Source: a bacterium (GTDB taxonomy: Bacteria > Hydrothermota > Tepidihabitantia > SM23-42 > JAOAFX01). From it: 64,000 bases of DNA. The stretch lies in the NCBI GenBank assembly GCA_036796695.1, contig DAIRCK010000001.1, forward strand, positions 16,539-80,538. The letters run 5' to 3'. Below, piece by piece: positions 1-64,000 of the stretch; positions within the stretch are counted from its first letter, which is position 1; the number at the start of each line of letters is the position of its first letter. A program made the position numbers and the translations under genes. Under the pieces are notes generated by a model. That model made no database searches, was not told where the DNA came from, and was given only the letters and a program-made list of their open reading frames with translations.

Positions 1-1951
1 CTGCCTCACCAATTTCTGTGGCATGGAAATTGATTCTTTCAAGGTCACTCAATATATCAAGATGAATCGTTGAGGTCTCAAGACTTTCTTTCAATCCTCT
101 CTGTAATCTTTCAATATGCTTTAACTCAAAATCTTTAACCATTTTCAATCCAGTATCGCGTCTGGAAACAACATCCTGGGCAAATCTTCGGTCACGGGTT
201 GCAAGACTGGAAATCGCCATTTTTAATGTATCAAGAACAAATCTATGAAATTCCTTGATCTGGTCCAAACCCTCCTGGGAAAATTCCATCCCTTCGTCTA
301 TCTGTTTCTTTGCATAATTCATCAAACTCTTTGAAATTGTATCACCGATATGTTCAAGTTCCGAAGTAATTGTGAGCAGACCGATCTGCATTTTTCTAAG
401 TTCCTGGTCCATCTCTTCGGGATTAAGCCGGGAAAGATATGGAGTCACCATTTCTTCAACCTGGTCTATCTCATCATCTGATTGAATAATTATCTTTCTC
501 AAAACAATATCTCGCTTTTCAAAAACCTTTATTGCGTCTTCGAGCATCTTTATCGTTTTATATCCCATATTTAAAATCTCTTTCATTGCCTGTCCTGTGG
601 CAATTGCCGGTGTATCAAGGAATGATTGGTCAAGTCGTTTACTCTTTAAAACTTCCTGTTTTGTTTCGACCACAAGAAAATTTAAAAATTTGCTTAAAGG
701 ATTAAGTAAAGGTAAAAAGATAAGGGCAACAACAATATTAAAAATTGTATGGACACCTGCAATCTGCCTTGGATTATTTTCAAAAAATGGCATTATTTTG
801 ATATAATCAAGCAAAATTACAAAAACCATCACACCCACAAACTTACATATAAAATTTCCCAGCGCAATCCTCCTTGCATTTGCAGAATCTGAAATAAGAA
901 TAGGAAATATCGTTGTACCAAGATTTGCTCCAAACACAAGATGGAGTGCAGAAATATTGGAAATTGCAGACTCAAATGTTAGAACGAGGACGAGTCCAAC
1001 TACAGCAGTGCTTGAGCGGAATATAAATGAAGCCAGTGCACCGATTAAAATAGCCAGAACAGGGGCATTATTTAAATATTCAATTATTTTAATAAACCCG
1101 GAAATATATTTCACACTTGCAATGCCTGTTGAAATAATCTTGAGTGAGAAAAATAATAGACCAGTGCCAAATATAAACTGGGCAAGATTCCTGAGATTGG
1201 GGAATAATATTCTTAAAAATACTCCTATAGTAATAATAAGGAGTGCATAATTCATAATATTAAAGGCGAGAATCTGGATTGTTATTGTAGCACCGATATT
1301 TGCACCAAGCATAACCGCAAGTCCAGGAATTAATTGAACAACACCTGCCGAGGCAAACTTTATCAACAATGTAGCAGTTGCAGTGCAGGAACCAAAGATA
1401 ATGGTAACAAAAAATCCACTGATCAATGAAGTGAGACGATTATTTGTAAGATTAAATAATAAATCCCTTGTCTTAGAACCAAAACCTCTTATCAAACCTT
1501 TGCTTCCATAATTTAATGCAAATATAAAAAGTGCAAGACCACCGATTACAGAAATCATCATTAATAGAACCCAATCCTGTTCCAAACCCGTAAAATGGAA
1601 TATGAGGGTTTCATCATTGTGTCGGCAAAGGATATAGTAATCGCCGCGGGTCTTCCCGAGTTTTATATAAGTTTTTGCAAAACCATCTTTATCGGTGTAT
1701 GTGGTCTCAGGTTGTATAACCGCAAATTTATTTGCAATCTTATTCTCCTGGGGTTCTTTGAGGATGGTAAAAACAACAGGGACATTTTCAAGGCCCTTTC
1801 CTTTTTCATCCACAACCCTTACAACGACCGGCTGGTTTAAAAATTGATTTACAATTCCTGTCTGGTTGTCGCCTGAAATATCATTACCTAATGGGTCCTG
1901 TGCCTTCATAAGAACACAGAATAAAAATAGATACAAATAACCGGCATCCAT
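1..1951 (-). CDS. Na+/phosphate cotransporter family protein (NptA/YjbB-like) with N-terminal signal peptide and Big_1-like Ig domain; runs off window start
   Basis: Not in ORF track (no stop in window). Manual translation from ATG 1951: MDAGYLYLFLFCVLMKAQD..SGDNQTGIVNQFLNQPVVVRVVDEKGKG..TDKDGFAKT, then MMISVIGGLALFIFALNYGSKG..GLAVMLGANIGATITIQ, a typical Na/Pi cotransporter repeat. Confidence 0.88.
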   Translation of the reverse strand, partial: MDAGYLYLFLFCVLMKAQDPLGNDISGDNQTGIVNQFLNQPVVVRVVDEKGKGLENVPVVFTILKEPQENKIANKFAVIQPETTYTDKDGFAKTYIKLGKTRGDYYILCRHNDETLIFHFTGLEQDWVLLMMISVIGGLALFIFALNYGSKGLIRGFGSKTRDLLFNLTNNRLTSLISGFFVTIIFGSCTATATLLIKFASAGVVQLIPGLAVMLGANIGATITIQILAFNIMNYALLIITIGVFLRILFPNLRNLAQFIFGTGLLFFSLKIISTGIASVKYISGFIKIIEYLNNAPVLAILIGALASFIFRSSTAVVGLVLVLTFESAISNISALHLVFGANLGTTIFPILISDSANARRIALGNFICKFVGVMVFVILLDYIKIMPFFENNPRQIAGVHTIFNIVVALIFLPLLNPLSKFLNFLVVETKQEVLKSKRLDQSFLDTPAIATGQAMKEILNMGYKTIKMLEDAIKVFEKRDIVLRKIIIQSDDEIDQVEEMVTPYLSRLNPEEMDQELRKMQIGLLTITSELEHIGDTISKSLMNYAKKQIDEGMEFSQEGLDQIKEFHRFVLDTLKMAISSLATRDRRFAQDVVSRRDTGLKMVKDFELKHIERLQRGLKESLETSTIHLDILSDLERINFHATEIGEA

Positions 1952-1958
1952 TTGTTTA

Positions 1959-1986
1959 ATATTAATCAAACAGTAATGAAAGTCAA
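1959..1986 (-). promoter_or_regulatory. sigma70-like promoter TTGACT-N16-TAATAT, 7 nt before ATG 1951
   Basis: Motif read directly. Confidence 0.6.
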
Positions 1987-2007
1987 TAATGATTTGCAAC
2001 TTAAGGA

Positions 2008-2035
2008 TTGACAGAGCTGTTACAATTATTATAAT
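2008..2035 (+). promoter_or_regulatory. sigma70-like promoter TTGACA-N16-TATAAT, 5 nt before ATG 2041
   Basis: Perfect hexamers; no SD before the start codon. Confidence 0.75.
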
Positions 2036-2040
2036 CTATA

Positions 2041-3528
2041 ATGCAAATTAAGAGTGAAAAATTTTTTAAGACCCTTCCCTGGCTATTGTTTACAATCGGA
2101 ATTATCCTTCGTCTTTCTCAATATATTTTTAATCGCTCATTGACCGAAGGCGAGGCACCGCTCGCTATGAACATCATAGAACGTTCTTATCAGGGATTGC
2201 TCAAACCCCTTGATTATGTGCAGGCAGCGCCAATTGGTTTTCTCTATATAGAAAAGTTTTGTGTGAATATTTTCGGTAATAATGAATATGCATTGAGAAT
2301 ATTCCCGCTTATTGCTGGTATTTTGAGTATTTTTATTTTTTACGAAATTTTAAAACATATAAATGATATAAAAATCACCATATTCGGACTCGGTTTTTTT
2401 GTTTTAAATGACCATCTCATATATTTTTCATCCGAGGTCAAACCATATTCAAGTGATGTATTATTTTCACTTTTGTTAATCCTTTTAGCATTAATAACAA
2501 TCAGAGAAAATCTAAAAATTTCAATGTTGATATTGACCGGTATTATCGGTGCTATTTCCATCTGGTTTTCTTTTCCTGCGGTATTCGTATTTTCTGGAAT
2601 CGGTATTGTGTTATTAATCTATACAATAAAAAATAAGAACTATAGTGCGCTGATTGCCCTGATAATCATCAGTGCGATATGGATTTTAAGTTTTATTGCA
2701 AATTATTTTTTGTGTATTCACCATTATACAGTGCACAAAGAACTCGTGGATTTCTGGCAGAAGGATTTTGTTCCATTTCCACCCGATTCATTAAAAGCAT
2801 TGTATCAAATTATATATATGCTAATACGCATCTTCAAAAACCCTGGTGGTTTTTCTGTTTATGATATTCTCCTTGCATTATTATTCTTCATTACAGGTAT
2901 TTATCATCTATATAAGAGCAAAAAAACTATTGCTCTGATATTTATCCTCCCACTTATTATCACTTTCATCTGTTCTATGTTCAAACTCTATCCATTTGAA
3001 GGCAGGGTTATACTATTCATCGCACCAATTTTAGCAATCTTTGTAAGTGCTGGTATATCACTATTATATAACATAATAAAAAAAGATTCAAAAATAATTG
3101 CCAAAGTGCTTTCCTTAATCTTATTCATACAACCTGTTTGTACAGGAGTTTATCATATCATCAAACCCCGCGCACCCGAGGAATTGAGACCGGTTCTGGA
3201 ATATGTGAGCAAAAATAAGAAAGATAGTGAAGTTATCTATGTTTATTACGGGGCATTAAATGCTTATAAATATTACAAAAATAGATTTCCTGAACTGGGT
3301 GATGACTATATTTCGGGCATAGAATCAAGGGATTACTGGACTGGGTATTACAAGGATATTGAAAGACTAAAAGGTAAACGCGTCTGGTTTTTATTTTCTC
3401 ACATTGCTACACATCTCGGTGCGAACGAAGAAAAAATATTTTTGAATTATCTAAACATCCTTGGCACAAAAATTGATTCATTCATTGGTTCTGGCGCCTC
3501 TGCCTATCTCTATGACATCAAAAAATGA
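2041..3528 (+). CDS. GT-C fold polytopic membrane glycosyltransferase (PMT/ArnT-like)
   Basis: 495 aa, many TM segments, RSLTEGE acidic loop motif, SEVKPYSSD motif, soluble C-terminal domain. Confidence 0.7.
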   Translation: MQIKSEKFFKTLPWLLFTIGIILRLSQYIFNRSLTEGEAPLAMNIIERSYQGLLKPLDYVQAAPIGFLYIEKFCVNIFGNNEYALRIFPLIAGILSIFIFYEILKHINDIKITIFGLGFFVLNDHLIYFSSEVKPYSSDVLFSLLLILLALITIRENLKISMLILTGIIGAISIWFSFPAVFVFSGIGIVLLIYTIKNKNYSALIALIIISAIWILSFIANYFLCIHHYTVHKELVDFWQKDFVPFPPDSLKALYQIIYMLIRIFKNPGGFSVYDILLALLFFITGIYHLYKSKKTIALIFILPLIITFICSMFKLYPFEGRVILFIAPILAIFVSAGISLLYNIIKKDSKIIAKVLSLILFIQPVCTGVYHIIKPRAPEELRPVLEYVSKNKKDSEVIYVYYGALNAYKYYKNRFPELGDDYISGIESRDYWTGYYKDIERLKGKRVWFLFSHIATHLGANEEKIFLNYLNILGTKIDSFIGSGASAYLYDIKK

Positions 3529-3665
3529 ATCTATCTTTGTTCTTTCAATAATAAGTTAAACATCCTTTAATTAATCCTCCCAGCATCATCACTTTGTCAT
3601 CTATGCCCAATAACCATCAACGAATTTACAATCGCAAAAATACAAAAACATTGTTGTGGGGAGAA

Positions 3666-3757
3666 TCCGCCACGCTTATTGGCGGAAAGGGTGAGGAGCG
3701 AACACCGCTACTCTACCTCCCCTCTCCCCGCATCCAGCAGGGAGAGGGAAAGGGTGA
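3666..3757. repeat. REP-like palindrome cluster (ATCCGCCA..TGGCGGA and CCCTCTCCC..GGGAGAGGG)
   Basis: 9-bp perfect inverted repeat 3720-3728/3740-3748; related to copies at 38830 and 39164. Confidence 0.6.
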
Positions 3758-3758
3758 A

Positions 3759-3836
3759 CTTGCTCAAGGAATCTATTTTGTGAGACTAAGCGCAGATAAT
3801 CAGACTGTTGTGCAGAAACTGATTGTCTTGCGATAA
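3759..3836 (+). pseudogene. Remnant of secretion C-terminal sorting domain (..QGIYFVRLSADNQTVVQKLIVLR)
   Basis: Typical GIYFV..K(L/I)V tail with no credible upstream coding sequence. Confidence 0.55.
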
Positions 3837-3849
3837 TGGGTGGTAGGGG

Positions 3850-4062
3850 GTGGTGAGATACCCACCCACTTCGTTTGGAATCTTTGATGTGCTCGGTCAG
3901 AAGATAAAGACTATCTTCAATGGAGAAAAACAATCTGGTTATTATGAATTCATCTGGGATGGCAGGGATGACCGCAATCGGCAGATGCCTGCGGGTGTCT
4001 ATTATGTGCTATACCAGATGGATGATTCCAAAACAACGGCAAAAATAGTCCTTTTGAAATAA
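3850..4062 (+). pseudogene. Isolated FlgD-Ig-like / CTD fragment
   Basis: IFDVLGQKIKTI..WDGRDDRNRQMPAGVYY..KIVLLK; in-frame TAG at 3844-3846 just upstream. Confidence 0.65.
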
Positions 4063-4067
4063 ACACG

Positions 4068-4199
4068 ATGAGTGTTACGATTACTGCTGGTAATGGTCCA
4101 GGATTTCAGGCGGGTAATGAGGGTAACATAGAAGGGGATGCTAAAGGGTACTGGGTTGCACGGTCTGTGACCCATCGGGCGATTAAAATGAAGCAATAG
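4068..4199 (+). other. 43-aa Gly-rich small ORF, possible gene fragment
   Basis: MSVTITAGNGPGFQAGNEGNIEGDAKGYWVARSVTHRAIKMKQ; no family recognised. Confidence 0.2.
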
Positions 4200-4229
4200 T
4201 TTAGAAGAAAAGTGCAAACTCACTTATAC

Positions 4230-4257
4230 TTGACAATCATCCAAAGATATATACAAT
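4230..4257 (+). promoter_or_regulatory. sigma70-like promoter TTGACA-N16-TACAAT, 5 nt before ATG 4263
   Basis: Motif read directly. Confidence 0.7.
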
Positions 4258-4262
4258 ATCCT

Positions 4263-4421
4263 ATGGAAAAATTTAATAAAGGAATAATCGGTGCAGTGAT
4301 TGCTGGAGTTGTTGGAATTTTTTTAGCCACAGTCGGTTTCTGGCGTACATTATTGATATTATTTTTGATTGTAATCGGTTTTTTAATCGGCACATACTTG
4401 GAAATTAGAAAAAAAGAATAA
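4263..4421 (+). CDS. Small two-TM membrane protein, DUF2273-like
   Basis: MEKFNKGIIGAVIAGVVGIFLATVGFWRTLLILFLIVIGFLIG; start reassigned to ATG 4263. Confidence 0.7.
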   Translation: MEKFNKGIIGAVIAGVVGIFLATVGFWRTLLILFLIVIGFLIGTYLEIRKKE

Positions 4422-4426
4422 TATAT

Positions 4427-5479
4427 TTAAAATATTGAAAAAGGCTGGGGAATAAAAGTCAGTATCAACACAATCAATGCAATCAGGGCATATATTTTTT
4501 CTCTTTTTGAAAGCGGTGTCAATCCATCCTGTATAAGGGGTTCACGCCGTGCAAGTATGAATGCAAGCAATCCCCAGATTATCCATCCCTGCCAGAGTAT
4601 CCCGAATCCTATGAGCAATAATATCACAGGTATATATAGCCTCTTTTGATTCTTTAAAAATACACTATAAGCGATATGTCCACCATCGAGTTGACCTATC
4701 GGCATTAGATTCATTGAGGTAACAAGAAATCCAATCCAGCCCGCAAATGCCATTGGATGCAAAAATATATCCATACCTTCAGGTATTGAAGGATGGATAA
4801 TCTTTCCCAGGATGAAAAACAATAGCGAATCACCCAATCTTAAATAAGAACCGGTCTCCGGTGCTGGTCTTACTTCAGAAAGCATAATACCAATTATTGA
4901 TACAATGAGTGCAACAAGAAAACCAGAAATAGGACCTGCCATTCCAATCCTTAATAATGCCTTTCGTGAAGGCACGATTGATTTCATTCTTATAATTGCA
5001 CCAAATGTTCCCAAAAAATGGAATGGAACTGGAATAAAATATGGTAAACTTGTAACCAAACCATATTTTTTTGAAACAAAATAATGCCCGAGTTCATGAC
5101 AGGTGAGTATAGCCATAAGTGAAAATGAAAAAGGAATTCCCAGAAGAATATCAGAAAAATTTCCAAATGGGTTGCCACCACTATTTAGTGCACCGGCAAG
5201 GAGTGTGGTAAAGATCGTTGCAACAAATAATAAAATATTCAACCATATCTTTGGTTTATCAACAAACTTAGGAAAAATGCCCAGCATTAATTTATGATAT
5301 TCACCTTCCTGACTGAAAAGGGGAATATAATCATACTGGGCACAAAAATCTTTTATTTCCTTAATCGTCTGTTCAAGCGGCTCATTTATCCTTCCATAAA
5401 AAACAGTATACTGAACACCATTTACCGTATCAACTATAAACATCTTATTTTCAAGAAATTTTATTATCTCCTCGTTCAT
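4427..5479 (-). CDS. Site-2 protease family (M50) intramembrane metalloprotease
   Basis: HELGH and NLMPIGQLDGGH motifs. Confidence 0.9.
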   Translation of the reverse strand: MNEEIIKFLENKMFIVDTVNGVQYTVFYGRINEPLEQTIKEIKDFCAQYDYIPLFSQEGEYHKLMLGIFPKFVDKPKIWLNILLFVATIFTTLLAGALNSGGNPFGNFSDILLGIPFSFSLMAILTCHELGHYFVSKKYGLVTSLPYFIPVPFHFLGTFGAIIRMKSIVPSRKALLRIGMAGPISGFLVALIVSIIGIMLSEVRPAPETGSYLRLGDSLLFFILGKIIHPSIPEGMDIFLHPMAFAGWIGFLVTSMNLMPIGQLDGGHIAYSVFLKNQKRLYIPVILLLIGFGILWQGWIIWGLLAFILARREPLIQDGLTPLSKREKIYALIALIVLILTFIPQPFSIF

Positions 5480-7356
5480 TTCTTTGTCTCTCCTGGTTTA
5501 CCTTTTAAATGGATTAAAATTGTCAATATATCAACCGGGCTTATTCCCTGTATCCTTGATGCCTGGTCAAGATTTTTTGGTCTGGTTTCATTTAGTTTAC
5601 CTTTTGCCTCATTTGATAGACCTTTTATTTCGTTATAATCAAAATCTTCAGGTATCTCAATATTCTCGATCTTTTTGAGTTTATCAATCATCTCCTCTTC
5701 GCGTTTTATATAACCTTCATACTTTACTTCAACCTCGGTTCTAAACCCGATCCTTTCTGGGATTGGTTCATTAAAAAAAATCTTGATGTCGTCCCAATGA
5801 ATATCAGGTCTCTTCAAAATCTGTAACAAGCTCACACCACCACTCTCTTCTGAAATTGGGATTTCGTTCTTAGAACACAAAATAGGATTAATCACTTCTG
5901 GTTTTATAATTGTTTTTCTTAATGTCTCAATCGTTCTATCAATTGCCTTTCTTTCCTTCATAAATCGCTCATAATACTCTGAATTTACCAGTCCAAAATC
6001 AACTCCATAACGCATAAGTCTATCATAAACATTATCTATTCTCAATATCAATCTATGTTCGGCAAGTGATGTAAACATCCGATAAGGCTCAAGGGTGTTT
6101 TTAGTGACAAGGTCATCGATCAAAACTCCAATATATGCCTCATACCTTTTCAAAACAAAAGGATTTTTGTTCTGCAATTTCAAAACCGCATTTATCCCTG
6201 CCATAAATCCCTGGGCACCTGCCTCTTCGTAACCTGATGTTCCATTTATCTGTCCGGCGCAATAAAGATTTTTTATCAATTTAGTTTCAAGGGTCGGATA
6301 TAACTGTATCGGATAGACAAAATCATATTCCACAGCATAACCAGGTCTTGTTATCACTGCGTTTTCAAGACCATTTATTGAATGGAGCATCTCTATCTGG
6401 ACATCATAAGGAAGGGATGTTGATAGACCATTGAGATAATATTCACCTGTATCATATCCTTCGGGTTCTATGAATATAAGATGTGAATCGCGGTCTCTAA
6501 ATCTGACCACCTTTGTCTCAATCGATGGGCAATATCTGGGCCCTATCCCGACGATCCTGCCGGTATAGAGTGGTGAACGGTCAAGGTTTTTGTTTATTAT
6601 ATCATGTGTTTTTTCATTCGTTCTTGTTATATAGCAGGGCAGTTGTTCTATATTAAGATAAGATGTCCTGTAAGAATATGGTTCTATCGGCTCTTCACCT
6701 TCCTGGATATCCATTTTAGATAAATCAACAGAATCCTTTGCTATGCGCGGCGAGGTTCCGGTCTTTAATCTTCCCAGACTGAAACCCAATTTTTTTAATG
6801 ATTCACTCAATTTACTTGAACCTGGTTCTCCAATCCTGCCTCCAGTATAGGTCTCAAGACCAATATGCATCAATCCATTTAAAAATGTCCCTGTCGTGAT
6901 AATGATTGCCCGGGCAAGATATTCATTTCCTATGCCTGTCCTGACGCCGAAAACCCCATTGTTTTCAACCAGGATATCAGTCACTTCTTCCTGTTTTATT
7001 ATAAGATTCTTTTGATTTATCAGCGTTTTCTGAGCCTCCTGTTTATATCGTGCACGGTCATTCTGTGTCCTTGGAGACCACACCGCAGGACCTTTTGAAC
7101 GATTGAGCATCCTGAACTGAACCATAGTTTTATCGGCAAGAAAACCAATTTCTCCACCCATTGCATCAATCTCTTTGACGAGATGCCCTTTGGCAAGTCC
7201 ACCGATTGAAGGATTGCACGACATCTGCCCGATATTATCTAAATTAAGGGTCAAAATCAGGGTATTAAAACCGCAGCGGGCAGAAACAAGGGATGCCTCA
7301 ATCCCTGCATGTCCCCCGCCCACAATAATGATATCAAATTTCTCAGTATATGCCAC
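5476..7356 (-). CDS. mnmG: tRNA uridine-5-carboxymethylaminomethyl modification enzyme MnmG
   Basis: GGGHAG, MSCNPSIGG, GPRYCPSIE, GQINGTSGYEEA. Confidence 0.97.
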   Translation of the reverse strand: MAYTEKFDIIIVGGGHAGIEASLVSARCGFNTLILTLNLDNIGQMSCNPSIGGLAKGHLVKEIDAMGGEIGFLADKTMVQFRMLNRSKGPAVWSPRTQNDRARYKQEAQKTLINQKNLIIKQEEVTDILVENNGVFGVRTGIGNEYLARAIIITTGTFLNGLMHIGLETYTGGRIGEPGSSKLSESLKKLGFSLGRLKTGTSPRIAKDSVDLSKMDIQEGEEPIEPYSYRTSYLNIEQLPCYITRTNEKTHDIINKNLDRSPLYTGRIVGIGPRYCPSIETKVVRFRDRDSHLIFIEPEGYDTGEYYLNGLSTSLPYDVQIEMLHSINGLENAVITRPGYAVEYDFVYPIQLYPTLETKLIKNLYCAGQINGTSGYEEAGAQGFMAGINAVLKLQNKNPFVLKRYEAYIGVLIDDLVTKNTLEPYRMFTSLAEHRLILRIDNVYDRLMRYGVDFGLVNSEYYERFMKERKAIDRTIETLRKTIIKPEVINPILCSKNEIPISEESGGVSLLQILKRPDIHWDDIKIFFNEPIPERIGFRTEVEVKYEGYIKREEEMIDKLKKIENIEIPEDFDYNEIKGLSNEAKGKLNETRPKNLDQASRIQGISPVDILTILIHLKGKPGETKK

Positions 7357-7361
7357 AGATA

Positions 7362-7389
7362 ATAATAAATAGATTTAACCAAAAATCAA
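7362..7389 (-). promoter_or_regulatory. sigma70-like promoter TTGATT-N16-TATTAT, 5 nt before mnmG GTG
   Basis: Motif read directly. Confidence 0.6.
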
Positions 7390-7433
7390 CACTTAATTTA
7401 TAAGCACCTATAACCCATTTATATTCTAATTTC

Positions 7434-7459
7434 TGAAACTTTTTAAAAATTTTTCCGTA
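7434..7459 (+). promoter_or_regulatory. ECF sigma (SigW-type) promoter TGAAAC-N16-CGTA
   Basis: Matches the B. subtilis SigW consensus, directly upstream of an anti-sigma gene. Confidence 0.7.
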
Positions 7460-7466
7460 TTACTTA

Positions 7467-7979
7467 TTGATGGGGCATAAAGATATAGAAAGACTTATCC
7501 ATAAGAGACTGGATAGGGAAATAACAAAAGAAGAGGAAAAAAAACTCTTTGAACACATTGAAAACTGCCCCCAATGCAAAGGGTTTTATCTTGAAATGGA
7601 AAGGATTAAGCAAGAAATATTCAATCTGACCGAATTCTTTCCTGGGCTTGAGTTCAATGCCCGTGTCATTTCAGCAATAAAAATCAGAAGGTATGTGCCC
7701 TGGTATAGAGTTGCCCCGGTATTTGGAGGTCTATACTTAGCAGGGCTTTTGCTTCTATTATTAACCCCGATCCCAAATTACTTATTTTCAAAACTGCTCC
7801 TTGAATTACCAGGATTTGTCCATATCTTTGATAAAATAAAACCAGTTGGTAATGGATTATTCCTCATTGTCTCATCCTTTTTAAGGTTTAACCAGTTTTT
7901 TATCTGTGTGGGACTTTTATTCAGTTTATTGATATGTTTAACCCTGGGAAAAACATTGAAAAATAAGGAGGTATTATGA
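7467..7979 (+). CDS. zf-HC2 (ZAS) anti-sigma factor-like membrane protein
   Basis: HIENCPQC (HxxxCxxC) followed by three TM segments. Confidence 0.8.
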   Translation: MMGHKDIERLIHKRLDREITKEEEKKLFEHIENCPQCKGFYLEMERIKQEIFNLTEFFPGLEFNARVISAIKIRRYVPWYRVAPVFGGLYLAGLLLLLLTPIPNYLFSKLLLELPGFVHIFDKIKPVGNGLFLIVSSFLRFNQFFICVGLLFSLLICLTLGKTLKNKEVL

Positions 7980-9112
7980 AGGCAGAAAAAATTATTATTA
8001 TCTTTGCCATAATCCTTGCCCTTTCTGTACCTGGAAATGCACTTGTATTTAAAAGTGGCAGGGATATTTTAATAGGTTCTGATGAGGTCATTGATGATGA
8101 CCTTATTGCAACTGGCAGAAAAGTGAAGATTGATGGAAGAATAAATGGCGATTTATTTGCATTTGCCCAGGAAGTAGTCATAACCGGCGTGATAAATGGT
8201 TCTATATATACAGGTGGTTCTGAAATAAAATATAATGCACAAAATTGCAGAAGCCTATGGGCATTCTGTGGAACACTTGAAGCAGATGGTAGTATTGAAA
8301 ACAATCTTTTGTTTTTTGGTGGGCAGCTTAAAACTGAAAAGAATAGCCTAATAAAAAAAGACCTCATTGCCTATGGTGGTGAAGTGGATATTGATGGCGA
8401 GGTCCAGGGTAGGGTAAAAGGCGAAATGGGAAGATTCAATCTACAGGGAAAGATAGGTAGTGCAAATATAGGTGCGAATAAAACCAGTATCAAATCGGGC
8501 TCAAGTATTATGGGTGACCTTCTTATAAAAGGGAAAAAAGAACCGCAGATAGAACCTGATGCTAAAGTCATGGGAAAGACAGAATATAAGAAGATTGAAG
8601 AAAAAGAGGGAAAACATAAAAAAGGTGGATTGGGCGGTTTTATAAAAACAATATTTTTTATAAGCAGATTGATAATCGGTATAATATTGATCGCCCTATT
8701 CAAACCATTCATTACAAAAACAAATGAAATCCTGAAAAACTCTACCTGGAAATCGCTTGGATTTGGTTTTCTCACAATCATAGTCATCCCTGTTGCAATG
8801 GTGATAACATTGATAACAGTAATTGGAATCCCTATTTCAATCTTCTGTCTCTTTCTCTTTTTAACCATTTCCTATTTATCAGGCATAGTATTTGCTACAG
8901 GATTTGGTGAAGTCCTGATTAGATTGATAAAAAAAGAAGGGACGATTTCGCCATTCATTTCATTCATTGTGGGTATAATCATTGTTAGCATTATCTCACT
9001 CATTCCTTATCTCGGTTTTTTCGTACGCCTTACTGTTTTGTTCTTTGGAACCGGGATGCTTGTGCTTCTATTTAATAATCTCTGGAAAAAATCTTTAAAC
9101 CAGGAGGCATAG
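7976..9112 (+). CDS. Bactofilin-like beta-helix repeat protein with signal peptide and C-terminal TM bundle
   Basis: Repeats such as GRKVKIDGRINGDLFAFAQEVVITGVING; hydrophobic C-terminus. Confidence 0.75.
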   Translation: MKAEKIIIIFAIILALSVPGNALVFKSGRDILIGSDEVIDDDLIATGRKVKIDGRINGDLFAFAQEVVITGVINGSIYTGGSEIKYNAQNCRSLWAFCGTLEADGSIENNLLFFGGQLKTEKNSLIKKDLIAYGGEVDIDGEVQGRVKGEMGRFNLQGKIGSANIGANKTSIKSGSSIMGDLLIKGKKEPQIEPDAKVMGKTEYKKIEEKEGKHKKGGLGGFIKTIFFISRLIIGIILIALFKPFITKTNEILKNSTWKSLGFGFLTIIVIPVAMVITLITVIGIPISIFCLFLFLTISYLSGIVFATGFGEVLIRLIKKEGTISPFISFIVGIIIVSIISLIPYLGFFVRLTVLFFGTGMLVLLFNNLWKKSLNQEA

Positions 9113-10158
9113 TGATACCATTTATAACTATACTTACCATTTTAACCGCAGGTAATCGATTTGACAACGAACCCTGTGCATATAAATTTTCTGGTGATTA
9201 TCATTTAAAATTTAATGATACACTCAGAGAAGATGTATCGGTGAGTGGTGGAAATGCTACAATTGATGGAGTTATTGATGGTGACCTTGCAGTGATGGGT
9301 GGTTCAGTAATAATCAATGGTGTGATAGATGGAGATGTTGCAGTTTTTGGAGGCGAGATTGAAAATTATGGTGAAATAACCGGTGATGCTGCAGTTGCAG
9401 GCGGATCGGTGCAGAATAAAGGCAGGATAAAGGGTGATATCGCTGTTGCCGGTGGTTCAGTTAACCTTGATTCTGGTTCGGTTGTTATGGGTGATATTGC
9501 AATCGTTGGTGGAAGTGTTGACCGTTCTGATTTTGCAACAGTAAAAGGAAAAATCACAACCATTGACATTGGTAAACTCGATAGGGTGATGCCTGGTATA
9601 ACGCGTTTGTTTAGATTAAACCAGAATAAATTCCCATTTAGAACCGGTTTATACATCATCACATCAATTGCATTTATTATCGTTCTCTATCTATTGAATC
9701 TCTTATTTCTTCTGGTATTTCCCGGGGCAATAAATAGTATAGAAAACAAGATAAAGAAGAATATCTGGGTTTGTATTGCAATCGGTATTGGAATTGAAAT
9801 AATGTTTGTTCCCTTGATTCTTCTCTTTGTCATATCCATCATAGGAATTCCGATAATACCCGCTTTCATCTTTGCAATATTCATCTGCATAATCTTTGGT
9901 ATCTCTGGGTTTTCTGTTGTCCTTGGAGAAAGGATATGCACTGGTCTGAACTGGGGTTTGAATAATCGGATTGGTATCTTCACGATAGGCTGGCTTGCTA
10001 CAATGCTTGTTTTGATAATTGGAACATTATTAAAGAATACAGGTTTTTGGGGAATCCTAATCTGGATTTTAGGTTTTGTGATAGTCTATGTTGCAATCAC
10101 AATCGGCATTGGCGGTGTTTTATATGCACTGGTAAAAAGGGAAAAAAGGATTATTTAG
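9112..10158 (+). CDS. Second bactofilin-like beta-helix repeat membrane protein
   Basis: About 17-aa repeats GD(L/V/A/I)AV(M/F/A)GGSV..; C-terminal TM bundle. Confidence 0.75.
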   Translation: MIPFITILTILTAGNRFDNEPCAYKFSGDYHLKFNDTLREDVSVSGGNATIDGVIDGDLAVMGGSVIINGVIDGDVAVFGGEIENYGEITGDAAVAGGSVQNKGRIKGDIAVAGGSVNLDSGSVVMGDIAIVGGSVDRSDFATVKGKITTIDIGKLDRVMPGITRLFRLNQNKFPFRTGLYIITSIAFIIVLYLLNLLFLLVFPGAINSIENKIKKNIWVCIAIGIGIEIMFVPLILLFVISIIGIPIIPAFIFAIFICIIFGISGFSVVLGERICTGLNWGLNNRIGIFTIGWLATMLVLIIGTLLKNTGFWGILIWILGFVIVYVAITIGIGGVLYALVKREKRII

Positions 10159-12361
10159 TAAATCTAAATCCTTTCTCTTTAAATAATTTTATACAAATAT
10201 CTACAATATCAGGGTCAAATTTTATTCCCCTTCCTTTGCTTATATCACCGAGCGCCTGTTCAAGACCAAGTGCCTCACGGTAAGGACGGTGGGACATCAT
10301 TGCCTCGACTATATCTGCAACACAGAGGATCTTTGCCTCCATCATTATCTTATCACCGGTCAATCCCAATGGATAACCAGAACCATCGTTCTTCTCATGG
10401 TGCTGTAAAACTATCTCAGGTATGGGCCAGGGAAAATCAACCGGTTTTAAAATCTCATAACCAACCTGGCTATGCGTCTTTATTATCTCAAACTCTGCTG
10501 GAGTCAAACTCGTTGGCTTGGCAAGAATCTCAGCAGGTACATATATCTTACCAACATCATGGAGCAGGGCAGCGATACGGAGATAATCTATTATATCCTT
10601 TGAAACCCCTAATTCTTTTGTAATTGCAATTGTCAATTCTGCAACACGGCGCTGATGACCAGCAGTATATGGGTCACGCTTTTCAACTGCTGAGGCAAGG
10701 GCAGTCACCACACCTTCAAGAAGTCTGTCCAATTGTCTATAACTTCTATTTAATTTCTGATATGCCTCATATGTCTCAGTAACATCCCTTGCCACACCCA
10801 GGATTCCATTCGGTTTACCTTCTCCATCCCTTAAAAATTTAAATGTTATCTCTGCCCAGATTATTGACCTATCCTTTTTTCTTATCTGGAGTGTCAAAAC
10901 ACGGGTTCTCTCTTTATCTACTTTATGTGTTTTTTCGATATCGAGTTCTTCTCTCAATACCTTCATCACATCTACATAAGATTCTGCAGTCAAAAGTTTT
11001 TCAATACCGTTTTTTAACAATTCCTCGATATCATAACCGATTATTTTTATAGAAGGTGTTACAAATGTAAATTTTAAATCCATATCAAGGATGAAAATAA
11101 CCTCTTCTATGTTATCACTTATCAATTGCAACCGGCCCTGACTCTTTACCAAATCTTGTTTCATAATTTCATATTCAGTGATATCCCGTGCAATACCACA
11201 TAGTCCCCAGACTTCGCCCTTTTCATTACGGAGTGGAACTTTTATAGTATGAAATTTTAATCTCTTCCCCCTTATAGTCTTTTCAGGAAAACTTTCAATC
11301 ACTTCGCCATTTAAAACCATCAGGTCTTCAGAGACAATTTTTTGTGCCTCATCAGGGCCAAAAAATTCTGCATCGGTCTTACCGATTATTTCATCACATT
11401 CTATCCCGAATATTTGTGCAGTGCATTTATTGACCATTATGTACTTCAGTGCCCTATTTTTTATAAATATACAATCCTTTGCGGATTCAAAGATTGTACG
11501 AAAGAGTTCTTCACTCTTTTGTAATTGGTCCTGAGCTCGTTTTTTCTCGGTTATGTCCCTTACAACGGCAAGTAGATATACACCATCAGGCAACTCAAAC
11601 CTTCTCAAACTAACCTCTGTATCAAATAATGTGCCGTCAAGTTTTTTATGCCTCCATTCAAAATGGACTAATTTACCCCTGAGTGCCTCATCCATCATTG
11701 CTATCGCCTTTTCTTTTGATTCCCTTCCATCGGGTTGGAATTCAGGTGAAAATTCATATGGGTATCTTCCAATTATATCCTTTTCATCACAACCAAATAT
11801 CTCCATTGCCCTTCTATTACATTCTACAAATTTATAATCCTTCATCACCATAATACCATCACCTGCGCTATCAAAAACTGTTTGATATTTTGTTGTTATT
11901 CCCGCAATTTTTTGTATAAAATGCCGGCTATAATCTTGTAAAACTAATTTATCTATCCCTGAAATAGGAACCTTTGATTTTACCAACCTCCCATCTATAT
12001 CCTCAACAAGGGCACAAAGTTTTGTTGTTAATTCATCCTCTGGTATGTTATAATCTATGACTCCGTCAGCACCAAGATTTTGTAAATATTCTAAATCGGT
12101 TCCATCAGTAATTCCTGGAGCACAGATTATGACCGGTATATCTTTTGTCTTTTCATTATTTTTTACGCGATAACAGAATTGTAAACCATCAAGGACCGGC
12201 TGGAGAATTCCGCTGATAATGAGTTCAAATCCATTTTCAGATAAAAGTTTAAAGGCATCAACACAATTATTGGTTTCAACTACATTGTGCCCCTTTTTAC
12301 TTAAAATCTCTTTTAAAAATTTCCGATTCTCATTTTTATCGTCCAGAATAAGTATCTTCAT
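10151..12361 (-). CDS. REC-PAS-PAS-PAS-HD-GYP cyclic di-GMP phosphodiesterase
   Basis: N-terminal receiver fold, three PAS/PAC repeats, LLHDVGKI and HHEKNDGSGYP. Confidence 0.9.
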   Translation of the reverse strand: MKILILDDKNENRKFLKEILSKKGHNVVETNNCVDAFKLLSENGFELIISGILQPVLDGLQFCYRVKNNEKTKDIPVIICAPGITDGTDLEYLQNLGADGVIDYNIPEDELTTKLCALVEDIDGRLVKSKVPISGIDKLVLQDYSRHFIQKIAGITTKYQTVFDSAGDGIMVMKDYKFVECNRRAMEIFGCDEKDIIGRYPYEFSPEFQPDGRESKEKAIAMMDEALRGKLVHFEWRHKKLDGTLFDTEVSLRRFELPDGVYLLAVVRDITEKKRAQDQLQKSEELFRTIFESAKDCIFIKNRALKYIMVNKCTAQIFGIECDEIIGKTDAEFFGPDEAQKIVSEDLMVLNGEVIESFPEKTIRGKRLKFHTIKVPLRNEKGEVWGLCGIARDITEYEIMKQDLVKSQGRLQLISDNIEEVIFILDMDLKFTFVTPSIKIIGYDIEELLKNGIEKLLTAESYVDVMKVLREELDIEKTHKVDKERTRVLTLQIRKKDRSIIWAEITFKFLRDGEGKPNGILGVARDVTETYEAYQKLNRSYRQLDRLLEGVVTALASAVEKRDPYTAGHQRRVAELTIAITKELGVSKDIIDYLRIAALLHDVGKIYVPAEILAKPTSLTPAEFEIIKTHSQVGYEILKPVDFPWPIPEIVLQHHEKNDGSGYPLGLTGDKIMMEAKILCVADIVEAMMSHRPYREALGLEQALGDISKGRGIKFDPDIVDICIKLFKEKGFRFTK

Positions 12362-12407
12362 AAAAAAAGCCTCCTTCAGGGGCCATTAGGTTTATAAAAC
12401 TAATCAT

Positions 12408-12435
12408 ATTATAAAGACTTTTGATAGAAAGTCAA
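12408..12435 (-). promoter_or_regulatory. sigma70-like promoter TTGACT-N16-TATAAT
   Basis: Motif read directly; GGAGG SD before ATG 12361. Confidence 0.7.
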
Positions 12436-12457
12436 GGGGGATATTATTTTCTACCCT

Positions 12458-13492
12458 TTACTCGCTACTCGGTATATGTGGTTCAATTATTACCTTTAAT
12501 GAGCGGTCTGCCTTTTCTACAAGTTCAAAACCTTTCTGAATTTCATTGAGACCAAACCTGTTTGTAATCATATCAACAACATTAATTTTCTTACTTTTTA
12601 ATAATTCAATCGCCTCAATTATATCTTTTTGAACTGCAGCATAGGAAAATATAATCTTTACTCCTTTAAAATAAAGGTCAAATAAAGGAAGAGGAATACG
12701 CACATCTGGAGCAGTGGGGGCAAATAATAAAAGTGTACCAGCTCGGTCAACCGAAGAAAATGCCTGTTCAAAAGCACTTAGTGCGGTAGTATTTACAATC
12801 ACAATATCAGCAAGACGACCATTGTTTAATTCTTTTACCCTTTCTGTTACATTATCCCTCGCATCTATCACCTCTGCCCCACATCTCTTTGCAAAATCAA
12901 GGCGGTATTCGTTTATATCCGTGGCAAATACCCTCTTAACCCCCTTTGCCTTTAAAAGTTTGATATGCAAAATACCTGCTATACCTGAACCAATCACCAG
13001 GGTCGTATCTTCCATTGCTATTTGCGCAAATCGCTGCCCCCTTATTACACAACCGAGTGGTTCAATGAATGTGCCCTCTTCATATGAAATCTCTTTTGGT
13101 AACAGGAAAGTTCCAAATTTTACATTTATCTCAGGAACGCGCAGGTATTGAGAAAAACCGCCAGGGTCAAAATTCGTTTTCTTCAGGGTCTCACAAACCG
13201 TATGATAACCCTTTAAACAATATCGACATTCATTACAGGGAACATGGTGTGAAACAAAGACCCTATCGCCTATTTTAAATTTTTTAATATTTTTTCCCAC
13301 CTTTACAATCTCACCTGCAATCTCATGCCCCAGAACCCTGGGTGCACTCTTTATTCGATACCACTCCATCACATCACTACCGCATATTCCACTGGCTATA
13401 ACCTTTACCAGAAGTTCGTTATCATTAATTTCAGGGATTGGTCTTTCTTCTATTCTTATATCGCGATTATTGTAGTAAACTGCTACACGCAT
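12458..13492 (-). CDS. Zn-dependent medium-chain alcohol/polyol dehydrogenase
   Basis: GICGSD, GHEIAG, CNECRYC..C, GSGIAG. Confidence 0.9.
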   Translation of the reverse strand: MRVAVYYNNRDIRIEERPIPEINDNELLVKVIASGICGSDVMEWYRIKSAPRVLGHEIAGEIVKVGKNIKKFKIGDRVFVSHHVPCNECRYCLKGYHTVCETLKKTNFDPGGFSQYLRVPEINVKFGTFLLPKEISYEEGTFIEPLGCVIRGQRFAQIAMEDTTLVIGSGIAGILHIKLLKAKGVKRVFATDINEYRLDFAKRCGAEVIDARDNVTERVKELNNGRLADIVIVNTTALSAFEQAFSSVDRAGTLLLFAPTAPDVRIPLPLFDLYFKGVKIIFSYAAVQKDIIEAIELLKSKKINVVDMITNRFGLNEIQKGFELVEKADRSLKVIIEPHIPSSE

Positions 13493-13501
13493 AATTAAAA
13501 A

Positions 13502-14287
13502 TTATTCTCTTTTTTTCTTTTCAAAAATCTCATAAGCCTCATCTACCGACGCATTCTTGTGCACTATTGCCCTTACTGCCTGTATCATTGCAACCGGATT
13601 TTCAGACTGGAATATATTCCTGCCCATATCAACACCAACTGCACCTTTCTGGATTGCATTATAGGCAAGTTGTAATGCATCTTTTTCCGGAATTTTTTTA
13701 CCACCAGCAATCACAATTGGCACCGGACAGGTCTCAACAACCTTCTCAAATTCTTCACAATAGTATGTCTTCACAAAATGGGCACCGAGTTCTGCTGCGA
13801 TACGACAGCATAGACTCAGATATTTTGCATCGCGCTCCATCTCCCTGCCCACAGCCGTCACTGCTAAGACCGCAATACCATAATCCTCAGATTGATTCAC
13901 AAGTTCAGAAAGAGCAAGCAAGGTCTCTTTTTCATTTTCTGAGCCAACAAATATTGACAATGCAACAGCGCAGGCATTCAACCTGATTGCCTCTTTTATA
14001 GAAGTCGTTATACCCTCATTTGATAAATCTTTGGAAAGTATACTTGTGCCACCAGAGACACGAAGCACTACAGAAATATCAAAATCAGCAGGCACAGAAG
14101 TCCGCAATACACCCCTGGTGAGCATTAGCGAGTCGGCAAAACGGAGAAGTGGCTTTATGGTTTTTTTTGGCACCTCAAGTCCACTTGTCGGACCGAGAAA
14201 ATAACCGTGGTCAACAGCCAGCATCACGGTTCTACCGGTTGCTGGTTTAATTATCCTTGATAATCTATTTTTTAAACCCCAGTCCAT
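13502..14287 (-). CDS. lsrF: LsrF-family class I aldolase-fold thiolase
   Basis: MDWGLKNRLSRI..MLAVDHGYFLGPTSGLE; PIVIAGGKK; GVDMGRNIFQ. Confidence 0.85.
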   Translation of the reverse strand: MDWGLKNRLSRIIKPATGRTVMLAVDHGYFLGPTSGLEVPKKTIKPLLRFADSLMLTRGVLRTSVPADFDISVVLRVSGGTSILSKDLSNEGITTSIKEAIRLNACAVALSIFVGSENEKETLLALSELVNQSEDYGIAVLAVTAVGREMERDAKYLSLCCRIAAELGAHFVKTYYCEEFEKVVETCPVPIVIAGGKKIPEKDALQLAYNAIQKGAVGVDMGRNIFQSENPVAMIQAVRAIVHKNASVDEAYEIFEKKKRE

Positions 14288-14353
14288 AAAATCTCCTTTT
14301 TGTATTACAGATAATTATACAACAGAATGTTACAAATAAATTACAGAATATTA

Positions 14354-15379
14354 TCAAAGTTTTTTTATAAACTCAATCACAAGCCTGGAGGTTCTTTCAA
14401 TATCTTTAAGACAGACAACCTCAACCGGCGTATGCATATAGCGAAGTGGTATGCCTAAAACACAGGTTGGGATTCCTTCCTTGTTAAATGCGATAGCATC
14501 AGCATCGGTTCCTGTATAACTCGGTAGTGGTTCAACCTGATACGGAATCTCATTTGATATAGCAGATTCAGTAAGCAGACGGAATAATTTCTGCGGTATT
14601 GTAGCACCGCGGGCAATAACCGGTCCTTTATTCAAACTGAAGCATTCTCCTTCTGATAACCCTGGATATTCACCATGTGTAACATCAACCACCACACAAT
14701 AATCCAGATTCAAACGATATGAATGAATCCTTGCCCCAAGTCCGGAAAATTCTTCCTGATTCGTTGCAACAAAATGTAGATTAACCGGTGAACCAAGTTT
14801 TGAAATTTCGCGCAGAACAAGTACTGCACAGGCAATGCTTGAACGATTATCAAGTGCCTTAATACTTCTCAAATCGCCCTGTAGTCTATCATAATGTCCT
14901 GCAAAACAGATAAAATCACCAATGTTAACAAACTTTTTTAAAACCTCTGGTTTCATTCCCGTATCAATAAATAGTTTGTCAGTCTTCATAACTTTATCTG
15001 CCTCTTCTTTTTTCATTAAATGTGGTGGTTTAGCACCAACATAACCTCTTATCTCTTTTCTTCCCAGAATAATCATTTCCTGTCCAGGCAATATCCTGTC
15101 ATCACAACCACCAACCTGTTTGAATCTTAAAAACCCATTATCTTCAATATCAATAACAACAAATCCGATTTCATCAATATGACAGGCAAGCATTACATTA
15201 ATATTATTAACCCCTTTGATTAACCCATAAACACTGCCATCAGGAAAAATTCGCGCCTCATCAGTAAAAGATTTTATTTCATTAAGAAGCACATTCTTCA
15301 CATCACCTGCATAACCAACTCCATTTGCCTTACATAAACGTTCTAAAATGCCGTCAAGGTATATTACATTATCATTCAT
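14354..15379 (-). CDS. M42 family metallo-aminopeptidase
   Basis: CHIDEIG, ALDNR, QEE, DVTH, RYMHTPVE. Confidence 0.88.
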   Translation of the reverse strand: MNDNVIYLDGILERLCKANGVGYAGDVKNVLLNEIKSFTDEARIFPDGSVYGLIKGVNNINVMLACHIDEIGFVVIDIEDNGFLRFKQVGGCDDRILPGQEMIILGRKEIRGYVGAKPPHLMKKEEADKVMKTDKLFIDTGMKPEVLKKFVNIGDFICFAGHYDRLQGDLRSIKALDNRSSIACAVLVLREISKLGSPVNLHFVATNQEEFSGLGARIHSYRLNLDYCVVVDVTHGEYPGLSEGECFSLNKGPVIARGATIPQKLFRLLTESAISNEIPYQVEPLPSYTGTDADAIAFNKEGIPTCVLGIPLRYMHTPVEVVCLKDIERTSRLVIEFIKKL

Positions 15380-16005
15380 TTTACCTGCCCACCTTTTATT
15401 TTTTGTTCCTCAGTTTCTATGAAATTTTCTGCAGGTTCAATCGCTGTGCCGAAGACCAGATTTCCTGTTTCTGATTGTATCATTGAAACAACCTTAACAT
15501 CAACACTCCGATTTATATATTTTGCACCATTCTCCACTATCACCTTCACACCTTCAATATAACCAACCCCTTCATTAGGGTTTAATCCCCTTTTTATTAT
15601 TCGCACCGAAATAATTCTGCCCGGATAGAACAACGGGGTAAGGATGCGATAAAGTTCTTTTATATTGATAATACGCAGATCAGGGAACGATTTGATATAA
15701 AATTCATAACCGTCAGATGCAGTGATGACCTTTGCTTTCCTGCGTTCAGCAGTCTTCAACACGCATTCCTCTTCCACAACACCATCAACATTTTTATCAA
15801 CAAACTCAACACTCACAAATTTTTTGAGATTGCTGATTATCTTATCTGCCTCAACGCCAATCTTTCGGCGCACCACAATTCTCACAAGATAAGGGATTAT
15901 CACCTTACCTTCAAAAAATTTTTTTTCAAAAAGATTAACGATCCGACCATCTATGATACACGATGAATCGAGAACAAATCTCTCTTCTTTTCTAAAGAAC
16001 AACAT
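15376..16005 (-). CDS. PIN/TRAM domain protein (YacL-like) without N-terminal TM region
   Basis: LDSSCIIDGRI PIN motif; GVGYIEGVKVIVENG TRAM motif; adjacent to radA. Confidence 0.8.
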   Translation of the reverse strand: MLFFRKEERFVLDSSCIIDGRIVNLFEKKFFEGKVIIPYLVRIVVRRKIGVEADKIISNLKKFVSVEFVDKNVDGVVEEECVLKTAERRKAKVITASDGYEFYIKSFPDLRIINIKELYRILTPLFYPGRIISVRIIKRGLNPNEGVGYIEGVKVIVENGAKYINRSVDVKVVSMIQSETGNLVFGTAIEPAENFIETEEQKIKGGQVK

Positions 16006-16019
16006 TCAACCCCCTTTTT

Positions 16020-17348
16020 TCAGGTCGAGAATATTGCGGAAACTGCTTCATTAACCTCGCTCACCTGCATTACATCCATTTTTAAATTATCAGGTATTTT
16101 ATTCTTTGCAGGTGCAATAGCAGTTTTAAAACCAAGCCGTTCTGCTTCTTTGAGTCTCATATCAATTCCAAAAACCGGCCTTACTTCGCCACAGAGTCCT
16201 ACCTCACCAATCGCCAGCAGGTCTTTACTCACTGGTTTATTCTTTATGGATGAGGCAATGGCAAGGATTATTCCTAAATCACTTGATGGTTCGGTAACTT
16301 TTATTCCTCCTGCAACATTTACAAAACAATCAAGTCCATAAACATTTATACCAACCCGCCGTTCCAGAACAGCAAGGAGCATTGCCAGTCTCTTGTAATC
16401 TATGCCGGTTGTAACCCGCTGGGGATAGTTAAAAAATGTTGGGCTTGTAAGTGCCTGGACTTCAACTAAAAATGGTCTTGAACCTTCAATCACCGAGACA
16501 ATAACCGCACCCGGCGCCATTATATCAGAAATAAATATACTTGATGGATTTTCAACCTCTTTAAGACCATTGCCTGTCATTTCAAAAATACCGAGTTCAT
16601 TCGTAGCACCAAACCTATTCTTTATCGCCCTTAAAATTCTGAACTGCCCTTCTTTATCACCTTCAAAATATAATACTGTATCAACGATATGTTCCAATGT
16701 CTTCGGTCCCGCAATAACCCCAAATTTTGTTACATGGCCGATGATAACAGTAGTAATGTTATGAGCCTTGGCAAATCTCATAATATCACCGCCACATTCC
16801 CTGACCTGGGCAACACTTCCTGGTGCTGAAGATATCTCTGATTTATAGATTGTCTGGATTGAATCAATGACCATCAAATCCGGTTTTACCTCTTCGGCAA
16901 CATTAAGGATTGAATTGAGTTCGGTTTCAGCAAGGATATTGATATTATTCGCACTCATACCCAGTCTCTCAGCCCTTAGTCTAATCTGGGAAGCTGATTC
17001 TTCTCCGCTCACATAAAATATCTTTCCACCATTTCTGCTGATGAAATCAGAAATCTGTAGCATTAATGTGGACTTACCAATCCCCGGGTCACCACCGAGC
17101 AAGATCAAAGAACCAGGAACAAGACCTCCACCCAGAACCCTGTTCATCTCGTCAATCCCTACTGACCTCCGTTTAAATTCCTCATAAGGAACTGATGAAA
17201 GCACAACTGGTTTTACCTTTTTTATACTTGATTCATCCCGGTCAACCGGTTCTTCAACCATTGTATTAAAAGCACCGCAGTTTGGACATCTACCAAGCCA
17301 TTTTGGTGAAACCGCACCACAATTTTGACAGACAAATCGGTTTTTCAT
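16020..17348 (-). CDS. radA: DNA repair protein RadA/Sms
   Basis: CQNCG..CPNC zinc finger, GDPGIGKST, KNRFG. Confidence 0.97.
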   Translation of the reverse strand: MKNRFVCQNCGAVSPKWLGRCPNCGAFNTMVEEPVDRDESSIKKVKPVVLSSVPYEEFKRRSVGIDEMNRVLGGGLVPGSLILLGGDPGIGKSTLMLQISDFISRNGGKIFYVSGEESASQIRLRAERLGMSANNINILAETELNSILNVAEEVKPDLMVIDSIQTIYKSEISSAPGSVAQVRECGGDIMRFAKAHNITTVIIGHVTKFGVIAGPKTLEHIVDTVLYFEGDKEGQFRILRAIKNRFGATNELGIFEMTGNGLKEVENPSSIFISDIMAPGAVIVSVIEGSRPFLVEVQALTSPTFFNYPQRVTTGIDYKRLAMLLAVLERRVGINVYGLDCFVNVAGGIKVTEPSSDLGIILAIASSIKNKPVSKDLLAIGEVGLCGEVRPVFGIDMRLKEAERLGFKTAIAPAKNKIPDNLKMDVMQVSEVNEAVSAIFST

Positions 17349-18088
17349 CAGAATACCTTTATCTCCAGATATTTTTTGGGGTTTGCCTTTATATCTTCTA
17401 TAAGCGATTTCAATGCCTGATTGGTTTCTCTTACTTCTTCGTAAAGTTCATCAGATTCTACAAGTTTTGCTACAGTTCCCTGTTTTTGAAGTAGTGAATT
17501 TAACGAGTCAAGAAGCACACCCAGTTTAAGTGCAATCAATCCCAATTGCTCCTTTGGTTCCCTTATCATTTCCTTCAAGTCTTTAATATTTTTATCCAGC
17601 AAACCGGCAAATTTGTCTCCGACATTACTCAAATCCGGAAGTTTTATGTCATTAAATAGATTGCTCAAACTATCAAGTTTTGCTGCCACAAGTTCAATAT
17701 CAAATGATGCATTGTAGCCATAATAATATTCTGGTATTACACCGCTCCTTCCCGGTACGATTTTTATATAACGGTCTGAACCAAGATAACTCACGAGTCT
17801 GATAGAAATCTTTGAATCATCATAAAGGACGACTTCTGGTTCAAGGGCAAGAGTTACCAGAACCTTATCACCCTTTAGTTGCATTGATTTTACCTTTCCT
17901 TTTTCTATTCCGTATATGATAACCGGATCACCCGACCTTAACCAGGTCACATCATCAAAATAAACCTTTACCTCTTTGGTGTGATGTAATGAAATCTTCC
18001 CTGAAAGAAGGATATAAAATACTACAAAAAGTATCACACCAAACGTAATATAAACACCAACCAATGTTTTTTTAATATTTCTATCCAT
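17348..18088 (-). CDS. mlaD: MlaD/MCE family protein
   Basis: N-terminal TM, LRSGDPVIIYGIEKGKV, DIKANPKKY; start reassigned to ATG 18088. Confidence 0.8.
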   Translation of the reverse strand: MDRNIKKTLVGVYITFGVILFVVFYILLSGKISLHHTKEVKVYFDDVTWLRSGDPVIIYGIEKGKVKSMQLKGDKVLVTLALEPEVVLYDDSKISIRLVSYLGSDRYIKIVPGRSGVIPEYYYGYNASFDIELVAAKLDSLSNLFNDIKLPDLSNVGDKFAGLLDKNIKDLKEMIREPKEQLGLIALKLGVLLDSLNSLLQKQGTVAKLVESDELYEEVRETNQALKSLIEDIKANPKKYLEIKVF

Positions 18089-18767
18089 AGATTCCTTTCT
18101 CAATCCTATCCAATTTTTTAATTTGACCATCTTTTAACATATATATCACATCACCGACTATCCGGGCTGTCTCAAGGTCGTGGGTAACTACAATCCCGCT
18201 CTTTTTAAAATCCCTTTTTAGATTTGCTATCAAATTCACTATCCTTTCACGCATAATCGGGTCAAGTCCAGTTGTAGGTTCATCATAGAATAGATAGCGA
18301 GGTTCAAGCGCAAGTGCACGGGCGATTGAAACAAGCCTTTTCATTCCACCGGATAACGCATTGGGATATAATTTCTCCTTGCCCGGCAATCCCACAATTT
18401 CCAGCAATTCCTTCACTTTTTCCTTCACCTCTCTCCCTGAGATTTTTGTATGCTCAACCAGGGGCAGAGCAATATTTTCATAAACATTCATAGAATCGAA
18501 CAGTGCACTGCTCTGAAAAATAAAACCAACATTCCTTCTTATCTCATACACCTCCCCGCTGTCCGCACTCAAGATATTTTTTCCATCAAAATAAACTTCC
18601 CCGTTGTCCACCGGCAGTAAGCGGAGTATTGATTTTAGAAGAACGGTCTTCCCTGTTCCAGACGGTCCTAAAACAACTACAAGTTTTGCATCCTCAACAA
18701 TAAAACTCACATCTTTGAGCACAAAGAGTCCATCAAATTGTTTTGTTAAATTTTTTATCTCTATCAT
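18081..18767 (-). CDS. mlaF: MlaF-type ABC transporter ATP-binding protein
   Basis: GPSGTGKT, LSGGMKR, DEPTTGLDP; start at MIEIKNL. Confidence 0.85.
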   Translation of the reverse strand: MIEIKNLTKQFDGLFVLKDVSFIVEDAKLVVVLGPSGTGKTVLLKSILRLLPVDNGEVYFDGKNILSADSGEVYEIRRNVGFIFQSSALFDSMNVYENIALPLVEHTKISGREVKEKVKELLEIVGLPGKEKLYPNALSGGMKRLVSIARALALEPRYLFYDEPTTGLDPIMRERIVNLIANLKRDFKKSGIVVTHDLETARIVGDVIYMLKDGQIKKLDRIEKGIYG

Positions 18768-18768
18768 T

Positions 18769-19506
18769 TTAGCCGAACACCAGAAGGGCAACAATGAAAT
18801 CGAGGATTAGAATTAAAACACAGGCAGTAACTACTGCATAGGTTGTAGCAGCACCAACCTCTTTGGCACCACCCTTGACCTTAAATCCAAAAAAACAACC
18901 AGATACTGATATCGCAAAAGAGAACAGAATGGATTTCAGTAGCCCACCAAAAAGGTCGCGGGTGAAGAAATTCCTTACCAAACCATAGTTGTATACACTC
19001 AAAGGAACATTTAAAAATGTATGAGCATATAGACCGCCTGTGTAGATTGCAACGAATTCTGAAAAAACAGTGAGGATGGGAAGAGAAATGAGAGTTCCCA
19101 TTATCCTGGGGAATCCAAGAAACTGGTATGGACTTATTGCCATTGATTCAAGGGCATCAATCTGCTCGGTAACCCGCATTGTTCCGATCTCTGCTGCCAT
19201 TGCTGATGCACATCTGCCACTTACAATCAAACCCGTTAGTATCGGTCCGAGTTCTATCAAAACCATCCTACCCACAACTGCGCCAAGAAAATATCTCGGC
19301 AATAAACCAAGTAATTGATATGATAATTGAACGGTCGTGACCAAACCAAGGAACGCAGAGATTAAAATGATGATCGGCAGAGAACCAACACCAACACTAT
19401 CAATCTGTTCAACAATTCTTGCCCTCTGTTTGCGCAAGTTCCAGGGAAAAAAGAAACTTTTCAAAAAGAATGCAGAAAAGTCTGCGATATTACTAAAAAG
19501 GTTCAA
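18769..19506 (-). CDS. mlaE: MlaE family ABC permease
   Basis: AEIGTMRVTEQIDALESM; probable TTG start with GGAGG SD, overlapping the dnaB end. Confidence 0.88.
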   Translation of the reverse strand: MNLFSNIADFSAFFLKSFFFPWNLRKQRARIVEQIDSVGVGSLPIIILISAFLGLVTTVQLSYQLLGLLPRYFLGAVVGRMVLIELGPILTGLIVSGRCASAMAAEIGTMRVTEQIDALESMAISPYQFLGFPRIMGTLISLPILTVFSEFVAIYTGGLYAHTFLNVPLSVYNYGLVRNFFTRDLFGGLLKSILFSFAISVSGCFFGFKVKGGAKEVGAATTYAVVTACVLILILDFIVALLVFG

Positions 19507-20866
19507 AATCCTCCACCTCCGTAATGATGGAACCTGGTGCAAGGTTTGTAAATCTTGTGAATTCTTTTTGAAAACCAAGTTCAATCCTTCCTGTAGGACC
19601 ATTCCTCTGTTTTGCTACATCTATCTCTGCCTTACCTTTGGCTTCAGGGTCATCAGGGTTATAAAACTCATGGCGATAAATAAATATCACCACATCCGCA
19701 TCCTGTTCAAGCGCACCACTCTCCCGTAAATCCGCAAGCCTTGGTCTATGGTCTCCGACCCTGTGTTCAGGCATCCTTGAAAGCTGGGATACAACGACGA
19801 CAGGCACATCCAGTTCTTTCGCCAATCCCTTTAATGACCGCGAAATATCCGAGATCTCCTGCTGGCGCGAAACCGCCTGTTTTAAACCAGGGGTGCCAGC
19901 AATCATCTGCAAATAATCAATAATAATAAGTTGAATATTGTAATCAACTTTCAATCTTCTTGCTTTTGTCTTTAATTCAAGCATTGTCAGAGATGCACTG
20001 TCGTCTATGAATATGGGTGCACGGTCTAAATTTCCGGCTGCAGTAGCAAGATTTACCCAATCCTGGTCAGTTAGGATATTACGGCGCAGATTCCTTAAAT
20101 TCACGCCAGCTTCACTGCATAACATCCTCTGCGTCAGACTTTCTGCAGACATTTCAAGAGAAAAAATTGCTATGGGCACATTATTTTTAATTGCAGCAAA
20201 AGCAGCGATATTTAGTGCAAATGCGGTCTTTCCCATACTCGGTCTTCCTGCGATGATAATAAAATCACCCTTTTGAAAACCTGAAGTCAATTCATCCAGT
20301 GCAAAAAATCCTGTTTCCACACCTGTGACCAATCTTGCCCCGCGCATCTTCTCAGCTGTCTCAAGTATGTTTGTAACAAAAACCTTTATCGGCATAGGGT
20401 CTTTGCGCAATCCCCTTTCTTTTATCTGGAAAATGAGATTCTGGGCAATATCAACCATTTCCGCGGCACTCTGTGCATCCTCAAATGCATTTTTTAAAAT
20501 ATCCATAGAAGATTTTATCAGTGTCCTTTTTATTGCCTTATCCAGAACAACGCGTGCATGGTGTTCTACATTGGCAGTAGTAATAACACCGGCAACTATA
20601 TTTGAAAGATAGTCTGCACCTCCTATCTCCTCAAGCATCTTATTTTTTCTCAACCAGTCGGTAACGGTAACGAGATCAGGCGTCGTATTATGATTATACA
20701 GATCAACAATCGCACGAAAAATTTTCTGATTTGCAGGTGAATAAAAATGTTCCTCTTTCAAGATCTCAAGTGTCTTAACAACTGCTGATTCATCAAGGAG
20801 TGCTGAACCGAGAACTGATTCTTCGGCTTCAAGAGAATGTGGTGGGACCCTTTTATCTTCAAGCAT
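19493..20866 (-). CDS. dnaB: Replicative DNA helicase
   Basis: PPHSLEAE, GRPSMGKT, DLRESGALEQDAD, KQRNGPTG; no intein. Confidence 0.97.
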   Translation of the reverse strand: MLEDKRVPPHSLEAEESVLGSALLDESAVVKTLEILKEEHFYSPANQKIFRAIVDLYNHNTTPDLVTVTDWLRKNKMLEEIGGADYLSNIVAGVITTANVEHHARVVLDKAIKRTLIKSSMDILKNAFEDAQSAAEMVDIAQNLIFQIKERGLRKDPMPIKVFVTNILETAEKMRGARLVTGVETGFFALDELTSGFQKGDFIIIAGRPSMGKTAFALNIAAFAAIKNNVPIAIFSLEMSAESLTQRMLCSEAGVNLRNLRRNILTDQDWVNLATAAGNLDRAPIFIDDSASLTMLELKTKARRLKVDYNIQLIIIDYLQMIAGTPGLKQAVSRQQEISDISRSLKGLAKELDVPVVVVSQLSRMPEHRVGDHRPRLADLRESGALEQDADVVIFIYRHEFYNPDDPEAKGKAEIDVAKQRNGPTGRIELGFQKEFTRFTNLAPGSIITEVEDFEPF

Positions 20867-20869
20867 TTT

Positions 20870-22021
20870 CTATTCTTTCACAATCAAATCAAAGATTTGA
20901 TTTGCAAGTTCCCATTTACTCATTCTTCCCGGTTCTAAAATTTCCCCATTCTTTTTTAATATGGTCACCGAAGTAGTCTCTTTTCCAATAACCGATACTG
21001 GATTTGAGATAATATAATCAAGGTCTTTTTCTTTTAATTTTTTTTGAGCCCTTTTTAGGTCATCCTTATCCTCTACAGAAAATCCAATAAATATTTTATC
21101 CTTTTTGTAATTTTTTATTGACTTCAAAATATCTATATTCTTTTTTAAAACCAGTCTAAGGGAGTTAGAATGAATTTTCGTATTCCTCAATTCTAAGGGC
21201 TTATAATCTCCGACCGCAGCACTCATTATCAAAATATCTGCCCATTCAATATGTTTTTTTAGTGTATTTAACATTTCATAAGAAGTCCTTACCCTGATTA
21301 TCTCTGGTTCATCAGGAACCATAACACTAGCCTGTCCCATAATCAGCCGGACATCGCAATCCCTGCACTTTGCAGCTTCATACAATTCCAGTGCCATAAT
21401 ACCTGAAGAACGATTTGTAACAACCCGGACTGAATCAATATCCTCCTCGGTCCTTCCACCGGTTATGAGAATCTTTTTGCCTTCAAGTGTTCGGTAATTA
21501 TTTACACAAACAAGTATCTTATTATATATCCTATCCACCCTTGGAAATCTACCTTTACCAATCTTGCCTGAAGCGAGTGGTCCTGAATCAGGCTCAAGTA
21601 TATAATAACCATTATTTTTCAGTTTTTTTAAATTATCCTGGACAATCCTATTATTCCACATACCTGAATCCATTGCCGGAACAAAAAGAATAGGTTTCTG
21701 AAAAGAAATTATCGTTGTGGAAAGGAGATCATCACCAATTCCATTTGCTGTCTTACCAATTATATTTGCAGTCGCAGGCGCAACAACCAGAATATCAGCC
21801 CAATCATTAAGCGAAATGTGTTTTATCCCTTTTGTCAGGACAAATTGGTCAATGTAGACCTCATTATCAGAAAGTGTCTGGCAGGAAATAGGGGTTACAA
21901 ACTCAAGTGCAGATTTTGTAAGAACCACCTTTACTTCATTCCCTTTGCGTTTCAAAAGTCTGATAAGTTCTAATGCCTTATATCCGGCAATAGAACCGGT
22001 TATTCCTATGACGACCTTCAC
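20870..22021 (-). CDS. coaBC: Phosphopantothenoylcysteine decarboxylase / ligase
   Basis: GITGSIAGYKA, PATANIIGK, PAMDSGMW, NRSSG, AAVGDY. Confidence 0.95.
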   Translation of the reverse strand: MKVVIGITGSIAGYKALELIRLLKRKGNEVKVVLTKSALEFVTPISCQTLSDNEVYIDQFVLTKGIKHISLNDWADILVVAPATANIIGKTANGIGDDLLSTTIISFQKPILFVPAMDSGMWNNRIVQDNLKKLKNNGYYILEPDSGPLASGKIGKGRFPRVDRIYNKILVCVNNYRTLEGKKILITGGRTEEDIDSVRVVTNRSSGIMALELYEAAKCRDCDVRLIMGQASVMVPDEPEIIRVRTSYEMLNTLKKHIEWADILIMSAAVGDYKPLELRNTKIHSNSLRLVLKKNIDILKSIKNYKKDKIFIGFSVEDKDDLKRAQKKLKEKDLDYIISNPVSVIGKETTSVTILKKNGEILEPGRMSKWELANQIFDLIVKE

Positions 22022-22203
22022 TCTTTATATTTTATAACACCTGCAGAACACTTAATTAATGCTTCCCTTATCGGATTTACTCTCTTATCTATCAAACCCT
22101 GCAACTGCTCATCCTTTACCTTCCGGGCATAAAGTGCAGCAATATTTATTGCCCTGTATTTGTTCTTATAATGTTCCCAGAACTTCTCAATAGAAAATAT
22201 CAT
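22018..22203 (-). CDS. rpoZ: RNA polymerase omega subunit
   Basis: NKYRAINIAALYARKV motif; conserved position upstream of coaBC. Confidence 0.75.
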   Translation of the reverse strand: MIFSIEKFWEHYKNKYRAINIAALYARKVKDEQLQGLIDKRVNPIREALIKCSAGVIKYKE

Positions 22204-22277
22204 AAACCTCCTTTTCTTCTCAGTTACCCATTTTCAAAAAAATTATCCAAACAAAAGCAGTGATAACTTAATATTAT

Positions 22278-22305
22278 ATTATATTGAAATAAACAACAAT
22301 GTCAA
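22278..22305 (-). promoter_or_regulatory. sigma70-like promoter TTGACA-N16-TATAAT heading the rpoZ-coaBC-dnaB-mla-radA operon
   Basis: Perfect hexamers. Confidence 0.75.
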
Positions 22306-22318
22306 GATTTACAATGTT

Positions 22319-22828
22319 TTAATATTCTATTCCCTTTCTTGCCTTTACACCTTTCAGGAAATAATGTTTTATCTCTATAATTTCACTTATCAGGTCAGCA
22401 TATCCCTGAAATTCTTCAGGCATATATCTACCAGTTATAATTATCTCCATTTTCTTTGGAATTTTCTTTAGCAGTTCAACAACTTCTTTAACAGGAATCA
22501 ATCCATAATCAACTGCCACATTCAATTCATCTAATATCACGATATCATATTTTTTGCCCTTTATTATTTCTCTTGCCCTTTCAAACCCCTTTTTTGCAAG
22601 TTCAATATCTATCTTTGCTGGATGGTCTTTGTCAACAAAATCAGGTCTGCCGTATTGTTCAATCTTGAAATTTTTCAATAATTTGACCGCATTCAGTTCT
22701 CCATAATTAATCTTGCCCTTCATAAATTGAATCATTATTACCTTTTTTCCATGCCCGACCGCCCTCAATCCAAGTCCCAATGCTGCGGTCGTCTTCCCTT
22801 TTCCATTACCTGTATAAATTTGAATCAT
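22319..22828 (-). CDS. cobO: Cob(I)yrinic acid a,c-diamide adenosyltransferase (CobO/BtuR)
   Basis: YTGNGKGKTTAALG, ILDELN, TGR, GIEY. Confidence 0.92.
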   Translation of the reverse strand: MIQIYTGNGKGKTTAALGLGLRAVGHGKKVIMIQFMKGKINYGELNAVKLLKNFKIEQYGRPDFVDKDHPAKIDIELAKKGFERAREIIKGKKYDIVILDELNVAVDYGLIPVKEVVELLKKIPKKMEIIITGRYMPEEFQGYADLISEIIEIKHYFLKGVKARKGIEY

Positions 22829-22926
22829 ATCACTCCTTTAATCACTCTCTAATTCCACCCCTTTAAAAGAGTCTGATATTTAAAAAAACTAACCTGCCAC
22901 AAATTGTCTATGAAGTTTTAAATCTT

Positions 22927-23352
22927 CTATATCGCGAGCAGGTTAAGCCCGGTTACAATATCTTTCTTCCTTTCTAATGCCCTTCCCAGAGGAAAAACTA
23001 TAATCTCCAGGGTTGCAGGGACATAGCCTGAGAATAGATGTCCACCATATGCATTGAATTTCTTATCGGTAATGGTCACATGGATATGTATAACTGGTTC
23101 TTTTCCAAAATAAGAAATATTGCCGAGGAAACTTGTGAATTCGTATTCACCTTTGAATTGCTTTTTTATATAAGACTTTTTATGCGCATCAAAATAACCA
23201 AGTGTAAGGTTCTCGCCCACACCCAAGCCATAAACAAAAGCTCCTTTGAGTTTAATCTTTTTAACAAAATCTGTCAGGCTTTGTATAATTTCTTCACCTT
23301 TTTTAAGTCTCAAAATGTAATAGTTATTAAATTTCTTTGAATACATAATCAT
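22927..23352 (-). CDS. PPC/DUF296 domain protein
   Basis: LRLKKGEE, HIHVTI, GGHL. Confidence 0.85.
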   Translation of the reverse strand: MIMYSKKFNNYYILRLKKGEEIIQSLTDFVKKIKLKGAFVYGLGVGENLTLGYFDAHKKSYIKKQFKGEYEFTSFLGNISYFGKEPVIHIHVTITDKKFNAYGGHLFSGYVPATLEIIVFPLGRALERKKDIVTGLNLLAI

Positions 23353-23402
23353 CTCCTTTTTTGCAGACTAATAATCTGCATTTAAAAATTTATTTCGGTT
23401 CT

Positions 23403-24170
23403 TCAGGGAATCTCTGCCTTACACTCCTTTATTATTATACACTCACCTGCGAGAACCCTTTCAATCTTTCCATCTGGAAGCATAATGACCAGTGCACCAT
23501 TCCCTGCTATATCAATTACCCTGCCAATAACAACTTTTTCAGGTGTCTCAATCTTCACGGTCTTACCAAACATAATCGTATAATTTCTCCACTTTTGAAG
23601 AATCTCGCTTACTTTACTATCTTTTAACATCTGATAGTTATCGTCAATCTCCCGGCACAGGTCATTATAAACCATCATCTTATCTAATCTCTTTTTTGTT
23701 TCAATAAAGATTGAACTTGCAGTTTCTTTTAATTCCTCAGGAAATTCTGTTATATTCAAATTTATCCCGATTCCCACTATGACTGCAGTGTCAAAGGCTT
23801 CAACAAGAACACCACCAACCTTTTTTTCATTCAAAAGGATATCATTGGGCCATTTTATACCAGGAATAATATCATAATTATTATGAAATGTCTCACAGAT
23901 TGCTACACCCGCAAGGATAGGAATTAAGAGGGGCTTATCAGTAAACAATATTACGGAAAGATATATTCCACCATCTGGTGAATACCAAGTTCGGTCAAGC
24001 CTTCCTTTACCCGCAGTCTGAATGTCTGCAAGGACAACCGTGCCTTCGGTTGCCTTATCCAGAATTCTTTTTGCATGTTCATTGGTAGAATCAACCTCAT
24101 CAAGGTAGTAAAGTTTTGAACCAATTATCATCGGGTTAAATGGTATCTGGTTAAATAGAAAATCAAACAA
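23403..24170 (-). CDS. birA: Biotin--protein ligase (no HTH)
   Basis: VDSTN, QTAGKGR, KWPND, KVGGVL. Confidence 0.92.
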   Translation of the reverse strand: MFDFLFNQIPFNPMIIGSKLYYLDEVDSTNEHAKRILDKATEGTVVLADIQTAGKGRLDRTWYSPDGGIYLSVILFTDKPLLIPILAGVAICETFHNNYDIIPGIKWPNDILLNEKKVGGVLVEAFDTAVIVGIGINLNITEFPEELKETASSIFIETKKRLDKMMVYNDLCREIDDNYQMLKDSKVSEILQKWRNYTIMFGKTVKIETPEKVVIGRVIDIAGNGALVIMLPDGKIERVLAGECIIIKECKAEIP

Positions 24171-24176
24171 TCAGTC

Positions 24177-25424
24177 TCAATCCGGTTTCTTGAATATCAT
24201 CGTAACCACGGTCTTGTCATTCCCACCCATACTTGAAATCATTCCAAAGGGCTTTTTCGAGTCAATCTTTACCTGACAATCACCAGCCTTATTGAGCAAT
24301 TGATGGACCACATCGACTGCCTGCCTGACACCTGTAGCACCGGTTGGATGACCATAACCAATAAGACCACCAGTTGTATTCGTTGGGATAATACCGCTAT
24401 TTTTTGTCTTACCCTCTTTCACAAAATCTGCACCTTCACCATAATTTGCAAACCCTGCTGCTTCTATCGCCATTATACCGGCAATCGTAAAGCAATCATG
24501 AACCTCAAGAACACTCAAATCATTTGGTTTGATGCCTGCCCGCTCATATGACCTCTTTGCCGCAATCTCACAGGTCGTTAGTTTTGTCAAATCAGGAGGT
24601 GGTGTTGTAATATTATCCTGAACCTGGGCAAAGGCAACAATTTCAATTGCATCTTTTTTGTCCACACTGATTTTCTTTAAACCTTCTTCTGAAGCAAAGA
24701 TCAGGGCACTTGCCCCATCCGAAACCTTTGAGCAGTCATAGACATTTAAAAATTCGCAGAATGTCTTTGGGTCGGGTTTTGTCATCCCTGTGTTAAACAG
24801 ATCAGGATTAGTATTATGATACTCCTGAGCCTTGGGATTTTTTCTTGCATTCTCTATAGCATTCACATACCACTGTGCCATTGCTTCCCTGGTCTTCTGT
24901 TCGCCAAATTTTTTCATATATGCACCAGCACGTTCAGAAAATTTATCAGGGAAGAAATATGCATGGCCATTTTTTCTTTCACCTGAATACCAGCCTGCAG
25001 CAGCAAGATAGTCTGCACCATATAGTGCCTTGACTGTATTTTGAATCTCAACACCAATACACAAAACAACATCTGCAAGGTCAGAAAGGATATTCTTTAC
25101 TGAAGTAACCAATGCCAGCCCACCTGAATCACAGGCACCTTCTACATGGATACAGGGCTTGTACTGAAATGTTGAATGAACATAGGGGAAGAATCCACCG
25201 AGATTTCCCTGCCTGCAGAATCTATCCGCAACAAAATTACCAATCACACCTTCATCAATATTTTCTGGATTTTTTATCTGTTCAATTGCACCAAGCCCTG
25301 CCTCTTTAATATAGTGTTCAATACCAGGTCTTGGCTTTTTAGGATGGAATTCTTTCCTTCCTGTGCCTAAGGCAATTGTATTATAACCAGCACAGGCATA
25401 GATTTTTTTCCTTAAAAAAGGCAT
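24177..25424 (-). CDS. Thiolase, SCP2-type
   Basis: EGACDSGG, EVHDCF, GHPTGATG. Confidence 0.85.
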   Translation of the reverse strand: MPFLRKKIYACAGYNTIALGTGRKEFHPKKPRPGIEHYIKEAGLGAIEQIKNPENIDEGVIGNFVADRFCRQGNLGGFFPYVHSTFQYKPCIHVEGACDSGGLALVTSVKNILSDLADVVLCIGVEIQNTVKALYGADYLAAAGWYSGERKNGHAYFFPDKFSERAGAYMKKFGEQKTREAMAQWYVNAIENARKNPKAQEYHNTNPDLFNTGMTKPDPKTFCEFLNVYDCSKVSDGASALIFASEEGLKKISVDKKDAIEIVAFAQVQDNITTPPPDLTKLTTCEIAAKRSYERAGIKPNDLSVLEVHDCFTIAGIMAIEAAGFANYGEGADFVKEGKTKNSGIIPTNTTGGLIGYGHPTGATGVRQAVDVVHQLLNKAGDCQVKIDSKKPFGMISSMGGNDKTVVTMIFKKPD

Positions 25425-25444
25425 AATCACTCCTTTCAGTCAAA

Positions 25445-25600
25445 ATGCAGTAATCGCAGTATCATCCGCCACAATGCTTGACGGATTTGCAGTATCGTCC
25501 CTTCGGGACTTGCAGTATCACCTTCGGCTTGCATTGACAATTTATGCGAACGGAGTGATAATGCGAGTGCAACGATACTGCGAGTGAAGCGATCCTGCAT
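25445..25600. repeat. Multi-branched palindromic element (nested GCAGTATC/GATACTGC arms with side hairpins)
   Basis: Terminal ATGCAG..CTGCAT; three GCAGTATC; right arms GATAATGC/GATACTGC/GATCCTGC; perfect hairpin GTCCC-TTC-GGGAC. Confidence 0.7.
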
Positions 25601-25603
25601 CTC

Positions 25604-26935
25604 TTATATGTAATCATTTATTGGTCCATATAACCAGTAAAATCCATTGGTCAAGACCGCATTAACATCTTCATTTGAATTTGCGACATTCTGTTTCACA
25701 AGATTTTCTGCAATCTCTTTTGTTCTCTTTAGATATTTAAGACCGAGTTCAGCACCAAATGTATTCATATTTTTAAGCATAGAAAAATGCTTTTTTAACT
25801 TCTCCTCTTTATTCTTATCACCGAGCAATGCCTTCCAGGGTGCAAACCCTTCGGGCAGGGGTCCAAGTTGTTTATCAAGTTTCTTTTTCCAGTCATCAGT
25901 AATGATAAAATATTCTCCCTTTTTTAGGTCATAGATCCCAACCGGACGATTTTTATCATATTTTAAGAATCCATCCTTCTGTGAACCATCAGGATATTGA
26001 CCACCCTTTATTCCATTCTTCATCATTTTGTCAATCAACTTGTGCTTCAAAGTATCATCACCAAGATGGGTTCTCATAACTCTAAGTATGCACTGGAATA
26101 CATCAATTCCTACATAATCAATCAACTGGAATATCCCCATAGGTCTCAAAAGAAAATCCTGGCTCACACGATTTATTATATAAATTGCACCGGTTAACTT
26201 ATACTTCCCTTTCAATTGTAAAACTTCATCAAGGGCAAATAGACCATCGCGCATAAAATGTCCATTGCCGATAAATCCAGAGATGTCATTTGCAGGAACG
26301 AGTTTCTTACGAAGACGTTTACCAAGTTCACTGGCAATATCCTTTAATTCGTTCCTGGTTTGCTTTGAACATATCACTTCCACGAGTTTCTGGACGACTG
26401 GTGGATTATAAAAATGATAACCAATCAATCTTCCATCAAGTCCTGACTTTTCATCAATATAGCCAATCGGAATACTTGATGTGTTGGTAAGGAAGAATGT
26501 TTCTTTTGAAACCAGTTTTTTCAATGATTTATAAGTTTTTATCTTTATTTTTTCATCTTCAATAATTGCCTCAAATATCAAATGGCTATTTTTTGCCAGT
26601 GTTAGGTCTGTACTAAAATTTAAAAGTTTCATACCGTCGTTCACATAGGCATCAACAATTTCTGCATTTTCAACAAGGTCAGCACGGTCTTTATATCTAT
26701 CCCTGAGTGAAACAATCGTTTTTTCTGCAGTTCTTAAGAATTGTGATTTTAAATAATCGCGGAGTCCATCAAGCCCTTTTTCACTCATATCTATAAGATT
26801 TAGTCGATATATCCGCTCAGGATTTTCGAATTTCAATCTTAACATCTCCTGGGCAATCAATGCTGCAATTCCACTGCCCATCTTCCCTGCAGCACCGATT
26901 ACTGAGACGTTCTCAAGCCTATCATCAAGATTCAT
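25604..26935 (-). CDS. 3-hydroxyacyl-CoA dehydrogenase family protein
   Basis: GAAGKMGSG, EAIIED, TNTSSIP, HFYNPP, GFIGNG. Confidence 0.88.
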   Translation of the reverse strand: MNLDDRLENVSVIGAAGKMGSGIAALIAQEMLRLKFENPERIYRLNLIDMSEKGLDGLRDYLKSQFLRTAEKTIVSLRDRYKDRADLVENAEIVDAYVNDGMKLLNFSTDLTLAKNSHLIFEAIIEDEKIKIKTYKSLKKLVSKETFFLTNTSSIPIGYIDEKSGLDGRLIGYHFYNPPVVQKLVEVICSKQTRNELKDIASELGKRLRKKLVPANDISGFIGNGHFMRDGLFALDEVLQLKGKYKLTGAIYIINRVSQDFLLRPMGIFQLIDYVGIDVFQCILRVMRTHLGDDTLKHKLIDKMMKNGIKGGQYPDGSQKDGFLKYDKNRPVGIYDLKKGEYFIITDDWKKKLDKQLGPLPEGFAPWKALLGDKNKEEKLKKHFSMLKNMNTFGAELGLKYLKRTKEIAENLVKQNVANSNEDVNAVLTNGFYWLYGPINDYI

Positions 26936-26987
26936 TAAATCCTCCCTTCAATAAAATTATCCATTTAATAATTAAATAATCCCATCT

Positions 26988-27015
26988 ATTCTAATAAAAA
27001 TCTTCTAAAAGTCAA
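26988..27015 (-). promoter_or_regulatory. sigma70-like promoter TTGACT-N16-TAGAAT
   Basis: Motif read directly. Confidence 0.65.
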
Positions 27016-27075
27016 CAGGAAGAAATTGTTCCTCTTGGCGGACCTAATCACAAATCCCAAACTACCATCTTTACA

Positions 27076-27093
27076 CGGGACTAAAGTCCCTAC
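27076..27093 (-). repeat. GTAG-type REP-like palindrome GTAGGGACTTTAGTCCCG
   Basis: GTAG followed by a GGGACT/AGTCCC hairpin, same architecture as the copies at 37503 and 38799. Confidence 0.5.
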
Positions 27094-27176
27094 TCCAAAG
27101 GGATATTGATAATTATTAGGCATAAATACTGGTTTGGTAATCGGGCATAGTTTATGTCCAGAAAAAAAATTTTAAA

Positions 27177-28484
27177 TTAAGGTGGATAACCTACTTTTTC
27201 AAGAAAATTGTCACGATAAGAAAGATTGGGAACGAAATAGAAAAACATAGTATTGTAAAACCCAAGCTGTGGTGCAACCATCATCAAACGTCGTAAAATT
27301 GCATCCCAGGAATAGAAACTATCCCTTAGTAATTCAAGCCAGTTATACAATTCATTCTGGGTGATTCCATCAAACCTTACCACAGGCATCCATCTATCAT
27401 ATAAAGAGAGGTCTTTGTTTATCCGTTTATTTTTTTCCAATTTTTTATATGTCTCAGTAAAAGGTAATGGTGTGCAGACTGCAATTTCTACAAAATCAAG
27501 TTTGATATTTAACAAAAATTTCAAAAAATCTCTAAAAAATTTGGCATTTTCACCTTCAAAACCAAGCATTATCTTAGCACCTGCAGTCATTCTACTTCCG
27601 TGGACCATATTCACTTCGTATTCCTTTTGTTTAAAAAAATCTTTTCTATAAATATCTCTTGGCAGGTTGGTACCGAGCCAATCTTCTTTTAAATATATAA
27701 TACGCACACCATGTTCTTTTAAATAATTCATAAGTCTGGGATGTTTAAAGACCGAACCTTTTGTCTGAAATATCCACATTTTCTTTAAACGCCAGCATTT
27801 GCCAAGAATTTCACAGGCATAGTCAAGATTGTGTAAAAAATCATCGTCCATTATATATATCATTTTTCGTTGTAATTTTGATACCTCCAAGTAAACTTCC
27901 TGGGGATCCCAGAATTGCTCCTTTTTATAGATGATATTCTCGTAGCAATAATCTTTAAACTCAGGGTTACAAAAACATCCATAAGATGTCCTCAATTGAG
28001 AAATTATCGGTGTCAATCCGTATTTTTTTTCAAATTCACGATATGTCTTAAAACTTATCTTTGCCTCTCCTGCTTCATATACATCTGCGATTTCACCATT
28101 TTCATAGTCATTCAGTATCATTTTCCAGACTGCAGTAATATCACCCCTCACAATCACATCAAAATGTTTTTTCGCATCACTCAAAAATAATGATGGATAG
28201 ACACCATAGGCAATCGTTTTAGTCCCTTTCTCACGCCACTGTTGAGATAGAGTTTGTGTATAATAAGCAAGAGCAAGAGGAACTGGAAAAACAATCAAAT
28301 CCGGTGTAATTTCGGGTTTTTCTTCGGTCCGTTCATCAAAATAATAAAAATCATAATTTCTTGATAGGTATGCAAGTCGCATTGCATCATAGTTCGGTCT
28401 TCTAAAGAATGCACTTCCCTTTATTGCTATGAGTGGTTCAAATCTCTTCGCTGATGAAACAGGATAATAGAATAGAATCTTCAT
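27177..28484 (-). CDS. B12-binding/radical SAM-like protein with non-canonical Cys motif
   Basis: Layout DVIVRGD..RTSYGC..MDDDFL..IMLGFEGE..TPLPFTETY; Cys motif is CxCx7C. Confidence 0.7.
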   Translation of the reverse strand: MKILFYYPVSSAKRFEPLIAIKGSAFFRRPNYDAMRLAYLSRNYDFYYFDERTEEKPEITPDLIVFPVPLALAYYTQTLSQQWREKGTKTIAYGVYPSLFLSDAKKHFDVIVRGDITAVWKMILNDYENGEIADVYEAGEAKISFKTYREFEKKYGLTPIISQLRTSYGCFCNPEFKDYCYENIIYKKEQFWDPQEVYLEVSKLQRKMIYIMDDDFLHNLDYACEILGKCWRLKKMWIFQTKGSVFKHPRLMNYLKEHGVRIIYLKEDWLGTNLPRDIYRKDFFKQKEYEVNMVHGSRMTAGAKIMLGFEGENAKFFRDFLKFLLNIKLDFVEIAVCTPLPFTETYKKLEKNKRINKDLSLYDRWMPVVRFDGITQNELYNWLELLRDSFYSWDAILRRLMMVAPQLGFYNTMFFYFVPNLSYRDNFLEKVGYPP

Positions 28485-29779
28485 CTCGTAAGGTCATTGA
28501 ATGTAACATAAATAATAAGCATTATAATCAGGGCAAAACCAATCTGCTGGATTACCAACCTCGTCTTTTTACTAAATCTTTTCTTTCGAATTCCTTCAAT
28601 CAATGCAATTATTATATGGCCACCGTCCAAAGCCGGAATAGGAAAGAGATTGACAAGACCGAGATTTATAGATATGACACTCAATAAACTCAATAAATTT
28701 TCAAATCCCCAGCGGGCTGATTCTCCAGTGAGTTTTGCAATAGCAATAGGACCACCAAGCGCCTTCCTTGAAATTTCGCCTTTTATTAACTGATAAAATG
28801 TTTTGAGTGTTAAATAGATCAACTCTATTGAACGATTTACTGCCATTATCACTGCCCTATTTGGTTTAATATGGATCTTCTTTAAAGGCATAACAATTCC
28901 GATTTGACCAATCGTATCTTTTAACATCGGGTCATAATAAGGAAGCGGGGTAATTACTGCTGATTTCAATTCACCGTTGTGTTTCCAGATTATATTCAAT
29001 GGCACATTTTTAGACTTACGAACTATTGATACAAAGTCATCCCAGGTTTCAATTTCCCTGCCACCTATATTTATAATCGTATCATTATTTGCCATTCCTG
29101 CTTTATATGCAGGTCCATCTATCTTAAGAGAACCAACTACGGGTGGAACAAAAGGATTTAAAATCAATGATTCAGGTTTCACAACTAAATTCATCTCTAA
29201 TATTTGACCCGCTCTTTTTAATTTAATCTTCACCACACTATCTTTTTTTGTCGCAAGGGTAGTTTCTAATTCATCCCAGTAATCAAGGACTTTTCCATTT
29301 ATAGAAATGAGTGAATCAAGATTCTGAAATCCAATTCTTTCAGCATAACTTCCATTTTCAACTTTTAAGCGCAAATGCGGATTTACATATAATCCAAAGA
29401 ACATATAAAAAACAATTAAAACAATCACTCCTGAAAAGATATTAAATACAGGGCCACTCAGAACCACCATAATCCGATGGAATAAAGGGGCTTCATAAAA
29501 ACCAGGGATTTGATTTTCAGGTGATTCAAGATTCTGTTTTGAAAAAGGAATTTCGGCATCCTCTTCACCAGCCATCTTCACATAACCACCAACCGGAAAA
29601 TAAGCAATTCTGAAATCAGTTTCGCCAATCTTTTTTTTGATTATTGGTGGTCCAAAACCAATAGAAAATTTTTCCACCGGGATATTGAATATTTTGGCAA
29701 ATAAAAAATGACCAAATTCATGGATGGTAATCGAAAAACCGAGGATAAAAAGAAAAGCAATCACTGTTATCAAAAACAC
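28481..29779 (-). CDS. rseP: RIP metalloprotease RseP with PDZ domains
   Basis: HEFGH, NLFPIPALDGGH; GTG 29779 with GGAGG SD. Confidence 0.93.
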   Translation of the reverse strand: MFLITVIAFLFILGFSITIHEFGHFLFAKIFNIPVEKFSIGFGPPIIKKKIGETDFRIAYFPVGGYVKMAGEEDAEIPFSKQNLESPENQIPGFYEAPLFHRIMVVLSGPVFNIFSGVIVLIVFYMFFGLYVNPHLRLKVENGSYAERIGFQNLDSLISINGKVLDYWDELETTLATKKDSVVKIKLKRAGQILEMNLVVKPESLILNPFVPPVVGSLKIDGPAYKAGMANNDTIINIGGREIETWDDFVSIVRKSKNVPLNIIWKHNGELKSAVITPLPYYDPMLKDTIGQIGIVMPLKKIHIKPNRAVIMAVNRSIELIYLTLKTFYQLIKGEISRKALGGPIAIAKLTGESARWGFENLLSLLSVISINLGLVNLFPIPALDGGHIIIALIEGIRKKRFSKKTRLVIQQIGFALIIMLIIYVTFNDLTR

Positions 29780-30918
29780 TTTGCCTCCCTTTTTTTGATC
29801 TCTGAAAGGACAAATTCTTTCGCCCATATTTCAGCCTGTCTGTATTCTTCAATACCCCCTGATACAGGCTTGTGGGCTGACATTGTTCTTTTTATAACAG
29901 CGGGGATTTCCTGAAATTTTAATCTGTCATCAAGAAATGCCCTGACCGCTGCCTCATTTGCACCATTGAGCACAGCAGGCATACTTTTACCTATCATCAA
30001 TGCTTCATACGCGAACTTTAACCCGGGGAATTTTTTATAATCTGGAGTTAGAAAATGTAACTTTTTTATTTTATCAAGTTCTATTGATTTTACAAGTGAT
30101 GGCATTCTCTCTGGAGTTGTCAATGCATATTGTATGGGCAACTTCATATCAGGTTTAGAAAACTGACCGATTAAAGTTCCATCAATAAATTGAACCAGAG
30201 AATGGCAGAATGCCTCAGGGTGGATAACGACCTTTATCTTCTCTGGTGGAACACCAAAAAGATGGTGTGCTTCAATTATCTCAAGTGCCTTATTCATCAT
30301 TGTCGCAGAATCAACAGTTATCTTTTTACCCATATTCCAGACAGGATGGTTTAATACATCAGACTTACGAACATTTTTGATTGATTTATTTAAAAATGGA
30401 CCCCCACTCGCCGTGAGAATGATCTTATCAATTTCAGTTGATTTTCTACCTTCAATACATTGGTATATTGCTGAGTGTTCGCTATCTACCGGTATCAATT
30501 CTGCATTATTTTTTTTCACCTCTTTCATTACGATCTCACCAAAACTCACAAGCACCTCTTTTGTTGCCAGGCAGATTCTCAAACCCTTTTTTATTGCTTT
30601 AAGAATTGCATATATACCAATCGCACTTGAAAATGCAGCAACGAGAATATCAGCCTTAGTTCTTTCTATCATCTCGCATAATCCTTGTTCACCAAAAAAA
30701 ATCCTTTTTTGCACAAAAGAATTTTTTAATTCACTGTAGTATTTTTTTTCAACCAAAACCGCATACTCTGGTCTGAATTCATTTATCTGCTGGCTCAAAA
30801 GTCTATAATTTGAATAAGTTGCCAGACCAACAATTTTATAATCTTTTAGATTTTTCAATACCCTTGTTGTATTTAATCCAATTGAACCTGTGGAACCAAA
30901 TATTATAACTTTTTTCAT
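29770..30918 (-). CDS. dxr: 1-deoxy-D-xylulose-5-phosphate reductoisomerase
   Basis: GSTGSIG, PVDSEHSAI, LTASGGPF, GKKITVDSATMMNK. Confidence 0.97.
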   Translation of the reverse strand: MKKVIIFGSTGSIGLNTTRVLKNLKDYKIVGLATYSNYRLLSQQINEFRPEYAVLVEKKYYSELKNSFVQKRIFFGEQGLCEMIERTKADILVAAFSSAIGIYAILKAIKKGLRICLATKEVLVSFGEIVMKEVKKNNAELIPVDSEHSAIYQCIEGRKSTEIDKIILTASGGPFLNKSIKNVRKSDVLNHPVWNMGKKITVDSATMMNKALEIIEAHHLFGVPPEKIKVVIHPEAFCHSLVQFIDGTLIGQFSKPDMKLPIQYALTTPERMPSLVKSIELDKIKKLHFLTPDYKKFPGLKFAYEALMIGKSMPAVLNGANEAAVRAFLDDRLKFQEIPAVIKRTMSAHKPVSGGIEEYRQAEIWAKEFVLSEIKKREAKCF

Positions 30919-31577
30919 AATTTCTTTTTAAGAAATTCTAAATCCTTTTTCGTCGTTATTTTAATATTATCCGACTCACCCTCAAAAACAAACACGTCCA
31001 TTCCTGCATTCTCAATGATACCCGCCTCATCAGTAAATTCATTTTTCAAATTAACTTTTTTATAAGCCGCGCGCAGATATTTAATGTTAAAAAATTGTGG
31101 CGTTTGTATTGCATAGGGTGAAATTCGTGGGACCGTGCAAATAACCTTATTTCTTCTAACAAGTTTCAAGGTATCAAATATTGGTATCCCGAATATAACT
31201 GCCTTATATTTTCTGCATAACTTTATGCCATGTTCTATTAATCTCTGGGTAATAAATGGTCTCACCGCATCATGAATAATCACAAAACCTTCCCTATCTT
31301 TTATAACCTTAAAACCATTAAAAACTGAATCCTGCCTTCTTTTGCCACCAGAAACAATTTTATAAATTTTTTTAAAACCAAATTTTTTCATTAATTTTTC
31401 AGTCTTTTTAACCATATCTTTAGGCACAACAACTATTATCTCATCGACAAGTTTGTTTTTTTCAAAACATTCTGCAGTATGAACAATAAGCGGTTTACCC
31501 TGAAACTCAATAAACTGTTTCAAACCGCCAAATCGTCTTCCTTTTCCAGCACCGACAATAATTGCAAAAACCTTCAC
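30915..31577 (-). CDS. ispD: 2-C-methyl-D-erythritol 4-phosphate cytidylyltransferase
   Basis: GAGKGRRFG..KQF, IHDAVRPF, QTPQFF, NIKITT; start reassigned to GTG 31577. Confidence 0.95.
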   Translation of the reverse strand: MKVFAIIVGAGKGRRFGGLKQFIEFQGKPLIVHTAECFEKNKLVDEIIVVVPKDMVKKTEKLMKKFGFKKIYKIVSGGKRRQDSVFNGFKVIKDREGFVIIHDAVRPFITQRLIEHGIKLCRKYKAVIFGIPIFDTLKLVRRNKVICTVPRISPYAIQTPQFFNIKYLRAAYKKVNLKNEFTDEAGIIENAGMDVFVFEGESDNIKITTKKDLEFLKKKL

Positions 31578-31582
31578 ATAAA

Positions 31583-31610
31583 AATATAACCAGAATATGA
31601 CAAAAGTCAA
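31583..31610 (-). promoter_or_regulatory. sigma70-like promoter TTGACT-N16-TATATT, 5 nt before ispD GTG
   Basis: The TTG start in the ORF track at 31610 coincides with the -35 hexamer. Confidence 0.6.
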
Positions 31611-31635
31611 CAGGTTGAAGGATTATAAAATATGC

Positions 31636-31663
31636 TTGACTTAATAAAAAAAATTTGTATTAT
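31636..31663 (+). promoter_or_regulatory. sigma70-like promoter TTGACT-N16-TATTAT, 5 nt before ATG 31669
   Basis: Motif read directly. Confidence 0.6.
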
Positions 31664-31668
31664 ATAAT

Positions 31669-32928
31669 ATGCTACTAATTTTTATGCTACTAAATTCTTC
31701 CTGCATCATTATAACCGAAGTGATGTCCAATGTAAAAGGACCGGAAACTCCTTATGGAGATAGGAATGAATTTATAGAAATTTATAATCAGAGTCCAGAT
31801 ACGGTTGACCTGAGTAACTATTTAATTTCCGATTTTGATGCGAATCCGGATGAAATCTGTGCCTGGGAGAATGAATCAATCCTGTTTAAATATCCAGATG
31901 TTCGTATCCATTCAACTATTATATATCCATTTTCTTATGGCCTTATCCTTGATAGAGAATACATAGTTCCAGATTCAATAAACTGCCAACCCTACAATAT
32001 CCCATCAGGAACCCTGATATTAACCACTGATGACACATCAATCGGAGATGGTCTGGCGACAAACGACCCGATAATAATATTCTCCACGGTCGATGCCTGC
32101 ACCACGAGTTTTGGCACACCATACATCCAGGATAACTTTCCCCGCGACCCTGGTGACGGAATTTCCTGGGAAAGGATTGATTATTACCTGCCTGATACCG
32201 CTACCAACTGGCATCCCAGTATCAATCCTGGAGGTTGCACACCAGGCTATAAAAATAGCGTAACTGATGCATTTGACCTTGGTTTAGATGAAAATTTGAT
32301 TTCATTTATTCCGGCAAAAGTTGAAACTGGTGAAGATGTAAAGATAAACATCGGAATAATAAACTCTGGAATAAGACCAACAATTGATTATACACTATCG
32401 ATATTTGATGATAAAAATAATAACAGAATACTTGAGCAATCTGAATTATTATGTAATATAGCCGGTGAACCTGTCAGTGCATTTGATACAATTTTTCTCT
32501 ACTATGAATACATAAAACCATATCAGGGGGAACACAATCTTGGGTTCAAAATTGAATTTGCCGAGGACAAAAATTTAAATAATAATACAGCATTTAAGAA
32601 ATTGCTTGTGCTCGGCAAGATTGGTGAATTATGCCTTACTCCAGCAATATTTACACCTGACGGAGATGGTATTAATGATAATCTTCAGATTGACTATAGA
32701 TTACCCCAGCCTGGTGGTGAACTCACGCTATCAATATATGATTCAAGGGGCATTAAAATCTATGACTTATGTAAGGGTAAGGTTGTTGATTCTGATAAAG
32801 GAACACTCTTCTGGAACGGCGCGACATTAAAAAGTAAGGTACCTACCGGAATGTATATCATTTATCTTGAATACCATTATCAAAACAAAATAACAAAAGC
32901 AAAGAAGACCGCAGTATTGGCACGCTGA
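31669..32928 (+). CDS. Exported protein: lamin-tail-like domain, CARDB-like Ig domain, gliding-motility/CHU_C-type C-terminal domain
   Basis: IIITEVMSN..EFIEIYN; FTPDGDGIND; KVPTGMYII..KAKKTAVLAR. Confidence 0.75.
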   Translation: MLLIFMLLNSSCIIITEVMSNVKGPETPYGDRNEFIEIYNQSPDTVDLSNYLISDFDANPDEICAWENESILFKYPDVRIHSTIIYPFSYGLILDREYIVPDSINCQPYNIPSGTLILTTDDTSIGDGLATNDPIIIFSTVDACTTSFGTPYIQDNFPRDPGDGISWERIDYYLPDTATNWHPSINPGGCTPGYKNSVTDAFDLGLDENLISFIPAKVETGEDVKINIGIINSGIRPTIDYTLSIFDDKNNNRILEQSELLCNIAGEPVSAFDTIFLYYEYIKPYQGEHNLGFKIEFAEDKNLNNNTAFKKLLVLGKIGELCLTPAIFTPDGDGINDNLQIDYRLPQPGGELTLSIYDSRGIKIYDLCKGKVVDSDKGTLFWNGATLKSKVPTGMYIIYLEYHYQNKITKAKKTAVLAR

Positions 32929-32939
32929 ATCATAGATAC

Positions 32940-32967
32940 TTGACTTTATCAAAAACAAGCATAAAAT
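32940..32967 (+). promoter_or_regulatory. sigma70-like promoter TTGACT-N16-TAAAAT
   Basis: Motif read directly. Confidence 0.6.
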
Positions 32968-32976
32968 TATTTGCCT

Positions 32977-33645
32977 ATGAATTATATCGGTGTTGTGATA
33001 CCTGCATATAATGCAGAAAAAAGTATCGGTGGAATCATAAAATCATTAATAGAATCCGGTTTTGAACCGAATACGATAATCGTGGTTGATGATGGTTCAA
33101 AAGACAGAACTGTAGCGGTTGCATTGGACTACAGGGTTGATGTATTAACTAATGAAAAAAATTTAGGAAAAGGCGCATCACTAAATAGGGGATTTAAAAG
33201 GGCGATATCAAAAGGACTCAAAAAGGTTTTTACCATTGATGCTGATGGGCAACACAGGACCTCTGATATAAAAAAATTTTTAAAAATAGAAAATGAGTAT
33301 GACCTAATTATAGGGATGAGGCTTAAAAACTCACCTGATATGCCCTTTATAAGGCGGATTGTCAATAGAACCACATCTCTGGTCATCTCGTTATTAGGTA
33401 AAAAATATGTCCCTGATGTCCAATCCGGATTCAGATTGATTGATTTAAAAATTTTTGATAAAATCCAGTTGAAAACCAAAAATTTTCAGACTGAATCTGA
33501 ACTCGTTTATAAGGCAGTAAAAAATGGTTATCGTCTTGGATTCGTTCCGATAGCAACACTTTATAATAGTGAAAGGAGTTATATAATGCCTTTAATTGAT
33601 ACAATAAGATTTATAAATATGGCGGTAAGGTTCTTATGGGTTTAA
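32977..33645 (+). CDS. GT2 glycosyltransferase (DPM1-like)
   Basis: VVIPAYNAE, VVDDGSKD, DADGQH, DVQSGFR. Confidence 0.9.
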   Translation: MNYIGVVIPAYNAEKSIGGIIKSLIESGFEPNTIIVVDDGSKDRTVAVALDYRVDVLTNEKNLGKGASLNRGFKRAISKGLKKVFTIDADGQHRTSDIKKFLKIENEYDLIIGMRLKNSPDMPFIRRIVNRTTSLVISLLGKKYVPDVQSGFRLIDLKIFDKIQLKTKNFQTESELVYKAVKNGYRLGFVPIATLYNSERSYIMPLIDTIRFINMAVRFLWV

Positions 33646-34376
33646 TATTATTAACAAATGATGATGGCTATGATGCTGCAGGGCTCCAGGCACTTTATAA
33701 AGAATTAAAGAATAATAAATTTGAAGTCTTTGTCTCAGCACCCCGTTTTCAACAGAGTGGTTCAAGCCATTCTCTTACCCTGCGTCGTCCCATAAGGGTT
33801 GAGAAATTGAAGAATGAATTTTTTGTTGTTGACGGGACTCCAACGGATTGTGTATTACTCGCCTATCATGATCTTGTTCGTAATAAAGAGATAGAAATGG
33901 TCGTTTCAGGCATAAACCACGGTCCAAATATGGGGAGTGATGTATTCTATTCTGGCACTGTCGCTGCCGCACTCCAGGCCGGTACACTCGGAATAAAAAA
34001 GGCACTTGCACTTTCGCTTTCCGGTGAGAGTTACAACAATTTTGACAGTGCGGTTAAATATTCAATAAATTTAATACAGAGACTCCTTGATAAAGCTATT
34101 CAAAATTTTATTCTCAATGTGAACATTCCAGAAAAGGAAATAAAAGGGGAAAAGGTTACAAGAATGGGCAGAAGGATATACCGGGATAAGGTTTTAAGAG
34201 ATGTAGAACAGAATGACGTAATGTATAGTGTTATTGATGGTGTTCTTGATTACCATATTGATACGGATACCGATTTTGAGGCGATTGAGAATAACTTTGT
34301 CTCAATCACACCACTAAAACTCGACCTTACCGATTATGAGAATATGAAGAATTTAAAAGAAGTTTTAGTTAAGTAA
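33636..34376 (+). CDS. surE: 5'/3'-nucleotidase SurE
   Basis: LTNDDG, GTPTDCV, SGINHGPN, YSGTVAAA. Confidence 0.96.
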   Translation: MGLILLTNDDGYDAAGLQALYKELKNNKFEVFVSAPRFQQSGSSHSLTLRRPIRVEKLKNEFFVVDGTPTDCVLLAYHDLVRNKEIEMVVSGINHGPNMGSDVFYSGTVAAALQAGTLGIKKALALSLSGESYNNFDSAVKYSINLIQRLLDKAIQNFILNVNIPEKEIKGEKVTRMGRRIYRDKVLRDVEQNDVMYSVIDGVLDYHIDTDTDFEAIENNFVSITPLKLDLTDYENMKNLKEVLVK

Positions 34377-34597
34377 AACTTCGTTCGCAATCATTACTAT
34401 AATATAGAAACATATTAGATCAAGACTCAAATACTCTTTCTTACTTATTCTTTACCAATCGACCCAACACACTATAAAGTAAAAAGATTAAATCATTTTT
34501 TTACAATTTTCTAATTTAAGCATAACTTTTTTTTATCGTTTTCAGATAAAACTAATCTCTGGGATAGTACCCGTATCTATCCCTTTATTTTTTCAAC

Positions 34598-35584
34598 TTA
34601 GATTTTGTAAATTATTAGGTTAGACCCATCTGTCATATATATATAACCATTAGCTACATAAAAATCTAAAATCGGACCCTCGTAACAATATCGCCCACAA
34701 ATTTTAGGGAGATTTAAATTATTAAACATAATCAATCCTTTAAGTGAGTTTAACACAAATATGTAAGAGTCAGTAGCGATAACCTTATCAACAAATCCTT
34801 CAATTTCAAAACAACACACCTCATGTAAATTTGAAGGTTTAGAAATATTAATTATCCTTAAACCGGCAAAATCATCGGCAACATAGGCATAAGAATCTTT
34901 AACACAAATGTTCCAGCAATATCCTGGGGTATTATAAAAACCAACTTCACGGGGACTTGAGGGATTCGAAATATCTATTATACGGATGCCCTCATCCCAA
35001 TCAGCAATATAAGCATACGAGGTTAATACATTTATGTCACAACAGTATCCAGGGCTATCATAATAACCAACTTCAATAGGATTTGCTGGATCCAATATAT
35101 TGAGAATACGAAGCCCTGCGTCCCAATCAGCAACATATGCATATGAACCAGAAACATAAACACTCATTGCGCGTTCTGTAATATAATGCCCAATATTTTC
35201 AACATCTGTTGGCTTCTTTATAGACCAAATTTCAATACCTTGTTCACCTTCTGCAATATAAAGTGTCTGAGTTTTATGATCGTAAAAAATTTTTTCGATC
35301 ATCCCTTTTGTGCGAATTTCTACAGGGATTTTATACGGATTGTTTGAATTTGTAACATTAATAATATAAACCCTATTATTGGTCCCACAAAAAACTAAAT
35401 TCCTTGACGAATCAAAACTGATTGAATTTAAATAATCAATTTTCAATTTGAATAAAGGTTTAAAATCGGAAAAAACGGACTCAGAACTTTGCATTCTCTT
35501 AAAATTTCTTTTATCCACTTCATACAATGTTTGCGCTAAAACTATGGAGTTAATTAATAACACAAGAAAGAATTTTTCCTTCAT
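34598..35584 (-). CDS. Secreted LVIVD-repeat beta-propeller protein
   Basis: Signal peptide; repeats VSGSYAYVADWDAGLRILNI.DP.NP.EVG.Y. Confidence 0.85.
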   Translation of the reverse strand: MKEKFFLVLLINSIVLAQTLYEVDKRNFKRMQSSESVFSDFKPLFKLKIDYLNSISFDSSRNLVFCGTNNRVYIINVTNSNNPYKIPVEIRTKGMIEKIFYDHKTQTLYIAEGEQGIEIWSIKKPTDVENIGHYITERAMSVYVSGSYAYVADWDAGLRILNILDPANPIEVGYYDSPGYCCDINVLTSYAYIADWDEGIRIIDISNPSSPREVGFYNTPGYCWNICVKDSYAYVADDFAGLRIINISKPSNLHEVCCFEIEGFVDKVIATDSYIFVLNSLKGLIMFNNLNLPKICGRYCYEGPILDFYVANGYIYMTDGSNLIIYKI

Positions 35585-35609
35585 AATGCCTCCCAGCTGT
35601 TATTTCTGT

Positions 35610-35969
35610 TCATATTTTAATTCCAAGGATCGAAGCAATCTTGGATTTCAGAATTTCTGGCGGAGTATTTTTTAGGATAAATCGGTCTCCAAGCAACGTC
35701 TTTGCCTTTTGGGCAAGTTCTTTTTCAGGGTAGGCAGTGATGATGATCACCTTTTCTTTATCCTTTGCCGCCCAGTATATGTCAAGCCCGGTAACATCAT
35801 TCAAAAATAAATCGGTTATTATCAAATCATATGAGTTTTCTCTTATTCTATTGAGTGCCTGATTACCATTTGAGATTCCTTCAACTCTGTAGTCCTTTTC
35901 AAGGATTAAATACAAAGAATGAAGAACTACCAAATCGTCATCAACGATTAGTATCTTCTTCATAAACAC
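35610..35969 (-). CDS. Stand-alone response regulator (single REC)
   Basis: ILIVDDD, DLIITD, IIITAY. Confidence 0.85.
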   Translation of the reverse strand: MFMKKILIVDDDLVVLHSLYLILEKDYRVEGISNGNQALNRIRENSYDLIITDLFLNDVTGLDIYWAAKDKEKVIIITAYPEKELAQKAKTLLGDRFILKNTPPEILKSKIASILGIKI

Positions 35970-36143
35970 CTACCATTTTTTTAAATGCAATCTTTTTATC
36001 TTTGCACGTAGACTTTTTCGGCTCATATTTAAAAGTTTTGATGCATCATCAAATCGCCAGTTCACAATATTCAAAATTGTCCTTATATACATTTCTTCAG
36101 CCTTTTTCTTAATATTATTAATCTTTTTCAATTCTACTTTCAT
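35970..36143 (-). CDS. 57-aa Fis-type HTH protein
   Basis: Below ORF-track cutoff: MKVELKKINNIKKKAEEMYIRTILNIVNWRFDDASKLLNMSRKSLRAKIKRLHLKKW; stop abuts the RR start. Confidence 0.7.
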   Translation of the reverse strand: MKVELKKINNIKKKAEEMYIRTILNIVNWRFDDASKLLNMSRKSLRAKIKRLHLKKW

Positions 36144-36175
36144 TATTTTATTTTTTTAATCTTAACAGGTTAAAC

Positions 36176-36225
36176 AGGGCGGAAGGTTATTTTAATTTTA
36201 TACATTAATCCTCCACTTCCGCCCT
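36176..36225 (-). promoter_or_regulatory. Leader hairpin (10-bp perfect IR AGGGCGGAAG/CTTCCGCCCT) overlapping an 11-aa uORF
   Basis: IR 36176-36185/36216-36225; GGAGG-N4-ATG 36205 to TAA 36170. Confidence 0.45.
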
Positions 36226-36249
36226 TTTACTCTACCCAAAAATATTACT

Positions 36250-36265
36250 TGCAAATTTCGTGCCA
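36250..36265 (-). promoter_or_regulatory. sigma54 -24/-12 promoter TGGCACGAAATTTGCA
   Basis: Exact match to TGGCACG-N4-TTGCW. Confidence 0.85.
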
Positions 36266-36324
36266 GAGATGGTGAATAAAAAGTGATGAAATTTCAAGAG
36301 ATTTTTAATGAGATTTTTTGTTTG

Positions 36325-36456
36325 TGTGAGGAAAAAGTTCACACCAATCTTAATTTTGAATGGGTAAATGCCGAAAACCTATTGAAATTTCAAGAGAATT
36401 AGGCAGATTTGGTATGTGTGATAAATTACATCACAGATGTGAGGTAAAAATTCACG
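36325..36456. promoter_or_regulatory. Three TGTGA-N9-TCAC(A/G) palindromes, candidate bEBP enhancer sites
   Basis: 36325-36343, 36417-36435, 36438-36456; 60-190 nt upstream of the sigma54 promoter. Confidence 0.65.
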
Positions 36457-36940
36457 GAGATTCGCCAACCCTTGAAATTACAGCCTTATAAATTTCATCA
36501 CTTATATAGAATTTTTTTTCCCTGAGTTCATCAAGCAGTGGTTTTACTTTTTTTATTAACCCCAATCTTTTGAAAACCACCAATAAACCAAGAGTGCCAA
36601 TCACTTTGAATCCCGCTGCTATCGCTGAATTTCTTGCCTTCTCCTCATCAATTAAAACCCAATCCGCGTTAATCTCTTTTGCCAGAATTAGTACCTCAGA
36701 TTCGCCATAGCCCAATTCTTCGGATAGTAGGGCGACTTCTATTTGACTCTTTACTTTCTTTACATTGAGCCATTTAGCCTTCGCAACTTCCTTAGATGCG
36801 GGTTTATTTTTACCCTCTATAACCACTTCTTGATACACCTTTTGGGGTATAAATATCTCAGTAAATATCCTTTGCAGATAAACTAACTTACCAATTTTAC
36901 TTAAACCAATCAGAACTGTAGAGTTGGCAACTGCCTTCAC
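36452..36940 (-). CDS. PIN-domain toxin, DUF3368-like
   Basis: VANSTVLI, LGYGESE, VLIDE, GTLGLL. Confidence 0.85.
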   Translation of the reverse strand: MKAVANSTVLIGLSKIGKLVYLQRIFTEIFIPQKVYQEVVIEGKNKPASKEVAKAKWLNVKKVKSQIEVALLSEELGYGESEVLILAKEINADWVLIDEEKARNSAIAAGFKVIGTLGLLVVFKRLGLIKKVKPLLDELREKKFYISDEIYKAVISRVGESP

Positions 36941-37230
36941 TTTTTTGTTTTATTTGCGAGCAAATTTGCATTTTTCAATTCAGTTTGGAGATTTGATTCA
37001 TCATAATTGATTACTGGAATCCGGTTTTTGCCAAGAAATTCAATAAATTCCCATAGGGACATCTGGGCTACAATAGCAGATTTTCTAAGGGTAAGCACTT
37101 TATTTTGAAAAAGTTTTAAAGCCAACAATTCCCTTGATTCTTTTGCAATTAGTTCTTTTGTATAACCATGAGATGATAGCGCGCGATACGCCTCTTCCGA
37201 TAATTCAATTATTGTTTGCACTTTTGCCAT
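36937..37230 (-). CDS. UPF0175-like antitoxin
   Basis: ALKLFQNKVLTLRKSA..MSLWEFIEFL; ATG 37230 with AAGGAG SD. Confidence 0.8.
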   Translation of the reverse strand: MAKVQTIIELSEEAYRALSSHGYTKELIAKESRELLALKLFQNKVLTLRKSAIVAQMSLWEFIEFLGKNRIPVINYDESNLQTELKNANLLANKTKK

Positions 37231-37246
37231 ATTTCTCCTTGGCGAT

Positions 37247-37274
37247 ATTATATTCATAAAATGAAAGAAGTCAA
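37247..37274 (-). promoter_or_regulatory. sigma70-like promoter TTGACT-N16-TATAAT for the TA pair
   Basis: Motif read directly. Confidence 0.7.
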
Positions 37275-37339
37275 TAATAATTCTGCATTAAAAATTTTCT
37301 CCCAGTTGGGCTGAATTTTTTGGTGCTACTATATTCTGT

Positions 37340-38782
37340 TTATTTTTGTAATTTTAGTTTCTTTATCTTTCTGTGGAGTTCTTCCCTTGAGATGCCGATT
37401 TTCTTTGCAGCACGGGTGATGTTCCAGTCTTCTTCTTTGAGAATCTGGCTAAAGTATTCAAGCTCAAATCTTTCAAGTGCCTGTTTTCGGGCTTGTTTAT
37501 ATGCAAGGCTAAAGCCTTGCCCTACAGGAAGAGATTGGCTAAAGGTTTGCCCTTTAGACCCTGAAACAAGTTCAGGGTGACAGGCATTTTGGACCGTCCC
37601 TTTTTCAATAGAGGGTATGTTTCTTTGATTGAGTATCCTCATTACCTCATTTTCACTCTGGGTCATCAATAAATATTCAATTATGTTTTTCAATTCTCTG
37701 ACATTACCAGGCCAGTTATATACTTGAAAGGCATCAAGGAGTTTTTGTGATAATAGATGATGTTTCTTTCTCTGTGGGTCAAATAAATTCATAAAATATT
37801 CTGCAAGTAATGGTATATCATCTTTTCTATCCCTTAACGGTGGTATCTCAATAGAAAACACCTTTAACCTGTAATATAGATCTTCCCTGAATTTCTGTTG
37901 TCTGATTAATATATCAAGATTTTGATTCGTTGAAGCGATGATTCTTGTATCAACACTGACCGGCCTTGTGCCACCAAGTCTATAAAACTCTCCGGTCTCA
38001 AGGAATCTTAATAGTTTGGGTTGTAATATTAAGGGCAAATCTCCTATTTCATCAAGGAAGAGCGTCCCTTTATGTGCAAGTTCGATCTTTCCTTGTTTTC
38101 TCTGCTTTGCATCTGTAAATGCACCTTTTTCATAACCAAATAATTCAGACTCAAATAGATTTTCCGGAATAGATGGGCAATCTATCGCCAGAAATGGATA
38201 TGGTTTTCTTGAACTCAAAAAGTGTATCATCCGGGCACAGACCTCTTTGCCGGTTCCGGTCTCACCGATGATGAGAACACTTGCCTTCGGTTCTTTGCCT
38301 GCTGTTTCTATTTTTTCCTTTATTTTCTTTATCAAAAGGCTCTTCCCTATTAACTCAATCCCGGGTTTTGTTTCAAGAATTGATGTGGTGAGTTCCCTTA
38401 ACCTGAAAAGTTGCCTCTGTTCTTCAGAAATTTTTATAAACCTTTCTATTTTAATTTTTAATTCCTCTGGTGGAATCTTTTTTGTAAGATAATCATCAGC
38501 ACCGGATTTTATTGCCTGGACTGCAGTCTCAATTGATTCATAACCAGTCAGAACAACAATGTATGTCTCGGGTGATATACCTTTTGCCTCTTTTATGAGA
38601 TATAAACCGTCATCAAGTGATGGAAAATAGAGGTCAATGAGCAATAAATCAACGTCATATTCTTTTAAAATCTTCAAAGCCTCTTCTTTTGATAGGGCAG
38701 TTAGAATCTGGTATTCTTTGAGCACCAGAGAGAGACCATTCAAGACACTCTGTTCATCATCGGCAATGAGGATTTTGGGCAT
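37340..38782 (-). CDS. sigma54-dependent NtrC-family activator (REC-AAA+-Fis HTH)
   Basis: GETGTGKE, ELFGYEKGAFTDA, WPGNVRELKN, HTH; start reassigned to ATG 38782. Confidence 0.93.
   Translation of the reverse strand: MPKILIADDEQSVLNGLSLVLKEYQILTALSKEEALKILKEYDVDLLLIDLYFPSLDDGLYLIKEAKGISPETYIVVLTGYESIETAVQAIKSGADDYLTKKIPPEELKIKIERFIKISEEQRQLFRLRELTTSILETKPGIELIGKSLLIKKIKEKIETAGKEPKASVLIIGETGTGKEVCARMIHFLSSRKPYPFLAIDCPSIPENLFESELFGYEKGAFTDAKQRKQGKIELAHKGTLFLDEIGDLPLILQPKLLRFLETGEFYRLGGTRPVSVDTRIIASTNQNLDILIRQQKFREDLYYRLKVFSIEIPPLRDRKDDIPLLAEYFMNLFDPQRKKHHLLSQKLLDAFQVYNWPGNVRELKNIIEYLLMTQSENEVMRILNQRNIPSIEKGTVQNACHPELVSGSKGQTFSQSLPVGQGFSLAYKQARKQALERFELEYFSQILKEEDWNITRAAKKIGISREELHRKIKKLKLQK
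37503..37605 (-). repeat. Stack of REP-like palindromes in frame within the activator linker
   Basis: GTAGGGCAAGGCTTTAGCCTTGC (37503-37525), degenerate copy 37537-37553, TGTCACCCTGAACTTGTTTCAGGGTCT (37556-37582). Confidence 0.75.
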
Positions 38783-38798
38783 AGTAACCTCCAATATT

Positions 38799-38867
38799 AC
38801 GGACAGGGATAAACCCTGTCCCTACATTATCACCCTCACCTTTATCCCCTCCCTCCAAGGGAGAGGA
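38799..38867. repeat. Two intergenic REP-like elements
   Basis: GTAGGGACAGGGTTTATCCCTGTCCGT (minus, 38799-38825); TCACCCTCACCTTTATCCCCTCCCTCCAAGGGAGAGGA (38830-38867). Confidence 0.75.
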
Positions 38868-38901
38868 ATATAGAAACAAAAGTTTATTTGCCTTGTCCGG
38901 T

Positions 38902-40713
38902 CTATCTGGATTCATAAGTTATGGGCAATACAATGACAAATTTGACTCCAATCCCAGGATTGTTTTCCACTCTGATTTCTCCATTATGGACTTCAACAAT
39001 CTCTTTGACAAAGGATAGTCCAAGGCCAAGCCCTTTCTTCTTGGTCGTAGTAAACGGTTCAAAAAGGTCGGGCAGAATATGCTCAGGGATACCACCGGAT
39101 TGGTCTGAAATTTCTATAAACACGGAGGGGCACAGATGTTGACACGGAGGGGCGCGGAGTTCATCACCCTCACCTTTATCCTCTCCCTTCAAGGGAGAGG
39201 AAATATTGGTGCCAGTTCTAATAACTATGTTACAGCCATCCTTCTTTGCCTCATAGGAATTCTGTAATAGATTCAAGAATACCCTGCGCCACTGGTCAGG
39301 GTCAATACGAACTATACCAACATTACCGGGTTGAAAATCTACTTCACAGGGATTTACCCTTTTAAATTCATCCACTGTTTCTTTAATCAATTTATCAAGG
39401 TCAACTTCTCTTGGATTTGGCTCATAAATCCTGCCATGCTCGGCAATCCTATCAATTATCTCACCCAGTCTCTTTATACCGTTAACAATTTCATTAAAGT
39501 ATCTTCCACGCGGGTCATCAGAGGTAAATGTATTTTTTAATTCGTGAGCAATAAGTGAGATACCATATATTGGATTGCGCAGGTCATGGACCATATGTGC
39601 CGCAAACTTGCCGATTGCGGACAATTTCGCGGATTTAATCCTTTCACTGGTCAGGGTCTTCAATTTAATACTCAACTGGTTTATATTACGGGCAATGCGA
39701 TTAAACTCGTTGGGAAAATGGATCGAAATTTCTTTATCAAAATCACCCTGCGCGATTTCATCAGTCCTTTTTAAGATAACACCGGTCTTATTCCTGAGAT
39801 ACGCGCCAGCAAAGATTAATACCACACAAATAAAGGCAGTAAAAATTGAAGTTAGCAATAATCCCCTTCCAAGACCTGCCCTTATTCCAGCGAGCATATC
39901 AGTGTAATCAACCCCCACAATAAAATTAAAACCTTTAAATGATTTACAAATTTCTGGAATAGTATCAAAACAAAAGTTTTTAATACGATAAATCTTGTCC
40001 TTAAGATTGTAGTCACCACTTAAATTATCCTTTCTGATTTCTTTTATCTCATCGCCTGATAATGCCATTGCACTATTGTATAAAAGTGCACCAGATTCAT
40101 CCAGAACTGAGATAAATGAACCGGATGAAAGATTTGAATTCTTTACCGCACCTTCAAAGATTTTAGCAAAACTTATATCCGCAAGCAGCAATTTATTGTC
40201 ATTTAACCTTAAAAATGTCCTCTGGGCATAACCACCAGGGATTGGGACCAAATCTGCAGGAATAATAATAGTATCATTCTGAAATTCATCCACAGACACC
40301 TCAACAGGTGGTAGTTCTCTAAATTCTTCATAGGGCTCTGGTGAAAGATAGGTCTGGTCAGGATTGGATAAAAAAGAAAAAATATTTTTGCCATTTGTAT
40401 CAAACAGACTCACCCGGTAAAACCTACAATCACGGTCAAAGAAGTATGAACCAATCTCTTCTTTGTTATACTGACCTCTGGTAAACAGTAATCGCCTTGC
40501 AAAGTATAGATATTCCTCACACAACCGGCATTCTTTAATAAGTGAATTTACAAATGCATCCGCATATTCAGATAGTCTCTGGTCAATATTCCTTTTGAGA
40601 TTCTGGACTGTTATTGAATGCATTACCAGTTGTATAATTACCATCGGTATGACAATGGCAAATATTAACAATATAATAAAGAATGTAGTAAAAGATGTAA
40701 AGCGGTTATTCAT
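38902..40713 (-). CDS. Membrane sensor histidine kinase (periplasmic domain, HAMP, HisKA, HATPase)
   Basis: VHDLRNP, NLLQNS, DQSGGIP, GLGLGL; start reassigned to ATG 40713, coupled to the SBP stop. Confidence 0.9.
   Translation of the reverse strand: MNNRFTSFTTFFIILLIFAIVIPMVIIQLVMHSITVQNLKRNIDQRLSEYADAFVNSLIKECRLCEEYLYFARRLLFTRGQYNKEEIGSYFFDRDCRFYRVSLFDTNGKNIFSFLSNPDQTYLSPEPYEEFRELPPVEVSVDEFQNDTIIIPADLVPIPGGYAQRTFLRLNDNKLLLADISFAKIFEGAVKNSNLSSGSFISVLDESGALLYNSAMALSGDEIKEIRKDNLSGDYNLKDKIYRIKNFCFDTIPEICKSFKGFNFIVGVDYTDMLAGIRAGLGRGLLLTSIFTAFICVVLIFAGAYLRNKTGVILKRTDEIAQGDFDKEISIHFPNEFNRIARNINQLSIKLKTLTSERIKSAKLSAIGKFAAHMVHDLRNPIYGISLIAHELKNTFTSDDPRGRYFNEIVNGIKRLGEIIDRIAEHGRIYEPNPREVDLDKLIKETVDEFKRVNPCEVDFQPGNVGIVRIDPDQWRRVFLNLLQNSYEAKKDGCNIVIRTGTNISSPLKGEDKGEGDELRAPPCQHLCPSVFIEISDQSGGIPEHILPDLFEPFTTTKKKGLGLGLSFVKEIVEVHNGEIRVENNPGIGVKFVIVLPITYESR
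39121..39201. repeat. In-frame repeat insertion in the HATPase domain
   Basis: CACGGAGGGGC twice, plus a 38-nt near copy (39164-39201) of the 38830 palindrome. Confidence 0.75.
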
Positions 40714-42229
40714 CGCATTTATAGATATAAGGGGAAAGTAATAATAAAGGGTCAATATTTTTGAATTTTTTATTAACAAGGTAAAGGGGATAAGTCCAGT
40801 AGAGAAAGACAAATGGCGGGTCTTCCAAAACGAGTGAATCCATCTGTGCAAGCAAAGAAGCATCGTTAATAGTTTTATACAACTCCCATAATGAATCAAA
40901 TCTTTCTGATTTTAATTCAATCCAGGGTGCTTCAGTAGAAGAATATATGACCAGCTGGGCATCGGGTGTTGAATCAGAAAACATAATTGAAACAGTACCA
41001 AAGTCCCATTCTGGTGCACCCCGTAATACTGCAACCCTTGAGGCGCAGACCAGTTCGGTCTCTATGCCAACTTTTTTCAGTTGACTTTGTAAAAGTTGTG
41101 ATAATTTTCTGGAAAACGGAGTTGGGTAATATTGAAACTTCAACCCCTTCAATTTATTACCCAGTCCTGTCTTTTTTATCAATTCAATTGCCTTTAAAGG
41201 AGAATATTCGTACCTAAAAGGGCTCAGAGTATTTAGTGTAGGACCATCTGCAATCTTTACCCCTGGCATCACCAATAAGTTCTTTATCTCCTCACGATTT
41301 ATTGCATAATTTAATGCCCTTCTCAATATAGAATTTTTGAAGATTGGGTTATCTTTAGAATTGAACAGCAGAACAGTAAGTGATGGAAATGGGTATTGTA
41401 TTATCTGAAATCTCTGCATAAATTCTTCTTTTGTTTGAATTCTTTTTCCATCCCTTTTGAAACATTTTTCTACAACATCCGCGCTTATCGGCGACAGGTC
41501 AACCATTCCATCAAATAAACTCTTTATTGCCTGATTGATGTCCGGGAAGAAAATAACGATAATCTTATCAAGATAAGGCAATTTCTGAGCCCATATATCT
41601 TTTGCCCAGAATCTTTTATTTTTTACCAGCACCAATTCATTTTCATCCCAGGTTTCAAAAACAAATGGTCCTGAGCCGACTGGATGGAAACTGAAATTCT
41701 CGCCGTATTCTTCCACTGCCTCAGAAGGAACTATATAAAGCATCTCGTGATTGAGAGAACTTAGAAAATCCTTGTCTGGACTTTTTAGCAGGAATCGCAC
41801 CCGGAAAGAATCAAGAACTATAATTTCCTGTATGTTATTAACCGGCTCTAAATATGGCCAGGACTTCTTTATCTTCTCATAGGTATATTTCACATCATAC
41901 GCATTTACTACACGTATACCATCTTTAAAACAGGGGTCGGAATGAAAATAACAATTTTTTTTGAGCACAAATTCCCATTGTAGATAATCAGATGAATGGT
42001 TTGCTTTTTCTGTAATCCCCAATTCTGGATTTTCCTGATTATATAATGGAGAATAGACTAGCCTGATAAGTCTCTGGGCTCCGGTACATCCCCAGTCCTT
42101 TGTCGGGTCAATACCAATCAATCCACTGAGCCAGGCAATTCTCAACTCACCCCCGGAGGTTGGTTTAATCTCCTCTGTGCTACAGGAGAGATGAATAAAT
42201 ATTACAAGCAGTAAAATAAAACCCCGCAT
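40706..42229 (-). CDS. Family 5 (peptide/nickel-type) ABC solute-binding lipoprotein
   Basis: Lipobox-like LSC, WEFVLKK..FH, VNAYDVKYT, PVGSGPF; no permease nearby. Confidence 0.85.
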   Translation of the reverse strand: MRGFILLLVIFIHLSCSTEEIKPTSGGELRIAWLSGLIGIDPTKDWGCTGAQRLIRLVYSPLYNQENPELGITEKANHSSDYLQWEFVLKKNCYFHSDPCFKDGIRVVNAYDVKYTYEKIKKSWPYLEPVNNIQEIIVLDSFRVRFLLKSPDKDFLSSLNHEMLYIVPSEAVEEYGENFSFHPVGSGPFVFETWDENELVLVKNKRFWAKDIWAQKLPYLDKIIVIFFPDINQAIKSLFDGMVDLSPISADVVEKCFKRDGKRIQTKEEFMQRFQIIQYPFPSLTVLLFNSKDNPIFKNSILRRALNYAINREEIKNLLVMPGVKIADGPTLNTLSPFRYEYSPLKAIELIKKTGLGNKLKGLKFQYYPTPFSRKLSQLLQSQLKKVGIETELVCASRVAVLRGAPEWDFGTVSIMFSDSTPDAQLVIYSSTEAPWIELKSERFDSLWELYKTINDASLLAQMDSLVLEDPPFVFLYWTYPLYLVNKKFKNIDPLLLLSPYIYKCDE

Positions 42230-42315
42230 AATACCACCTTATTTTATACAATTATTACTACTTTGTCAATATTTATTGCAATTAGGGGAATATGAAAAAA
42301 TTCTTAAGTAGGAGT

Positions 42316-42735
42316 TTAATCTATGGGTCCGAGTTCGGTAATGGATTTTATAAAATTATTTACAACCTCCTGGAATCTGGCGCCTTCTCCAGCAGAAACC
42401 CATTCCAGTTTAAGGCGTCTATCATCAACACCCATTTCTTTCAATAATAATTTGAGTGCATTATATCTCCTCAACGCCTTATAATTACCTGAAATATAAT
42501 GGCAGTCACCCGGGTGGCATCCCGTGATCAAAACCCCATCCACACCTTTTTTGAATGCAGTCAATATAAACTCTGGTTCAATCCTTCCTGAGCACATCGT
42601 TCTTATTATTCTGAAATTGGGATTCATCTGGAGTCTTGAAACGCCAGCCAGGTCAGCACCTGCATAAGAACACCAGTTACAACAGAAGACGATTATCTTT
42701 GGCTTAAAATTAGTCTTATTGTCTGATTGTCCCAT
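42316..42735 (-). CDS. mvhD: MvhD/FlpD [2Fe-2S] subunit
   Basis: CCNWCSYAGAD, MCSGRI, GCHPGDCHY; start at ATG 42735. Confidence 0.92.
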   Translation of the reverse strand: MGQSDNKTNFKPKIIVFCCNWCSYAGADLAGVSRLQMNPNFRIIRTMCSGRIEPEFILTAFKKGVDGVLITGCHPGDCHYISGNYKALRRYNALKLLLKEMGVDDRRLKLEWVSAGEGARFQEVVNNFIKSITELGPID

Positions 42736-42870
42736 AGTCTGATAGTTCTTTAGTGCGGAGTCTAATTGCCTGAAAATCAAGTGGTCCGAAGATATTAATG
42801 ACTATAAGACCATCTGACCATATGACTATATGACTACTCATAGAATGCCTCCACCATCGCCATTATCTGT
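42695..42870. repeat. Near-identical duplicated hdrA-mvhD junction, copy 1 (copy 2 at offset +4026), with 8-nt-period tracts
   Basis: Direct comparison with 46721-46896. Confidence 0.85.
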
Positions 42871-45800
42871 TGTCTTGTGAATCCATACTGGGTCATTGCA
42901 CCAGAAGGACAGGCAGCAACACAGGTTCCACAACCCTTGCAGAGTGCCTCATTAACACTGGAAATGCGTTTACCATCTTTTTCTTTATATAAAATTGCCT
43001 CATAAGGACATAATGCGCCGCACATACCACAACCCGCACAGAGTTCTTCATTGACTGATGATATTGTTGCCTCTGCATAATATTTCTTATTTGATAAAAT
43101 AGTTGCAACACGTGCAACAGCGGCTTGTGCCTGAATTATAGATTCAGCAATTGTCTTTGGACTGTGAGCCATCCCTGCCACAAACACACCCTCAGTGGCA
43201 AAATCAACTGGTCTCAGTTTTATATGGGCTTCGAGGAAGAACCCATCCTGGTTTAAAGGAACCTTGAGCATCTTAGCAAGTTCAGTATTGCTCGGTTCAG
43301 ACACAATACCTGAAGAAAGAACGAGAAGGTCTGTATCAATATTGAATTCTTCCTTAAGAATTGGTTCAAATACCTTGACTTTCAATCTTTCGTTTTCAAC
43401 CCTTACATCTGGCTTATTTTGATCATATCTTATGAAAACAATACCCTTTTCCCTTGCCTTACGGTATAATTCTTCTTTGAATCCATAGGTGCGTATATCT
43501 TTGTATAAAATATAGATATTTGCGTCGGGATTGAGTTCAAGCAGATTCAAGGCATTTTTTATCGCCTGAGAACAACATATACGGCTGCAATACTTTCTCT
43601 TTTCATCACGGGAACCGACACACTGAATCATTACAATGGTCTTATGGTCTGATAGTCGGATAGTCGTATGGTCTGATCCCCTGATACCCTGATCCCCTGA
43701 TATCCTGATATCCTGATAACCTGATAACCTGATTTCCATCTCCCTCTGGGTGACCACTCTCGGGTCTTTGCCATAGAGATATTCGGTTGGTGTATATTCT
43801 TTTGCACCGGTTGCTACAATTATCACCCCATGCTCAAGTTCAATCATATCCTGACATTTGATTTTTGTTTTGTAATTTCCAACAAAACCAGAAATTTCCT
43901 TGATCTCTGCCCCGGTAAATACCTTTATCAATCGATTGTTTTTAATCTTATCGATCATCCTTTCCAAGAAATACCGGACATCCCTACCTTCAAAAGTTTT
44001 ATAGATATGCCTTATGTTACCACCGAGTTCCTTTTCCTTTTCTACAAGAAAGACCTCAAATCCCTGTTCAGATAAAGATAAGGCTGAACTCATCCCTGTA
44101 ATACCACCACCTATCACCAGCGCCTTTTGAATAACATCTATCTCAACCCTTTTTAAGGGTTTAAGCAACCTTGCCTTTGAAACAGCCATCCTGACAAGGT
44201 CCTTTGCCTTCTCAGTTGCCAAAGCCGGTTCATACATATGTATCCAGGAGCACTGGTCACGAATATTTGCCATTTCAAATAAATATGGATTCAAACCAGC
44301 TTCGCGAATTGTATCTCTAAATAATGGTTCATGTGTCCTCGGCGTGCAGGAAGCAACAACGATTCTATTCAATTTATGTTCATTGATCTTTTCAATGATT
44401 CTTTTCTGGGTATCCTGGGAACAAGTATAAAGATTATTTTCAGCATATACAACATCAGGCAATTGTTTTACATATTCAACAATTTCAGGCACATTTACAT
44501 AACCACCAATATTGATTCCACAATGGCAGACAAAAACTCCAATCCTTGGTTTTTCATTTAATACATCCAGTTCCTCAGGATATTCCTTCTTTGTAACCAG
44601 ACTGCCCCTTGCCTCAGCGAGTAATGCCATTGCACTACCAGCAGCGGCCGATGCCTGGGCTACAGTCTCCGGTATATCCTTTGGACCGGCAAATGCACCA
44701 CAAACAAAAATTCCATCACGGATTGTATCAACTGGAATAAATTCAGAAGTTCTGCAAAAACCATAATTATTCAAGTTTATGTGCAAGTAGCGTGATAATG
44801 TGCGCATATCTGATTTTGGCACAAGACCAACCGACAAAACAACCATATCAAATTCTTCCTGTTTAATAGAACCTTCTTCATCTTCATAATGGACGATCAA
44901 ATTTTTTGTTTCTTGGTTCTCTTCAATCCTTGATACCCCGGCACGAACAAATCTAACTCCATATTCGTTCTTCGCACGATTATAATAATCCTCAAATCCC
45001 TTTCCAAATGTCCTTATATCCATATAAAATATTGTTGTCTCAAGCCCGTTCCCTGAATGTTCCTTCGCAATTATTGCTTCTTTTATTGCATAGGTGCAGC
45101 ATACAGAAGAACAATACCCTTTCCCTATCTGTGGGTCCCTTGAACCCACACACTGGATAAAAGCGATTCTTTTTGGTACCTTACCTTCATAGGGTCTTAG
45201 TAAATGTCCTGAAAATGGTCCTGATGCAGATAAAATACGCTCAAACTCAAGACTCGTTACAACATTTTTATAAACACCATAACCAAAATTTGTATAAACC
45301 TTTGGATCAAATGTATCAACACCAGTTGATAAGATAATTGCACCAACATTTATATCTTCAATGACATCACTATCTTTATACTTTATTGCTCCAGCAAGGC
45401 AGATTTTTTCACAAACACCACAACCAAGACAATTATTTTTATCAATCGCATAGACTGCAGGAACTGCCTGTGGGTATTCAATGTAGATGCTCTTTCTACT
45501 TGTTAAACCCTGGTTAAATCTGTCCGCAATTTCAATTGGACAGTGTTTCTTACATTCTCCACAGCCTGTACATTTTGTGGTATCTACATACCGTGCCTTC
45601 TTACGTACATTTACTACAAAATTTCCTGCTTCACCACTCACCCCTTCAATCTTTGCATCGGGGATGATTTTTATATTCAAATGGCGTGCACATTCTACGA
45701 GTTTCGGTGCCATAATACACATTGAACAATCATTTGTCGGAAATGTCTTGTCAAGCATTGCCATTATTCCACCGATAGATGATGAAGAATCCAGCAAATA

Positions 45801-45908
45801 AACCTTAAACCCAGAGTTCGCCAGGTCAAGCGCTGCCTGTATTCCACCAATACCACCGCCAACGACCATTACTGCACCAATCTTCTGATTACTGAAAGAA
45901 TTACTCAT
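42834..45908 (-). CDS. hdrA: Large HdrA-like flavoprotein (two FAD modules, Fe-S domains), 1024 aa
   Basis: GGGIGG..DKTFPTNDC, IQCVGSRD, VCHCGINIG, second GGGITG, C-terminal ferredoxin. Confidence 0.93.
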   Translation of the reverse strand: MSNSFSNQKIGAVMVVGGGIGGIQAALDLANSGFKVYLLDSSSSIGGIMAMLDKTFPTNDCSMCIMAPKLVECARHLNIKIIPDAKIEGVSGEAGNFVVNVRKKARYVDTTKCTGCGECKKHCPIEIADRFNQGLTSRKSIYIEYPQAVPAVYAIDKNNCLGCGVCEKICLAGAIKYKDSDVIEDINVGAIILSTGVDTFDPKVYTNFGYGVYKNVVTSLEFERILSASGPFSGHLLRPYEGKVPKRIAFIQCVGSRDPQIGKGYCSSVCCTYAIKEAIIAKEHSGNGLETTIFYMDIRTFGKGFEDYYNRAKNEYGVRFVRAGVSRIEENQETKNLIVHYEDEEGSIKQEEFDMVVLSVGLVPKSDMRTLSRYLHINLNNYGFCRTSEFIPVDTIRDGIFVCGAFAGPKDIPETVAQASAAAGSAMALLAEARGSLVTKKEYPEELDVLNEKPRIGVFVCHCGINIGGYVNVPEIVEYVKQLPDVVYAENNLYTCSQDTQKRIIEKINEHKLNRIVVASCTPRTHEPLFRDTIREAGLNPYLFEMANIRDQCSWIHMYEPALATEKAKDLVRMAVSKARLLKPLKRVEIDVIQKALVIGGGITGMSSALSLSEQGFEVFLVEKEKELGGNIRHIYKTFEGRDVRYFLERMIDKIKNNRLIKVFTGAEIKEISGFVGNYKTKIKCQDMIELEHGVIIVATGAKEYTPTEYLYGKDPRVVTQREMEIRLSGYQDIRISGDQGIRGSDHTTIRLSDHKTIVMIQCVGSRDEKRKYCSRICCSQAIKNALNLLELNPDANIYILYKDIRTYGFKEELYRKAREKGIVFIRYDQNKPDVRVENERLKVKVFEPILKEEFNIDTDLLVLSSGIVSEPSNTELAKMLKVPLNQDGFFLEAHIKLRPVDFATEGVFVAGMAHSPKTIAESIIQAQAAVARVATILSNKKYYAEATISSVNEELCAGCGMCGALCPYEAILYKEKDGKRISSVNEALCKGCGTCVAACPSGAMTQYGFTRQQIMAMVEAFYE
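43637..43732. repeat. 12 x 8-nt degenerate tandem array inside hdrA
   Basis: tggtctta tggtctga tagtcgga tagtcgta tggtctga tcccctga taccctga tcccctga tatcctga tatcctga taacctga taacctga. Confidence 0.9.
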
Positions 45909-45958
45909 TCAATCCATCCTCGCATTTAATAGGGCAAAAACCCCACCTTTATTTTCAT

Positions 45959-45993
45959 ATTGTTTAGGATTTAGAATTTCGTATTTAGGATTT
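45959..45993. repeat. 7-nt-period tract (AAATCCT AAATACG AAATTCT AAATCCT on minus strand)
   Basis: Overlaps the stop codon at 45985. Confidence 0.7.
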
Positions 45994-46761
45994 AATACTC
46001 TGGTATACCGGATATCCATCTCTTATCTCCTTCATTGATACATCACCTTTTTCCTGGAGTGAGCAGAGACTCTTAAAGACAAAATCAGGAGTTATATTTA
46101 ACTTTGAGGCAATCTGCGGAACAGTCAATTCATTATTCTTCAGTATTCTTATAATTCGCGCCTTTGTATATTCTTCATATAATATTCTTTCAACTCTTTT
46201 CTCATACTCTTCAGCTAAAATTTTTTCACCATAAACATTCTCTTGCTCAGTTATATGATACTCGACACCAGTCAGGTGTCTGAATCTCTCACCCTGAAGC
46301 ACATGCCTGACTGATAGTAACATATCTTTTGTATCTTCATTTATTTTTATTGGTCCTAAATCTTTTATTCTTTCAATAAATGTGTTAACAAGATTGGCAA
46401 ATCTTTCTCCTTCTGCTGCAGATACCCAATCTAAATATAATCTGTCTTTTTCAATTGTAGTATAGGATAAAATTTTCTGAGTAGCAATAATCCTTTTTTC
46501 TGTATTGTAATTCCCATTCAGATAATGGCAGTCGCCAAAATGGCAACCAAGAACCATAACACCATCAATTCCCTTCAGAAGTGCATTTATTATAAATACT
46601 GGGTCAACCCTTCCCGAACACATCACCCTTATAACTCTTATATTTGGTCGGTATTGAATCCTTGATACACCGGCTAAATCAGCCCCGGCATAAGAACACC
46701 AGTTGCACAAAAATCCGAGTATCTTTGGCTTAAAATTAGTCTTATTGTCTGATTGTCCCAT
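45985..46761 (-). CDS. mvhD: MvhD fused to a helical linker and a C-terminal winged-HTH-like domain
   Basis: LCNWCSYAGAD..GCHFGDCHY; tail IIRILKNNELTVPQIASKLNITPDFVFKSLCSLQEKGDV. Confidence 0.85.
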   Translation of the reverse strand: MGQSDNKTNFKPKILGFLCNWCSYAGADLAGVSRIQYRPNIRVIRVMCSGRVDPVFIINALLKGIDGVMVLGCHFGDCHYLNGNYNTEKRIIATQKILSYTTIEKDRLYLDWVSAAEGERFANLVNTFIERIKDLGPIKINEDTKDMLLSVRHVLQGERFRHLTGVEYHITEQENVYGEKILAEEYEKRVERILYEEYTKARIIRILKNNELTVPQIASKLNITPDFVFKSLCSLQEKGDVSMKEIRDGYPVYQSIKS

Positions 46762-46896
46762 AGTCTGATAGTCCTGTAGTGCAGAGTCTAATTGTCTGAA
46801 AATCAGAGGGTCCGAAGACGTTAATGACTATAAGACCATCTGACCGTATAACTATATGACTACTCATACAACGCCTCCACCATTGCCATAATCTGC
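46721..46896. repeat. Duplicated hdrA-mvhD junction, copy 2
   Basis: See 42695-42870. Confidence 0.85.
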
Positions 46897-49800
46897 TCAT
46901 TGGTAAAGTGTCTCATTGTTATTGCCTGCTGTGGACAGGATGCAGCACAACTACCACAACCCTTACAATAGGCAGATATGACTTCTGAACGATAACCTTT
47001 TTCAGTCTTTTTCAACAAATGTGCCTGATACGCGCACAAGACCTCGCAGATTCCACAACCAATGCATTTTTCTTTATCCACTTCAGCAACTGCAGGCAGG
47101 ACTTCGATTGTATTACTGGCGAGCACAATACCCGCCCTTGCACTCGCTGCCTGAGCCTGGGCAATTGATTCATCAATCGCCTTTGGTGAATGTGCCATAC
47201 CACAGATAAATATTCCATCTGTAGCAAAATCAACAGGACGTAATTTCATATGTGCCTCAAGGAAAAAACCATCCTCATTCAGAGGCACTTTTAATAACTG
47301 GGCAATCTCTTTATTAGATTTGTCCGGTACAATCCCTACTGAAAGAACCACAATGTCAGCAATTATTTCAATCGTTTCATCAAGTATCGGTTCTCTTGCT
47401 CTTACAATCAAGTTCTCTTTATCTATAATAATTTCAGGTTTATATTCATCATCATATCTTATAAATATCACACCCGCATCCCTTGCTTTTTGATAATATA
47501 TTTCATTAAACCCGTATGCCCTTATATCTTTGTAAAAGATAATTACCTCGTTTTCAGGATTTCTCTGTTTAATAAGCAAAGCATTTTTTATCGCCTGAGA
47601 ACAACATATACGGCTGCAATACTTTCTCTCTTCATCCCGCGACCCAACACATTGAATCATTACAATGGTTTTATGGTCTGATAGTCTGATAGTCGGATAG
47701 TCGGATGGTCGGATAGTCGGATGGTCTGATCCCCTGATACCCTGATCCCCTGATATCCTGATATCCTGATAACCTGATAACCTGATTTCCAGCTCCCTCT
47801 GTGTAATTATCCTCGGGTCTTTGCCATAGAAGTATTCGGTTGGTTTATACTCTTTGGCACCGGTTGCAACGATTATTACCCCGTGTTCAATCTCAATTAT
47901 TTCCTGATTATTTTTTCCAATTTCTCGTCTTTCTATTCTTGTATGGAAGTTTCCGATATATCCAGTCACCGATTCTATTTTACTACTTTTATAAATTTTT
48001 ATATTGGGGTGTGATTCAACTTTATTTATCAACGAATTCAAATATTCTTTAACATCCCTTCCATCAATTGTATTATTTATATGCCTTGCATTCCCGCCCA
48101 ATTCTTCCTTCTCTTCTACAAGAAAAACTTCGTAACCCTGGTTTGCCAGACTCAATCCTGCATTCATTCCACTGATTCCACCACCGATAACAAGTGCCTT
48201 CTGAATCACCGGGATAGTAATTGCTGGTAGAGGTTCTAAATAACCTGCCCGGGCACAAGCCATTCTTACAAGGTCCTTTGCCTTAGCTGTTGCCTGTTCA
48301 GGTTCCTGGGAATGAACCCAGGAACACTGATCTCTTATATTTGTGAATTCTAAAAGAAATTTATTCAATCCTTTTTCCCTTATCGTCTCCTGGAATAAAA
48401 CCTCATGGGTTCTTGGTGTGCAGGCAGCAACGACAACCCGGTTAAGTCTATACTTCTCAATCATCTCTTTTATATGTCGTTGTGAATCATCAGAACAGGA
48501 ATATAGATTATTCTCTGCATATACTACATTGGGTAAGGTCTTTGCATATTCAACAACCTCCATCACATTCACTGTTCCGGCAATATTTATCCCGCAATGG
48601 CAGACAAAGACACCAATTCTTGGTGGTTCACCAGAAAAATCAATTTCCGCAGGATATTCAATTTTTTTTGTGAGTGAAAACCTTTGGTCTTTTATCAACT
48701 CAATTGCATTCTGTGCTGCACCGCTTGCCTCAATCACGGTCTCAGGAATATCTTTGGGTGCAGATGCAGTTCCACAGAGAAAAATTCCAGGCTGGATGGT
48801 CTCAACTGTAGAAAATGGAAGGGATTTGAAAAAGTTGAATTCAGTTAGTTCCAAATTCAAAATTTGGGCAAGTTTTTTGACATTATCATCAGGCACCAAT
48901 CCCACCGATAATACAACCATATCAAACTCTTCTTTTATTAATTTACCCTGCTCATCCTCATATTTGAGCAACAGATTTTTGCTCTCGGGTAATTCCTTTA
49001 TTTCTCCGATCATCGCCCATTTGAATCTTATCCCATATTTTTCTTTTGCCCTTTTGTAGTATGCCTCAAAACCCTTGCCAAATGTGCGCATATCCATATA
49101 AAATATTGTGCATTCAAGAGAACGATTATGTTCCTTCATTAAGATCGCCTCTTTTATGGCATAGGCACAGCAGACTGAAGAGCAATACCCCTGACCCGAT
49201 TTTGTATCACGTGAGCCCACACATTGAATAAAGGCAACCCTTTCTGGTTCTCTCTTATCAGATAGTCTTAACAGATGCCCCTGAAAGGGTCCAGATGCAT
49301 TCAATATCCTTTCCAGTTCAATAGATTTTATTACATTTTGATATCTCCCATAACCATACATCGGCTTTAGACGCGGGTCAAAATGTTTAACACCTGTGCC
49401 AATGATGATACTGCCAATATTAATATCAATAATCTTATCACTCAGATTAAAATCAACTGCCTTTGTTGGGCATAGAATCTCACAGACCCTGCATTTACCA
49501 CCCTTTAAAAAATAGGTGCAATGCGCTTTATCAATCACTGCCTTGTTCGGAACTGCCTGGGGAAATGGAACATAAATTGCCTTTCTTTTTCCCAGGCCAG
49601 ATTCAAATTCTGATTCAACCTTAATCGGGCATTTTTGCCAGCAAACACCACAACCATTACACTTTTCCCAGTCCACAAATGGAGATTTTTTCAAAATTCG
49701 CACATTAAAGTTGCCTGGCTTGCCTGATAACTCCAAAAGTTCTGCATAGGTAATTAATTCAATATTTGGATGCCTTCCGGCACTAACAAGTTTCGGAGCA

Positions 49801-49994
49801 AGGATACACATTGAACAATCATTCGTGGGAAAGGTCTTGTCAAGTTGTGCCATCACACCGCCAATACTCGGTTCTTTTTCTAATAAATAAACCTTGAAAC
49901 CGGAGTCCGCGAGGTCTAATGATGCCTGAACTCCACCAATACCACCACCCACAACTAAAACCGCACCAATTGTGTTATTATCTTTGGCATCCAT
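46860..49994 (-). CDS. hdrA: Large HdrA-like flavoprotein paralog, 1044 aa
   Basis: Same two-module architecture as 42834-45908. Confidence 0.93.
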   Translation of the reverse strand: MDAKDNNTIGAVLVVGGGIGGVQASLDLADSGFKVYLLEKEPSIGGVMAQLDKTFPTNDCSMCILAPKLVSAGRHPNIELITYAELLELSGKPGNFNVRILKKSPFVDWEKCNGCGVCWQKCPIKVESEFESGLGKRKAIYVPFPQAVPNKAVIDKAHCTYFLKGGKCRVCEILCPTKAVDFNLSDKIIDINIGSIIIGTGVKHFDPRLKPMYGYGRYQNVIKSIELERILNASGPFQGHLLRLSDKREPERVAFIQCVGSRDTKSGQGYCSSVCCAYAIKEAILMKEHNRSLECTIFYMDMRTFGKGFEAYYKRAKEKYGIRFKWAMIGEIKELPESKNLLLKYEDEQGKLIKEEFDMVVLSVGLVPDDNVKKLAQILNLELTEFNFFKSLPFSTVETIQPGIFLCGTASAPKDIPETVIEASGAAQNAIELIKDQRFSLTKKIEYPAEIDFSGEPPRIGVFVCHCGINIAGTVNVMEVVEYAKTLPNVVYAENNLYSCSDDSQRHIKEMIEKYRLNRVVVAACTPRTHEVLFQETIREKGLNKFLLEFTNIRDQCSWVHSQEPEQATAKAKDLVRMACARAGYLEPLPAITIPVIQKALVIGGGISGMNAGLSLANQGYEVFLVEEKEELGGNARHINNTIDGRDVKEYLNSLINKVESHPNIKIYKSSKIESVTGYIGNFHTRIERREIGKNNQEIIEIEHGVIIVATGAKEYKPTEYFYGKDPRIITQRELEIRLSGYQDIRISGDQGIRGSDHPTIRPSDYPTIRLSDHKTIVMIQCVGSRDEERKYCSRICCSQAIKNALLIKQRNPENEVIIFYKDIRAYGFNEIYYQKARDAGVIFIRYDDEYKPEIIIDKENLIVRAREPILDETIEIIADIVVLSVGIVPDKSNKEIAQLLKVPLNEDGFFLEAHMKLRPVDFATDGIFICGMAHSPKAIDESIAQAQAASARAGIVLASNTIEVLPAVAEVDKEKCIGCGICEVLCAYQAHLLKKTEKGYRSEVISAYCKGCGSCAASCPQQAITMRHFTNEQIMAMVEALYE
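47666..47785. repeat. 15 x 8-nt degenerate tandem array inside hdrA
   Basis: Last 8 units are identical to those of the 43637 array; 3 more units. Confidence 0.9.
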
Positions 49995-50020
49995 AATATT
50001 CCCTCACCCTTAAACTCTAC

Positions 50021-50896
50021 CTATAATTTCTCCAATAATACCTTTGTAGATACTCTGTTCATCTGCAAACCCAGTGCCTTTGGTTCCAGACCCATTGCGA
50101 GTCCTAAAACCTGCGGATAATAAAGCACCGGAAGGTTATATTGCTCCTGGAACTTCTGCTCAATCCTTTTCTGATTATCATCGAACATCACACTACAGAA
50201 TGGACACATAAGGACCATCGCATCCGCCGAATTATTTGATAGCTCTTTTAATTTTGGTCTGGTCAGGGAATAAGCTGTATCCTCGTTGATAGCGAGTATT
50301 CCAGCACCACAACATTTCAATTTTTCAGAGTAATTTACCACTTTTGCCCCTGTTACTGCAATCAATTCATCCAGGGATTTTGGATTCTCCGGGTCTTCAG
50401 CAGGTTCATAGATATCAGAGGGCTTTAAATAGTGACAACCATAATGCGGGGCAAGGGTTAGATTGGCTAATCTCTTTTTTACGAAATCTTCAATCTTCTT
50501 TGTGCCGATCTCTTCATATAAAATTTTTACCAGATGTTTGACCCTGATCCCCTTACCCATTCTGAATTCAATACCCTGTTTTTTGAATTGGGCAATTAAC
50601 TTTGCCTTTTCATCAAAATGTTCATTCAGGTGCTTATTGACCTCGGTTAAAGAACCGGTGCAGGCACTGCACAAAGTGCAGATATCAATTCCTTTTTCCT
50701 CTGCAGCCAAGATATTGCGCGCTGCCATTAAGTAGTATGTATTATAGTGGACTGATTTCAAAGGGAATCCACAGCATTCAAAATCATCAAAGTCAACAAG
50801 TTCAATACCCAGGGCTCGAGCAACTGCCCTTGCTGATATTTCGTAGTTTCTACCCCGACCCAGAACCGTGCAACCCGGGAATAAAGCATATTTCAT
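50021..50896 (-). CDS. hdrB: Heterodisulfide reductase subunit B
   Basis: Two CCG domains (ECCGFP, KCCGAG), YGCHYLKP, CPFC. Confidence 0.93.
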   Translation of the reverse strand: MKYALFPGCTVLGRGRNYEISARAVARALGIELVDFDDFECCGFPLKSVHYNTYYLMAARNILAAEEKGIDICTLCSACTGSLTEVNKHLNEHFDEKAKLIAQFKKQGIEFRMGKGIRVKHLVKILYEEIGTKKIEDFVKKRLANLTLAPHYGCHYLKPSDIYEPAEDPENPKSLDELIAVTGAKVVNYSEKLKCCGAGILAINEDTAYSLTRPKLKELSNNSADAMVLMCPFCSVMFDDNQKRIEQKFQEQYNLPVLYYPQVLGLAMGLEPKALGLQMNRVSTKVLLEKL

Positions 50897-50967
50897 AAGA
50901 CCCCACCCTTCACTTTTGGACCATCTAAGAATAATGTTAATGATACAATACTCTCTTTAGCGCATTT

Positions 50968-51089
50968 AAATTCGAAATCCGAGGCACTAAATTCTAAACA
51001 AATCCAAAGAAGAAATAACCACTGTTTGGAGCCTGGAAATTTGCGATTTAAGTATTGCTTAGAATTTAGAATTTTTGTATTAGGATTTA
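50968..51089. repeat. MITE-like element with 7-nt-period inverted arms
   Basis: Left AAATTCG AAATCCG AGGCACT AAATTCT AAACAAAT; right TTAGAATTTAGAATTT..TTAGGATTT. Confidence 0.65.
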
Positions 51090-51583
51090 TTTCCATTTCT
51101 ATTTCTCTGAATAATCTTATCAATCCCAGTTATCTCCATTATGCGCTGGGTGAATCCCTTTGATTTTGCGACCTTAGGAAGTCCCATTGCTGCTCTTTTG
51201 TTATTGTCAAATTCATCAATTTCATACAATCTTCCGAATTGTCTTAAGAGACCTATCTGCTGGATATATGCATCTGGAACATACCCTTCTTTTACAGCAA
51301 GATTTTTTATCGCATTCATCACATCGGTGAACCTGACTCCCTGGGGACATCTCTCAGTACAGGCATAACAACTTGAACAGAACCAGATGAAATCATTTTC
51401 AAGAACCCGCTTTTTCATTCCAAGAAGAATCATCCTTATTATCTTTCTCGGATTGTATCTTTCATCAATCTCCCTGACCGGACAACTTGCAGTGCATATT
51501 CCACAGGCAAAACAGAGTTTTATATTTTCACCACCTGGTTCCTGTGCAACTTCATATTTAAATTTTGGGTCAATCTCATTCAT
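51080..51583 (-). CDS. hdrC: Heterodisulfide reductase subunit C
   Basis: CFACGICTASCP, CSSCYACTERCPQG; start at ATG 51583 with SD. Confidence 0.92.
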   Translation of the reverse strand: MNEIDPKFKYEVAQEPGGENIKLCFACGICTASCPVREIDERYNPRKIIRMILLGMKKRVLENDFIWFCSSCYACTERCPQGVRFTDVMNAIKNLAVKEGYVPDAYIQQIGLLRQFGRLYEIDEFDNNKRAAMGLPKVAKSKGFTQRIMEITGIDKIIQRNRNGNKS

Positions 51584-51609
51584 AAATCTCCTGCCTTCTT
51601 CACCCCTAT

Positions 51610-52404
51610 TCATCTAAACAGTAGGTGCTTTTCTATCTTTTTCAGCAGTGTCTGGGTGTCGACAGGTTTATCAATGAAATCATCTGCAAGATGGTCAATT
51701 GCAATGTCAACTGCATATTCAGGTTTTGAAAGTTGCTGTCCTATTGCTGTTAGCATAATTATCGGAATTGGCCTTGTCTGCGGATTCCTTCTTAATTCAT
51801 AACATACTGTATATCCATCCTTTCCCGGCATAATCACATCAAGAAATATCAAATCTGGATTTTCAATCTTTGCCTTCTGTATACCTTCATCACCATCTTT
51901 TGCAGTAATCACTTCAAAACGATTTGCCAGAAGGATCTGTTTTGTCGCTTCAAGAAAATCCGGATCATCATCAACGAGTAAAATCTTAGGTCTTTCACTT
52001 TCTACCTTTGGTTTAGGTGCGGAAGTAGTTAAAAGGAAGTTAACCTTGTCTAAAAGTAATTCAGGGCTTGCAGGTTTTTCAATATAAGCATCTGCTTTAT
52101 GCTGAATACCAATGTTTTCCGGATAACCGCCTGGTTTTGCACCAATAGAAGTGAAGAGAATTACTGGTATATTCTGTAAGTTAGGATCATCCTTTATCTC
52201 CCGGCAGACAGAAAAGCCATTTATATCCGGGAGGATAACATCAAGGATAATTAGATCAGGCTTTTCATTAAGCACCTTTTGAATTCCGGTCTTTCCATCA
52301 TAGGCAGGAATAACTTCGTATCCAGCATTATTGAGAATGATTTTGTTTGCTTCAACAAAATCCCTATCATCATCAATGAATAAAATTTTTGATTTTTTCA
52401 TCAC
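51610..52404 (-). CDS. Tandem double-receiver (REC-REC) protein with no output domain
   Basis: Two complete REC domains (LDVILPD..EKP; LDVIMPG..DKP). Confidence 0.88.
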   Translation of the reverse strand: MMKKSKILFIDDDRDFVEANKIILNNAGYEVIPAYDGKTGIQKVLNEKPDLIILDVILPDINGFSVCREIKDDPNLQNIPVILFTSIGAKPGGYPENIGIQHKADAYIEKPASPELLLDKVNFLLTTSAPKPKVESERPKILLVDDDPDFLEATKQILLANRFEVITAKDGDEGIQKAKIENPDLIFLDVIMPGKDGYTVCYELRRNPQTRPIPIIMLTAIGQQLSKPEYAVDIAIDHLADDFIDKPVDTQTLLKKIEKHLLFR

Positions 52405-53526
52405 TCACTCCTTTTTTTCATCCCTCTCCATATTGATAGAAAAGGGCAAATAAACTGTAAATGTGCTTCCTTCATTTATTTTACTCTGGATTTCAAGCCT
52501 ACCATTATGAATATCAAGAATCTTTTTAACGATTGCAAGACCCAATCCAGAGCCACTTGCAATACCTTCTCTTTTTACCCTGTAGAATTCTTCACCGAGC
52601 CTTTGGAGTTCATCTTCAGAAATTCCAATCCCGGTATCGGTTATATCAATTGCTATATAATCTCCGTTTTCTCTGAAATTTATAAATACCGAACCCTGAT
52701 CTTTATTGTATTTAACCCCATTGGTGATAAGATTTATAAAAACCTCTTTAATTAACTCCCTATCACCAAAAATTATATAATCTTTGTCTTTTAACTGTTT
52801 TTCAATCCTTATTCCCTTTTCAAGTGCCAGGGGCTTTATCAATTCCACCGACTCATCAATTATCGGCTCAAGGAGGAATTCCTGAAAATTTTCCTTGATG
52901 TTTAGTTCTTCAATCCGGGCAAGTTTTAACCACCGATTAATCAAAGCAAGAAGTTCATTAAGCCTGAACTTCATTCTTTCTATAATCTGTTTTTGCTGAT
53001 CTGAAACCTGACCAGCCATTCCTCCATAAAGGACCTCAAGGTATTGTATAACTGCAACCAGTGGTGTGCGCAACTCATGCGAAACAAGAGAAATAAAATT
53101 CTGACGCATCATTTCTTTTTCTTTTTCAATTTTTTCTTTTTCATCAAGGTCTTTCTTTCTTGCAATTGCACGCTCGACAATCACGATAAGTTCCTCAGCA
53201 GTGAATGGTTTGGGTAAAAAATCAAATGCACCGTTCTTCATAGATTCAACCGCAGTCTCAATAGAAGCATAACCGGTTATGACAATTGGAATAATATTTG
53301 TTTTCTTATCGACAATAGTTTTGAGCACATCCATCCCGCTCACACCAGGCATCTTCAAATCAATGAATACTATGTCGGGTTTAAATTCTTCAAACTTCTT
53401 CAACCCCTCTGAACCATTATTCGCAATTTCAACTGAATAATTTTTATCAGCCAAAATTTGATAACAGGCATCACATATAGTCGGTTCATCATCAACAATA
53501 AGTATTTTATAAGACTTTGATTTCAT
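52405..53526 (-). CDS. Cytoplasmic hybrid REC-histidine kinase
   Basis: REC, VSHELRTPL, NLITNGVKYN, GSGLGL. Confidence 0.9.
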   Translation of the reverse strand: MKSKSYKILIVDDEPTICDACYQILADKNYSVEIANNGSEGLKKFEEFKPDIVFIDLKMPGVSGMDVLKTIVDKKTNIIPIVITGYASIETAVESMKNGAFDFLPKPFTAEELIVIVERAIARKKDLDEKEKIEKEKEMMRQNFISLVSHELRTPLVAVIQYLEVLYGGMAGQVSDQQKQIIERMKFRLNELLALINRWLKLARIEELNIKENFQEFLLEPIIDESVELIKPLALEKGIRIEKQLKDKDYIIFGDRELIKEVFINLITNGVKYNKDQGSVFINFRENGDYIAIDITDTGIGISEDELQRLGEEFYRVKREGIASGSGLGLAIVKKILDIHNGRLEIQSKINEGSTFTVYLPFSINMERDEKKE

Positions 53527-53723
53527 TTTTTCTTCTTTCCATTTCCATTACGACTTTCCTGTTTTTTTTTCATAATATAGCTCTGATAAACAGGACATTC
53601 AAAATATCCCAGTTCACATTTTGAATATTCTTTGCCCTTACCCTTGGGAATCATCTTCCTTACCGGAGCAACTGCACAGTAATTTACAATGATTTCTTCA
53701 AGAAATGGACATCTCATACACAT
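53523..53723 (-). CDS. Small four-Cys protein (CPFL..YC..C..CPVY), first gene of the sigma54 operon
   Basis: 66 aa, overlaps the next start (ATGA), sits right after the sigma54 promoter. Confidence 0.7.
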   Translation of the reverse strand: MCMRCPFLEEIIVNYCAVAPVRKMIPKGKGKEYSKCELGYFECPVYQSYIMKKKQESRNGNGKKKK

Positions 53724-53732
53724 ACCTTAATA

Positions 53733-53748
53733 TGCAAAAAACGTGCCT
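53733..53748 (-). promoter_or_regulatory. sigma54 -24/-12 promoter AGGCACGTTTTTTGCA
   Basis: GGCACG-N4-TTGCA at correct spacing. Confidence 0.8.
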
Positions 53749-53818
53749 GGTTCTCTGAAGAAAACTAATGAAAAATCTTGACTTTTTTCTCTTTTGGAGA
53801 AACATGCCTTATCTTTAT

Positions 53819-53885
53819 TGTTTATTTTTTAAACAGATATATTTCTCTTTATTTTCTGATATGTTTATTGTTTAATTTTTCAACA
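53819..53885. promoter_or_regulatory. Two 17-nt TGTT-N9-AACA palindromes, candidate enhancer sites
   Basis: 53819-53835 TGTTTATTTTTTAAACA; 53869-53885 TGTTTAATTTTTCAACA. Confidence 0.5.
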
Positions 53886-53944
53886 CATAATATTGATTTT
53901 TAATAGTTGTGATTAAATTCTTTAAAATCTGTTTTAATGAATTC

Positions 53945-55858
53945 TTAAACGGGTAATTTGATAATGAATGTCGTTCCTTTACCAGGCTCACTTTTTACTT
54001 CAATTGTACCGTTGTGGTCTTCAATGATACGTTTGCTAATAGAAAGTCCGAGTCCAACACCATGGGTAGCCTCTTTCGTTGTGAAAAATGGCTCAAATAT
54101 CTTTTTGTGATATTCGGGTTTTATCCCCGGGCCAGTATCAGAGATCAATATACAGATAAACTTATTATCTTCTGATAATTTAGATTCAATCTTTAACTCA
54201 CCCGATCCTTCCATCGCTTCAACCCCATTCATAATAATATTAATGAGCACCTGCTGGATTTGACTGGGATCAATATTTATCAGAGGTAAATCATTAAGCC
54301 CAAGTTTTATTGTGATATTTAAGAAAATTGCCTGGGTCTTCAACAGATTCAATGTTGACTCAATCAATTCATTTACTGATGCCTTCTTTATCTCTGGTTT
54401 TTTCTGACGGGCGAAATCCAGGAGTCCTTTTACTATGGTCTTGCACCTTTGTGCTTCATTATTTATTCGTAGCAAATTCTTTTTATAAGGATGGTCATCA
54501 GGAAGATTTTTTAACATTAGGTCACAGTAAAGTAAAATACCGGTGAGAGGGTTGTTTATCTCATGGGCAACCCCAGCTGCAAGCTGTCCAATGATTGCCA
54601 GTCTTTCAGCTTCAGCGATAGTCTGCTGGGCATATTTTTTTAATTCCTCATCGCGCTTTTTTATGGAATCAATCATATACTGAAAGGCATTTGCCAGGTC
54701 TTCAATCTCATCTTTAGTCTTTATATCAATCTTCTCGGGGAAATTACCCTTGCCAATTTCCCGTGCTGCCTTTGCAATCATAGCAATGGACCTAGTTATG
54801 GTTCCTGACAGAAAATATGAGAACCCTGTAACTGCAACCATCGCAATAATGGTTAAACCGATAAAAAAAAGGATTATCCTGTTGCGCATATCTGTATATT
54901 TTGCCTCAAGAATTCCCACATATAGAACACCTATTATCTCACCAAGAAAATTTCTTATTGGACGATATGCGGTTATATACCAGTCAGTCACAACAAATGC
55001 CCTTGCCATCCAGGTCTGTCCTTTCTCAATAACCCCTTCATAGACCTCTTTTGATATGAGCGTGCCAATTGCCCTTGAGCCATCAATATTCTTTACATTT
55101 GTCGAAACCCTAAGGTCCTTCATAAATATCGTTGCAGTTCCTATATCCCTGCCCTTATACTGTTCATTCATAAAAACAGTATTTTTGATTCGGTCTACAA
55201 TATCAAAATTGTTATTTATCAATTTCCCGGCATATACAACCCCGATGATATTTTCATCATCGTCTAAAATAGGTGCACCTGCAATAATGGTCAGACCCGA
55301 TGTTTCTATTCCTGTGCGCTGAAATTTTACCCTTACGGTTGATAGAATTTCTATCTCTGCCCTTTTTTGAAGCACAGGATTTTCTCTTTTTAGTCGCTCG
55401 CCACTGAGTATTTCAGTAGAATAAGCAGGTGTTTTATTTTTTATAATATATTCAATCATCGGGATATAGAATGTATCATTTTTGACCTCAGGGTTTGAAC
55501 CCCGGGCAAGGACACAACCATTTTCGTCAGTTACAGAAAGAAAATCCAGTCTTTCTGTATTTATCACCCTTTTCAACTCCTGAATAATCTTTTTCCTTTC
55601 ATTTTTTATGATGGCATCCTTTAAAAAAAATCTTGTGGCGGTGAGTCTGCACACATAAAGCACCTGATTGGCAAACTGGTCATATATTTCACCCGCGGAA
55701 TTCAAATCCGCACTCACCCGATTCTGTGCCTGATTGATTATACCCTGATTGATAGTAATAATACCTATGATGGAACACAAAATTCCAACCAGCCCTACAG
55801 CGAGTATATAACTCAAAGCAAGTTTTATCCTCAAGGAATTTAATTGAAAGAGTGCCAA
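53945..55858 (-). CDS. Cache-domain, HAMP sensor histidine kinase
   Basis: RDIGTATIF..RVSTNV..RAIGT Cache signature; AHEINNPL; GVGLGLS. Confidence 0.9.
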   Translation of the reverse strand: MALFQLNSLRIKLALSYILAVGLVGILCSIIGIITINQGIINQAQNRVSADLNSAGEIYDQFANQVLYVCRLTATRFFLKDAIIKNERKKIIQELKRVINTERLDFLSVTDENGCVLARGSNPEVKNDTFYIPMIEYIIKNKTPAYSTEILSGERLKRENPVLQKRAEIEILSTVRVKFQRTGIETSGLTIIAGAPILDDDENIIGVVYAGKLINNNFDIVDRIKNTVFMNEQYKGRDIGTATIFMKDLRVSTNVKNIDGSRAIGTLISKEVYEGVIEKGQTWMARAFVVTDWYITAYRPIRNFLGEIIGVLYVGILEAKYTDMRNRIILFFIGLTIIAMVAVTGFSYFLSGTITRSIAMIAKAAREIGKGNFPEKIDIKTKDEIEDLANAFQYMIDSIKKRDEELKKYAQQTIAEAERLAIIGQLAAGVAHEINNPLTGILLYCDLMLKNLPDDHPYKKNLLRINNEAQRCKTIVKGLLDFARQKKPEIKKASVNELIESTLNLLKTQAIFLNITIKLGLNDLPLINIDPSQIQQVLINIIMNGVEAMEGSGELKIESKLSEDNKFICILISDTGPGIKPEYHKKIFEPFFTTKEATHGVGLGLSISKRIIEDHNGTIEVKSEPGKGTTFIIKLPV

Positions 55859-55877
55859 GTTAAATGCTCCTTGTATA

Positions 55878-55905
55878 ATTATATCAAACTCAAACCCGAA
55901 GTCAA
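55878..55905 (-). promoter_or_regulatory. sigma70-like promoter TTGACT-N16-TATAAT
   Basis: Motif read directly. Confidence 0.7.
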
Positions 55906-55950
55906 GTAATGCATCAACTTACCATTTTTATAGAATTTTTCCAAATCAAC

Positions 55951-57300
55951 TCACCTCTTCAACCCATACTTTTCAATTTTATTATACAATGTCACACGAT
56001 TGATACCCAAAACCTCGGCAGCTTTTTTTATATTCCAGTCACAGGTACTAAGAACATTCAGAATATGCTCTTTTTCAACAATCTCAAGACGCAGGTCTTT
56101 TGTGATAAGTTTAGGGATTGAAAATTTATCAATCACATTCCTGGGCAGGTCTTTTTTGCCTATTTTATTCCCTTTTGATACAACGACTGAATGTTCGATT
56201 AAATTTTCAAGTTCCCGCACATTACCTGGCCAATCATAGGTCATCAACAATTCCAACGCATCCGGACTGATTTCTGAAATATTCTTTCTATTCTCTATAT
56301 TGAATTTATTCAAAAAATGTTCTATTAGCAAAGGTATATCTTCTTTTCTCTCGCGTAGTGGTGGAATCTCAATTGTAATGACATTTAATCGGTAATACAG
56401 ATCCTCACGGAAAGTCCCTTTTTTTATCATTTCTTCAAGATTTTTATTTGTTGCAGCGATTACCCTCGTATCTACTTTTATGAGTTCTTTTCCTCCTATC
56501 CTTCTGAATTCACGCTCTTGCAAAAATCTCAAAAGGTCAACCTGGGTCTTGGGACTGATATCACCGATTTCATCAAGAAAAAGTGTTCCCTGGTCTGCCA
56601 TCTCAATCCTGCCTTTGTGCTGACTTGTTGCACCAGTAAATGCACCTTTTTCATAACCAAATAACTCAGCCTCAAGGAGTGTCTCAGGCATTGCACCACA
56701 GGCTGTAGCAATAAAAGGACCTTTATTTCTTGGACTTAAATTGTGAATTGCCCTTGCAACAAGTTCTTTTCCTGTTCCACTCTCCCCCCGGATCAAAACA
56801 GTCGACTTTGTTGGTGCTACAGTCTTTATCAATTCAAAAATTTTTTGCATCTTTGGGCTCTTACCGATAAGATCTTCTAATTGAAACCGCTTTGCAAGTT
56901 CCTTGCGCAAAATTATATTCTCTTTAATAATCTCACGGTGTTCAAACAATTTCTTGATAATAATATTTATCTCTTCAGGATTGAATGGCTTCATAACATA
57001 ATCCGCAGCACCTTCCTTCATTGCCATAACTGCACTATCAACACTTCCATGACCGGTTATTATTATCACTGGTAGATCCGGCTTTATCTCACGCAATCTT
57101 CTCAATAGTTCAATACCACCCATTTTTGGCATCTTCAAATCAACGAGGGCAACATCCCAGTCATCCAACTCTACCTGCTCAATGGCTTTAAACCCATCAT
57201 CAACTGCAGTCGTTTGATAGCCTAAATTACTAAGCCATTCACTTAGGGCATCACGAACAATCTCTTCATCATCAACAATCAAAATCTTATATTTCCTCAT
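55951..57300 (-). CDS. sigma54-dependent NtrC/AtoC-family activator
   Basis: GESGTGKE, GAFTGA, WPGNVRELEN, Fis HTH. Confidence 0.95.
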   Translation of the reverse strand: MRKYKILIVDDEEIVRDALSEWLSNLGYQTTAVDDGFKAIEQVELDDWDVALVDLKMPKMGGIELLRRLREIKPDLPVIIITGHGSVDSAVMAMKEGAADYVMKPFNPEEINIIIKKLFEHREIIKENIILRKELAKRFQLEDLIGKSPKMQKIFELIKTVAPTKSTVLIRGESGTGKELVARAIHNLSPRNKGPFIATACGAMPETLLEAELFGYEKGAFTGATSQHKGRIEMADQGTLFLDEIGDISPKTQVDLLRFLQEREFRRIGGKELIKVDTRVIAATNKNLEEMIKKGTFREDLYYRLNVITIEIPPLRERKEDIPLLIEHFLNKFNIENRKNISEISPDALELLMTYDWPGNVRELENLIEHSVVVSKGNKIGKKDLPRNVIDKFSIPKLITKDLRLEIVEKEHILNVLSTCDWNIKKAAEVLGINRVTLYNKIEKYGLKR

Positions 57301-57311
57301 AGTGATTAAAA

Positions 57312-57383
57312 ATTATACACAAATTACTTTTTAAATCAAGCCCATTATTAACCCCTTGATTTTTTAGTTCTTCTATATATAAT
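57312..57383. promoter_or_regulatory. Back-to-back sigma70-like promoters TTGATT-N16-TATAAT (minus 57312-57339; plus 57356-57383)
   Basis: Both read directly. Confidence 0.65.
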
Positions 57384-57404
57384 TTCACCACTTATGGAGG
57401 CAAA

Positions 57405-57896
57405 ATGATTGATTTAAAAAATTCTGACAACAATTTTAAATGGGAAATTATTAAGCAGGAAGGTGGTGAAGGGTTGCTCAAATGTTTCGGATGCAGTGAT
57501 TGTTCAGCCAGTTGTCCTGTGAGGTATCTTGATGAACGGTATAATCCAAGGAAGATAATCAGACTCACACTCCTGGGAATGAAGAACGAAGTTCTCTCTT
57601 CACCATTCTTATGGCTATGTGCCCATTGTCATGCCTGCACAGAACGGTGCCCACAGGGCATTCATGTCGCAGAGGTCATAAATGCGATAAAGAATTATGC
57701 AGTAAAACAGGGATATTGTCCTGAGGGTTTAAAGGTCCAGTTGAATCTGCTCAATAATTCAGGCAGGCTTTATGAACTTGAAGATTTTGATTTAAAAAAG
57801 AGACAGAGAATGGGACTACCTGAACTTGCTAAAAAGATATCTGATGTCTCAAAAATCTTTGCATCAACCAAGATATTTGAAAGGATTCCAAAATGA
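57405..57896 (+). CDS. hdrC: Heterodisulfide reductase subunit C (second copy)
   Basis: CFGCSDCSASCP, CAHCHACTERCPQG. Confidence 0.92.
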   Translation: MIDLKNSDNNFKWEIIKQEGGEGLLKCFGCSDCSASCPVRYLDERYNPRKIIRLTLLGMKNEVLSSPFLWLCAHCHACTERCPQGIHVAEVINAIKNYAVKQGYCPEGLKVQLNLLNNSGRLYELEDFDLKKRQRMGLPELAKKISDVSKIFASTKIFERIPK

Positions 57897-58747
57897 AAAA
57901 ATATGCATTATTCCTTGGATGCACAGTGCCGGTTCGGGCACAACACTATGAACTTGCAACAAGAAATGTGGCAAAGGAATTTGGTATTGTATTTATTGAT
58001 TTGAAAGAAGGTTCCTGTTGTGGATTTCCTCTCAAGGCACTCGATGCAGAAACATCCCTTTTGATGGCAGCAAGGAATGTGGGCCTGGCAAGCAATCTCG
58101 GGCTTGATGTTGTTACATTATGTAATTCCTGTACTGCGATGCTATCCGATGCCCAGAGTAAATTAAAAGAAGAAAAATTTCGTAGAAAGTTTACTGAACT
58201 CGGCTTTACTTATCCAAATGAAATCAAAGTTCGTCATTTTGTTCGTATGCTCTATGAAGATATTGGCATTGAAAATCTCAAAAAGGCGATAAAGAGACCA
58301 CTCAAGAATCTTAGAATACTTTCCCATTATGGTTGTCATTATCTCAGACCTTCTTATCTTCACTCATTTGATAATGTAGAAAATCCCCATACCCTTGATG
58401 AACTCGTTGGTTTGACCGGTGCCACAACTGTTGATTATCAAGAAAAGAAGTTGTGCTGTGGTGGTTCGGTACTGGGTGTTGATGAAGAACTGGCAGTAAA
58501 GATGGCAAATCAAAAACTTTCGGTAGCAAAAAATAATAATGTGGATGCAATGATCTCAATCTGTCCTTTCTGCACTGTAATGTATGAGGATAATCAGCGG
58601 AAAGTTGAAGCAAAATTCAATACGGTATTTAACTTGCCTGTTCTATATTATCCACAACTCTTAGGACTGGGTCTTGGTCTGGCACCTGATGCCTGTGGTT
58701 TAAAATTCAATCGTATAAAGCCAGATGGAATTCTATCAAAATTATAA
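57893..58747 (+). CDS. hdrB: Heterodisulfide reductase subunit B (second copy)
   Basis: SCCGFP, YGCHYLRP, LCCGGS, CPFC. Confidence 0.93.
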   Translation: MKKYALFLGCTVPVRAQHYELATRNVAKEFGIVFIDLKEGSCCGFPLKALDAETSLLMAARNVGLASNLGLDVVTLCNSCTAMLSDAQSKLKEEKFRRKFTELGFTYPNEIKVRHFVRMLYEDIGIENLKKAIKRPLKNLRILSHYGCHYLRPSYLHSFDNVENPHTLDELVGLTGATTVDYQEKKLCCGGSVLGVDEELAVKMANQKLSVAKNNNVDAMISICPFCTVMYEDNQRKVEAKFNTVFNLPVLYYPQLLGLGLGLAPDACGLKFNRIKPDGILSKL

Positions 58748-58759
58748 AAGGAGTTTAAG

Positions 58760-60871
58760 ATGAGATTAATTCTTTGCCATTGTAACGGTTTGATCAATAT
58801 ATCCGATTTAGATTTTGGTCCTGATATAAAGATTGAATGGTATGATGACCTTTGTAAAGGAGGAGTAAAGACCGGTGATGGTGAAAAGTTGGTGATCGCT
58901 GGTTGTTCTCCATCCCTGATGGAAGGACTATTTCCTGATGCAGATGCTGAATTTGTGAATCTCAAAGACCATATAGTCTTGATGAATCATTCATTAGATA
59001 AGGCAAAGGCATTGCTCAAAGCTGCAATTGAAAAGGCAAAGACAGGACCCGAAATCAAGAAAAAGACCTTTGCGATAAAATCCAGATCCGCAGCGGTGAT
59101 TGGTTCTGGTGTTGCTGGACTCGACTTAACAAAAGCACTGACCACTGCCGGAATAAAGACATATCTCATTGAAAAAGAACCTTTTCTGGGTGGCACAGTG
59201 GCAAAACTTGATAGACTCTATCCTGAAGCCACACCCTGGAGCCATACGATTCTGCCACTGATTTCAGGTGTGGTAAAAAATAAGGATGTCGAGATATTTA
59301 CAAATAGTGAGATAACTGAAATAAAAGGTGAAATCGGAAATTATAAAATCCAGATTAAGATAAAACCCCGGGGTGTGATTGATTGTAATAACTGTGGTGC
59401 CTGTACATCGGTCTGCCCAATAACTGTCCAGGACAATGGTAGAATTCGTAAGGCAATCTATACATTAAACACATATCCAAATATCTATGCAATTGATTTC
59501 AATGCCTGTAATAAATGTGGAGAATGCGTAAAGGTGTGTCCGAAGAAAATAGACCTAAATGAAAAGGAAAAGATTGTTGATATAAATGCGGGAACGATTG
59601 CGGTTGCAACCGGGCTAAAATTCTATGACCTGAAAAAAGTTGAAGAATATGGGTATGGCAGATACCCAAATGTAATGAATGTTCTGGAGTTTGAAAGGAA
59701 GATTGCTGATGGTTCTCTTGTTCCCAAAAAGGTTGTGTTTATCTGTTGTGCTGGTTCACGCGACAAAAACCATCTACCCTATTGTTCAAGGATATGCTGT
59801 TTCCTTGCCTTAAAGGAAGCAAAACTTGTAATTGACCGCTATCCGGATACAAGGGTCTTTGTCTGTGCTATGGATATGCGCAGTTATGGAAATTTTGAAT
59901 ATTTCTATGATACATTGCGTGAACTTGGTGTGACATTTATAAAAGGAAAGCCTTCTGAGGTTATAAAACAGAATGGTAATCTTGTGGTTAAAGTTGAAGA
60001 CCTTTATACGAATGAACTCCTTGAGATTGATGCGGATACGGTTGTCTTAAGCAGTGGCTTTGTCCCTGATAAAGAGACATTTGATAAACTCGGTATAAAG
60101 ATTGATGGAGACTTTCCTGTGTATTTTGAAAGTGGTAAACTTGGAAATATTGAAATGCCCAGAGGAATATTTATAGCAGGCTCATCAAGTTTTCCTGCAG
60201 GTGTTGCTGAGACACTTGTTGATTCAAGAAAATCTGCATTTTCAATCATTAATTTATTACAGAAAGATAATATTGAATCAAACCAGCCCATTGCCTATGT
60301 AAATGAAGATTACTGCAGTGTATGTAAAACCTGTATAAGTGCCTGTCCATACAATGCAATTGTAATTGAGAACGATAAAATAAAAATTCGCCCTGATTTA
60401 TGTATGGGTTGTGGGATATGTGCCAGTGCCTGTCCAGCAGCTGCAAGCAGGCTTGAAAAATTTACGGCAAAAGAAATTTCTGCCTGGATTGGAAATTTAA
60501 CGAAACCAGGTGACATAATCACTCTCCTCTGCAAATGGTCTGCATACAATGCCACAGAGACCGCAGCATATACGAATGTCCATTATCCAGAGAATGTGAA
60601 GATCCTGAGGGTGCCATGCAGTGGTGCAGTAGAACCGAACCATATAATCCAGGCACTGAATCTGGGTGCCAGGGCTGTGCTTATAGGTGGTTGTTATCCA
60701 GATGCCTGCCACTATGCAAAAGGCAATTTTAGGGCAAAGGCAAGAGAACAGATCTTAAAAGAAACCCTGGATTTTTTAGGACTATCTAAAAACTGTGTCC
60801 GTCTCGAATGGATAGGCAGGGATGAGGCAAAGAAATTTGAGCAGATAATAAATGAGATGAATCAGGCATAA
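58760..60871 (+). CDS. hdrA: HdrA-MvhD fusion (QmoB-like architecture)
   Basis: CHC N-terminus, GSGVAG FAD motif, two ferredoxin domains, C-terminal PCSGAV..GGCYPDACHY. Confidence 0.88.
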   Translation: MRLILCHCNGLINISDLDFGPDIKIEWYDDLCKGGVKTGDGEKLVIAGCSPSLMEGLFPDADAEFVNLKDHIVLMNHSLDKAKALLKAAIEKAKTGPEIKKKTFAIKSRSAAVIGSGVAGLDLTKALTTAGIKTYLIEKEPFLGGTVAKLDRLYPEATPWSHTILPLISGVVKNKDVEIFTNSEITEIKGEIGNYKIQIKIKPRGVIDCNNCGACTSVCPITVQDNGRIRKAIYTLNTYPNIYAIDFNACNKCGECVKVCPKKIDLNEKEKIVDINAGTIAVATGLKFYDLKKVEEYGYGRYPNVMNVLEFERKIADGSLVPKKVVFICCAGSRDKNHLPYCSRICCFLALKEAKLVIDRYPDTRVFVCAMDMRSYGNFEYFYDTLRELGVTFIKGKPSEVIKQNGNLVVKVEDLYTNELLEIDADTVVLSSGFVPDKETFDKLGIKIDGDFPVYFESGKLGNIEMPRGIFIAGSSSFPAGVAETLVDSRKSAFSIINLLQKDNIESNQPIAYVNEDYCSVCKTCISACPYNAIVIENDKIKIRPDLCMGCGICASACPAAASRLEKFTAKEISAWIGNLTKPGDIITLLCKWSAYNATETAAYTNVHYPENVKILRVPCSGAVEPNHIIQALNLGARAVLIGGCYPDACHYAKGNFRAKAREQILKETLDFLGLSKNCVRLEWIGRDEAKKFEQIINEMNQA

Positions 60872-60949
60872 AATAATCTTATTTAAACAGGTTAAAATTA
60901 TAAATACAACCCAAAAATCAAAGGATAGGCAATTAACTATATTTAGTTA

Positions 60950-60977
60950 TTGACATTCATTCAATTTTTAGTATAAT
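60950..60977 (+). promoter_or_regulatory. sigma70-like promoter TTGACA-N16-TATAAT
   Basis: Perfect hexamers. Confidence 0.75.
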
Positions 60978-60996
60978 TGCTATACTGGGGGCATTA

Positions 60997-61839
60997 ATGA
61001 TATTATTTTTACTGATTGCTAATATAGGGTTTGAATATCTCCTCGTTGATCCTGTGGCAGAAAGGGTTGGAATGGGCTATGCATTATATGGTGATGGACA
61101 TAACATACATTACAACCCTGCAGGTATTATTTTGAATACTAAAACGAGTTATTCATTTTCTTATCTGAATTATATCGGAGGAACTCATTTTGGTTATGTT
61201 GATTATGAAAATAGCACATTGGGAGCAGGAATAAGATATTTTTATAGTGGAAAGATGAAAAAAACTGATCCACTTGGACAGGAAATCGGAGATTTCAGCA
61301 CAAATTTCATTGATTTGACTGTAGGTAAGGGGTTGGCAATAAATAATATTTTATTGGGTTTTGCCGGTAAAGTCGTTTATGAACTCATTGATACTTTATA
61401 TTCAGCAGGACTGGGCATAGATTTTGGTGGTTTATATTTTCTCTCGCAGGAGAACATTCACCTCGGTTTAGCAGTGAAAAATCTCGGAACGAGTATAAAA
61501 CCATTTATCAGTGAGAATGAATTATTACCGTATGAAATAAATTTAGGTGCAATTTATAAACTCAATCAGGGCTGGATTGGACTTGATATTGTAAAACCGG
61601 CTTTGATGAATTTTGGTTTAAGATTGGGTGCTGGCTATGATTTCACGGATTTTTTAACACTCCGTGTCTCATATAACAGTCTATTATCTCAGGTCAAGAC
61701 TGATTCAGGCCTTGACTTTCTTGCAGGGATATCTATAGGTTTTGGCGTTAAAAAGAATAATATAAATGTTAATTACTCATACACCCCATATTTTAATCTG
61801 GGGCAAGCACATAGATTAACAGTAAGAATAGGAGGTTAA
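60997..61839 (+). CDS. PorV/PorQ-like outer-membrane beta-barrel
   Basis: ERVGMGYA..IHYNPAGI N-terminal motif; alternating aromatic strands; SYTPYFNLGQAHRLTV end. Confidence 0.75.
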   Translation: MILFLLIANIGFEYLLVDPVAERVGMGYALYGDGHNIHYNPAGIILNTKTSYSFSYLNYIGGTHFGYVDYENSTLGAGIRYFYSGKMKKTDPLGQEIGDFSTNFIDLTVGKGLAINNILLGFAGKVVYELIDTLYSAGLGIDFGGLYFLSQENIHLGLAVKNLGTSIKPFISENELLPYEINLGAIYKLNQGWIGLDIVKPALMNFGLRLGAGYDFTDFLTLRVSYNSLLSQVKTDSGLDFLAGISIGFGVKKNNINVNYSYTPYFNLGQAHRLTVRIGG

Positions 61840-61840
61840 A

Positions 61841-62830
61841 ATGTCTCGTATAACATTTGGTATAATACCTGCAATCCTGATAATCATTCTGTCGGTTTTT
61901 TTCTATTTGAGTCCTCAATTCCTCGGACAAAAACCGACAAATGGTAAGGAAGCGGTAACAGAATTGATTAATAAAAGGATTACAAATCTGGGGAATTTTA
62001 TTTCCCGCTCAACATTTGTCCAGGATGCTATAATTGAAAATGATGAGGCAAAACTTTCGGAAATTATTGTGACCCTCAAACAGGATGATCCTGAGATTTT
62101 GAGTGTGAATTTCACTGATAATAAAAACAAGGTCATCGCCTCTTCCAATGCCAATCTCCTGGGAACTGATTATGCGCCCTTAAATCCTGGCAGTTCAAGT
62201 AAAATAGTGGAAAAATCAGGGGTATACGAAGGTGGATTTAGCATCAATTTAGGTGCAACAACGATTGGAACACTCTATATACAGGTAAAACCAAAAATTC
62301 CTGAAATAAAAGTTGCAACTTCTCCAAATCCGATCATTCTTGTTGCGGGCATTGTCATTGCAATAATCACTTTTATCATAATGTTTTCTATGGCTTCAGG
62401 ACTTGAATCCCGCCTTGTTGAGGATATAAATCTCCGTCAGGAAGAGATCTTCCAGCCTAAAATTGAAGAATTGAAAAAACAACAGGAAACAGCGCAAAAG
62501 GCACTGGAAGAGATTAATAAAAAGATTGCCCAGGGCGAGAATAAGATAAAGACCCTTGAGGCAGAATACCTGGCAAGAAAAAAGGAATTTGAATCAAGCC
62601 CGGTTGCGCAGTCAGTTGAGAAACTGAGAGAAACAGAAAGCGAACTGCTCAAAAAACTTGAAGTCTTGAAGACTGAAGAGAATAGATTAAATAACGAAAT
62701 CAATCTCCTGACTCAGAAAAGAGAAGAAATTATGAACGCACTTGAGGCAGAGAAAAAAGAAGAGGCAAGACTCCGTGAAAAACTTGACCTCATAAAAAAG
62801 AAGATTTTACATCTTGAGAGCCCGGCGTAA
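61841..62830 (+). CDS. Hypothetical two-TM protein with periplasmic sensor-like domain and long cytoplasmic coiled coil
   Basis: Hydropathy pattern; E/K-rich heptad tail of about 140 aa. Confidence 0.7.
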   Translation: MSRITFGIIPAILIIILSVFFYLSPQFLGQKPTNGKEAVTELINKRITNLGNFISRSTFVQDAIIENDEAKLSEIIVTLKQDDPEILSVNFTDNKNKVIASSNANLLGTDYAPLNPGSSSKIVEKSGVYEGGFSINLGATTIGTLYIQVKPKIPEIKVATSPNPIILVAGIVIAIITFIIMFSMASGLESRLVEDINLRQEEIFQPKIEELKKQQETAQKALEEINKKIAQGENKIKTLEAEYLARKKEFESSPVAQSVEKLRETESELLKKLEVLKTEENRLNNEINLLTQKREEIMNALEAEKKEEARLREKLDLIKKKILHLESPA

Positions 62831-62874
62831 TAAAGGAGGTAGATAAGCGCCCGTAATAATGGCTATATTTTATT

Positions 62875-63828
62875 ATGAAGAGTCAGTATATTAACGAATT
62901 AAAAGTCGGGCAACTTGTAAAAGAGAAGTTTTTACTCAACAAAAAAATATTGCGAGAAAAAAAAGACGGTGGGTTTTTTACACAACTTGAACTCAGTGAC
63001 CGGACTGGTTCAATTGAAGGGATTGCCTGGGATAATATCAGCGATGAATTGAAAAATATCTCTTCCGGTGATTTTGTATTTGTAACAGGCAGTGTTAGTG
63101 AATATAACGAACGGTTGAGGATAGTGGTAAATTCCATATCGCGCATCTCCGAGGATGAAATAGAACCCGAGGATTTCCTGCCAGTAGTTGAAGCAAACAT
63201 TGAAAAAGTAATAAGTGAAATAAGAATGCTTCTGGAAAAAATAAGCAATCCTTATTTAAAAAATCTAATGATGCAATTTTTGAATAATCCTGAATTTATG
63301 GAAAGATTCAGTCGGGCACCAGCAGCAAAAAAAGCCCACCATGCGGGTATCGGTGGTCTTGCCGCACATACACTGAACCTTATAAAATTAGGCCTCAAAG
63401 CCTGTGAAGTCTTTGAATTTCTTAATACCGATTTGCTCATTGCTGGAAGTTTTTTACACGATATCGGCAAGATTTATGAATATACATATCAGAAAAAAAT
63501 TGACCATACTAAAAACGGTAGAATGCTCGGACACATCGTTATTGGATACGAAATGGTTCTGGAAAAAATTTCAAAGATTGATAACTTTCCTGAGGAATTG
63601 CGTTTGAAATTATTGCATATGATAGTTTCCCATCATGGTGAACTTGAGTATGGCTCACCTATTCTACCGCTTTTTCCTGAGGCTCTGGTTTTACATTTTA
63701 TTGACAATCTTGATTCTAAACTTGAAATGATGCGGGATGAAATAAAAAAGAATAAAGGGACGCTCAGTGCCTGGAGTGATTATCATCCCCTGCTTGGAAG
63801 GGCGATATACCTTGGAACCGAAGACTGA
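62875..63828 (+). CDS. yhaM: OB-fold + HD domain 3'-5' exoribonuclease, YhaM/CBF1 family
   Basis: LSDRTGSI, APAAKKAHHA..GGLAAHT, LHDIGK, SHHGELEYGSP. Confidence 0.88.
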   Translation: MKSQYINELKVGQLVKEKFLLNKKILREKKDGGFFTQLELSDRTGSIEGIAWDNISDELKNISSGDFVFVTGSVSEYNERLRIVVNSISRISEDEIEPEDFLPVVEANIEKVISEIRMLLEKISNPYLKNLMMQFLNNPEFMERFSRAPAAKKAHHAGIGGLAAHTLNLIKLGLKACEVFEFLNTDLLIAGSFLHDIGKIYEYTYQKKIDHTKNGRMLGHIVIGYEMVLEKISKIDNFPEELRLKLLHMIVSHHGELEYGSPILPLFPEALVLHFIDNLDSKLEMMRDEIKKNKGTLSAWSDYHPLLGRAIYLGTED

Positions 63829-63843
63829 TAATTAACCTCCAAA

Positions 63844-64000
63844 ATGAAAATTAAAGAAATCAAACTTTATGGATTTAAATCTTTTCAGGAAGAGACAAAG
63901 TTTCTACTAAATCCGGGCATCACTGCCTTTGTTGGGCCCAATGGAAGTGGCAAATCAAATATCTTTGATGCCCTGAGATGGGTCTTTGGTGAACAGAGTA
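63844..64000 (+). CDS. smc: Chromosome segregation protein SMC, 5' end (partial)
   Basis: [37 protein letters not shown]. Confidence 0.9.

Follow-up and report, generated by a model that had tools for sequence, protein, structure and literature searches.

A cluster of three genes encoding a solute-binding protein (SBP), a sensor kinase, and a sigma54 regulator, all on the minus strand within 37340-42229 of a 64-kb stretch of DNA from an uncultured WOR-3 bacterium (the whole of the stretch that was analysed, hereafter the window), probably constitutes a dedicated three-component sensor acting on a sigma54 promoter. Judging from its sequence and those of its relatives, the SBP is most likely the ligand-sensing partner of the kinase, having left transport. 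This three-component reading was put forward in the first-pass annotation of the DNA and is strongly supported by comparison, as the gene order, the coupling of the SBP and kinase genes, and their matched divergence are invariant in 11/11 related loci, and the SBPs fall in a separate clade. The three genes and the elements associated with them are as follows.

40706-42229, minus strand: family-5 (cluster C, Dpp/Opp/Nik type) solute-binding putative lipoprotein of 507 aa, the proposed co-sensor (Pfam, AF2, tree)
38902-40713, minus strand: sensor histidine kinase of 603 aa (Pfam HAMP, HisKA, and HATPase_c; motifs, hydropathy)
37340-38782, minus strand: NtrC-type sigma54 response regulator of 480 aa (Pfam Sigma54_activat 2e-64, Response_reg 8e-22, HTH_8 1e-9)
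42241-42269, minus strand: candidate sigma70-type promoter of the SBP-kinase(-regulator) unit (TTGACA-17-TAAAAT, with the ribosome-binding site AAGGTGG and the start codon ATG 42229 after it)
40706-40713, minus strand: 8-nt overlap of the SBP and kinase genes, ATGAATAA, with the kinase start codon within the last SBP codons and stop, indicative of translational coupling
38829-38868, minus strand: palindromic, REP-like element between the kinase and regulator genes (by blastn, 95% identical to a second copy over 40 nt)

The SBP matches the Pfam family SBP_bac_5 (PF00496) with E=1e-49 and 170 bits (cut-off 32.4) over profile positions 3-358 of 368, and its AF2 model (pLDDT 88.6, pTM 0.80) has a complete bilobed cluster-C fold with the extra domain of the Dpp/Opp type. 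Foldseek matched this model to DppA at E=1e-36, with TM reaching 0.73 in alignments of about 510-540 columns and DppA, NikZ, and GbpA as the best PDB structure matches (TM 0.6-0.73), while the best PDB sequence matches (GsiB/YliB, DppA, and HbpA) share just 17-22% identity with the SBP. No NCBIfam cut-off was reached for the named SBP equivalogs (GsiB, NikA, DppA, OppA, SapA), GsiB being the best at 87 bits vs. 594. All 10 kinase-linked SBPs compared share a cysteine (position 16) where the hydrophobic stretch of the signal peptide ends; the window lipobox, H-L-S-C, is slightly non-canonical, with a His at -3 that lies outside the usual pattern. The kinase-linked clade also carries a lineage-specific insertion with an invariant Cys100 (FHxDPCF), unlike typical SBP_bac_5 sequences. 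SBP_bac_5 proteins have no clear ligand preference (PMC10443332). For the distant members of the clade, alignments to DppA-type structures are unreliable in the loop of the Asp that binds the peptide alpha-amino group, and no such Asp could be assigned from them. With family priors as the basis, the ligand class may be a peptide or a metal chelate, as the first-pass annotation proposed.

The first-pass annotation had also observed that the 3' end of the SBP gene overlaps the start of the kinase gene and that the activator gene follows. Both observations hold, the regulator gene lying downstream of the kinase gene and the overlap amounting to 8 nt once the kinase start is corrected. The start of the mechanical ORF (TTG 40899, giving a 194-nt overlap with the SBP gene) is unsupported by any orthologue; because the orthologues all begin with MN(N/R)RF, the true start is ATG 40713. 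Orthologue alignment likewise replaced the regulator start at TTG 38794 by ATG 38782. The 8-nt overlap has the form ATGAATAR in the window and in the six other WOR-3 junctions read (L001, L003, L005, L009, L010, and L011), and the distant relatives L012-L014 have a 4-nt ATGA/GTGA overlap at this junction, so a start/stop overlap is kept in every junction read (the window and nine related loci). Upstream of the SBP gene, the sigma70 candidate matches 11/12 consensus positions and is tied best in 34400-43000; it is a consensus match only, in a region where promoter-like sequences are no more numerous than in shuffles.

As the first-pass annotation had stated, the SBP gene has no permease or ATPase gene nearby. 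The window was surveyed by a Pfam scan of those ORFs of at least 110 aa that were judged to be genes and, over 57405-63828, by homology to L001, an annotated locus. Neither BPD_transp_1 nor OppC nor oligo_HPY turned up among the presumed genes, and MlaFED (17348-19602), about 21 kb from the trio, is the sole ABC system of the 64 kb. Nor is there an importer permease or ATPase in any of the 11 related loci, in sequence of up to 10 kb per side. The usual arrangement of an ABC importer, in which the SBP is encoded with its cognate permease and ATPase, is therefore seen neither in the window nor in these loci, and SBP orthologues beside permeases, the observation named beforehand as telling against the sensor reading, were encountered in 0/11. 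The fold and the Pfam family of the SBP are common to the binding proteins of Opp/Dpp/Nik/Gsi importers (cluster C), from which it differs in its low identity, its lack of permease context, and its separate clade. The kinase-linked SBPs are monophyletic (100/100 support, stem length 1.08). Outside this clade, two BPD_transp_1 genes come after each of the SBPs P0017 and P0018 (28-29% identity), with an ABC_tran gene as well in P0017, and the nearest outside SBPs having permease genes nearby adjoin permeases of the Opp/Dpp type.

The SBP might be put to dual use, still receiving substrate for an ABC importer whose genes lie elsewhere in the genome and also reporting its ligand load to the kinase, as in CBP-ChiS and DppA-Tap. 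Such a role would suit the full cluster-C fold that the SBP retains with high model confidence, the known family-5 signalling SBPs (CBP, DppA, and AibA) are all transporter-associated (PMC8050422), and the permease survey covers just the window and the related loci. We nevertheless consider it quite unlikely in view of the lack of permease and ATPase genes at all 11 loci of the clade (in sequence of up to 10 kb per side), the long stem that parts the kinase-linked SBPs from the permease-linked ones, and the strict coupling to the kinase start codon, which suggests that the kinase is the main partner of the SBP.

Each of the 11 related loci that were recovered has the SBP-kinase-regulator order (at contig ends, it was judged from the genes present), among them the WOR-3 loci L001, L003, L005, L009, L010, L011, and L017, and the distant loci L012, L013, and L014. 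Neighbourhood conservation had been proposed beforehand as a check on the sensor reading, and at every one of these loci an SBP gene is conserved beside the kinase gene, an arrangement expected of SBP-dependent sensors of the LuxPQ, TorTS, and AioXSR type. No natural fusion of SBP and kinase exists. The flanks of the trio vary by locus (Hdr island, enolase, radical SAM, Mrp, Crp, or peptidase). The SBP and kinase identities to the window pair fall in step (73/83, 80/81, 66/66, 56/55, 54/53, 45/46, 29/31, and 28/28%). The pairs number about 13, too small a set for co-variation between residues. That the SBP is conserved as strongly as the kinase over deep divergence fits, without proving, a selected binding function, and its two-lobe fold with hinge is fully kept and confidently predicted. 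Both points weigh against the decidedly improbable reading in which the SBP-like lipoprotein is a ligand-free, structural modulator of the kinase (cf. QseG-QseE and YycH/I-WalK) and the dCache-like domain or an envelope state is the true input, a reading that could draw on the atypical insertion with Cys100 and on the precedent of QseG. QseG is a small lipoprotein of the outer membrane that lacks an SBP fold and is not known to have a solute ligand. According to the abstracts of the sources, the QseG/QseE/QseF system of Escherichia coli resembles the window in combining a lipoprotein, a membrane kinase, and a sigma54 regulator, QseF activates a sigma54 promoter through upstream sites, and QseG, unlike the window SBP, is not described there as a solute-binding protein (PMC6075780, PMC12691602).

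The kinase consists of TM1 (~5-37), a periplasmic domain of ~250 aa, TM2 (~282-308), HAMP, HisKA (His373), and HATPase_c (N box 481, G1 537, G2 561). The second copy of the REP-like element (~39164-39203) is translated in frame, in the ATP-lid loop of the kinase. Searched alone against Pfam, the sensor domain gave nothing significant (dCache_1 at E=0.14, 12 bits vs. a cut-off of 45). Its AF2 model (pLDDT 82) comprises H2-50, two beta-rich modules, and H246-296, and has the dCache architecture of a long N-terminal helix and two PAS-like alpha/beta modules between two TM helices. Foldseek matched it to TlpA, vpHK1S-Z8, Mlp24, TlpC, and KinD with E down to 5e-8 and modest TM (0.4-0.6), and PctA is also among its dCache-fold matches. 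The model thus predicts a dCache-like periplasmic domain of the kind present in other SBP-dependent receptors, of which ChiS and MbaA have sensors given as ‘not annotated (dCache-like)’ (PMC8050422). Since dCache domains can bind ligands unaided, the kinase may have a ligand input of its own.

When 1.84e9 representative proteins were searched exhaustively by HMMER with the sensor domain (258 aa), only seven matched at E<=1e-3. Five of the seven are kinases of the WOR-3-type family, the three distant full-length ones all directly follow an SBP_bac_5 gene, and every full-length relative that was placed sits after such a gene. A search of species-representative genomes with an alignment of full-length kinases gave four family loci (two labelled WOR-3 and two unclassified MAGs), three of them already recovered; the other four matches share the kinase core only. 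Adjacency without contact, with the kinase sensing a compound directly through its dCache-like domain and the SBP merely co-expressed (e.g., to scavenge or chaperone that compound), would accord with the small-ligand binding common among dCache domains and with the matches to TlpA, Mlp24, PctA, and KinD, but is very improbable given that the sensor domain is found only beside this SBP clade, that the two diverge in step, and that dCache_1 stays below significance in Pfam as it does for the SBP-dependent receptors in PMC8050422.

On the output side of the probable three-component sensor, the regulator has Asp50 in its REC domain, Walker A (GETGTGKE, 173), GAFTDA (220; one change from GAFTGA), Walker B (LFLDE, 241), a repeat-built linker, and HTH_8. 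It has the features of an NtrC-family enhancer-binding protein and reaches no NCBIfam equivalog cut-off. Downstream of its gene lie the following features.

36250-36265, minus strand: sigma54 promoter (-24/-12), TGGCACGAAATTTGCA, the only exact match in 64 kb to the consensus used (TGGCAC-N5-TTGCW)
36417-36435, no strand assigned: distal enhancer (UAS) candidate, the perfect palindrome TGTGAT-N7-ATCACA, the only exact match in the window
36325-36343, no strand assigned: proximal enhancer candidate, the imperfect palindrome TGTGAA-N7-CTCACA (as read on the minus strand)
36287-36300 and, as a second copy, 36383-36396, minus strand: CTCTTGAAATTTCA box, in two exact copies, one after each enhancer
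36177-36224, minus strand: 5'-leader hairpin of the sigma54 transcript (GGGCGGAAG...CTTCCGCCC; fold -24.3 kcal/mol, z=-2.6)
35970-36143, minus strand: mini-Fis protein of 57 aa with HTH_8 only (Pfam, 1.3e-6), first gene of the sigma54 operon
35610-35963, minus strand: single-domain receiver (REC only; Pfam Response_reg 9e-18), a conserved output of the module
34598-35584, minus strand: secreted LVIVD-repeat beta-propeller (Pfam LVIVD 1.6e-37)
36452-37257, minus strand: UPF0175 antitoxin and DUF3368 (PIN-like) toxin pair (Pfam), between the regulator gene and the target promoter and outside the module

A relay from the kinase to the promoter at 36250 had been suggested in the first-pass annotation. 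It is strongly supported, as a sigma54 promoter is conserved downstream of the activator gene in relatives, namely in L001, L003, L012, L014, and L017. The distal enhancer candidate is conserved in L001 and L003, with TCACA/TGTGA palindromes also in L012. The CTCTTGAAATTTCA box, which from its sequence is possibly an IHF-like bending site, is conserved in L001 and L003, as are the stems of the leader hairpin; a search of 34000-43000 against Rfam matched no family, leader hairpin included. Orthologues of the lone receiver follow the sigma54 promoter in L001, L003, L012, and L017 (54-89% identity), and mini-Fis has an orthologue in L001 (77% identity) and none in L003. The window propeller is without a T9SS C-terminal sorting domain; its L001 orthologue has 433 aa and a Por_Secre_tail. 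The output wiring is not universal, because L010 lacks both the regulator HTH and a recognisable sigma54 promoter. At the spot corresponding to the UPF0175/DUF3368 pair, L001 and L003 have it missing or decayed.

The presence of two bEBP genes in the window makes rpoN likely in the genome. Control of the upstream Hdr island by the trio is less likely, because the island has its own sigma54 regulator, Cache kinase, and sigma54-like promoter (53733-53748), and because the trio occurs without Hdr neighbours in L010, L011, L012, and L014.

The module is real and most likely represents a lineage-restricted variant of LuxPQ/AioXSR-type sensors: the design itself is known, and the lineage-specific version would be new. 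The sigma54-dependent regulator AioR acts on a sigma54 promoter in its vicinity. The AioX/AioS/AioR system of Agrobacterium tumefaciens, which senses arsenite, resembles the window in having a dedicated periplasmic SBP encoded beside signalling genes instead of a transporter, and in a membrane kinase with a Cache-like sensor unannotated by Pfam (PMC8050422). Differences are that AioX is an SBP of the phosphonate-binding family (PF12974) rather than of family 5, that the AioXSR sensor is listed as sCache-like and that of the window is predicted to be dCache-like, and that the ligand and regulon (arsenite oxidase) of AioXSR are known. The periplasmic domain of LuxQ is of the double-PAS/dCache-like type and is not known to bind a ligand on its own, and the LuxQ pathway ends at the sigma54 activator LuxO. 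In LuxP/LuxQ of Vibrio, as in the window, the SBP gene adjoins the kinase gene and no transport role is listed (PMC8050422); however, LuxP belongs to the Peripla_BP_4 family, and LuxQ is a hybrid kinase working via LuxU, whereas the window has a plain HAMP-HisKA kinase with its own regulator alongside.

Within family 5, CBP of the chitin-sensing CBP/ChiS system of Vibrio cholerae is the only SBP_bac_5 protein listed as a sensor-kinase partner (PMC8050422), and ChiS shares with the window kinase the unannotated, dCache-like sensor. The CBP gene lies with its own ABC transporter and serves both uptake and signalling, whereas the window clade has no transporter nearby at any locus, and the output of the window is, unlike that of CBP/ChiS, a separate sigma54 regulator. 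In the Myxococcales, genes for an NtrB-like kinase and the NtrC-like activator CrdA (the crdS-crdA cluster) are conserved with SBP_bac_5 and beta-propeller (FG-GAP) genes (PMC3147164). The five kinases matched by the window sensor domain are all of the WOR-3-type family, so CrdS probably does not share this sensor domain.

In the mechanism that we propose, where we infer the SBP-kinase contact, the ligand, what the lone receiver does, and whether regulation is positive or negative, the SBP and kinase would be made together from their own sigma70-type promoter and be translationally coupled through the 8-nt overlap. The periplasmic SBP would bind a small ligand, for which the family prior suggests a peptide-like compound, and in one of its states (open or closed) would dock onto the dCache-like periplasmic domain of the kinase. 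TM2 and HAMP would then carry the signal to the HisKA/HATPase core, so setting the phosphorylation of the regulator at Asp50. Once phosphorylated, the regulator would assemble near -95 and -185, on the TGTGAT-N7-ATCACA enhancers, and open the sigma54 promoter at 36250-36265, turning on mini-Fis, the single-domain receiver, and the secreted LVIVD propeller, with the lone receiver likely acting as a feedback element or phosphate sink.

A bolder version, which we regard as doubtful, would have the family-5 SBP as an obligate, transport-free kinase subunit in WOR-3 and a few related uncultured lineages, the LuxP/LuxQ design having been re-invented independently from an Opp/Dpp-type ancestor; the sensor would respond to a peptide-like cue and control T9SS propeller surface display via a sigma54 circuit with lone-receiver feedback. 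The cue could possibly be a thiol or disulfide peptide, because the best matches of the SBP are GsiB-like, Cys100 is invariant in the clade, and an Hdr island is a frequent neighbour.

To our knowledge, only a few SBP-dependent kinases have been described, and the single known family-5 example, CBP/ChiS, borrows the binding protein of a transporter. Here, a whole clade of family-5 SBPs appears to have quit transport and to be inherited with one lineage-specific sensor kinase. Three genes and one promoter make a compact system for studying communication between a Dpp/Opp-type Venus-flytrap protein and a dCache-like kinase, and the trio is among the few regulatory circuits of the uncultured phylum WOR-3 that are tractable. 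Discovery of its ligand would indicate which environmental cue these organisms monitor, and the stimulus behind the widespread LVIVD/T9SS surface propellers.

Three genes, all on the minus strand, occupy 37340-42229 and encode a family-5 solute-binding protein (SBP; a putative lipoprotein), a HAMP histidine kinase, and an NtrC-type sigma54 response regulator; this module is best read as a three-component sensor. Its elements are as follows:

42269-42241, minus strand: candidate near-consensus sigma70-type promoter (TTGACA-17-TAAAAT), 5' of the SBP gene
40706-42229, minus strand: SBP gene, 507 aa, Pfam SBP_bac_5 (E=1e-49)
38902-40713, minus strand: kinase gene
37340-38782, minus strand: regulator gene
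36417-36435: perfect palindrome TGTGAT-N7-ATCACA, upstream of the sigma54 promoter
36325-36343: imperfect copy of the palindrome, upstream of the sigma54 promoter
36250-36265, minus strand: sigma54 promoter, TGGCACGAAATTTGCA

The SBP, whose gene is also preceded by a ribosome-binding site, reaches no named NCBIfam equivalog (the top match, GsiB, scores 87 bits where the cut-off is 594). According to Pfam, the kinase contains HAMP, HisKA, and HATPase_c domains, and the regulator REC, sigma54 AAA+, AAA lid, and HTH_8 domains, with motifs intact in both (His373, N box, G1 box, and G2 box; Asp50, Walker A, Walker B, and GAFTDA, respectively). The periplasmic domain of the kinase (~250 aa) is flanked by two hydrophobic segments. 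Because all orthologous kinases begin with MN(N/R)RF, we place the kinase start at ATG 40713, inside the final SBP codons. The resulting 8-nt overlap (ATGAATAA) agrees with the first-pass annotation, in which the SBP 3' end overlapped the kinase start. The regulator starts at ATG 38782.

A palindromic REP-like element of ~40 nt is present in two copies (95% identical), one in the kinase-regulator spacer (38829-38868) and the other (39164-39203) translated in frame within HATPase_c, in a loop flanked by the N and G1 boxes that in orthologues holds different inserts, variable in length. The regulator's AAA+-to-HTH linker (37499-37591) is also palindromic and repeat-like at the DNA level (peptide ...CHPELVSGS...VGQGFSLAY), and the related loci L001, L003, and L010 each have a different repeat-derived insert at this site.

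Close relatives of the SBP share 52-80% identity with it, after which identity falls to 28%; the names these relatives bear point to a candidate-division WOR-3 bacterium as the source of the window. We fetched six orthologous loci via the SBP (L001, L003, L005, L009, L010, and L011) and a seventh, L017, via the kinase. The kinase follows the SBP in all seven, and the sigma54 regulator comes next wherever the contig continues, so that the SBP-kinase-activator order first noted in the window is kept as far as the contigs reach. The ATGAATAR overlap is found in 6/6 loci where the junction was read (all except L017). The neighbours vary: the window, L003, and L009 have an Hdr island, L001 has another, Hdr-like cluster, L005 has Mrp-type genes, L010 has enolase, and L011 has radical-SAM genes. 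Since the trio stays constant while its flanks vary, it is the conserved unit. SBP and kinase identities to the window pair drop together (73/83, 80/81, 66/66, 56/55, 54/53, 45/46, 29/31, and 28/28%). Among species-representative genomes, the kinase family was found in four, of which two carry the WOR-3 label and two are unclassified MAGs. In L011 (6369-9518), the kinase and regulator genes are each broken by an in-frame stop with homology continuing past it (e.g., ...EIEYFQ*ILQQEEW...), which may reflect a pseudogene, assembly error, or read-through.

The absence of permease and ATPase genes near the SBP, as initially described, holds within the window. A Pfam scan of ORFs of at least 110 aa taken as genes, which for 57405-63828 drew in part on the homologous, annotated locus L001, found no BPD_transp_1, OppC, or oligo_HPY in the 64 kb, and the sole ABC system was MlaFED (17348-19602), which traffics lipids and does not work with an SBP of the family-5 type. 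In a maximum-likelihood tree, whose outgroups were only sequences returned by a word-based search, all kinase-linked SBPs form a single clade (100/100 support, stem length 1.08) separate from other matches. No clade locus contains a transporter in the sequence covered, up to 10 kb on each side. P0017 and P0018, two SBPs just outside the clade (28-29% identity to the window SBP), are each followed by two BPD_transp_1 genes, P0017 by an ABC_tran gene as well, and are ordinary importer SBPs. A less likely alternative to the sensor reading is that the SBP serves both transport and signalling, as in CBP/ChiS.

The SBP model is confident (pLDDT 88.6) and along its full length matches liganded and unliganded DppA, NikZ, GbpA, AppA, and OppA, and the protein is therefore predicted to have a complete Venus-flytrap fold. 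SBP_bac_5 proteins have no clear ligand preference (PMC10443332). A Cys at the signal-peptide end, invariant in 10/10 kinase-linked SBPs, is compatible with a putative lipoprotein. The clade also has an insertion of its own, FHxDPCF, whose Cys is likewise invariant. A second, less likely alternative is a ligand-free accessory lipoprotein like QseG.

In the model of the kinase sensor (pLDDT 82), two PAS-like modules stand between a long helix and a return helix. This model matches the dCache domains of TlpA, vpHK1S-Z8, Mlp24, TlpC, and KinD; its match to Pfam dCache_1 is below significance. Pairing of an SBP with a dCache-like sensor has precedent, since the ChiS and MbaA sensors are likewise listed as "not annotated (dCache-like)" in a review of SBP-dependent receptors (PMC8050422). 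A HMMER search with the periplasmic domain of the window kinase (258 aa) against 1.84 billion representative proteins gave seven matches at E<=1e-3, five of them kinases of the same family and two repeat proteins. Three distant full-length kinases (sensor identity 29-34%) all lie directly 3' of an SBP_bac_5 gene and overlap it by 4 nt, and a sigma54 regulator follows in L012 and L014, where the contig continues. The third alternative, also less likely, is simple co-expression, with the kinase itself sensing directly.

The sigma54 promoter proposed at 36250 proved to be the sole exact consensus in 64 kb, and is matched 3' of the regulator gene in five further loci: L001 (same sequence), L003 (AGGCACAAAATTTGCT), L012 (TGGCACAGGAATTGCA), L014 (GGTATGTTATTTGCA), and L017 (AGGCATGAAATTTGCA). 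A CTCTTGAAATTTCA box follows each of the two palindromes, and both palindromes and boxes are kept in L001 and L003. L010 is an exception, as its regulator stops at the linker insert without reaching the HTH, and a sigma54 box was not visible there. Four features lie on the sigma54 transcript: a leader hairpin, which is conserved; a Fis-type HTH protein of 57 aa; a single-domain receiver; and an LVIVD propeller preceded by a signal peptide. Of the outputs, the lone receiver is the best conserved, located 3' of the promoter in L001, L003, L012, and L017. The hairpin (36177-36224; -24 kcal/mol, z=-2.6) matches no Rfam family; L001 and L003 have the same stems but different loops, and the loop holds a Shine-Dalgarno and ATG, forming a uORF of 11 codons in both the window and L001 and ATG-TAA only in L003. 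The window propeller (34598-35584) lacks the ~90-aa C-terminal T9SS sorting domain of its L001 orthologue (78% identical) and seems to be cut short immediately ahead of surE.

In the window, an inserted UPF0175/DUF3368-PIN toxin-antitoxin pair (36452-37257) separates the regulator gene from the enhancer region. Toxin-antitoxin pairs of other families occupy the corresponding position, ahead of the sigma54 target, in L012 (HepT/MNT, 11163-11817) and L011 (MNT/HEPN-like, about 9600-10319), and the site resembles a hot spot for insertion. A decayed 3' end of DUF3368 remains in L001, and L005 has a UPF0175/DUF3368 pair upstream of the SBP.

The link between the trio and the neighbouring Hdr island is weak: a separate sigma54 regulator, Cache kinase, and sigma54-like promoter belong to the island, and in other loci the trio is present with no Hdr genes beside it. 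This second sigma54 two-component system (51610-57300) comprises a regulator (55951-57300) and an sCache_3/HAMP kinase (53945-55858), with a sigma54-like box (AGGCACGTTTTTTGCA, 53733-53748) preceding genes for a REC-kinase and a REC-REC protein as well as hdrCBA. Two giant HdrA paralogues carry in-frame tracts of short TATCAGG/GACTATC-like units (43632-43730 and 47661-47783), 98.7% identical over 76 nt despite divergence of the HdrA genes. A second MvhD/FlpD gene (45985-46761; 258 aa, FlpD domain at residues 14-136) has a C-terminal extension of ~120 aa with no Pfam match.

From these gene-level observations we infer a three-component sensor in which the SBP would bind a periplasmic ligand and signal through contact with the dCache-like domain of the co-translated kinase. 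The kinase would then set the phosphorylation state of the regulator, which, acting from the two palindromes, would activate the adjacent sigma54 promoter. The lone receiver made from this promoter may drain phosphate from the kinase as feedback or pass the signal onward.

AioX/AioS/AioR and LuxP/LuxQ-LuxO are nearest in logic, and CBP/ChiS in SBP family, although CBP still belongs to a transporter (PMC8050422). A layout of lipoprotein, kinase, and sigma54 regulator is shared by QseG/QseE/QseF (PMC6075780), and the Myxococcales crdS-crdA cluster includes a propeller gene along with an SBP_bac_5 gene that has not been studied (PMC3147164). The module is a variation on the known SBP-dependent sensor design and not a new kind of system, differing in its family-5 SBP clade with no transporter in any locus, a sensor domain almost absent elsewhere, and a sigma54 output that includes a lone receiver.

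What the first reader, a model, noticed from the sequence alone, without database searches (positions are those of the whole stretch)
42316..60871. Signal-controlled multi-copy Hdr/MvhD island with no electron-input enzyme
Seen: hdrC-hdrB-hdrA(1044)-mvhD/HTH-hdrA(1024)-mvhD on the minus strand, downstream of a sigma54 promoter. A divergent sigma70-type hdrC-hdrB-hdrA/mvhD unit lies on the other side, with five signalling proteins between them. No mvhAG, fdh, flx, apr or dsr genes are in the window. Established: HdrA is the flavin-based bifurcating subunit, and MvhD docks hydrogenase or formate dehydrogenase. The two large HdrAs each carry two FAD modules, so there are five flavin modules in total. 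Inference: interchangeable bifurcating complexes switched by a Cache-sensed metabolite, with an unknown donor and disulfide acceptor in a non-methanogen. This is my best candidate for an undescribed system here.
Basis: partly seen in the sequence, partly recalled or inferred. Interest (0 to 1): 0.78.

Follow-up and report, generated by a model that had tools for sequence, protein, structure and literature searches.

The report
Regulated double-HdrA heterodisulfide reductase island
A WOR-3 bacterium carries a conserved, signal-regulated gene island for two heterodisulfide-reductase-type electron-bifurcating enzymes built from known parts; the enzyme that feeds them electrons and the disulfide they reduce are encoded elsewhere and remain unidentified.

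Summary
The region 42316-60871 holds hdrC-hdrB, two ~1000-aa HdrAs, each followed by an mvhD, on the minus strand. A divergent hdrC-hdrB-hdrA::mvhD unit lies on the plus strand. Four two-component proteins, not five, and a 64-aa Cys-rich ORF lie between them. A sigma54 promoter with two upstream palindromes heads the minus-strand operon. No hydrogenase, Fdh, Flx, MetF, Apr or Dsr is in the 64 kb window.

Most parts belong to described classes.
- The large HdrAs are "type II" fused-dimer HdrAs, known from ANME and alkane-oxidising archaea, acetogens, and BamE of class II benzoyl-CoA reductase.
- The 258-aa MvhD carries a C-terminal winged helix, like the BamF adaptor.
- The plus-strand unit is HdrA2B2C2-like.

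The whole island is conserved in about 16 further WOR-3-type loci. None has a hydrogenase or Fdh within 10 kb. Sister variants carry NAD(P)H modules in cis: a GltD insertion, NuoF-like or Flx-like genes. In Bathyarchaeia the same HdrA-MvhD-HdrA-MvhD module is followed by mvhGA. A 2025 survey reports mvhADG plus hdrABC in 34 of 181 WOR-3 MAGs.

The missing donor is therefore most likely encoded in trans, not a sign of a new system. I judge this a new variant of a known kind, of moderate interest.

The parts
57356..57383 (+). sigma70-like promoter (TTGATT-16-TATAAT) of the plus-strand hdrCBA::mvhD unit
   Evidence: Consensus scan. Both hexamers are invariant in the alignment of the divergent intergenic region of 5 WOR-3 loci plus the window. 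Function is inferred.
57405..57896 (+). hdrC (163 aa), 2x[4Fe-4S] ferredoxin-like subunit
   Evidence: Fer4_8/9/17. TIGR03290 CoB_CoM_SS_C at 98 bits, below the 160-bit cut-off. Both CxxCxxCxxxCP motifs are present.
57893..58747 (+). hdrB (284 aa), two CCG domains
   Evidence: PF02754 twice. TIGR03288 at 256 bits, cut-off 345. All ten CCG cysteines are present.
58760..60871 (+). hdrA::mvhD fusion (703 aa), type Ia / HdrA2-like
   Evidence: FlpD domain at residues 586-702 plus the HdrA core. NF040770 HdrA2 at 512 bits over positions 58-766 of 777, cut-off 1100. It lacks the Cys194/Cys197 pair.
55951..57300 (-). NtrC-type sigma54 activator (REC-AAA+-HTH_8, 449 aa)
   Evidence: Sigma54_activat 2e-74, Response_reg, HTH_8. 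Best NCBIfam hit is AtoC at 506 bits, below its cut-off.
53945..55858 (-). sensor histidine kinase: TM, ~280-aa extracytoplasmic sCache_3 region, TM, HAMP, HisKA, HATPase (637 aa)
   Evidence: sCache_3_3 1.8e-34, HAMP, HisKA, HATPase_c. Hydrophobic segments at about residues 8-42 and 324-355.
53819..53885 (-). two palindromes TGTTTAA-N3-TTAAACA (53819-53835 and 53869-53885), candidate activator binding sites about 80 and 130 bp upstream of the -24 element
   Evidence: These are the only two sites with <=1 mismatch in the window; 6 sites at <=2 mismatches against 1.26 expected. Both are conserved in the alignment of 7 loci. Binding is inferred.
53733..53748 (-). sigma54 (-24/-12) promoter AGGCACGTTTTTTGCA
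   Evidence: 2 sites at <=1 mismatch against 0.29 expected. Conserved upstream of the REC-HK gene in L001-L004, L006 and L008.
53523..53717 (-). 64-aa four-Cys ORF (MRCPFLEEIIVNYCAVAPVRKMIPKGK...), first gene after the sigma54 promoter, function unknown
   Evidence: tblastn finds it in 7 WOR-3 loci. Only 10 database proteins match, and every one with a taxon label is WOR-3. C3, C14, C34 and C41 are invariant. No Pfam or NCBIfam hit. The AlphaFold model is uninformative, pLDDT 49.6.
52405..53526 (-). cytoplasmic hybrid REC-HisKA-HATPase kinase (373 aa)
   Evidence: Its start overlaps the stop of the small ORF (ATGA). Conserved in all WOR-3-type loci.
51610..52404 (-). REC-REC protein without an output domain (264 aa); its stop overlaps the hdrC start
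   Evidence: Two Response_reg domains. Conserved directly upstream of hdrC in WOR-3-type loci.
51080..51613 (-). hdrC (177 aa)
   Evidence: Fer4_17/8/9. TIGR03290 at 115 bits. Both cluster motifs are present.
50021..50896 (-). hdrB (291 aa), active-site subunit with two non-cubane cluster motifs
   Evidence: Aligns residues 1-291 to residues 1-291 of solved methanogen HdrB (9sfi_C, 5odc_B; E about 1e-66), with all ten cysteines kept.
46860..49994 (-). hdrA copy 1 (1044 aa), type II fused dimer. Module N (1-445) has FAD, the inserted 2x[4Fe-4S] ferredoxin domain and the Cys60/Cys63 pair. Module C (456-1044) has the N-terminal FeS domain, FAD without an inserted ferredoxin domain or Cys197, and the C-terminal 2x[4Fe-4S] domain.
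   Evidence: Piecewise alignment to 5odc_A. E228/K281 and the module-C Glu/K803 are kept. The second cluster motif of the inserted ferredoxin domain is the extended form Cx8CxxCxxxCP, typical of copy 1.
45985..46761 (-). mvhD-long (258 aa): MvhD [2Fe-2S] domain, helical linker and C-terminal winged helix
   Evidence: FlpD 1e-52. 5odc_D at 1e-49. AlphaFold pLDDT 87.7; TM 0.84-0.88 to solved MvhD chains; the C-terminal domain matches ArsR/SmtB/Zalpha winged helices. Cys19, 22, 48, 73 and 78 are invariant in 35 homologues.
42834..45908 (-). hdrA copy 2 (1024 aa), type II fused dimer with a canonical CxxCxxCxxxC second motif in the inserted ferredoxin domain
   Evidence: It is 59% identical to copy 1, with 83-87% identical DNA tracts indicating gene conversion.
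42316..42780 (-). mvhD-short (ORF 154 aa from TTG; probable start ATG at 42735, 139 aa)
   Evidence: FlpD 1e-54. Its first 14 residues from the ATG are identical to those of mvhD-long. A sigma70-like promoter for the next gene follows at 42269-42241.

Best explanation
The region is a conserved Hdr island of a WOR-3 bacterium. It encodes two separate cytoplasmic heterodisulfide-reductase-type flavin/iron-sulfur enzymes.

Unit A (plus strand, sigma70-like promoter) is HdrC-HdrB-HdrA::MvhD, an HdrA2B2C2-like enzyme. By analogy it takes electrons directly from reduced ferredoxin or a two-electron cofactor and needs no separate input enzyme.

Unit B (minus strand) is one sigma54-dependent operon. 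Its order is a four-Cys peptide, REC-HK, REC-REC, HdrC, HdrB, HdrA(II)-1, MvhD with a winged helix, HdrA(II)-2, and a short MvhD. The neighbouring membrane Cache kinase and NtrC-type activator probably switch it on by binding two upstream palindromes. The co-transcribed REC proteins probably give feedback.

Each fused HdrA is an intramolecular pseudo-heterodimer with one complete electron path:
- MvhD [2Fe-2S] passes electrons to the C-terminal ferredoxin domain of module C.
- They move to the N-terminal cluster of module C, which is completed by the Cys60/63 pair of module N.
- They reach the FAD of module N (Lys281), where they split.
- One branch goes through HdrC to the non-cubane clusters of HdrB, which reduce a disulfide.
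- The other goes through the inserted ferredoxin domain to ferredoxin.

The enzymes that feed (or, in reverse, drain) electrons dock on the MvhD adaptors and are encoded elsewhere in the genome. The most likely partner of the short MvhD is a group 3c [NiFe] hydrogenase (MvhAG). The most likely partner of copy 1 with the winged-helix MvhD is an NAD(P)H-linked module.

Shown: gene content, cofactor motifs, promoter elements, conservation, and the contexts of relatives. Inferred: complex composition, donors, the disulfide substrate, and the direction of the reaction.
For: - Domain and motif maps.
- The fused HdrA is collinear with BamE. It has Cys60/63 and Lys281 where BamE has Cys59/62 and Lys280. 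In BamE the N-terminal FAD is the bifurcating one (bioRxiv 10.64898/2026.04.10.717634).
- The N-terminal-domain/Cys197 complementarity matches that described for fused HdrA (PMC9012536). The proteins fit the type II class (PMC12054007).
- MvhD-long has the MvhD fold plus a winged helix. BamF uses such a winged helix to dock BamI.
- Regulation: the sigma54 promoter, the palindromes and the gene order are conserved.
- Donor, hydrogenase line: the HdrA-MvhD(long)-HdrA-MvhD(short) module is followed by hdrCB-mvhG-mvhA-hycI, or directly by mvhGA, in Bathyarchaeia-type loci and in L087. MvhA and MvhG homologues were each found in 27 of the 162 loci.
- Donor, NAD(P)H line: sister WOR-3-type loci have a GltD insertion in copy 1 (L007, L091; also the single large HdrA of L102), NuoF-like genes (L099) or Flx-like genes (L100). 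Moorella HdrA, with the same GltD insertion, oxidises NADH (PMC9430772).
- 34 of 181 WOR-3 MAGs are reported to have mvhADG plus hdrABC (PMC12542636).
- HdrA2B2C2 works with ferredoxin or F420H2 alone (PMC5296606).
Against: - No donor gene was found in the 64 kb window, 4.5 kb beyond its right edge (L080), or within 10 kb of any WOR-3-type island.
- I could not search the rest of this genome. My MvhA search returned only Sedimentisphaerales-type proteins.
- In the visible part of the WOR-3 survey table, many MAGs with hdrA lack mvhA.
- No candidate disulfide carrier (DsrC, GcvH-like) is in the window.
- One hdrCB pair serves two HdrA/MvhD pairs, so stoichiometry and complex composition are open.
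- Both FAD sites keep the Lys/Glu pair, unlike BamE, so which flavin bifurcates is uncertain.
- WOR-3 promoter rules are not established.
Confidence: 0.6

Rival explanations
1. The two units are interchangeable bifurcating complexes with a new, non-hydrogenase, non-NAD(P)H donor and a new acceptor, forming an undescribed system.
For: - No donor lies in cis in any of about 17 WOR-3-type islands.
- The WOR-3-specific four-Cys peptide is at the head of the operon.
- The role of group 3c hydrogenase/Hdr in bacteria is called unresolved in the literature (PMC6472368).
Against: - All catalytic parts fall into described classes.
- Relatives of the same operon carry ordinary donors: mvhGA, GltD, NuoF-like, Flx-like.
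- The HdrB and HdrC paralogues are only 45% and 54% identical and are always kept together, which speaks against redundancy.
Confidence: 0.15
2. All products of the sigma54 operon form one supercomplex. The two different fused HdrAs pair with each other, as BamE dimerises. Each brings its own adaptor and input, and both share HdrBC. This would couple two inputs or two bifurcation events in one machine.
For: - The order copy 1 - MvhD-long - copy 2 - MvhD-short is kept across WOR-3, Bathyarchaeia, Thermoplasmata and other lineages with a single hdrCB.
- Copy-specific motifs are old.
- BCRII shows that fused HdrA units dimerise and that two bifurcating modules can be coupled.
Against: - Some Bathyarchaeia loci have only one HdrA(II) with either the long or the short MvhD plus hdrCB-mvhGA (L017, L023, L009), so each pair can stand alone.
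- No multimer prediction or biochemistry is available.
Confidence: 0.2
3. The machinery runs mainly in reverse (confurcation). It would oxidise reduced ferredoxin and a dithiol to make H2 or NAD(P)H, acting as a regulated redox valve for a fermenter rather than for H2-driven energy conservation.
For: - Hdr-type bifurcation is reversible in principle, and a reverse role was proposed for GltD-type HdrA plus MvhADG (PMC12054007).
- The window encodes fermentative and beta-oxidation-type enzymes: thiolase, 3-hydroxyacyl-CoA dehydrogenase, Zn-ADH, peptidases.
- The regulators most resemble AtoS/AtoC, below cut-off.
Against: Direction cannot be read from sequence. The WOR-3 survey interprets Mvh-Hdr as hydrogenotrophic.
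Confidence: 0.25
4. The winged helix of MvhD-long binds DNA, making the protein a redox-sensing transcription factor rather than a docking adaptor.
For: - The fold resembles ArsR/SmtB/MarR repressors.
- Sub-threshold hits to HTH_5, MarR_2 and TrmB.
- The module also occurs as stand-alone ~100-130-aa proteins.
Against: - No basic residue is conserved in the predicted recognition helix or wing across 35 homologues.
- The protein sits between structural genes in many lineages.
- In the only solved case (BamF) the winged helix contacts a protein partner.
Confidence: 0.1
5. The partner is a MetVF-type methylene-tetrahydrofolate reductase, as in the Moorella/Sporomusa hdrCBA-mvhD-metVF system.
For: Same gene order hdrC-hdrB-hdrA-mvhD and the same kind of two-module HdrA (PMC9430772; PMC9012536).
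Against: No PF02219-type MetF was found in the window or recognised in the related WOR-3 loci.
Confidence: 0.05

Closest known systems
Type II (fused double) HdrA of ANME/alkane-oxidising archaea and Bathyarchaeia (Chadwick et al. 2022, PMC9012536; Microbiol Spectr 2025, PMC12054007)
   Same: - One polypeptide with two thioredoxin-reductase/FAD modules.
- One module has the N-terminal FeS domain but no Cys197; the other has Cys197 but no N-terminal domain.
- The Lys/Glu pair is kept at both flavins.
- 53-55% identity over the full length to Bathyarchaeia and Syntrophoarchaeum proteins.
- The same HdrA-MvhD(long)-HdrA-MvhD(short) order occurs in Bathyarchaeia.
   Different: - The host is a bacterium (WOR-3), which those surveys did not cover.
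- No FdhB/molybdopterin or MvhGA genes lie next to it.
- It is embedded in a sigma54/two-component operon.
- Module order here is 'Cys197 module first, N-terminal-domain module second', the reverse of the order Chadwick et al. describe for HdrA3/4.
BamE-BamF-BamD of class II benzoyl-CoA reductase, Geobacter metallireducens (cryo-EM preprint, bioRxiv 10.64898/2026.04.10.717634)
   Same: - Fused HdrA dimer with near-identical numbering of the Cys pair (59/62 there, 60/63 here) and the flavin lysine (280 there, 281 here).
- An MvhD-type adaptor more than 100 aa longer than usual, with a winged helix-turn-helix.
   Different: - Separate HdrB and HdrC here instead of the HdrD-like BamD.
- No tungsten BamBC and no BamGHI genes.
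- No selenocysteine.
- The second flavin keeps Lys (K803), where BamE has Gln768.
- The predicted long MvhD here has one MvhD domain plus a helical linker, not two Rossmann domains.
HdrCBA-MvhD of acetogens (Moorella thermoacetica, Sporomusa ovata), associated with MetVF (PMC9430772)
   Same: - Gene order hdrC-hdrB-hdrA-mvhD.
- HdrA has an extra N-terminal TrxR module, and its C-terminal HdrA part lacks the inserted ferredoxin domain.
- The relatives L007 and L091 have the Moorella-type GltD insertion (about 1480 aa).
   Different: - No metVF.
- No GltD/NADH module in the window's proteins.
- Two HdrA/MvhD pairs instead of one.
HdrA2B2C2 of Methanosarcina acetivorans (Yan, Wang & Ferry 2017, PMC5296606)
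   Same: The plus-strand unit has HdrA fused C-terminally to MvhD, with its own HdrB and HdrC. The authors noted such homologues in Bacteria.
   Different: - It scores 512 bits against the HdrA2 model, cut-off 1100.
- A bacterium is unlikely to use CoM-S-S-CoB, and probably not F420.
MvhAGD-HdrABC of hydrogenotrophic methanogens (PDB 5ODC, 7BKB, 8RVU)
   Same: - HdrB aligns end to end with all ten cysteines.
- HdrC, MvhD and every HdrA domain are recognisably homologous. Module N gives 420 bits over 356 residues to 5odc_A.
   Different: - HdrA is fused or rearranged.
- No MvhAG or Fdh in cis.
- Non-methanogen host.

Membership tests
Canonical MvhAGD-HdrABC | HdrB with two CCG motifs (ten Cys) for two non-cubane [4Fe-4S] clusters | tested here: met
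   Both HdrB proteins have them. The 291-aa protein aligns residues 1-291 to residues 1-291 of 9sfi_C and 5odc_B.
Canonical MvhAGD-HdrABC | Single-module HdrA (~650 aa) with N-terminal domain, inserted ferredoxin domain and C-terminal ferredoxin domain, acting as a homodimer | tested here: not met
   The HdrAs here are 1044 and 1024 aa two-module fusions with the domains split between modules. The third is an MvhD fusion.
Canonical MvhAGD-HdrABC | [NiFe] hydrogenase MvhA/MvhG (or FdhAB) encoded with or near mvhD | tested here: not met
   Absent from the 64 kb window and from the flanks of all WOR-3-type loci. The rest of the genome could not be searched.
Canonical MvhAGD-HdrABC | CoM-S-S-CoB as substrate | not testable with these tools
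   Needs biochemistry. Coenzyme M/B biosynthesis is not expected in WOR-3.
Type II (fused) HdrA | Two TrxR/FAD modules in one chain | tested here: met
   Two GxGxxG Rossmann starts and two TrxR cores in each large HdrA.
Type II (fused) HdrA | [quoted passage not shown] | tested here: met
   NDCSMC at residues 58-63 in module N. Module C has the CHC...ACTPR...CSW N-terminal domain and no Cys at the aligned site.
Type II (fused) HdrA | Lys409/Glu356 equivalents at both flavins | tested here: met
   E228/K281 in module N, and the module-C Glu plus K803, in the 1044-aa protein. The same motifs occur in the 1024-aa protein.
HdrA2B2C2 (type Ia) | HdrA C-terminally fused to MvhD, with adjacent hdrB and hdrC | tested here: met
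   (FlpD at residues 586-702 of the 703-aa protein) and the gene order at 57405-60871.
HdrA2B2C2 (type Ia) | Reaches the NCBIfam HdrA2 model cut-off | tested here: not met
   512 bits against a cut-off of 1100.
HdrA2B2C2 (type Ia) | Ferredoxin- or F420H2-dependent heterodisulfide reduction | not testable with these tools
   Needs enzyme assays.
Class II benzoyl-CoA reductase (BamB-I) | Fused HdrA (BamE) plus a long MvhD adaptor with a winged helix (BamF) | tested here: met
   compared with the description. The comparison is with published text, not coordinates; the entry is not in the PDB copies searched.
Class II benzoyl-CoA reductase (BamB-I) | Tungsten AOR-type BamB/BamC, HdrD-like BamD and NuoEFG-like BamGHI in the cluster | tested here: not met
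   None in the window.
Acetogen HdrCBA-MvhD-MetVF | Order hdrC-hdrB-hdrA-mvhD with a two-module HdrA | tested here: met
   compare.
Acetogen HdrCBA-MvhD-MetVF | metV/metF in the same cluster | tested here: not met
   No MetF-type protein in the window or recognised in related WOR-3 loci.
FlxABCD-HdrABC | flxABCD (FAD/NAD subunit plus FeS subunits) next to hdrCBA | tested here: not met
   Absent here. Homologous c4-c5-c7 genes are present in Desulfobacterales loci and in the WOR-3-type locus L100.
Sulfur-oxidiser sHdr-LbpA system | Small HdrA without ferredoxin domains, hdrC1B1A-hyp-C2B2 order, lipoate-binding protein genes | tested here: not met
   The architecture differs, and there is no GcvH/LbpA-like gene in the window. 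GcvH-like genes do occur in 7 related loci.
Sigma54-dependent operon | -24 GG / -12 GC promoter with correct spacing upstream of the first gene | tested here: met
Sigma54-dependent operon | Cognate bacterial enhancer-binding protein and upstream binding sites | tested here: met
   The NtrC-type gene is adjacent, and there are two conserved palindromes. Actual binding was not tested.
Sigma54-dependent operon | rpoN in the genome; RpoN-dependent transcription | not testable with these tools

The most novel reading that the evidence does not exclude
The two non-identical fused-dimer HdrAs, their two different MvhD adaptors (one with a winged-helix docking domain) and the single HdrBC assemble into one heteromeric machine. 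It would merge two different electron inputs, for example H2 through MvhAG and NAD(P)H or another donor through the winged-helix adaptor, on one disulfide-reducing site. This would be a bacterial dual-input bifurcating/confurcating Hdr. Its expression would be set by a dedicated sigma54 phosphorelay that includes a WOR-3-specific four-Cys peptide as a redox or metal sensor.
Probability: 0.15. Interest if true: 0.7.

Novelty: new variant of a known kind. Interest (0 to 1): 0.42.

Why it matters
Hdr/MvhD modules are among the most widespread and least understood redox enzymes of uncultured anaerobes. What they reduce outside methanogens, and what feeds them, is a long-standing open question.

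This island adds three things:
- A clean, conserved bacterial example of the tandem type II HdrA architecture, so far discussed mainly for archaea and never characterised biochemically in this form.
- A comparative series of sister operons in which the same scaffold carries GltD, NuoF-like, Flx-like or MvhGA inputs, with DsrC or GcvH-like neighbours in some. The series narrows the candidate donors and disulfide carriers to test.
- A defined regulatory handle: a Cache kinase, an NtrC-type activator, a sigma54 promoter with palindromes, and a lineage-specific Cys peptide.

It does not by itself reveal a new kind of system.

Tried and rejected
- **Looking for the source genome.** The exact 1044-aa HdrA is not on record. 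Other window proteins map only to short Logan contigs (L080-L082). These add 4.5 kb beyond the right edge (SMC, an SRP54/Zeta_toxin-family protein, a VTT-domain protein) and no donor.
- **Searching for a WOR-3 MvhA.** A bacterial MvhA query (L058) returned 120 near-identical hits; the few with a taxon label are Sedimentisphaerales or Planctomycetes. It gave no information on WOR-3.
- **Supplement of the WOR-3 survey.** The stored tables are cut before the columns for the relevant subgroup (order SM23-42). Per-MAG co-occurrence of the island and mvhA could not be read.
- **'Scar of a deleted GltD domain' in copy 1.** HCTYFLKGG resembles HCIDFLK...GGG in L007 and L091. I rejected the idea because the same extended Cx7-8CxxCxxxC motif occurs in L008, L103/L105 and Desulforapulum L037.
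- **67-aa ORF called between hdrC and hdrB.** I rejected it as a gene. Its 'peptide' matches several intergenic spacers in other WOR-3 loci, so it is a repeated DNA element.
- **RNA folds of the intergenic spacers.** One of four reaches z = -2.5; the others are not above shuffles.
- **Structure of the 64-aa peptide.** pLDDT 49.6, not usable.
- **Independent tandem duplication in each lineage, as the NJ trees suggest.** I rejected this in favour of one old tandem with gene conversion. Copy-specific motifs are shared across lineages, while a variable loop and DNA tracts are homogenised within genomes.
- **BLAST counts for a GltD query.** Unusable because of cross-hits to HdrA Rossmann and ferredoxin parts.
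- **Literature search for MvhD with a winged helix or HTH.** Found only the BCRII preprint and an unrelated genome paper.

Full report
**1. What is there.**

On the minus strand, in reading direction:
- NtrC-type sigma54 activator, 55951-57300.
- sCache_3-HAMP histidine kinase, 53945-55858.
- A 418-nt spacer.
- A 64-aa ORF, 53523-53717.
- REC-HisKA-HATPase, 52405-53526.
- REC-REC, 51610-52404.
- hdrC, 51080-51613, and hdrB, 50021-50896.
- hdrA of 1044 aa, 46860-49994.
- mvhD of 258 aa, 45985-46761.
- hdrA of 1024 aa, 42834-45908.
- mvhD, 42316-42780, probably starting at the ATG at 42735.

On the plus strand, diverging from the activator gene: hdrC 57405-57896, hdrB 57893-58747 and hdrA::mvhD 58760-60871.

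The next genes on either side are unrelated. They are a PorV/PorQ-family outer-membrane protein and an SBP_bac_5 protein with a second kinase/activator pair. Each has its own sigma70-like promoter match.

Scans of most remaining ORFs of the window found no hydrogenase, formate dehydrogenase, Flx, MetF, Apr or Dsr. A tblastn with MvhA, MvhG, DsrC and GcvH-like queries also found nothing.

**2. Host.**

The closest relatives of the HdrA, MvhD and small-ORF proteins are annotated 'candidate division WOR-3 bacterium', at 63-92% identity. One of them, L003 (QZM1.Bin.155), is classified in order SM23-42 with 37.8% GC, matching the window. Flanking housekeeping genes (dxr, ispD, surE) are syntenic with L004, L005 and L035.

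**3. Anatomy of the large HdrAs.**

Piecewise alignment to the solved HdrA 5odc_A gives this map:
- Residues 13-368 match HdrA 147-497, the FAD core with the inserted 2x[4Fe-4S] ferredoxin domain.
- Residues 456-690 match HdrA 2-236, the N-terminal FeS domain and the start of a second FAD core.
- The alignment then jumps over the inserted ferredoxin domain.
- Residues about 697-1043 match HdrA 314-650, the rest of the FAD core and the C-terminal 2x[4Fe-4S] domain.

Module N keeps the NDCSMC pair (Cys60/Cys63, equivalent to Cys194/197). Module C has no cysteine there. The Glu/Lys pair at the flavin is kept in both modules (E228/K281, and the module-C Glu plus K803). The 1024-aa paralogue has the same layout.

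This is the complementary 'fused HdrA' described for ANME HdrA3/4 and for Moorella (PMC9012536). It was classified as type II HdrA in 2025 (PMC12054007). The acetogen proteins have the same plan (PMC9430772).

The only solved example is BamE of class II benzoyl-CoA reductase. There the N-terminal flavin (Lys280, next to Cys59/Cys62) bifurcates and the second flavin (Gln768) is structural (bioRxiv 10.64898/2026.04.10.717634). The near-identical numbering here (C60/C63, K281) shows collinearity. Unlike BamE, the second flavin here keeps its lysine.

**4. Other subunits.**

- Both HdrB proteins keep all ten CCG cysteines. The 291-aa one aligns end to end with methanogen HdrB.
- Both HdrC proteins keep two cluster motifs.
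- Both MvhDs keep the five invariant cysteines.
- The long MvhD was modelled with pLDDT 87.7. It has an MvhD domain (TM 0.84-0.88 to 5odc_D, 8rvu_F and 7bkb_F), a helical linker and a C-terminal winged helix resembling ArsR/SmtB/Zalpha domains.
- The long form has thousands of database relatives. The best 120 are nearly all about 250-280 aa and include Lokiarchaeota.
- Its extension alone matches 107 representative clusters, some of them stand-alone small proteins.
- No basic residue is conserved in the predicted recognition helix.
- BamF, an MvhD adaptor with a winged helix, uses it to dock BamI. A docking role is therefore the better guess, by analogy only.

The plus-strand HdrA::MvhD is an HdrA2-like (type Ia) protein, below the NCBIfam cut-off. 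The archetype HdrA2B2C2 accepts electrons directly from ferredoxin or F420H2, with no separate input enzyme (PMC5296606).

**5. Regulation.**

- A -24/-12 element (AGGCACGTTTTTTGCA, 53748-53733) lies in the spacer before the small ORF. Only two sites with <=1 mismatch exist in the window, against 0.29 expected.
- The other site is a perfect match at 36265-36250, next to the second activator.
- The element is conserved at the same position in six related loci.
- Two palindromes TGTTTAA-N3-TTAAACA lie about 80 and 130 bp upstream of it. They are the only <=1-mismatch matches in the window and are conserved too.
- The kinase has two hydrophobic segments flanking about 280 residues that include the Cache domain.
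- Gene overlaps (ATGA between the small ORF and REC-HK; REC-REC overlapping hdrC) and the absence of terminator-like sites in the spacers fit one transcript from the small ORF to the last mvhD.
- The plus-strand unit has a conserved TTGATT-16-TATAAT.

Promoter function is inferred from consensus and conservation only.

**6. Relatives and what they carry.**

A scan of species-representative genomes and one of metagenome contigs gave 159 related loci. I mapped these with my own ORF calling and clustering and annotated cluster representatives with Pfam.

(a) The WOR-3-type island has the REC-HK/REC-REC leader before hdrCB, often with the divergent hdrCBA::mvhD.
- It recurs in L001-L008, L091, L095, L099, L100, L102, L127 and L135.
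- None has a hydrogenase or Fdh within 10 kb.

(b) Variation within this group affects the input side.
- L007 and L091 have a 1475-1482-aa copy 1, and L102 a single 1491-aa HdrA, each with a GltD-like NAD(P)H module. It is inserted exactly in the second cluster motif of the inserted ferredoxin domain.
- L099 has a NuoF-like gene.
- L100 has Flx-like c4-c5-c7 genes.

(c) In Bathyarchaeia-type loci and in L087, the module HdrA-MvhD(long)-HdrA-MvhD(short) is followed by hdrCB-mvhG-mvhA-hycI, or directly by mvhGA. MvhA and MvhG homologues were each found in 27 of the 162 loci.

(d) A large group at 54-55% identity has HK-hdrC-hdrB-HdrA(GltD, ~1500 aa)-MvhD(long)-HdrA(II)-MvhD(short).

(e) Desulfobacterales clusters combine a type II HdrA with HdrD-like, NuoE/F-like, Flx-like, FdhA-like or FrhB-like proteins, and with DsrC in 9 loci. 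GcvH-like lipoyl-carrier genes are next to the cluster in 7 loci.

So the scaffold is widespread and modular. When a donor is in cis, it is a hydrogenase after the short MvhD, or an NAD(P)H module in or next to copy 1 and the long MvhD.

A survey of 181 WOR-3 MAGs reports mvhADG together with hdrABC in 34 of them (PMC12542636). I could not check this genome.

**7. History of the two copies.**

- The paralogues are 59% identical, with 83-87% identical DNA tracts.
- The two mvhD genes share identical first 14 codons.
- A hypervariable loop in module C co-varies between the two copies within each genome.
- Copy-specific motifs are shared across distant lineages: copy 2 has CxGCGxCExxC, and copy 1 has the extended motif or a GltD insertion.

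The tandem is therefore old and partly homogenised by gene conversion. That explains why distance trees group the copies by lineage and why short-read assemblies break inside hdrA.

**8. Most likely function.**

The island encodes two Hdr-type enzymes with intact disulfide-reducing sites.
- One (plus strand) is probably constitutive and self-sufficient.
- The other is induced through the Cache kinase/NtrC/sigma54 route. It is built from two fused-dimer HdrAs, each with its own adaptor.
- The donors dock on the adaptors and are encoded elsewhere. The best candidates are MvhAG for the short MvhD and an NAD(P)H-linked partner for copy 1 with the long MvhD.

Three things cannot be read from sequence:
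- the disulfide (candidates from relatives are a lipoyl-protein or a DsrC-like protein);
- the direction of the reaction;
- whether the two HdrAs form one complex.

**9. Verdict.**

'Undescribed system with no input enzyme' overstates it. The parts are described classes, and the missing input is a matter of gene location for which relatives offer ordinary candidates.

What is new:
- the bacterial (WOR-3) setting of the tandem type II architecture;
- its dedicated sigma54 phosphorelay, with a lineage-specific four-Cys peptide;
- the comparative series that points to testable donors and acceptors.

Novelty: new variant of a known kind. Interest: 0.42.

Noticed in passing
window 53523-53717 (-): A 64-aa ORF with four invariant cysteines and an invariant RKMIPKG motif is the first gene after the sigma54 promoter. 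Its ATG lies only about 15 nt after the -12 element, so the transcript may be nearly leaderless. Only 10 database proteins match, and every one with a taxon label is WOR-3. It belongs to no family, and the structure model is uninformative.
   Followed up: partly
window 51046-51089 and 45951-45994 (-): A repeated intergenic element (TCTAAATTCTAAGCAATA-like, able to form an ~11-bp hairpin) sits in the hdrC-hdrB and mvhD-hdrA spacers. Gene callers turn it into a 67-aa ORF, but its 'peptide' matches several hdr-operon spacers in other WOR-3 loci. The fold energies are not above shuffles.
   Followed up: partly
window 34598-42229 (-): A second signalling set sits just downstream of the island: SBP_bac_5 protein (40706-42229), HAMP kinase (38902-40899) and NtrC-type activator (37340-38794). 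A perfect sigma54 promoter TGGCACGAAATTTGCA at 36265-36250 lies in front of a single REC gene (35610-35969) and an LVIVD-repeat protein (34598-35584). The same promoter sequence is present in L035.
   Followed up: partly
window 36452-37257 (-): A UPF0175 / DUF3368 gene pair, a toxin-antitoxin-like arrangement, is inserted between the second activator gene and its putative target promoter.
   Followed up: no
window 42635-42869 vs 46661-46895; 43548-43854 vs 47577-47907: Tracts of 83-87% DNA identity occur between two paralogues that are otherwise 59% identical at protein level. A low-complexity loop (residues ~737-775, RLSGYQDIRISGDQGIRGSDHPTIRPSDYPTIRLSDH) differs between genomes but matches between the two copies of each genome. 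This points to ongoing gene conversion. Public short-read assemblies break inside hdrA at these tracts (L081, L082).
   Followed up: yes
L016 3777-4985; L050, L102, L103, L105, L106, L147: GcvH-like (lipoyl-carrier) genes lie next to type II HdrA/MvhD/HdrBC clusters in 7 related loci, and DsrC genes in 9 Desulfobacterales loci. Both are candidate disulfide substrates. Neither is in the window.
   Followed up: partly
L007 9998-14446; L091; L102; L109-L152 group; L021/L050: A GltD-like NAD(P)H module of about 440-550 aa is inserted at one fixed point of copy 1, the second cluster motif of the inserted ferredoxin domain. It appears in several unrelated lineages and gives the same architecture as the NADH-oxidising Moorella HdrA. 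Copy 1 without the insertion carries an extended Cx7-8CxxCxxxC motif at that point.
   Followed up: yes
L035 (CAYQKL010000006.1): The closest species-level relative (86% identity) lacks the whole sigma54 hdr operon between hdrCB(A::mvhD) and the SBP/kinase/activator set. It has only broken HdrA fragments further on. This is either a real deletion variant or a co-assembly chimera.
   Followed up: no
window 57303-57319 (+): A weaker copy of the palindrome (TGATTAAAAATTATACA, 2 mismatches) abuts the start of the activator gene and overlaps its -10 match. It is invariant in 4 of 5 related loci (one substitution in L003 and L008) and may be an autoregulation site.
   Followed up: partly
window 45985-46344 (-), C-terminal 119 aa of MvhD-long: The linker plus winged-helix module also exists as stand-alone ~100-130-aa proteins and inside a few very large proteins. 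It matches 107 representative clusters at E<=1e-3.
   Followed up: no

Follow-up and report, generated by a model that had tools for sequence, protein, structure and literature searches.

Hypermutable repeats with a unit that is not a multiple of three nucleotides are the textbook switches of surface and restriction genes in host-adapted pathogens, and tufA and tufB are an example of bacterial concerted evolution by gene conversion. We know of no case in which a repeat of 6-9 nt lies within a core redox enzyme from an uncultured environmental phylum. Among the long simple sequence repeats (SSRs) of prokaryotes, units of 6-9 nt have been reported as rare (PMC4692102; also work cited in PMC4679880). 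The TAACTGA heptamer direct repeats of marine Beggiatoaceae, cyanobacteria and Bacteroidetes are mostly intergenic and lie near start codons, and in an RpoC-like protein three reverse TAACTGA units form an in-frame part of a surface loop that is variable (MacGregor 2015, PMC4679880).

The 64-kb stretch of DNA analysed here (the window) comes from an uncultured, WOR-3-like bacterium of the WOR-3 type, and it carries octamer arrays inside two tandem hdrA paralogs (Table 1). The HdrA assignment is supported by a phmmer match to 5ODC_A (E = 6e-224, in three stretches), and the alignments show no variation in the motifs GGGIGG, GGGI(S/T)G, two QCVGSRD and the C-terminal CxxCxxCxxxC pairs. Both genes are flanked by CCG-domain, 4Fe-4S dicluster and FlpD genes, and this gene order is conserved in the relatives.

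Table 1. Features of the two hdr clusters in the window
Feature	Position	Strand	Remarks
hdrA1	42834..45908	(-)	fused two-module HdrA-like flavoprotein, 1024 aa
hdrA2	46860..49994	(-)	fused two-module HdrA-like flavoprotein, 1044 aa, 60% identical to hdrA1
Octamer array in hdrA1	43639..43734	(-)	12 units, 96 nt; Tandem Repeats Finder and periodicity test
Octamer array in hdrA2	47668..47787	(-)	15 units, 120 nt; Tandem Repeats Finder and periodicity test
In-frame ATG, hdrA1	43629..43631	(-)	Met of VMIQCVGSRD; 8 nt past the array
In-frame ATG, hdrA2	47658..47660	(-)	Met of VMIQCVGSRD; equivalent of the hdrA1 ATG
Gene-conversion island, hdrA1 array	43534..43844	(-)	approximate; paralogs 81-93% identical
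Gene-conversion island, hdrA2 array	47563..47897	(-)	approximate
mvhD/FlpD-family gene	42316..42738	(-)	140 aa, downstream of hdrA1
mvhD/FlpD-family gene	45985..46761	(-)	258 aa, downstream of hdrA2
hdrA1-to-mvhD spacer cassette	42700..42845	(-)	reverse array 42798-42836, forward array 42711-42746
hdrA2-to-mvhD spacer cassette	46726..46871	(-)	arrays 46824-46862 and 46737-46773; paralogous to the hdrA1 cassette
hdrB	50021-50896	(-)	CCG domains; upstream of hdrA2
hdrC	51080-51613	(-)	4Fe-4S dicluster; upstream of hdrA2

The two arrays lie at the equivalent site of the paralogs, on the minus strand, which is the coding strand, and in the protein they are preceded by TQRE(M/L)EIR and followed by TIVMIQCVGSR of the second FAD module. 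In the coding direction, units 1-6 of the hdrA1 array are AATCAGGT TATCAGGT TATCAGGA TATCAGGA TATCAGGG GATCAGGG and units 7-12 are TATCAGGG GATCAGAC CATACGAC TATCCGAC TATCAGAC CATAAGAC. This array is made up of 7 NATCAGGN units followed by 5 YATNNGAC units and codes for residues 725-756; the hdrA2 array has 7 NATCAGGN units followed by 8 YATNNGAC units and codes for residues 736-775. Units 1-8 (the last eight when read on the plus strand) are identical in the two arrays, and the translation is LSGYQDIRISGDQGIRGSDH(T/PTIRPSDYP)TIRLSDHK. Tandem Repeats Finder gave a period of 8 with 79-90% matches for the arrays. When the window was scanned for runs with at least 85% self-match at lag p over 32 nt, only period-8 runs were found and only at the two hdrA arrays, and the same scan of 50 block shuffles gave zero runs at any period. 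The original prediction of octamer arrays of 12 and 15 units, in two sub-families and at this site, is thus confirmed in the sequence. Lengths of 96 and 120 nt keep the frame, since 8n is a multiple of 3 only if n is one, and the array is open in all three frames, each of which gives the same octapeptide in cyclically permuted form. The arrays are an octanucleotide coding microsatellite and belong to the intragenic hypermutable SSRs. A widespread shared ATCMGR octamer element was considered separately and rejected: viral contigs had 52 loci with this core as compared to 37, 42 and 40 for three permuted cores, and the more than 120 genome matches are generic octamer microsatellites and not a shared element.

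The AlphaFold2 model (76 sequences; mean pLDDT 86, pTM 0.89) matched HdrA 5ODH_A/5ODC_A in Foldseek with a TM score of 0.80, and in this model the array-coded loop follows helix 732-739 and precedes strand 776-783. Residues 744-768, which are within this loop, are the only internal segment with pLDDT below 50, and the array-coded loop of the second FAD module is thus predicted to be disordered. The loop ranges from 16 to 40 residues in intact genes, and other lineages have unrelated low-complexity inserts at the equivalent loop, one of which is a degenerate heptamer tract. Of the tunable loop near the flavin site that had been proposed from the sequence, the loop itself stands as a prediction, disordered and preceding the strand with the Cys-rich CVGSRD motif, and the tuning is a candidate role.

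All the sequences that were compared are metagenome assemblies, and among these relatives the in-frame alleles had 6, 9, 12 or 15 units; with the out-of-frame alleles included, the array occurred with 6, 8, 9, 12, 15 or 20 units and once as 71 nt. The hdrA1 genes of L002 and L127 have flanks that are 99-100% identical and yet carry 9 and 6 units, respectively. Between L164 and L165 there were 10 differences in 11,414 nt and 2 of these 10 were inside the 160-nt array (Poisson p = 0.009). Arrays of the same length can differ in composition, as the 15-unit array of the window has 7 NATCAGGN and 8 YATNNGAC units and that of L001 has 10 and 5. The array is thus a real mutational hot spot. There are 16- and 24-nt higher-order repeats inside the arrays and therefore slippage fits. 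Lineages in which a 6-unit loop has decayed had no length variation inside their 90% clusters. Octamer periodicity at the loop was also present in a subfamily of 1495-aa HdrA and in orthologues with a DNA identity of about 75%. Such persistence exceeds the usual life of a neutral microsatellite and could reflect selection on the sequence itself. The view that this is an expanding repeat under selection for frame is supported by the 3n alleles of intact relatives and by the 99%-identical genes that are three units apart; array length does differ between strains, and at this position orthologues have a different repeat, or a loop that is shorter and again coded by octamers, instead of a non-repetitive loop of equal length.

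Over most of the gene the paralogs have about 60% identity, but this rises to 91-99% around and after the array, and in four genomes the sequences of this island cluster by genome rather than by orthology. Gene conversion, to which this high identity and the grouping by genome point, therefore explains the eight units common to both paralogs, which do not stem from independent ordered growth.

Out-of-frame alleles were found four times independently and exactly at the array, in L127, L141, L164/L165 and L169. The hdrA2 gene of L127 has 8 units and gives ORFs of 755 and 265 aa, and the hdrA2 array of L141 is 71 nt long with a stop that overlaps the ATG as TAATG. The hdrA1 gene of L164/L165 has 20 units and gives ORFs of 783 and 265 aa; this allele was assembled from two different samples by two assemblers, MEGAHIT and SPAdes, with 2 SNPs in the array between them. 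The L169 array has 8 units with a 24-nt duplication among them. In these alleles HdrA is split into an N-terminal ORF of about 715-783 aa and an ORF of 265 aa that begins at the Met of VMIQCVGSRD. With unit counts that are not 3n, translation stops at the 3' edge of the array, either 10 nt before the in-frame AUG, which is conserved, or overlapping it as UAAUG, and a simulated gain or loss of one or two units likewise placed the stop 10 nt before the native AUG or overlapping it. In L169 the last unit has no TAA, the stop is about 25 nt past the AUG and the two ORFs overlap. That a gain or loss of one unit truncates HdrA, as had been anticipated, is with these four natural alleles a supported possibility. 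The split copies had no other lesions and their dN/dS of 0.07-0.17 was as in intact copies. The second paralog was intact in 4 of the 4 split-allele contigs that show both, which is not statistically significant. About 4 of the 14 sampled gene copies were out of frame as assembled consensus, which is many for a purely deleterious state, and therefore the split form may have a function or be at an advantage.

A probable explanation for these observations is that the array is a live octanucleotide microsatellite in the coding sequence of a disordered, insertion-tolerant loop of the fused HdrA, a tolerated hypermutable tract with incidental on/off variants and not a dedicated selected switch. Its unit number would change by slipped-strand mispairing in steps of 8, 16 and 24 nt and also by unequal gene conversion between the tandem paralogs, and conversion would be the reason that, within a genome, the arrays and about 100 nt of flank on either side are almost the same. 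Alleles of 3n units change nothing but the length of the loop, because three frames are open with one permuted octapeptide, and they persist. The permissive loop and the presence of a second gene copy would allow the tract to be tolerated, and fused (on) and split (off) variants of one paralog would arise as a by-product. Adaptive phase switching is possible. We consider it doubtful, however, that the array is a selected contingency locus in which frequent and reversible switching of one HdrA paralog benefits the population and conversion sustains both copies. The four out-of-frame alleles, which occur in either paralog with the partner intact wherever it is visible, the split copies with normal dN/dS and no other lesions, the survival of the repeat over deep divergence, the stops that adjoin a candidate restart AUG and the precedent of hepta- and octanucleotide phase variation in Haemophilus influenzae, an intragenic frameshift included (PMC2651432), all argue for it. 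The unit of 8 nt inside an ORF is not a multiple of three, as in contingency loci, but the units are degenerate and runs of identical units are at most 2-3 long, and slippage should be slower than in classical switches because of this degeneracy. Moreover, the 20-unit allele is the consensus in two samples, which points to a stable state and not to flicker, the host gene codes for a cytoplasmic redox enzyme and is not the usual surface or restriction-modification gene, and the rule that both paralogs are never off rests on the 4 contigs whose count fell short of significance. It is rather unlikely that a maintained switch moves one of the two HdrA paralogs, as electron-bifurcating enzymes, back and forth between a fused form of 1,0xx aa and a form of two polypeptides, the second made by termination-reinitiation at the AUG of VMIQCVGSRD, with conversion between the paralogs renewing and copying the switch; if true, central energy metabolism would be remodelled stochastically in a free-living anaerobe.

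The same arrays could be kept for a function of the nucleic acid, the NATCAGGN half providing putative Shine-Dalgarno-like or regulator sites for ribosome pausing between domains or for a post-transcriptional regulator, with the mvhD arrays in the same circuit. Four further short arrays of the YATNNGAC family, which had been overlooked in the original prediction, are present in both orientations in the two hdrA-to-mvhD spacers, and in the 64-kb window the octamer family is confined to the two hdr clusters. The spacer copies adjoin and flank the mvhD start codon, those of the hdrA1 spacer, which is spanned by a 41-codon ORF, are the arms of a predicted RNA hairpin over this codon (z = -2.8), and in a WOR-3 genome a (AGGAGATC)n array is located 14 nt upstream of a start codon. 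Such a function is also in line with the high nucleotide identity of the paralogs at the array, with the regulator-binding role proposed for TAACTGA repeats (PMC4679880) and with the CAGG half and the preceding AGAGGGAG, which have the lowest 60-nt mean anti-SD duplex energy of each 3-kb gene, the 16S 3' end being assumed. We nevertheless judge it improbable, as single sites are weak (minimum -6.5 kcal/mol as against -9 to -10 elsewhere in the genes), close strains differ freely in unit number and composition, the CAGG half is absent altogether from relatives with 6 units and L127 lacks the spacer arrays. There is an equally slim chance that the octapeptide repeat (xSDxxTIR / xSGxQxIR) is itself the functional unit, with selection adjusting the length of what would be a flexible tether or docking arm. 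Divergent orthologues do keep a two-fold 8-residue pattern in the loop, e.g., FNHSTIKPLNYSTVVM and LSANQTFGLSDYKTIV, and the motif resembles the RPSD element that precedes the equivalent strand in module 1, but the strong 8-nt periodicity indicates recent duplication of DNA and not conservation of the peptide, the loop is predicted to be disordered and varies from 16 to 40 residues in intact genes, and other lineages have unrelated low-complexity sequence in its place. Assembly or sequencing artefacts in the repeat are a very improbable source of the length differences and frameshifts. Every sequence comes from a metagenome assembly, and of the two L141 arrays one contains ambiguous bases and the other lacks a single base; however, the arrays of 64-160 nt are degenerate and mostly shorter than the read or the largest k-mer, three out-of-frame arrays are just 64-71 nt long, the 160-nt allele was recovered twice, by MEGAHIT and SPAdes from different samples with 2 SNPs, and in-frame alleles of four lengths came from eight independent contigs. 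Finally, it is hardly credible that a templated process, which the original prediction had preferred to simple slippage, adds the units, for example through a reverse-transcriptase or telomerase-like activity. The ordered 5'-to-3' gradient of unit variants, its sole support, is explained by local duplications of 1-3 units (16- and 24-nt duplications among them) and two halves that expand independently, alleles differ internally and not terminally, and exchange between the paralogs by gene conversion accounts for the shared blocks; no reverse-transcriptase or telomerase-like domain was present among the neighbours in the window or in the Pfam lists of six related loci.

The microsatellite reading has consequences for annotation, since pipelines will call truncated or partial HdrA here where the genes have not decayed but carry repeat-length alleles, for which metabolic reconstructions of WOR-3 (PMC12542636) should allow. 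The locus also offers a natural series of loops from 16 to 40 residues and of fused and split alleles of an HdrA-type flavoprotein, and it is a clear case of localized gene conversion between paralogs.

Compared to HdrA of the methanogen HdrABC-MvhAGD complex (PDB 5ODC, 5ODH, 8RVU, 7BKB), the proteins of the window have the same fold, the motifs GxGxxG and CxGSRD...C..CC, the C-terminal ferredoxin and the hdrC-hdrB-hdrA-mvhD gene context in common, but they are fusions of 1,024-1,044 aa with an extra N-terminal FAD module and are bacterial (WOR-3-like). As in the concerted evolution of duplicated genes, paralogs within a genome are closer to each other in the converted tract than orthologues are across genomes; unlike in tufA/tufB, conversion is limited to the array region and the hdrA-mvhD spacer, which are islands of about 200-300 nt in genes that otherwise have 60% identity. 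The hdrA octamers resemble the TAACTGA repeats in being direct repeats of 7-8 nt with an open frame in one orientation and numerous stops in the other, and in having short arrays that adjoin start codons in the window and its relatives. They differ in unit (NATCAGGN / YATNNGAC of 8 nt instead of a 7-nt unit) and in phylum, and the long hdrA arrays are hypervariable inside a conserved enzyme. With the long SSRs of prokaryotes they share tandem short units that arise by slippage, but repeats with units other than multiples of three are usually excluded from coding regions, whereas the hdrA array persists in a gene via the 3n filter. The intragenic SSR contingency loci, among them the hepta- and octanucleotide repeats of Haemophilus influenzae (PMC2651432), likewise have a tandem unit in an ORF that is not a multiple of three, a unit number that varies between close strains and natural out-of-frame alleles at the tract. 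What sets the hdrA array apart from these is its degenerate 8-nt unit in two sub-families, its host, a cytoplasmic electron-transfer flavoprotein of a free-living anaerobe, the retention of in-frame expansions as loop-length variants, and out-of-frame alleles that leave a putatively restartable ORF of 265 aa.

The two hdr clusters lie in a window with a G+C content of 37% and are flanked by two-component regulators and a sigma-54 activator. The hdrA1 and hdrA2 genes, which are 60% identical, carry the array at the same position, and in both NATCAGGN units make up the 5' half and YATNNGAC units the 3' half; units 1 to 8, as read on the coding strand, are identical in the two arrays. The original prediction of octamer arrays in both hdrA genes was confirmed, as Tandem Repeats Finder reported a period of 8 with 79-90% matches, a lag-p self-match test gave qualifying runs in the window at period 8 only and at these two sites only, and 50 shuffles of the window gave no comparable run. 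The array translations that had been proposed were also the same as those obtained in our re-analysis. Four further short arrays of this octamer family, in both orientations, are present in the two hdrA-to-mvhD spacers, and elsewhere in the 64-kb window none was found. AGGGUAUC was considered as a prfB-like frameshift site and was dropped because it has neither a shift-prone codon nor a stop. The MvhD/FlpD genes that follow are of unequal length, 258 aa (45985-46761) and 140 aa (42316-42738), and the C-terminal extension of about 120 aa in the longer one had no Pfam match at E <= 1e-5.

Features of the window and array alleles at related or matching loci on other contigs (L numbers)
Feature	Position	Strand	Length or units	Array frame
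hdrC-hdrB-hdrA2-mvhD and hdrA1-mvhD	window	minus	two tandem clusters	
hdrA1	42834-45908	minus	1024 aa	
hdrA1 array	43639-43734	minus	12 units, 8-nt period	in frame
hdrA2	46860-49994	minus	1044 aa	
hdrA2 array	47668-47787	minus	15 units, 8-nt period	in frame
Spacer cassettes	42700-42845, 46726-46871	minus		
L001, L164, L165 hdrA2			15 units (10+5; window 7+8)	in frame
L002, L141 hdrA1, L160			9 units	in frame
L127 hdrA1, L163			6 units	in frame
L123, L126, both paralogs			6 units	in frame
L127 hdrA2			8 units	out of frame
L169			8 units	out of frame
L141 hdrA2			71 nt	out of frame
L164, L165 hdrA1			20 units	out of frame

The nearest homologues of these HdrA proteins are from metagenome-assembled genomes of candidate division WOR-3. 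The window's HdrA matched methanogen HdrA (5ODC_A) with E = 6e-224 in three stretches, which show that it is a complete HdrA preceded by a fused additional FAD module into which a ferredoxin domain is inserted. In an AlphaFold2 model built with 76 homologues (mean pLDDT 86, pTM 0.89; superposition on 5ODH/5ODC, TM 0.80), residues 744-768, inside the array-coded loop, were the sole internal segment with pLDDT below 50. The loop is preceded by a helix (732-739, QRELEIRL) and followed by a strand (776-783, IVMIQCVG) that runs into the Cys-rich CVGSRD motif. Since low-complexity inserts of unrelated sequence, one of them a degenerate heptamer tract, (RAGAARC)n, are present at this position in other lineages of HdrA, the loop is one that permits insertions. 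A search with the repeat peptide for other protein families with a coding array, limited in sensitivity, returned only five tiny hypothetical ORFs. In a longer HdrA subfamily, P0036 (1495 aa, 55% identical, about 480 extra N-terminal residues; L124 13600-13700) has about 8 octamer units of the window's family in the same loop (LSGYQGIRASDHATIQPSD); the repeat is either old or was swapped between HdrA subfamilies.

The DNA of relatives was obtained by exact-protein look-ups, from cluster members and by one metagenome scan, and unit counts were taken with GAGNTGGA and NATYGTNATGATTCA as flanks. The exact look-up of the window's HdrA2 gave no match on other contigs; a homologue search, together with cluster members, then led to the relatives. 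Scanning metagenomes with the 3' flank gave mostly unrelated HdrA genes with common VMIQCVG codons, and the informative matches were only L131 (the contig of L001), L141, L160 and L163. The hdrA1 genes of L002 and L127 are 99-100% identical outside the array, but within it the unit types are not the same and the unit counts are three apart. L164 and L165 originate from different samples and assemblers (MEGAHIT for one, SPAdes for the other); of 11,414 positions 10 are different, 2 of them within the 160-nt array (p = 0.009). Since loops in which the repeat has decayed to non-repetitive sequence are identical across the members of 90% clusters (for example, KIFNQTFQPFNYKTIAM and RLSANQTFGLSDYKTIVM), instability of length tracks repeat perfection, as slippage predicts. 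In the hdrA1 array of L141, an older JGI assembly, N was called at 6162-6175 precisely where unit types vary (TATCNGAC NATCAGAC), which suggests mixed unit variants in the sampled population. In the MAG binchicken_co274_33 (L166 8001-10754 and L167 3554-6307) hdrA is fragmentary, with ORFs of 232 and 562 aa, the FlpD gene is truncated and the degenerate octamer array has 15 units; the array has the look of an expansion fossilized in a decaying copy of the gene.

By their sequence, natural alleles of the array split one of the two hdrA paralogs. In every out-of-frame allele hdrA is broken at the array into an N-terminal ORF and an ORF of 265 aa (264 aa in L169) whose first codon is the Met of VMIQCVGSRD. 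Where the N-terminal ORF is complete it measures 755 or 783 aa; that of L141 is 715 aa with its start close to the contig start, and in L169 the N-terminal part is reduced to 152 aa. Since every frame of (TATCAGAC)n reads as a permutation of YQTIRLSD, all three frames stay open across the arrays. When one or two units were added to or removed from the window's hdrA genes in simulation, translation always terminated at the 3' edge of the array, either at the TAA of the last unit, 10 nt ahead of the native AUG, or at a TAATGA overlapping it. The stop is likewise 10 nt ahead of the AUG in L127 and L164/L165, and in L141 a TAA overlaps the AUG; in L169 the last unit is without TAA, and reading continues about 25 nt beyond the AUG so that the two ORFs overlap. 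On the contigs that carry both paralogs the partner of the split copy was in frame in all four cases. Because no further stops were found in the split copies and their dN/dS against the window (0.07-0.17) is equal to that of intact copies, they either arose recently or have kept their function; the dN/dS values fit both. On the 3.1-kb contig of L169 (1077-2235) the first 600 or so codons of hdrA are absent and an HdrA2 module-2 fragment lies directly behind a sigma-54 activator fragment; the locus is a remnant of rearrangement or else an assembly chimera.

Over most of the gene, paralogs of the same genome have about 60% DNA identity and orthologues 74-94%. In the 100 nt or so past the array, however, same-genome paralogs are 91-99% identical whereas the orthologues of L123 and L126 are about 78% identical. 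In four genomes this island clusters by genome, and the hdrA-mvhD spacer follows the same pattern; this clustering has the signature of localized gene conversion between paralogs, which accounts for the eight identical units and for the arrays of both paralogs being always similar. The arrays also contain nested repeats of 16 and 24 nt, as in L164 (TATCAGGA TATCAGGG GATCAGGA, three times), L169 (AATAAGGT TATCAGGG CATCAGGA, twice) and the window (CATCCGAC TATCCGAC, twice), and differences between alleles are internal and never confined to one end. Both features fit a mechanism in which arrays would change by slipped-strand mispairing together with unequal conversion. It had been proposed that the ordered units arose by templated addition; this was rejected because no reverse-transcriptase-like gene was found near the arrays, among the window neighbours or at the related loci, and because nested repeats and internal differences fit slippage.

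The spacers between hdrA and mvhD form a conserved cassette in which a reverse and a forward octamer array of the same family are the arms of a predicted hairpin; its five sequences are nearly invariant, and Rfam gave no match in 42000-51000. A 41-codon ORF spans the spacer and overlaps both the stop codon of hdrA (ATGAGTAG) and the start of mvhD. Because the paralogs differ in this ORF by 3 synonymous and 7 non-synonymous changes, it probably does not encode a conserved protein, and it may have a role in translational coupling. A bridging ORF of this kind, from hdrA stop to mvhD start, is also present in L123. Between identical hdrA1 and mvhD flanks, L002 (3810-3950) and L127 (11856-12030, also 7900-8060) have wholly different cassettes, delimited by GTGGAGGC and ATTTCAAGCC; one cassette is that of the octamer hairpin, and the second, of about 175 nt, is unrelated to it and has inverted repeats of its own. 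Because of this difference, and because both paralogs of a genome always have a single version, the spacer acts like an exchangeable module. Heptamer arrays of (T)AAATYCY adjoin hdrA or mvhD in spacers of the window (45963-45994) and of more distant WOR-3 relatives (L123, 13038-13068 and 17136-17166; L126, 13038-13107). In the WOR-3 MAG RS_18_8 (L014 1415-1600) about 8 units of (AGGAGATC)n end 14 nt upstream of a start codon and look like tandem Shine-Dalgarno sequences, and AAATGCCT repeats stand on either side of a terminator-like hairpin immediately upstream. Some unrelated bacteria have NATCAGGN arrays in inverted pairs separated by a short loop (L003 1903-2036, L091 3641-3790, L112 3353-3400, L077 7712-7760), long octamer-array hairpins that resemble the spacer cassette of the window in design.

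The array is thus real, and it is more dynamic than could be told when it was originally predicted. The best description is that of a hypermutable coding microsatellite with octanucleotide units, housed in a permissive loop; gene conversion homogenizes it between the paralogs, and the reading frame acts as a filter on it. A role at the RNA level is possible, as the CAGG half is the densest Shine-Dalgarno-like stretch of each gene and the predicted spacer hairpin covers the mvhD start codon (MFE -34.6 kcal/mol, z = -2.8), but close relatives are without the CAGG half or without spacer arrays. It is also possible that the array is a selected switch between fused and split HdrA, in line with the phase switch first suggested; the large share of consensus alleles out of frame and the repeat's long persistence speak for it, whereas a 20-unit allele that was stable across two samples and the degenerate units speak against it.

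A scan of genome contigs for four-fold ATCMGRNN gave more than 120 loci in many phyla, most of them perfect repeats at gene ends, and in viral contigs the actual core gave 52 loci against 37, 42 and 40 for permuted-core controls. A widespread shared element was rejected because permuted cores yield similar counts, and these matches are generic microsatellite background. The TAACTGA heptamers of Beggiatoaceae are a second analogue of the hdrA octamers, although sequence and unit length are not the same; they adjoin start codons, their coding capacity depends on orientation and one triplet of units is in frame within a surface loop (PMC4679880). Hepta- and octanucleotide phase-variation repeats, one intragenic frameshift among them, exist in Haemophilus influenzae (PMC2651432). 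Unlike phase-variation repeats, the hdrA arrays are without long perfect runs, but they share with them a unit length indivisible by three, polymorphism among strains and alleles in and out of frame, and the closest known class is that of the intragenic simple-sequence repeats behind phase variation.
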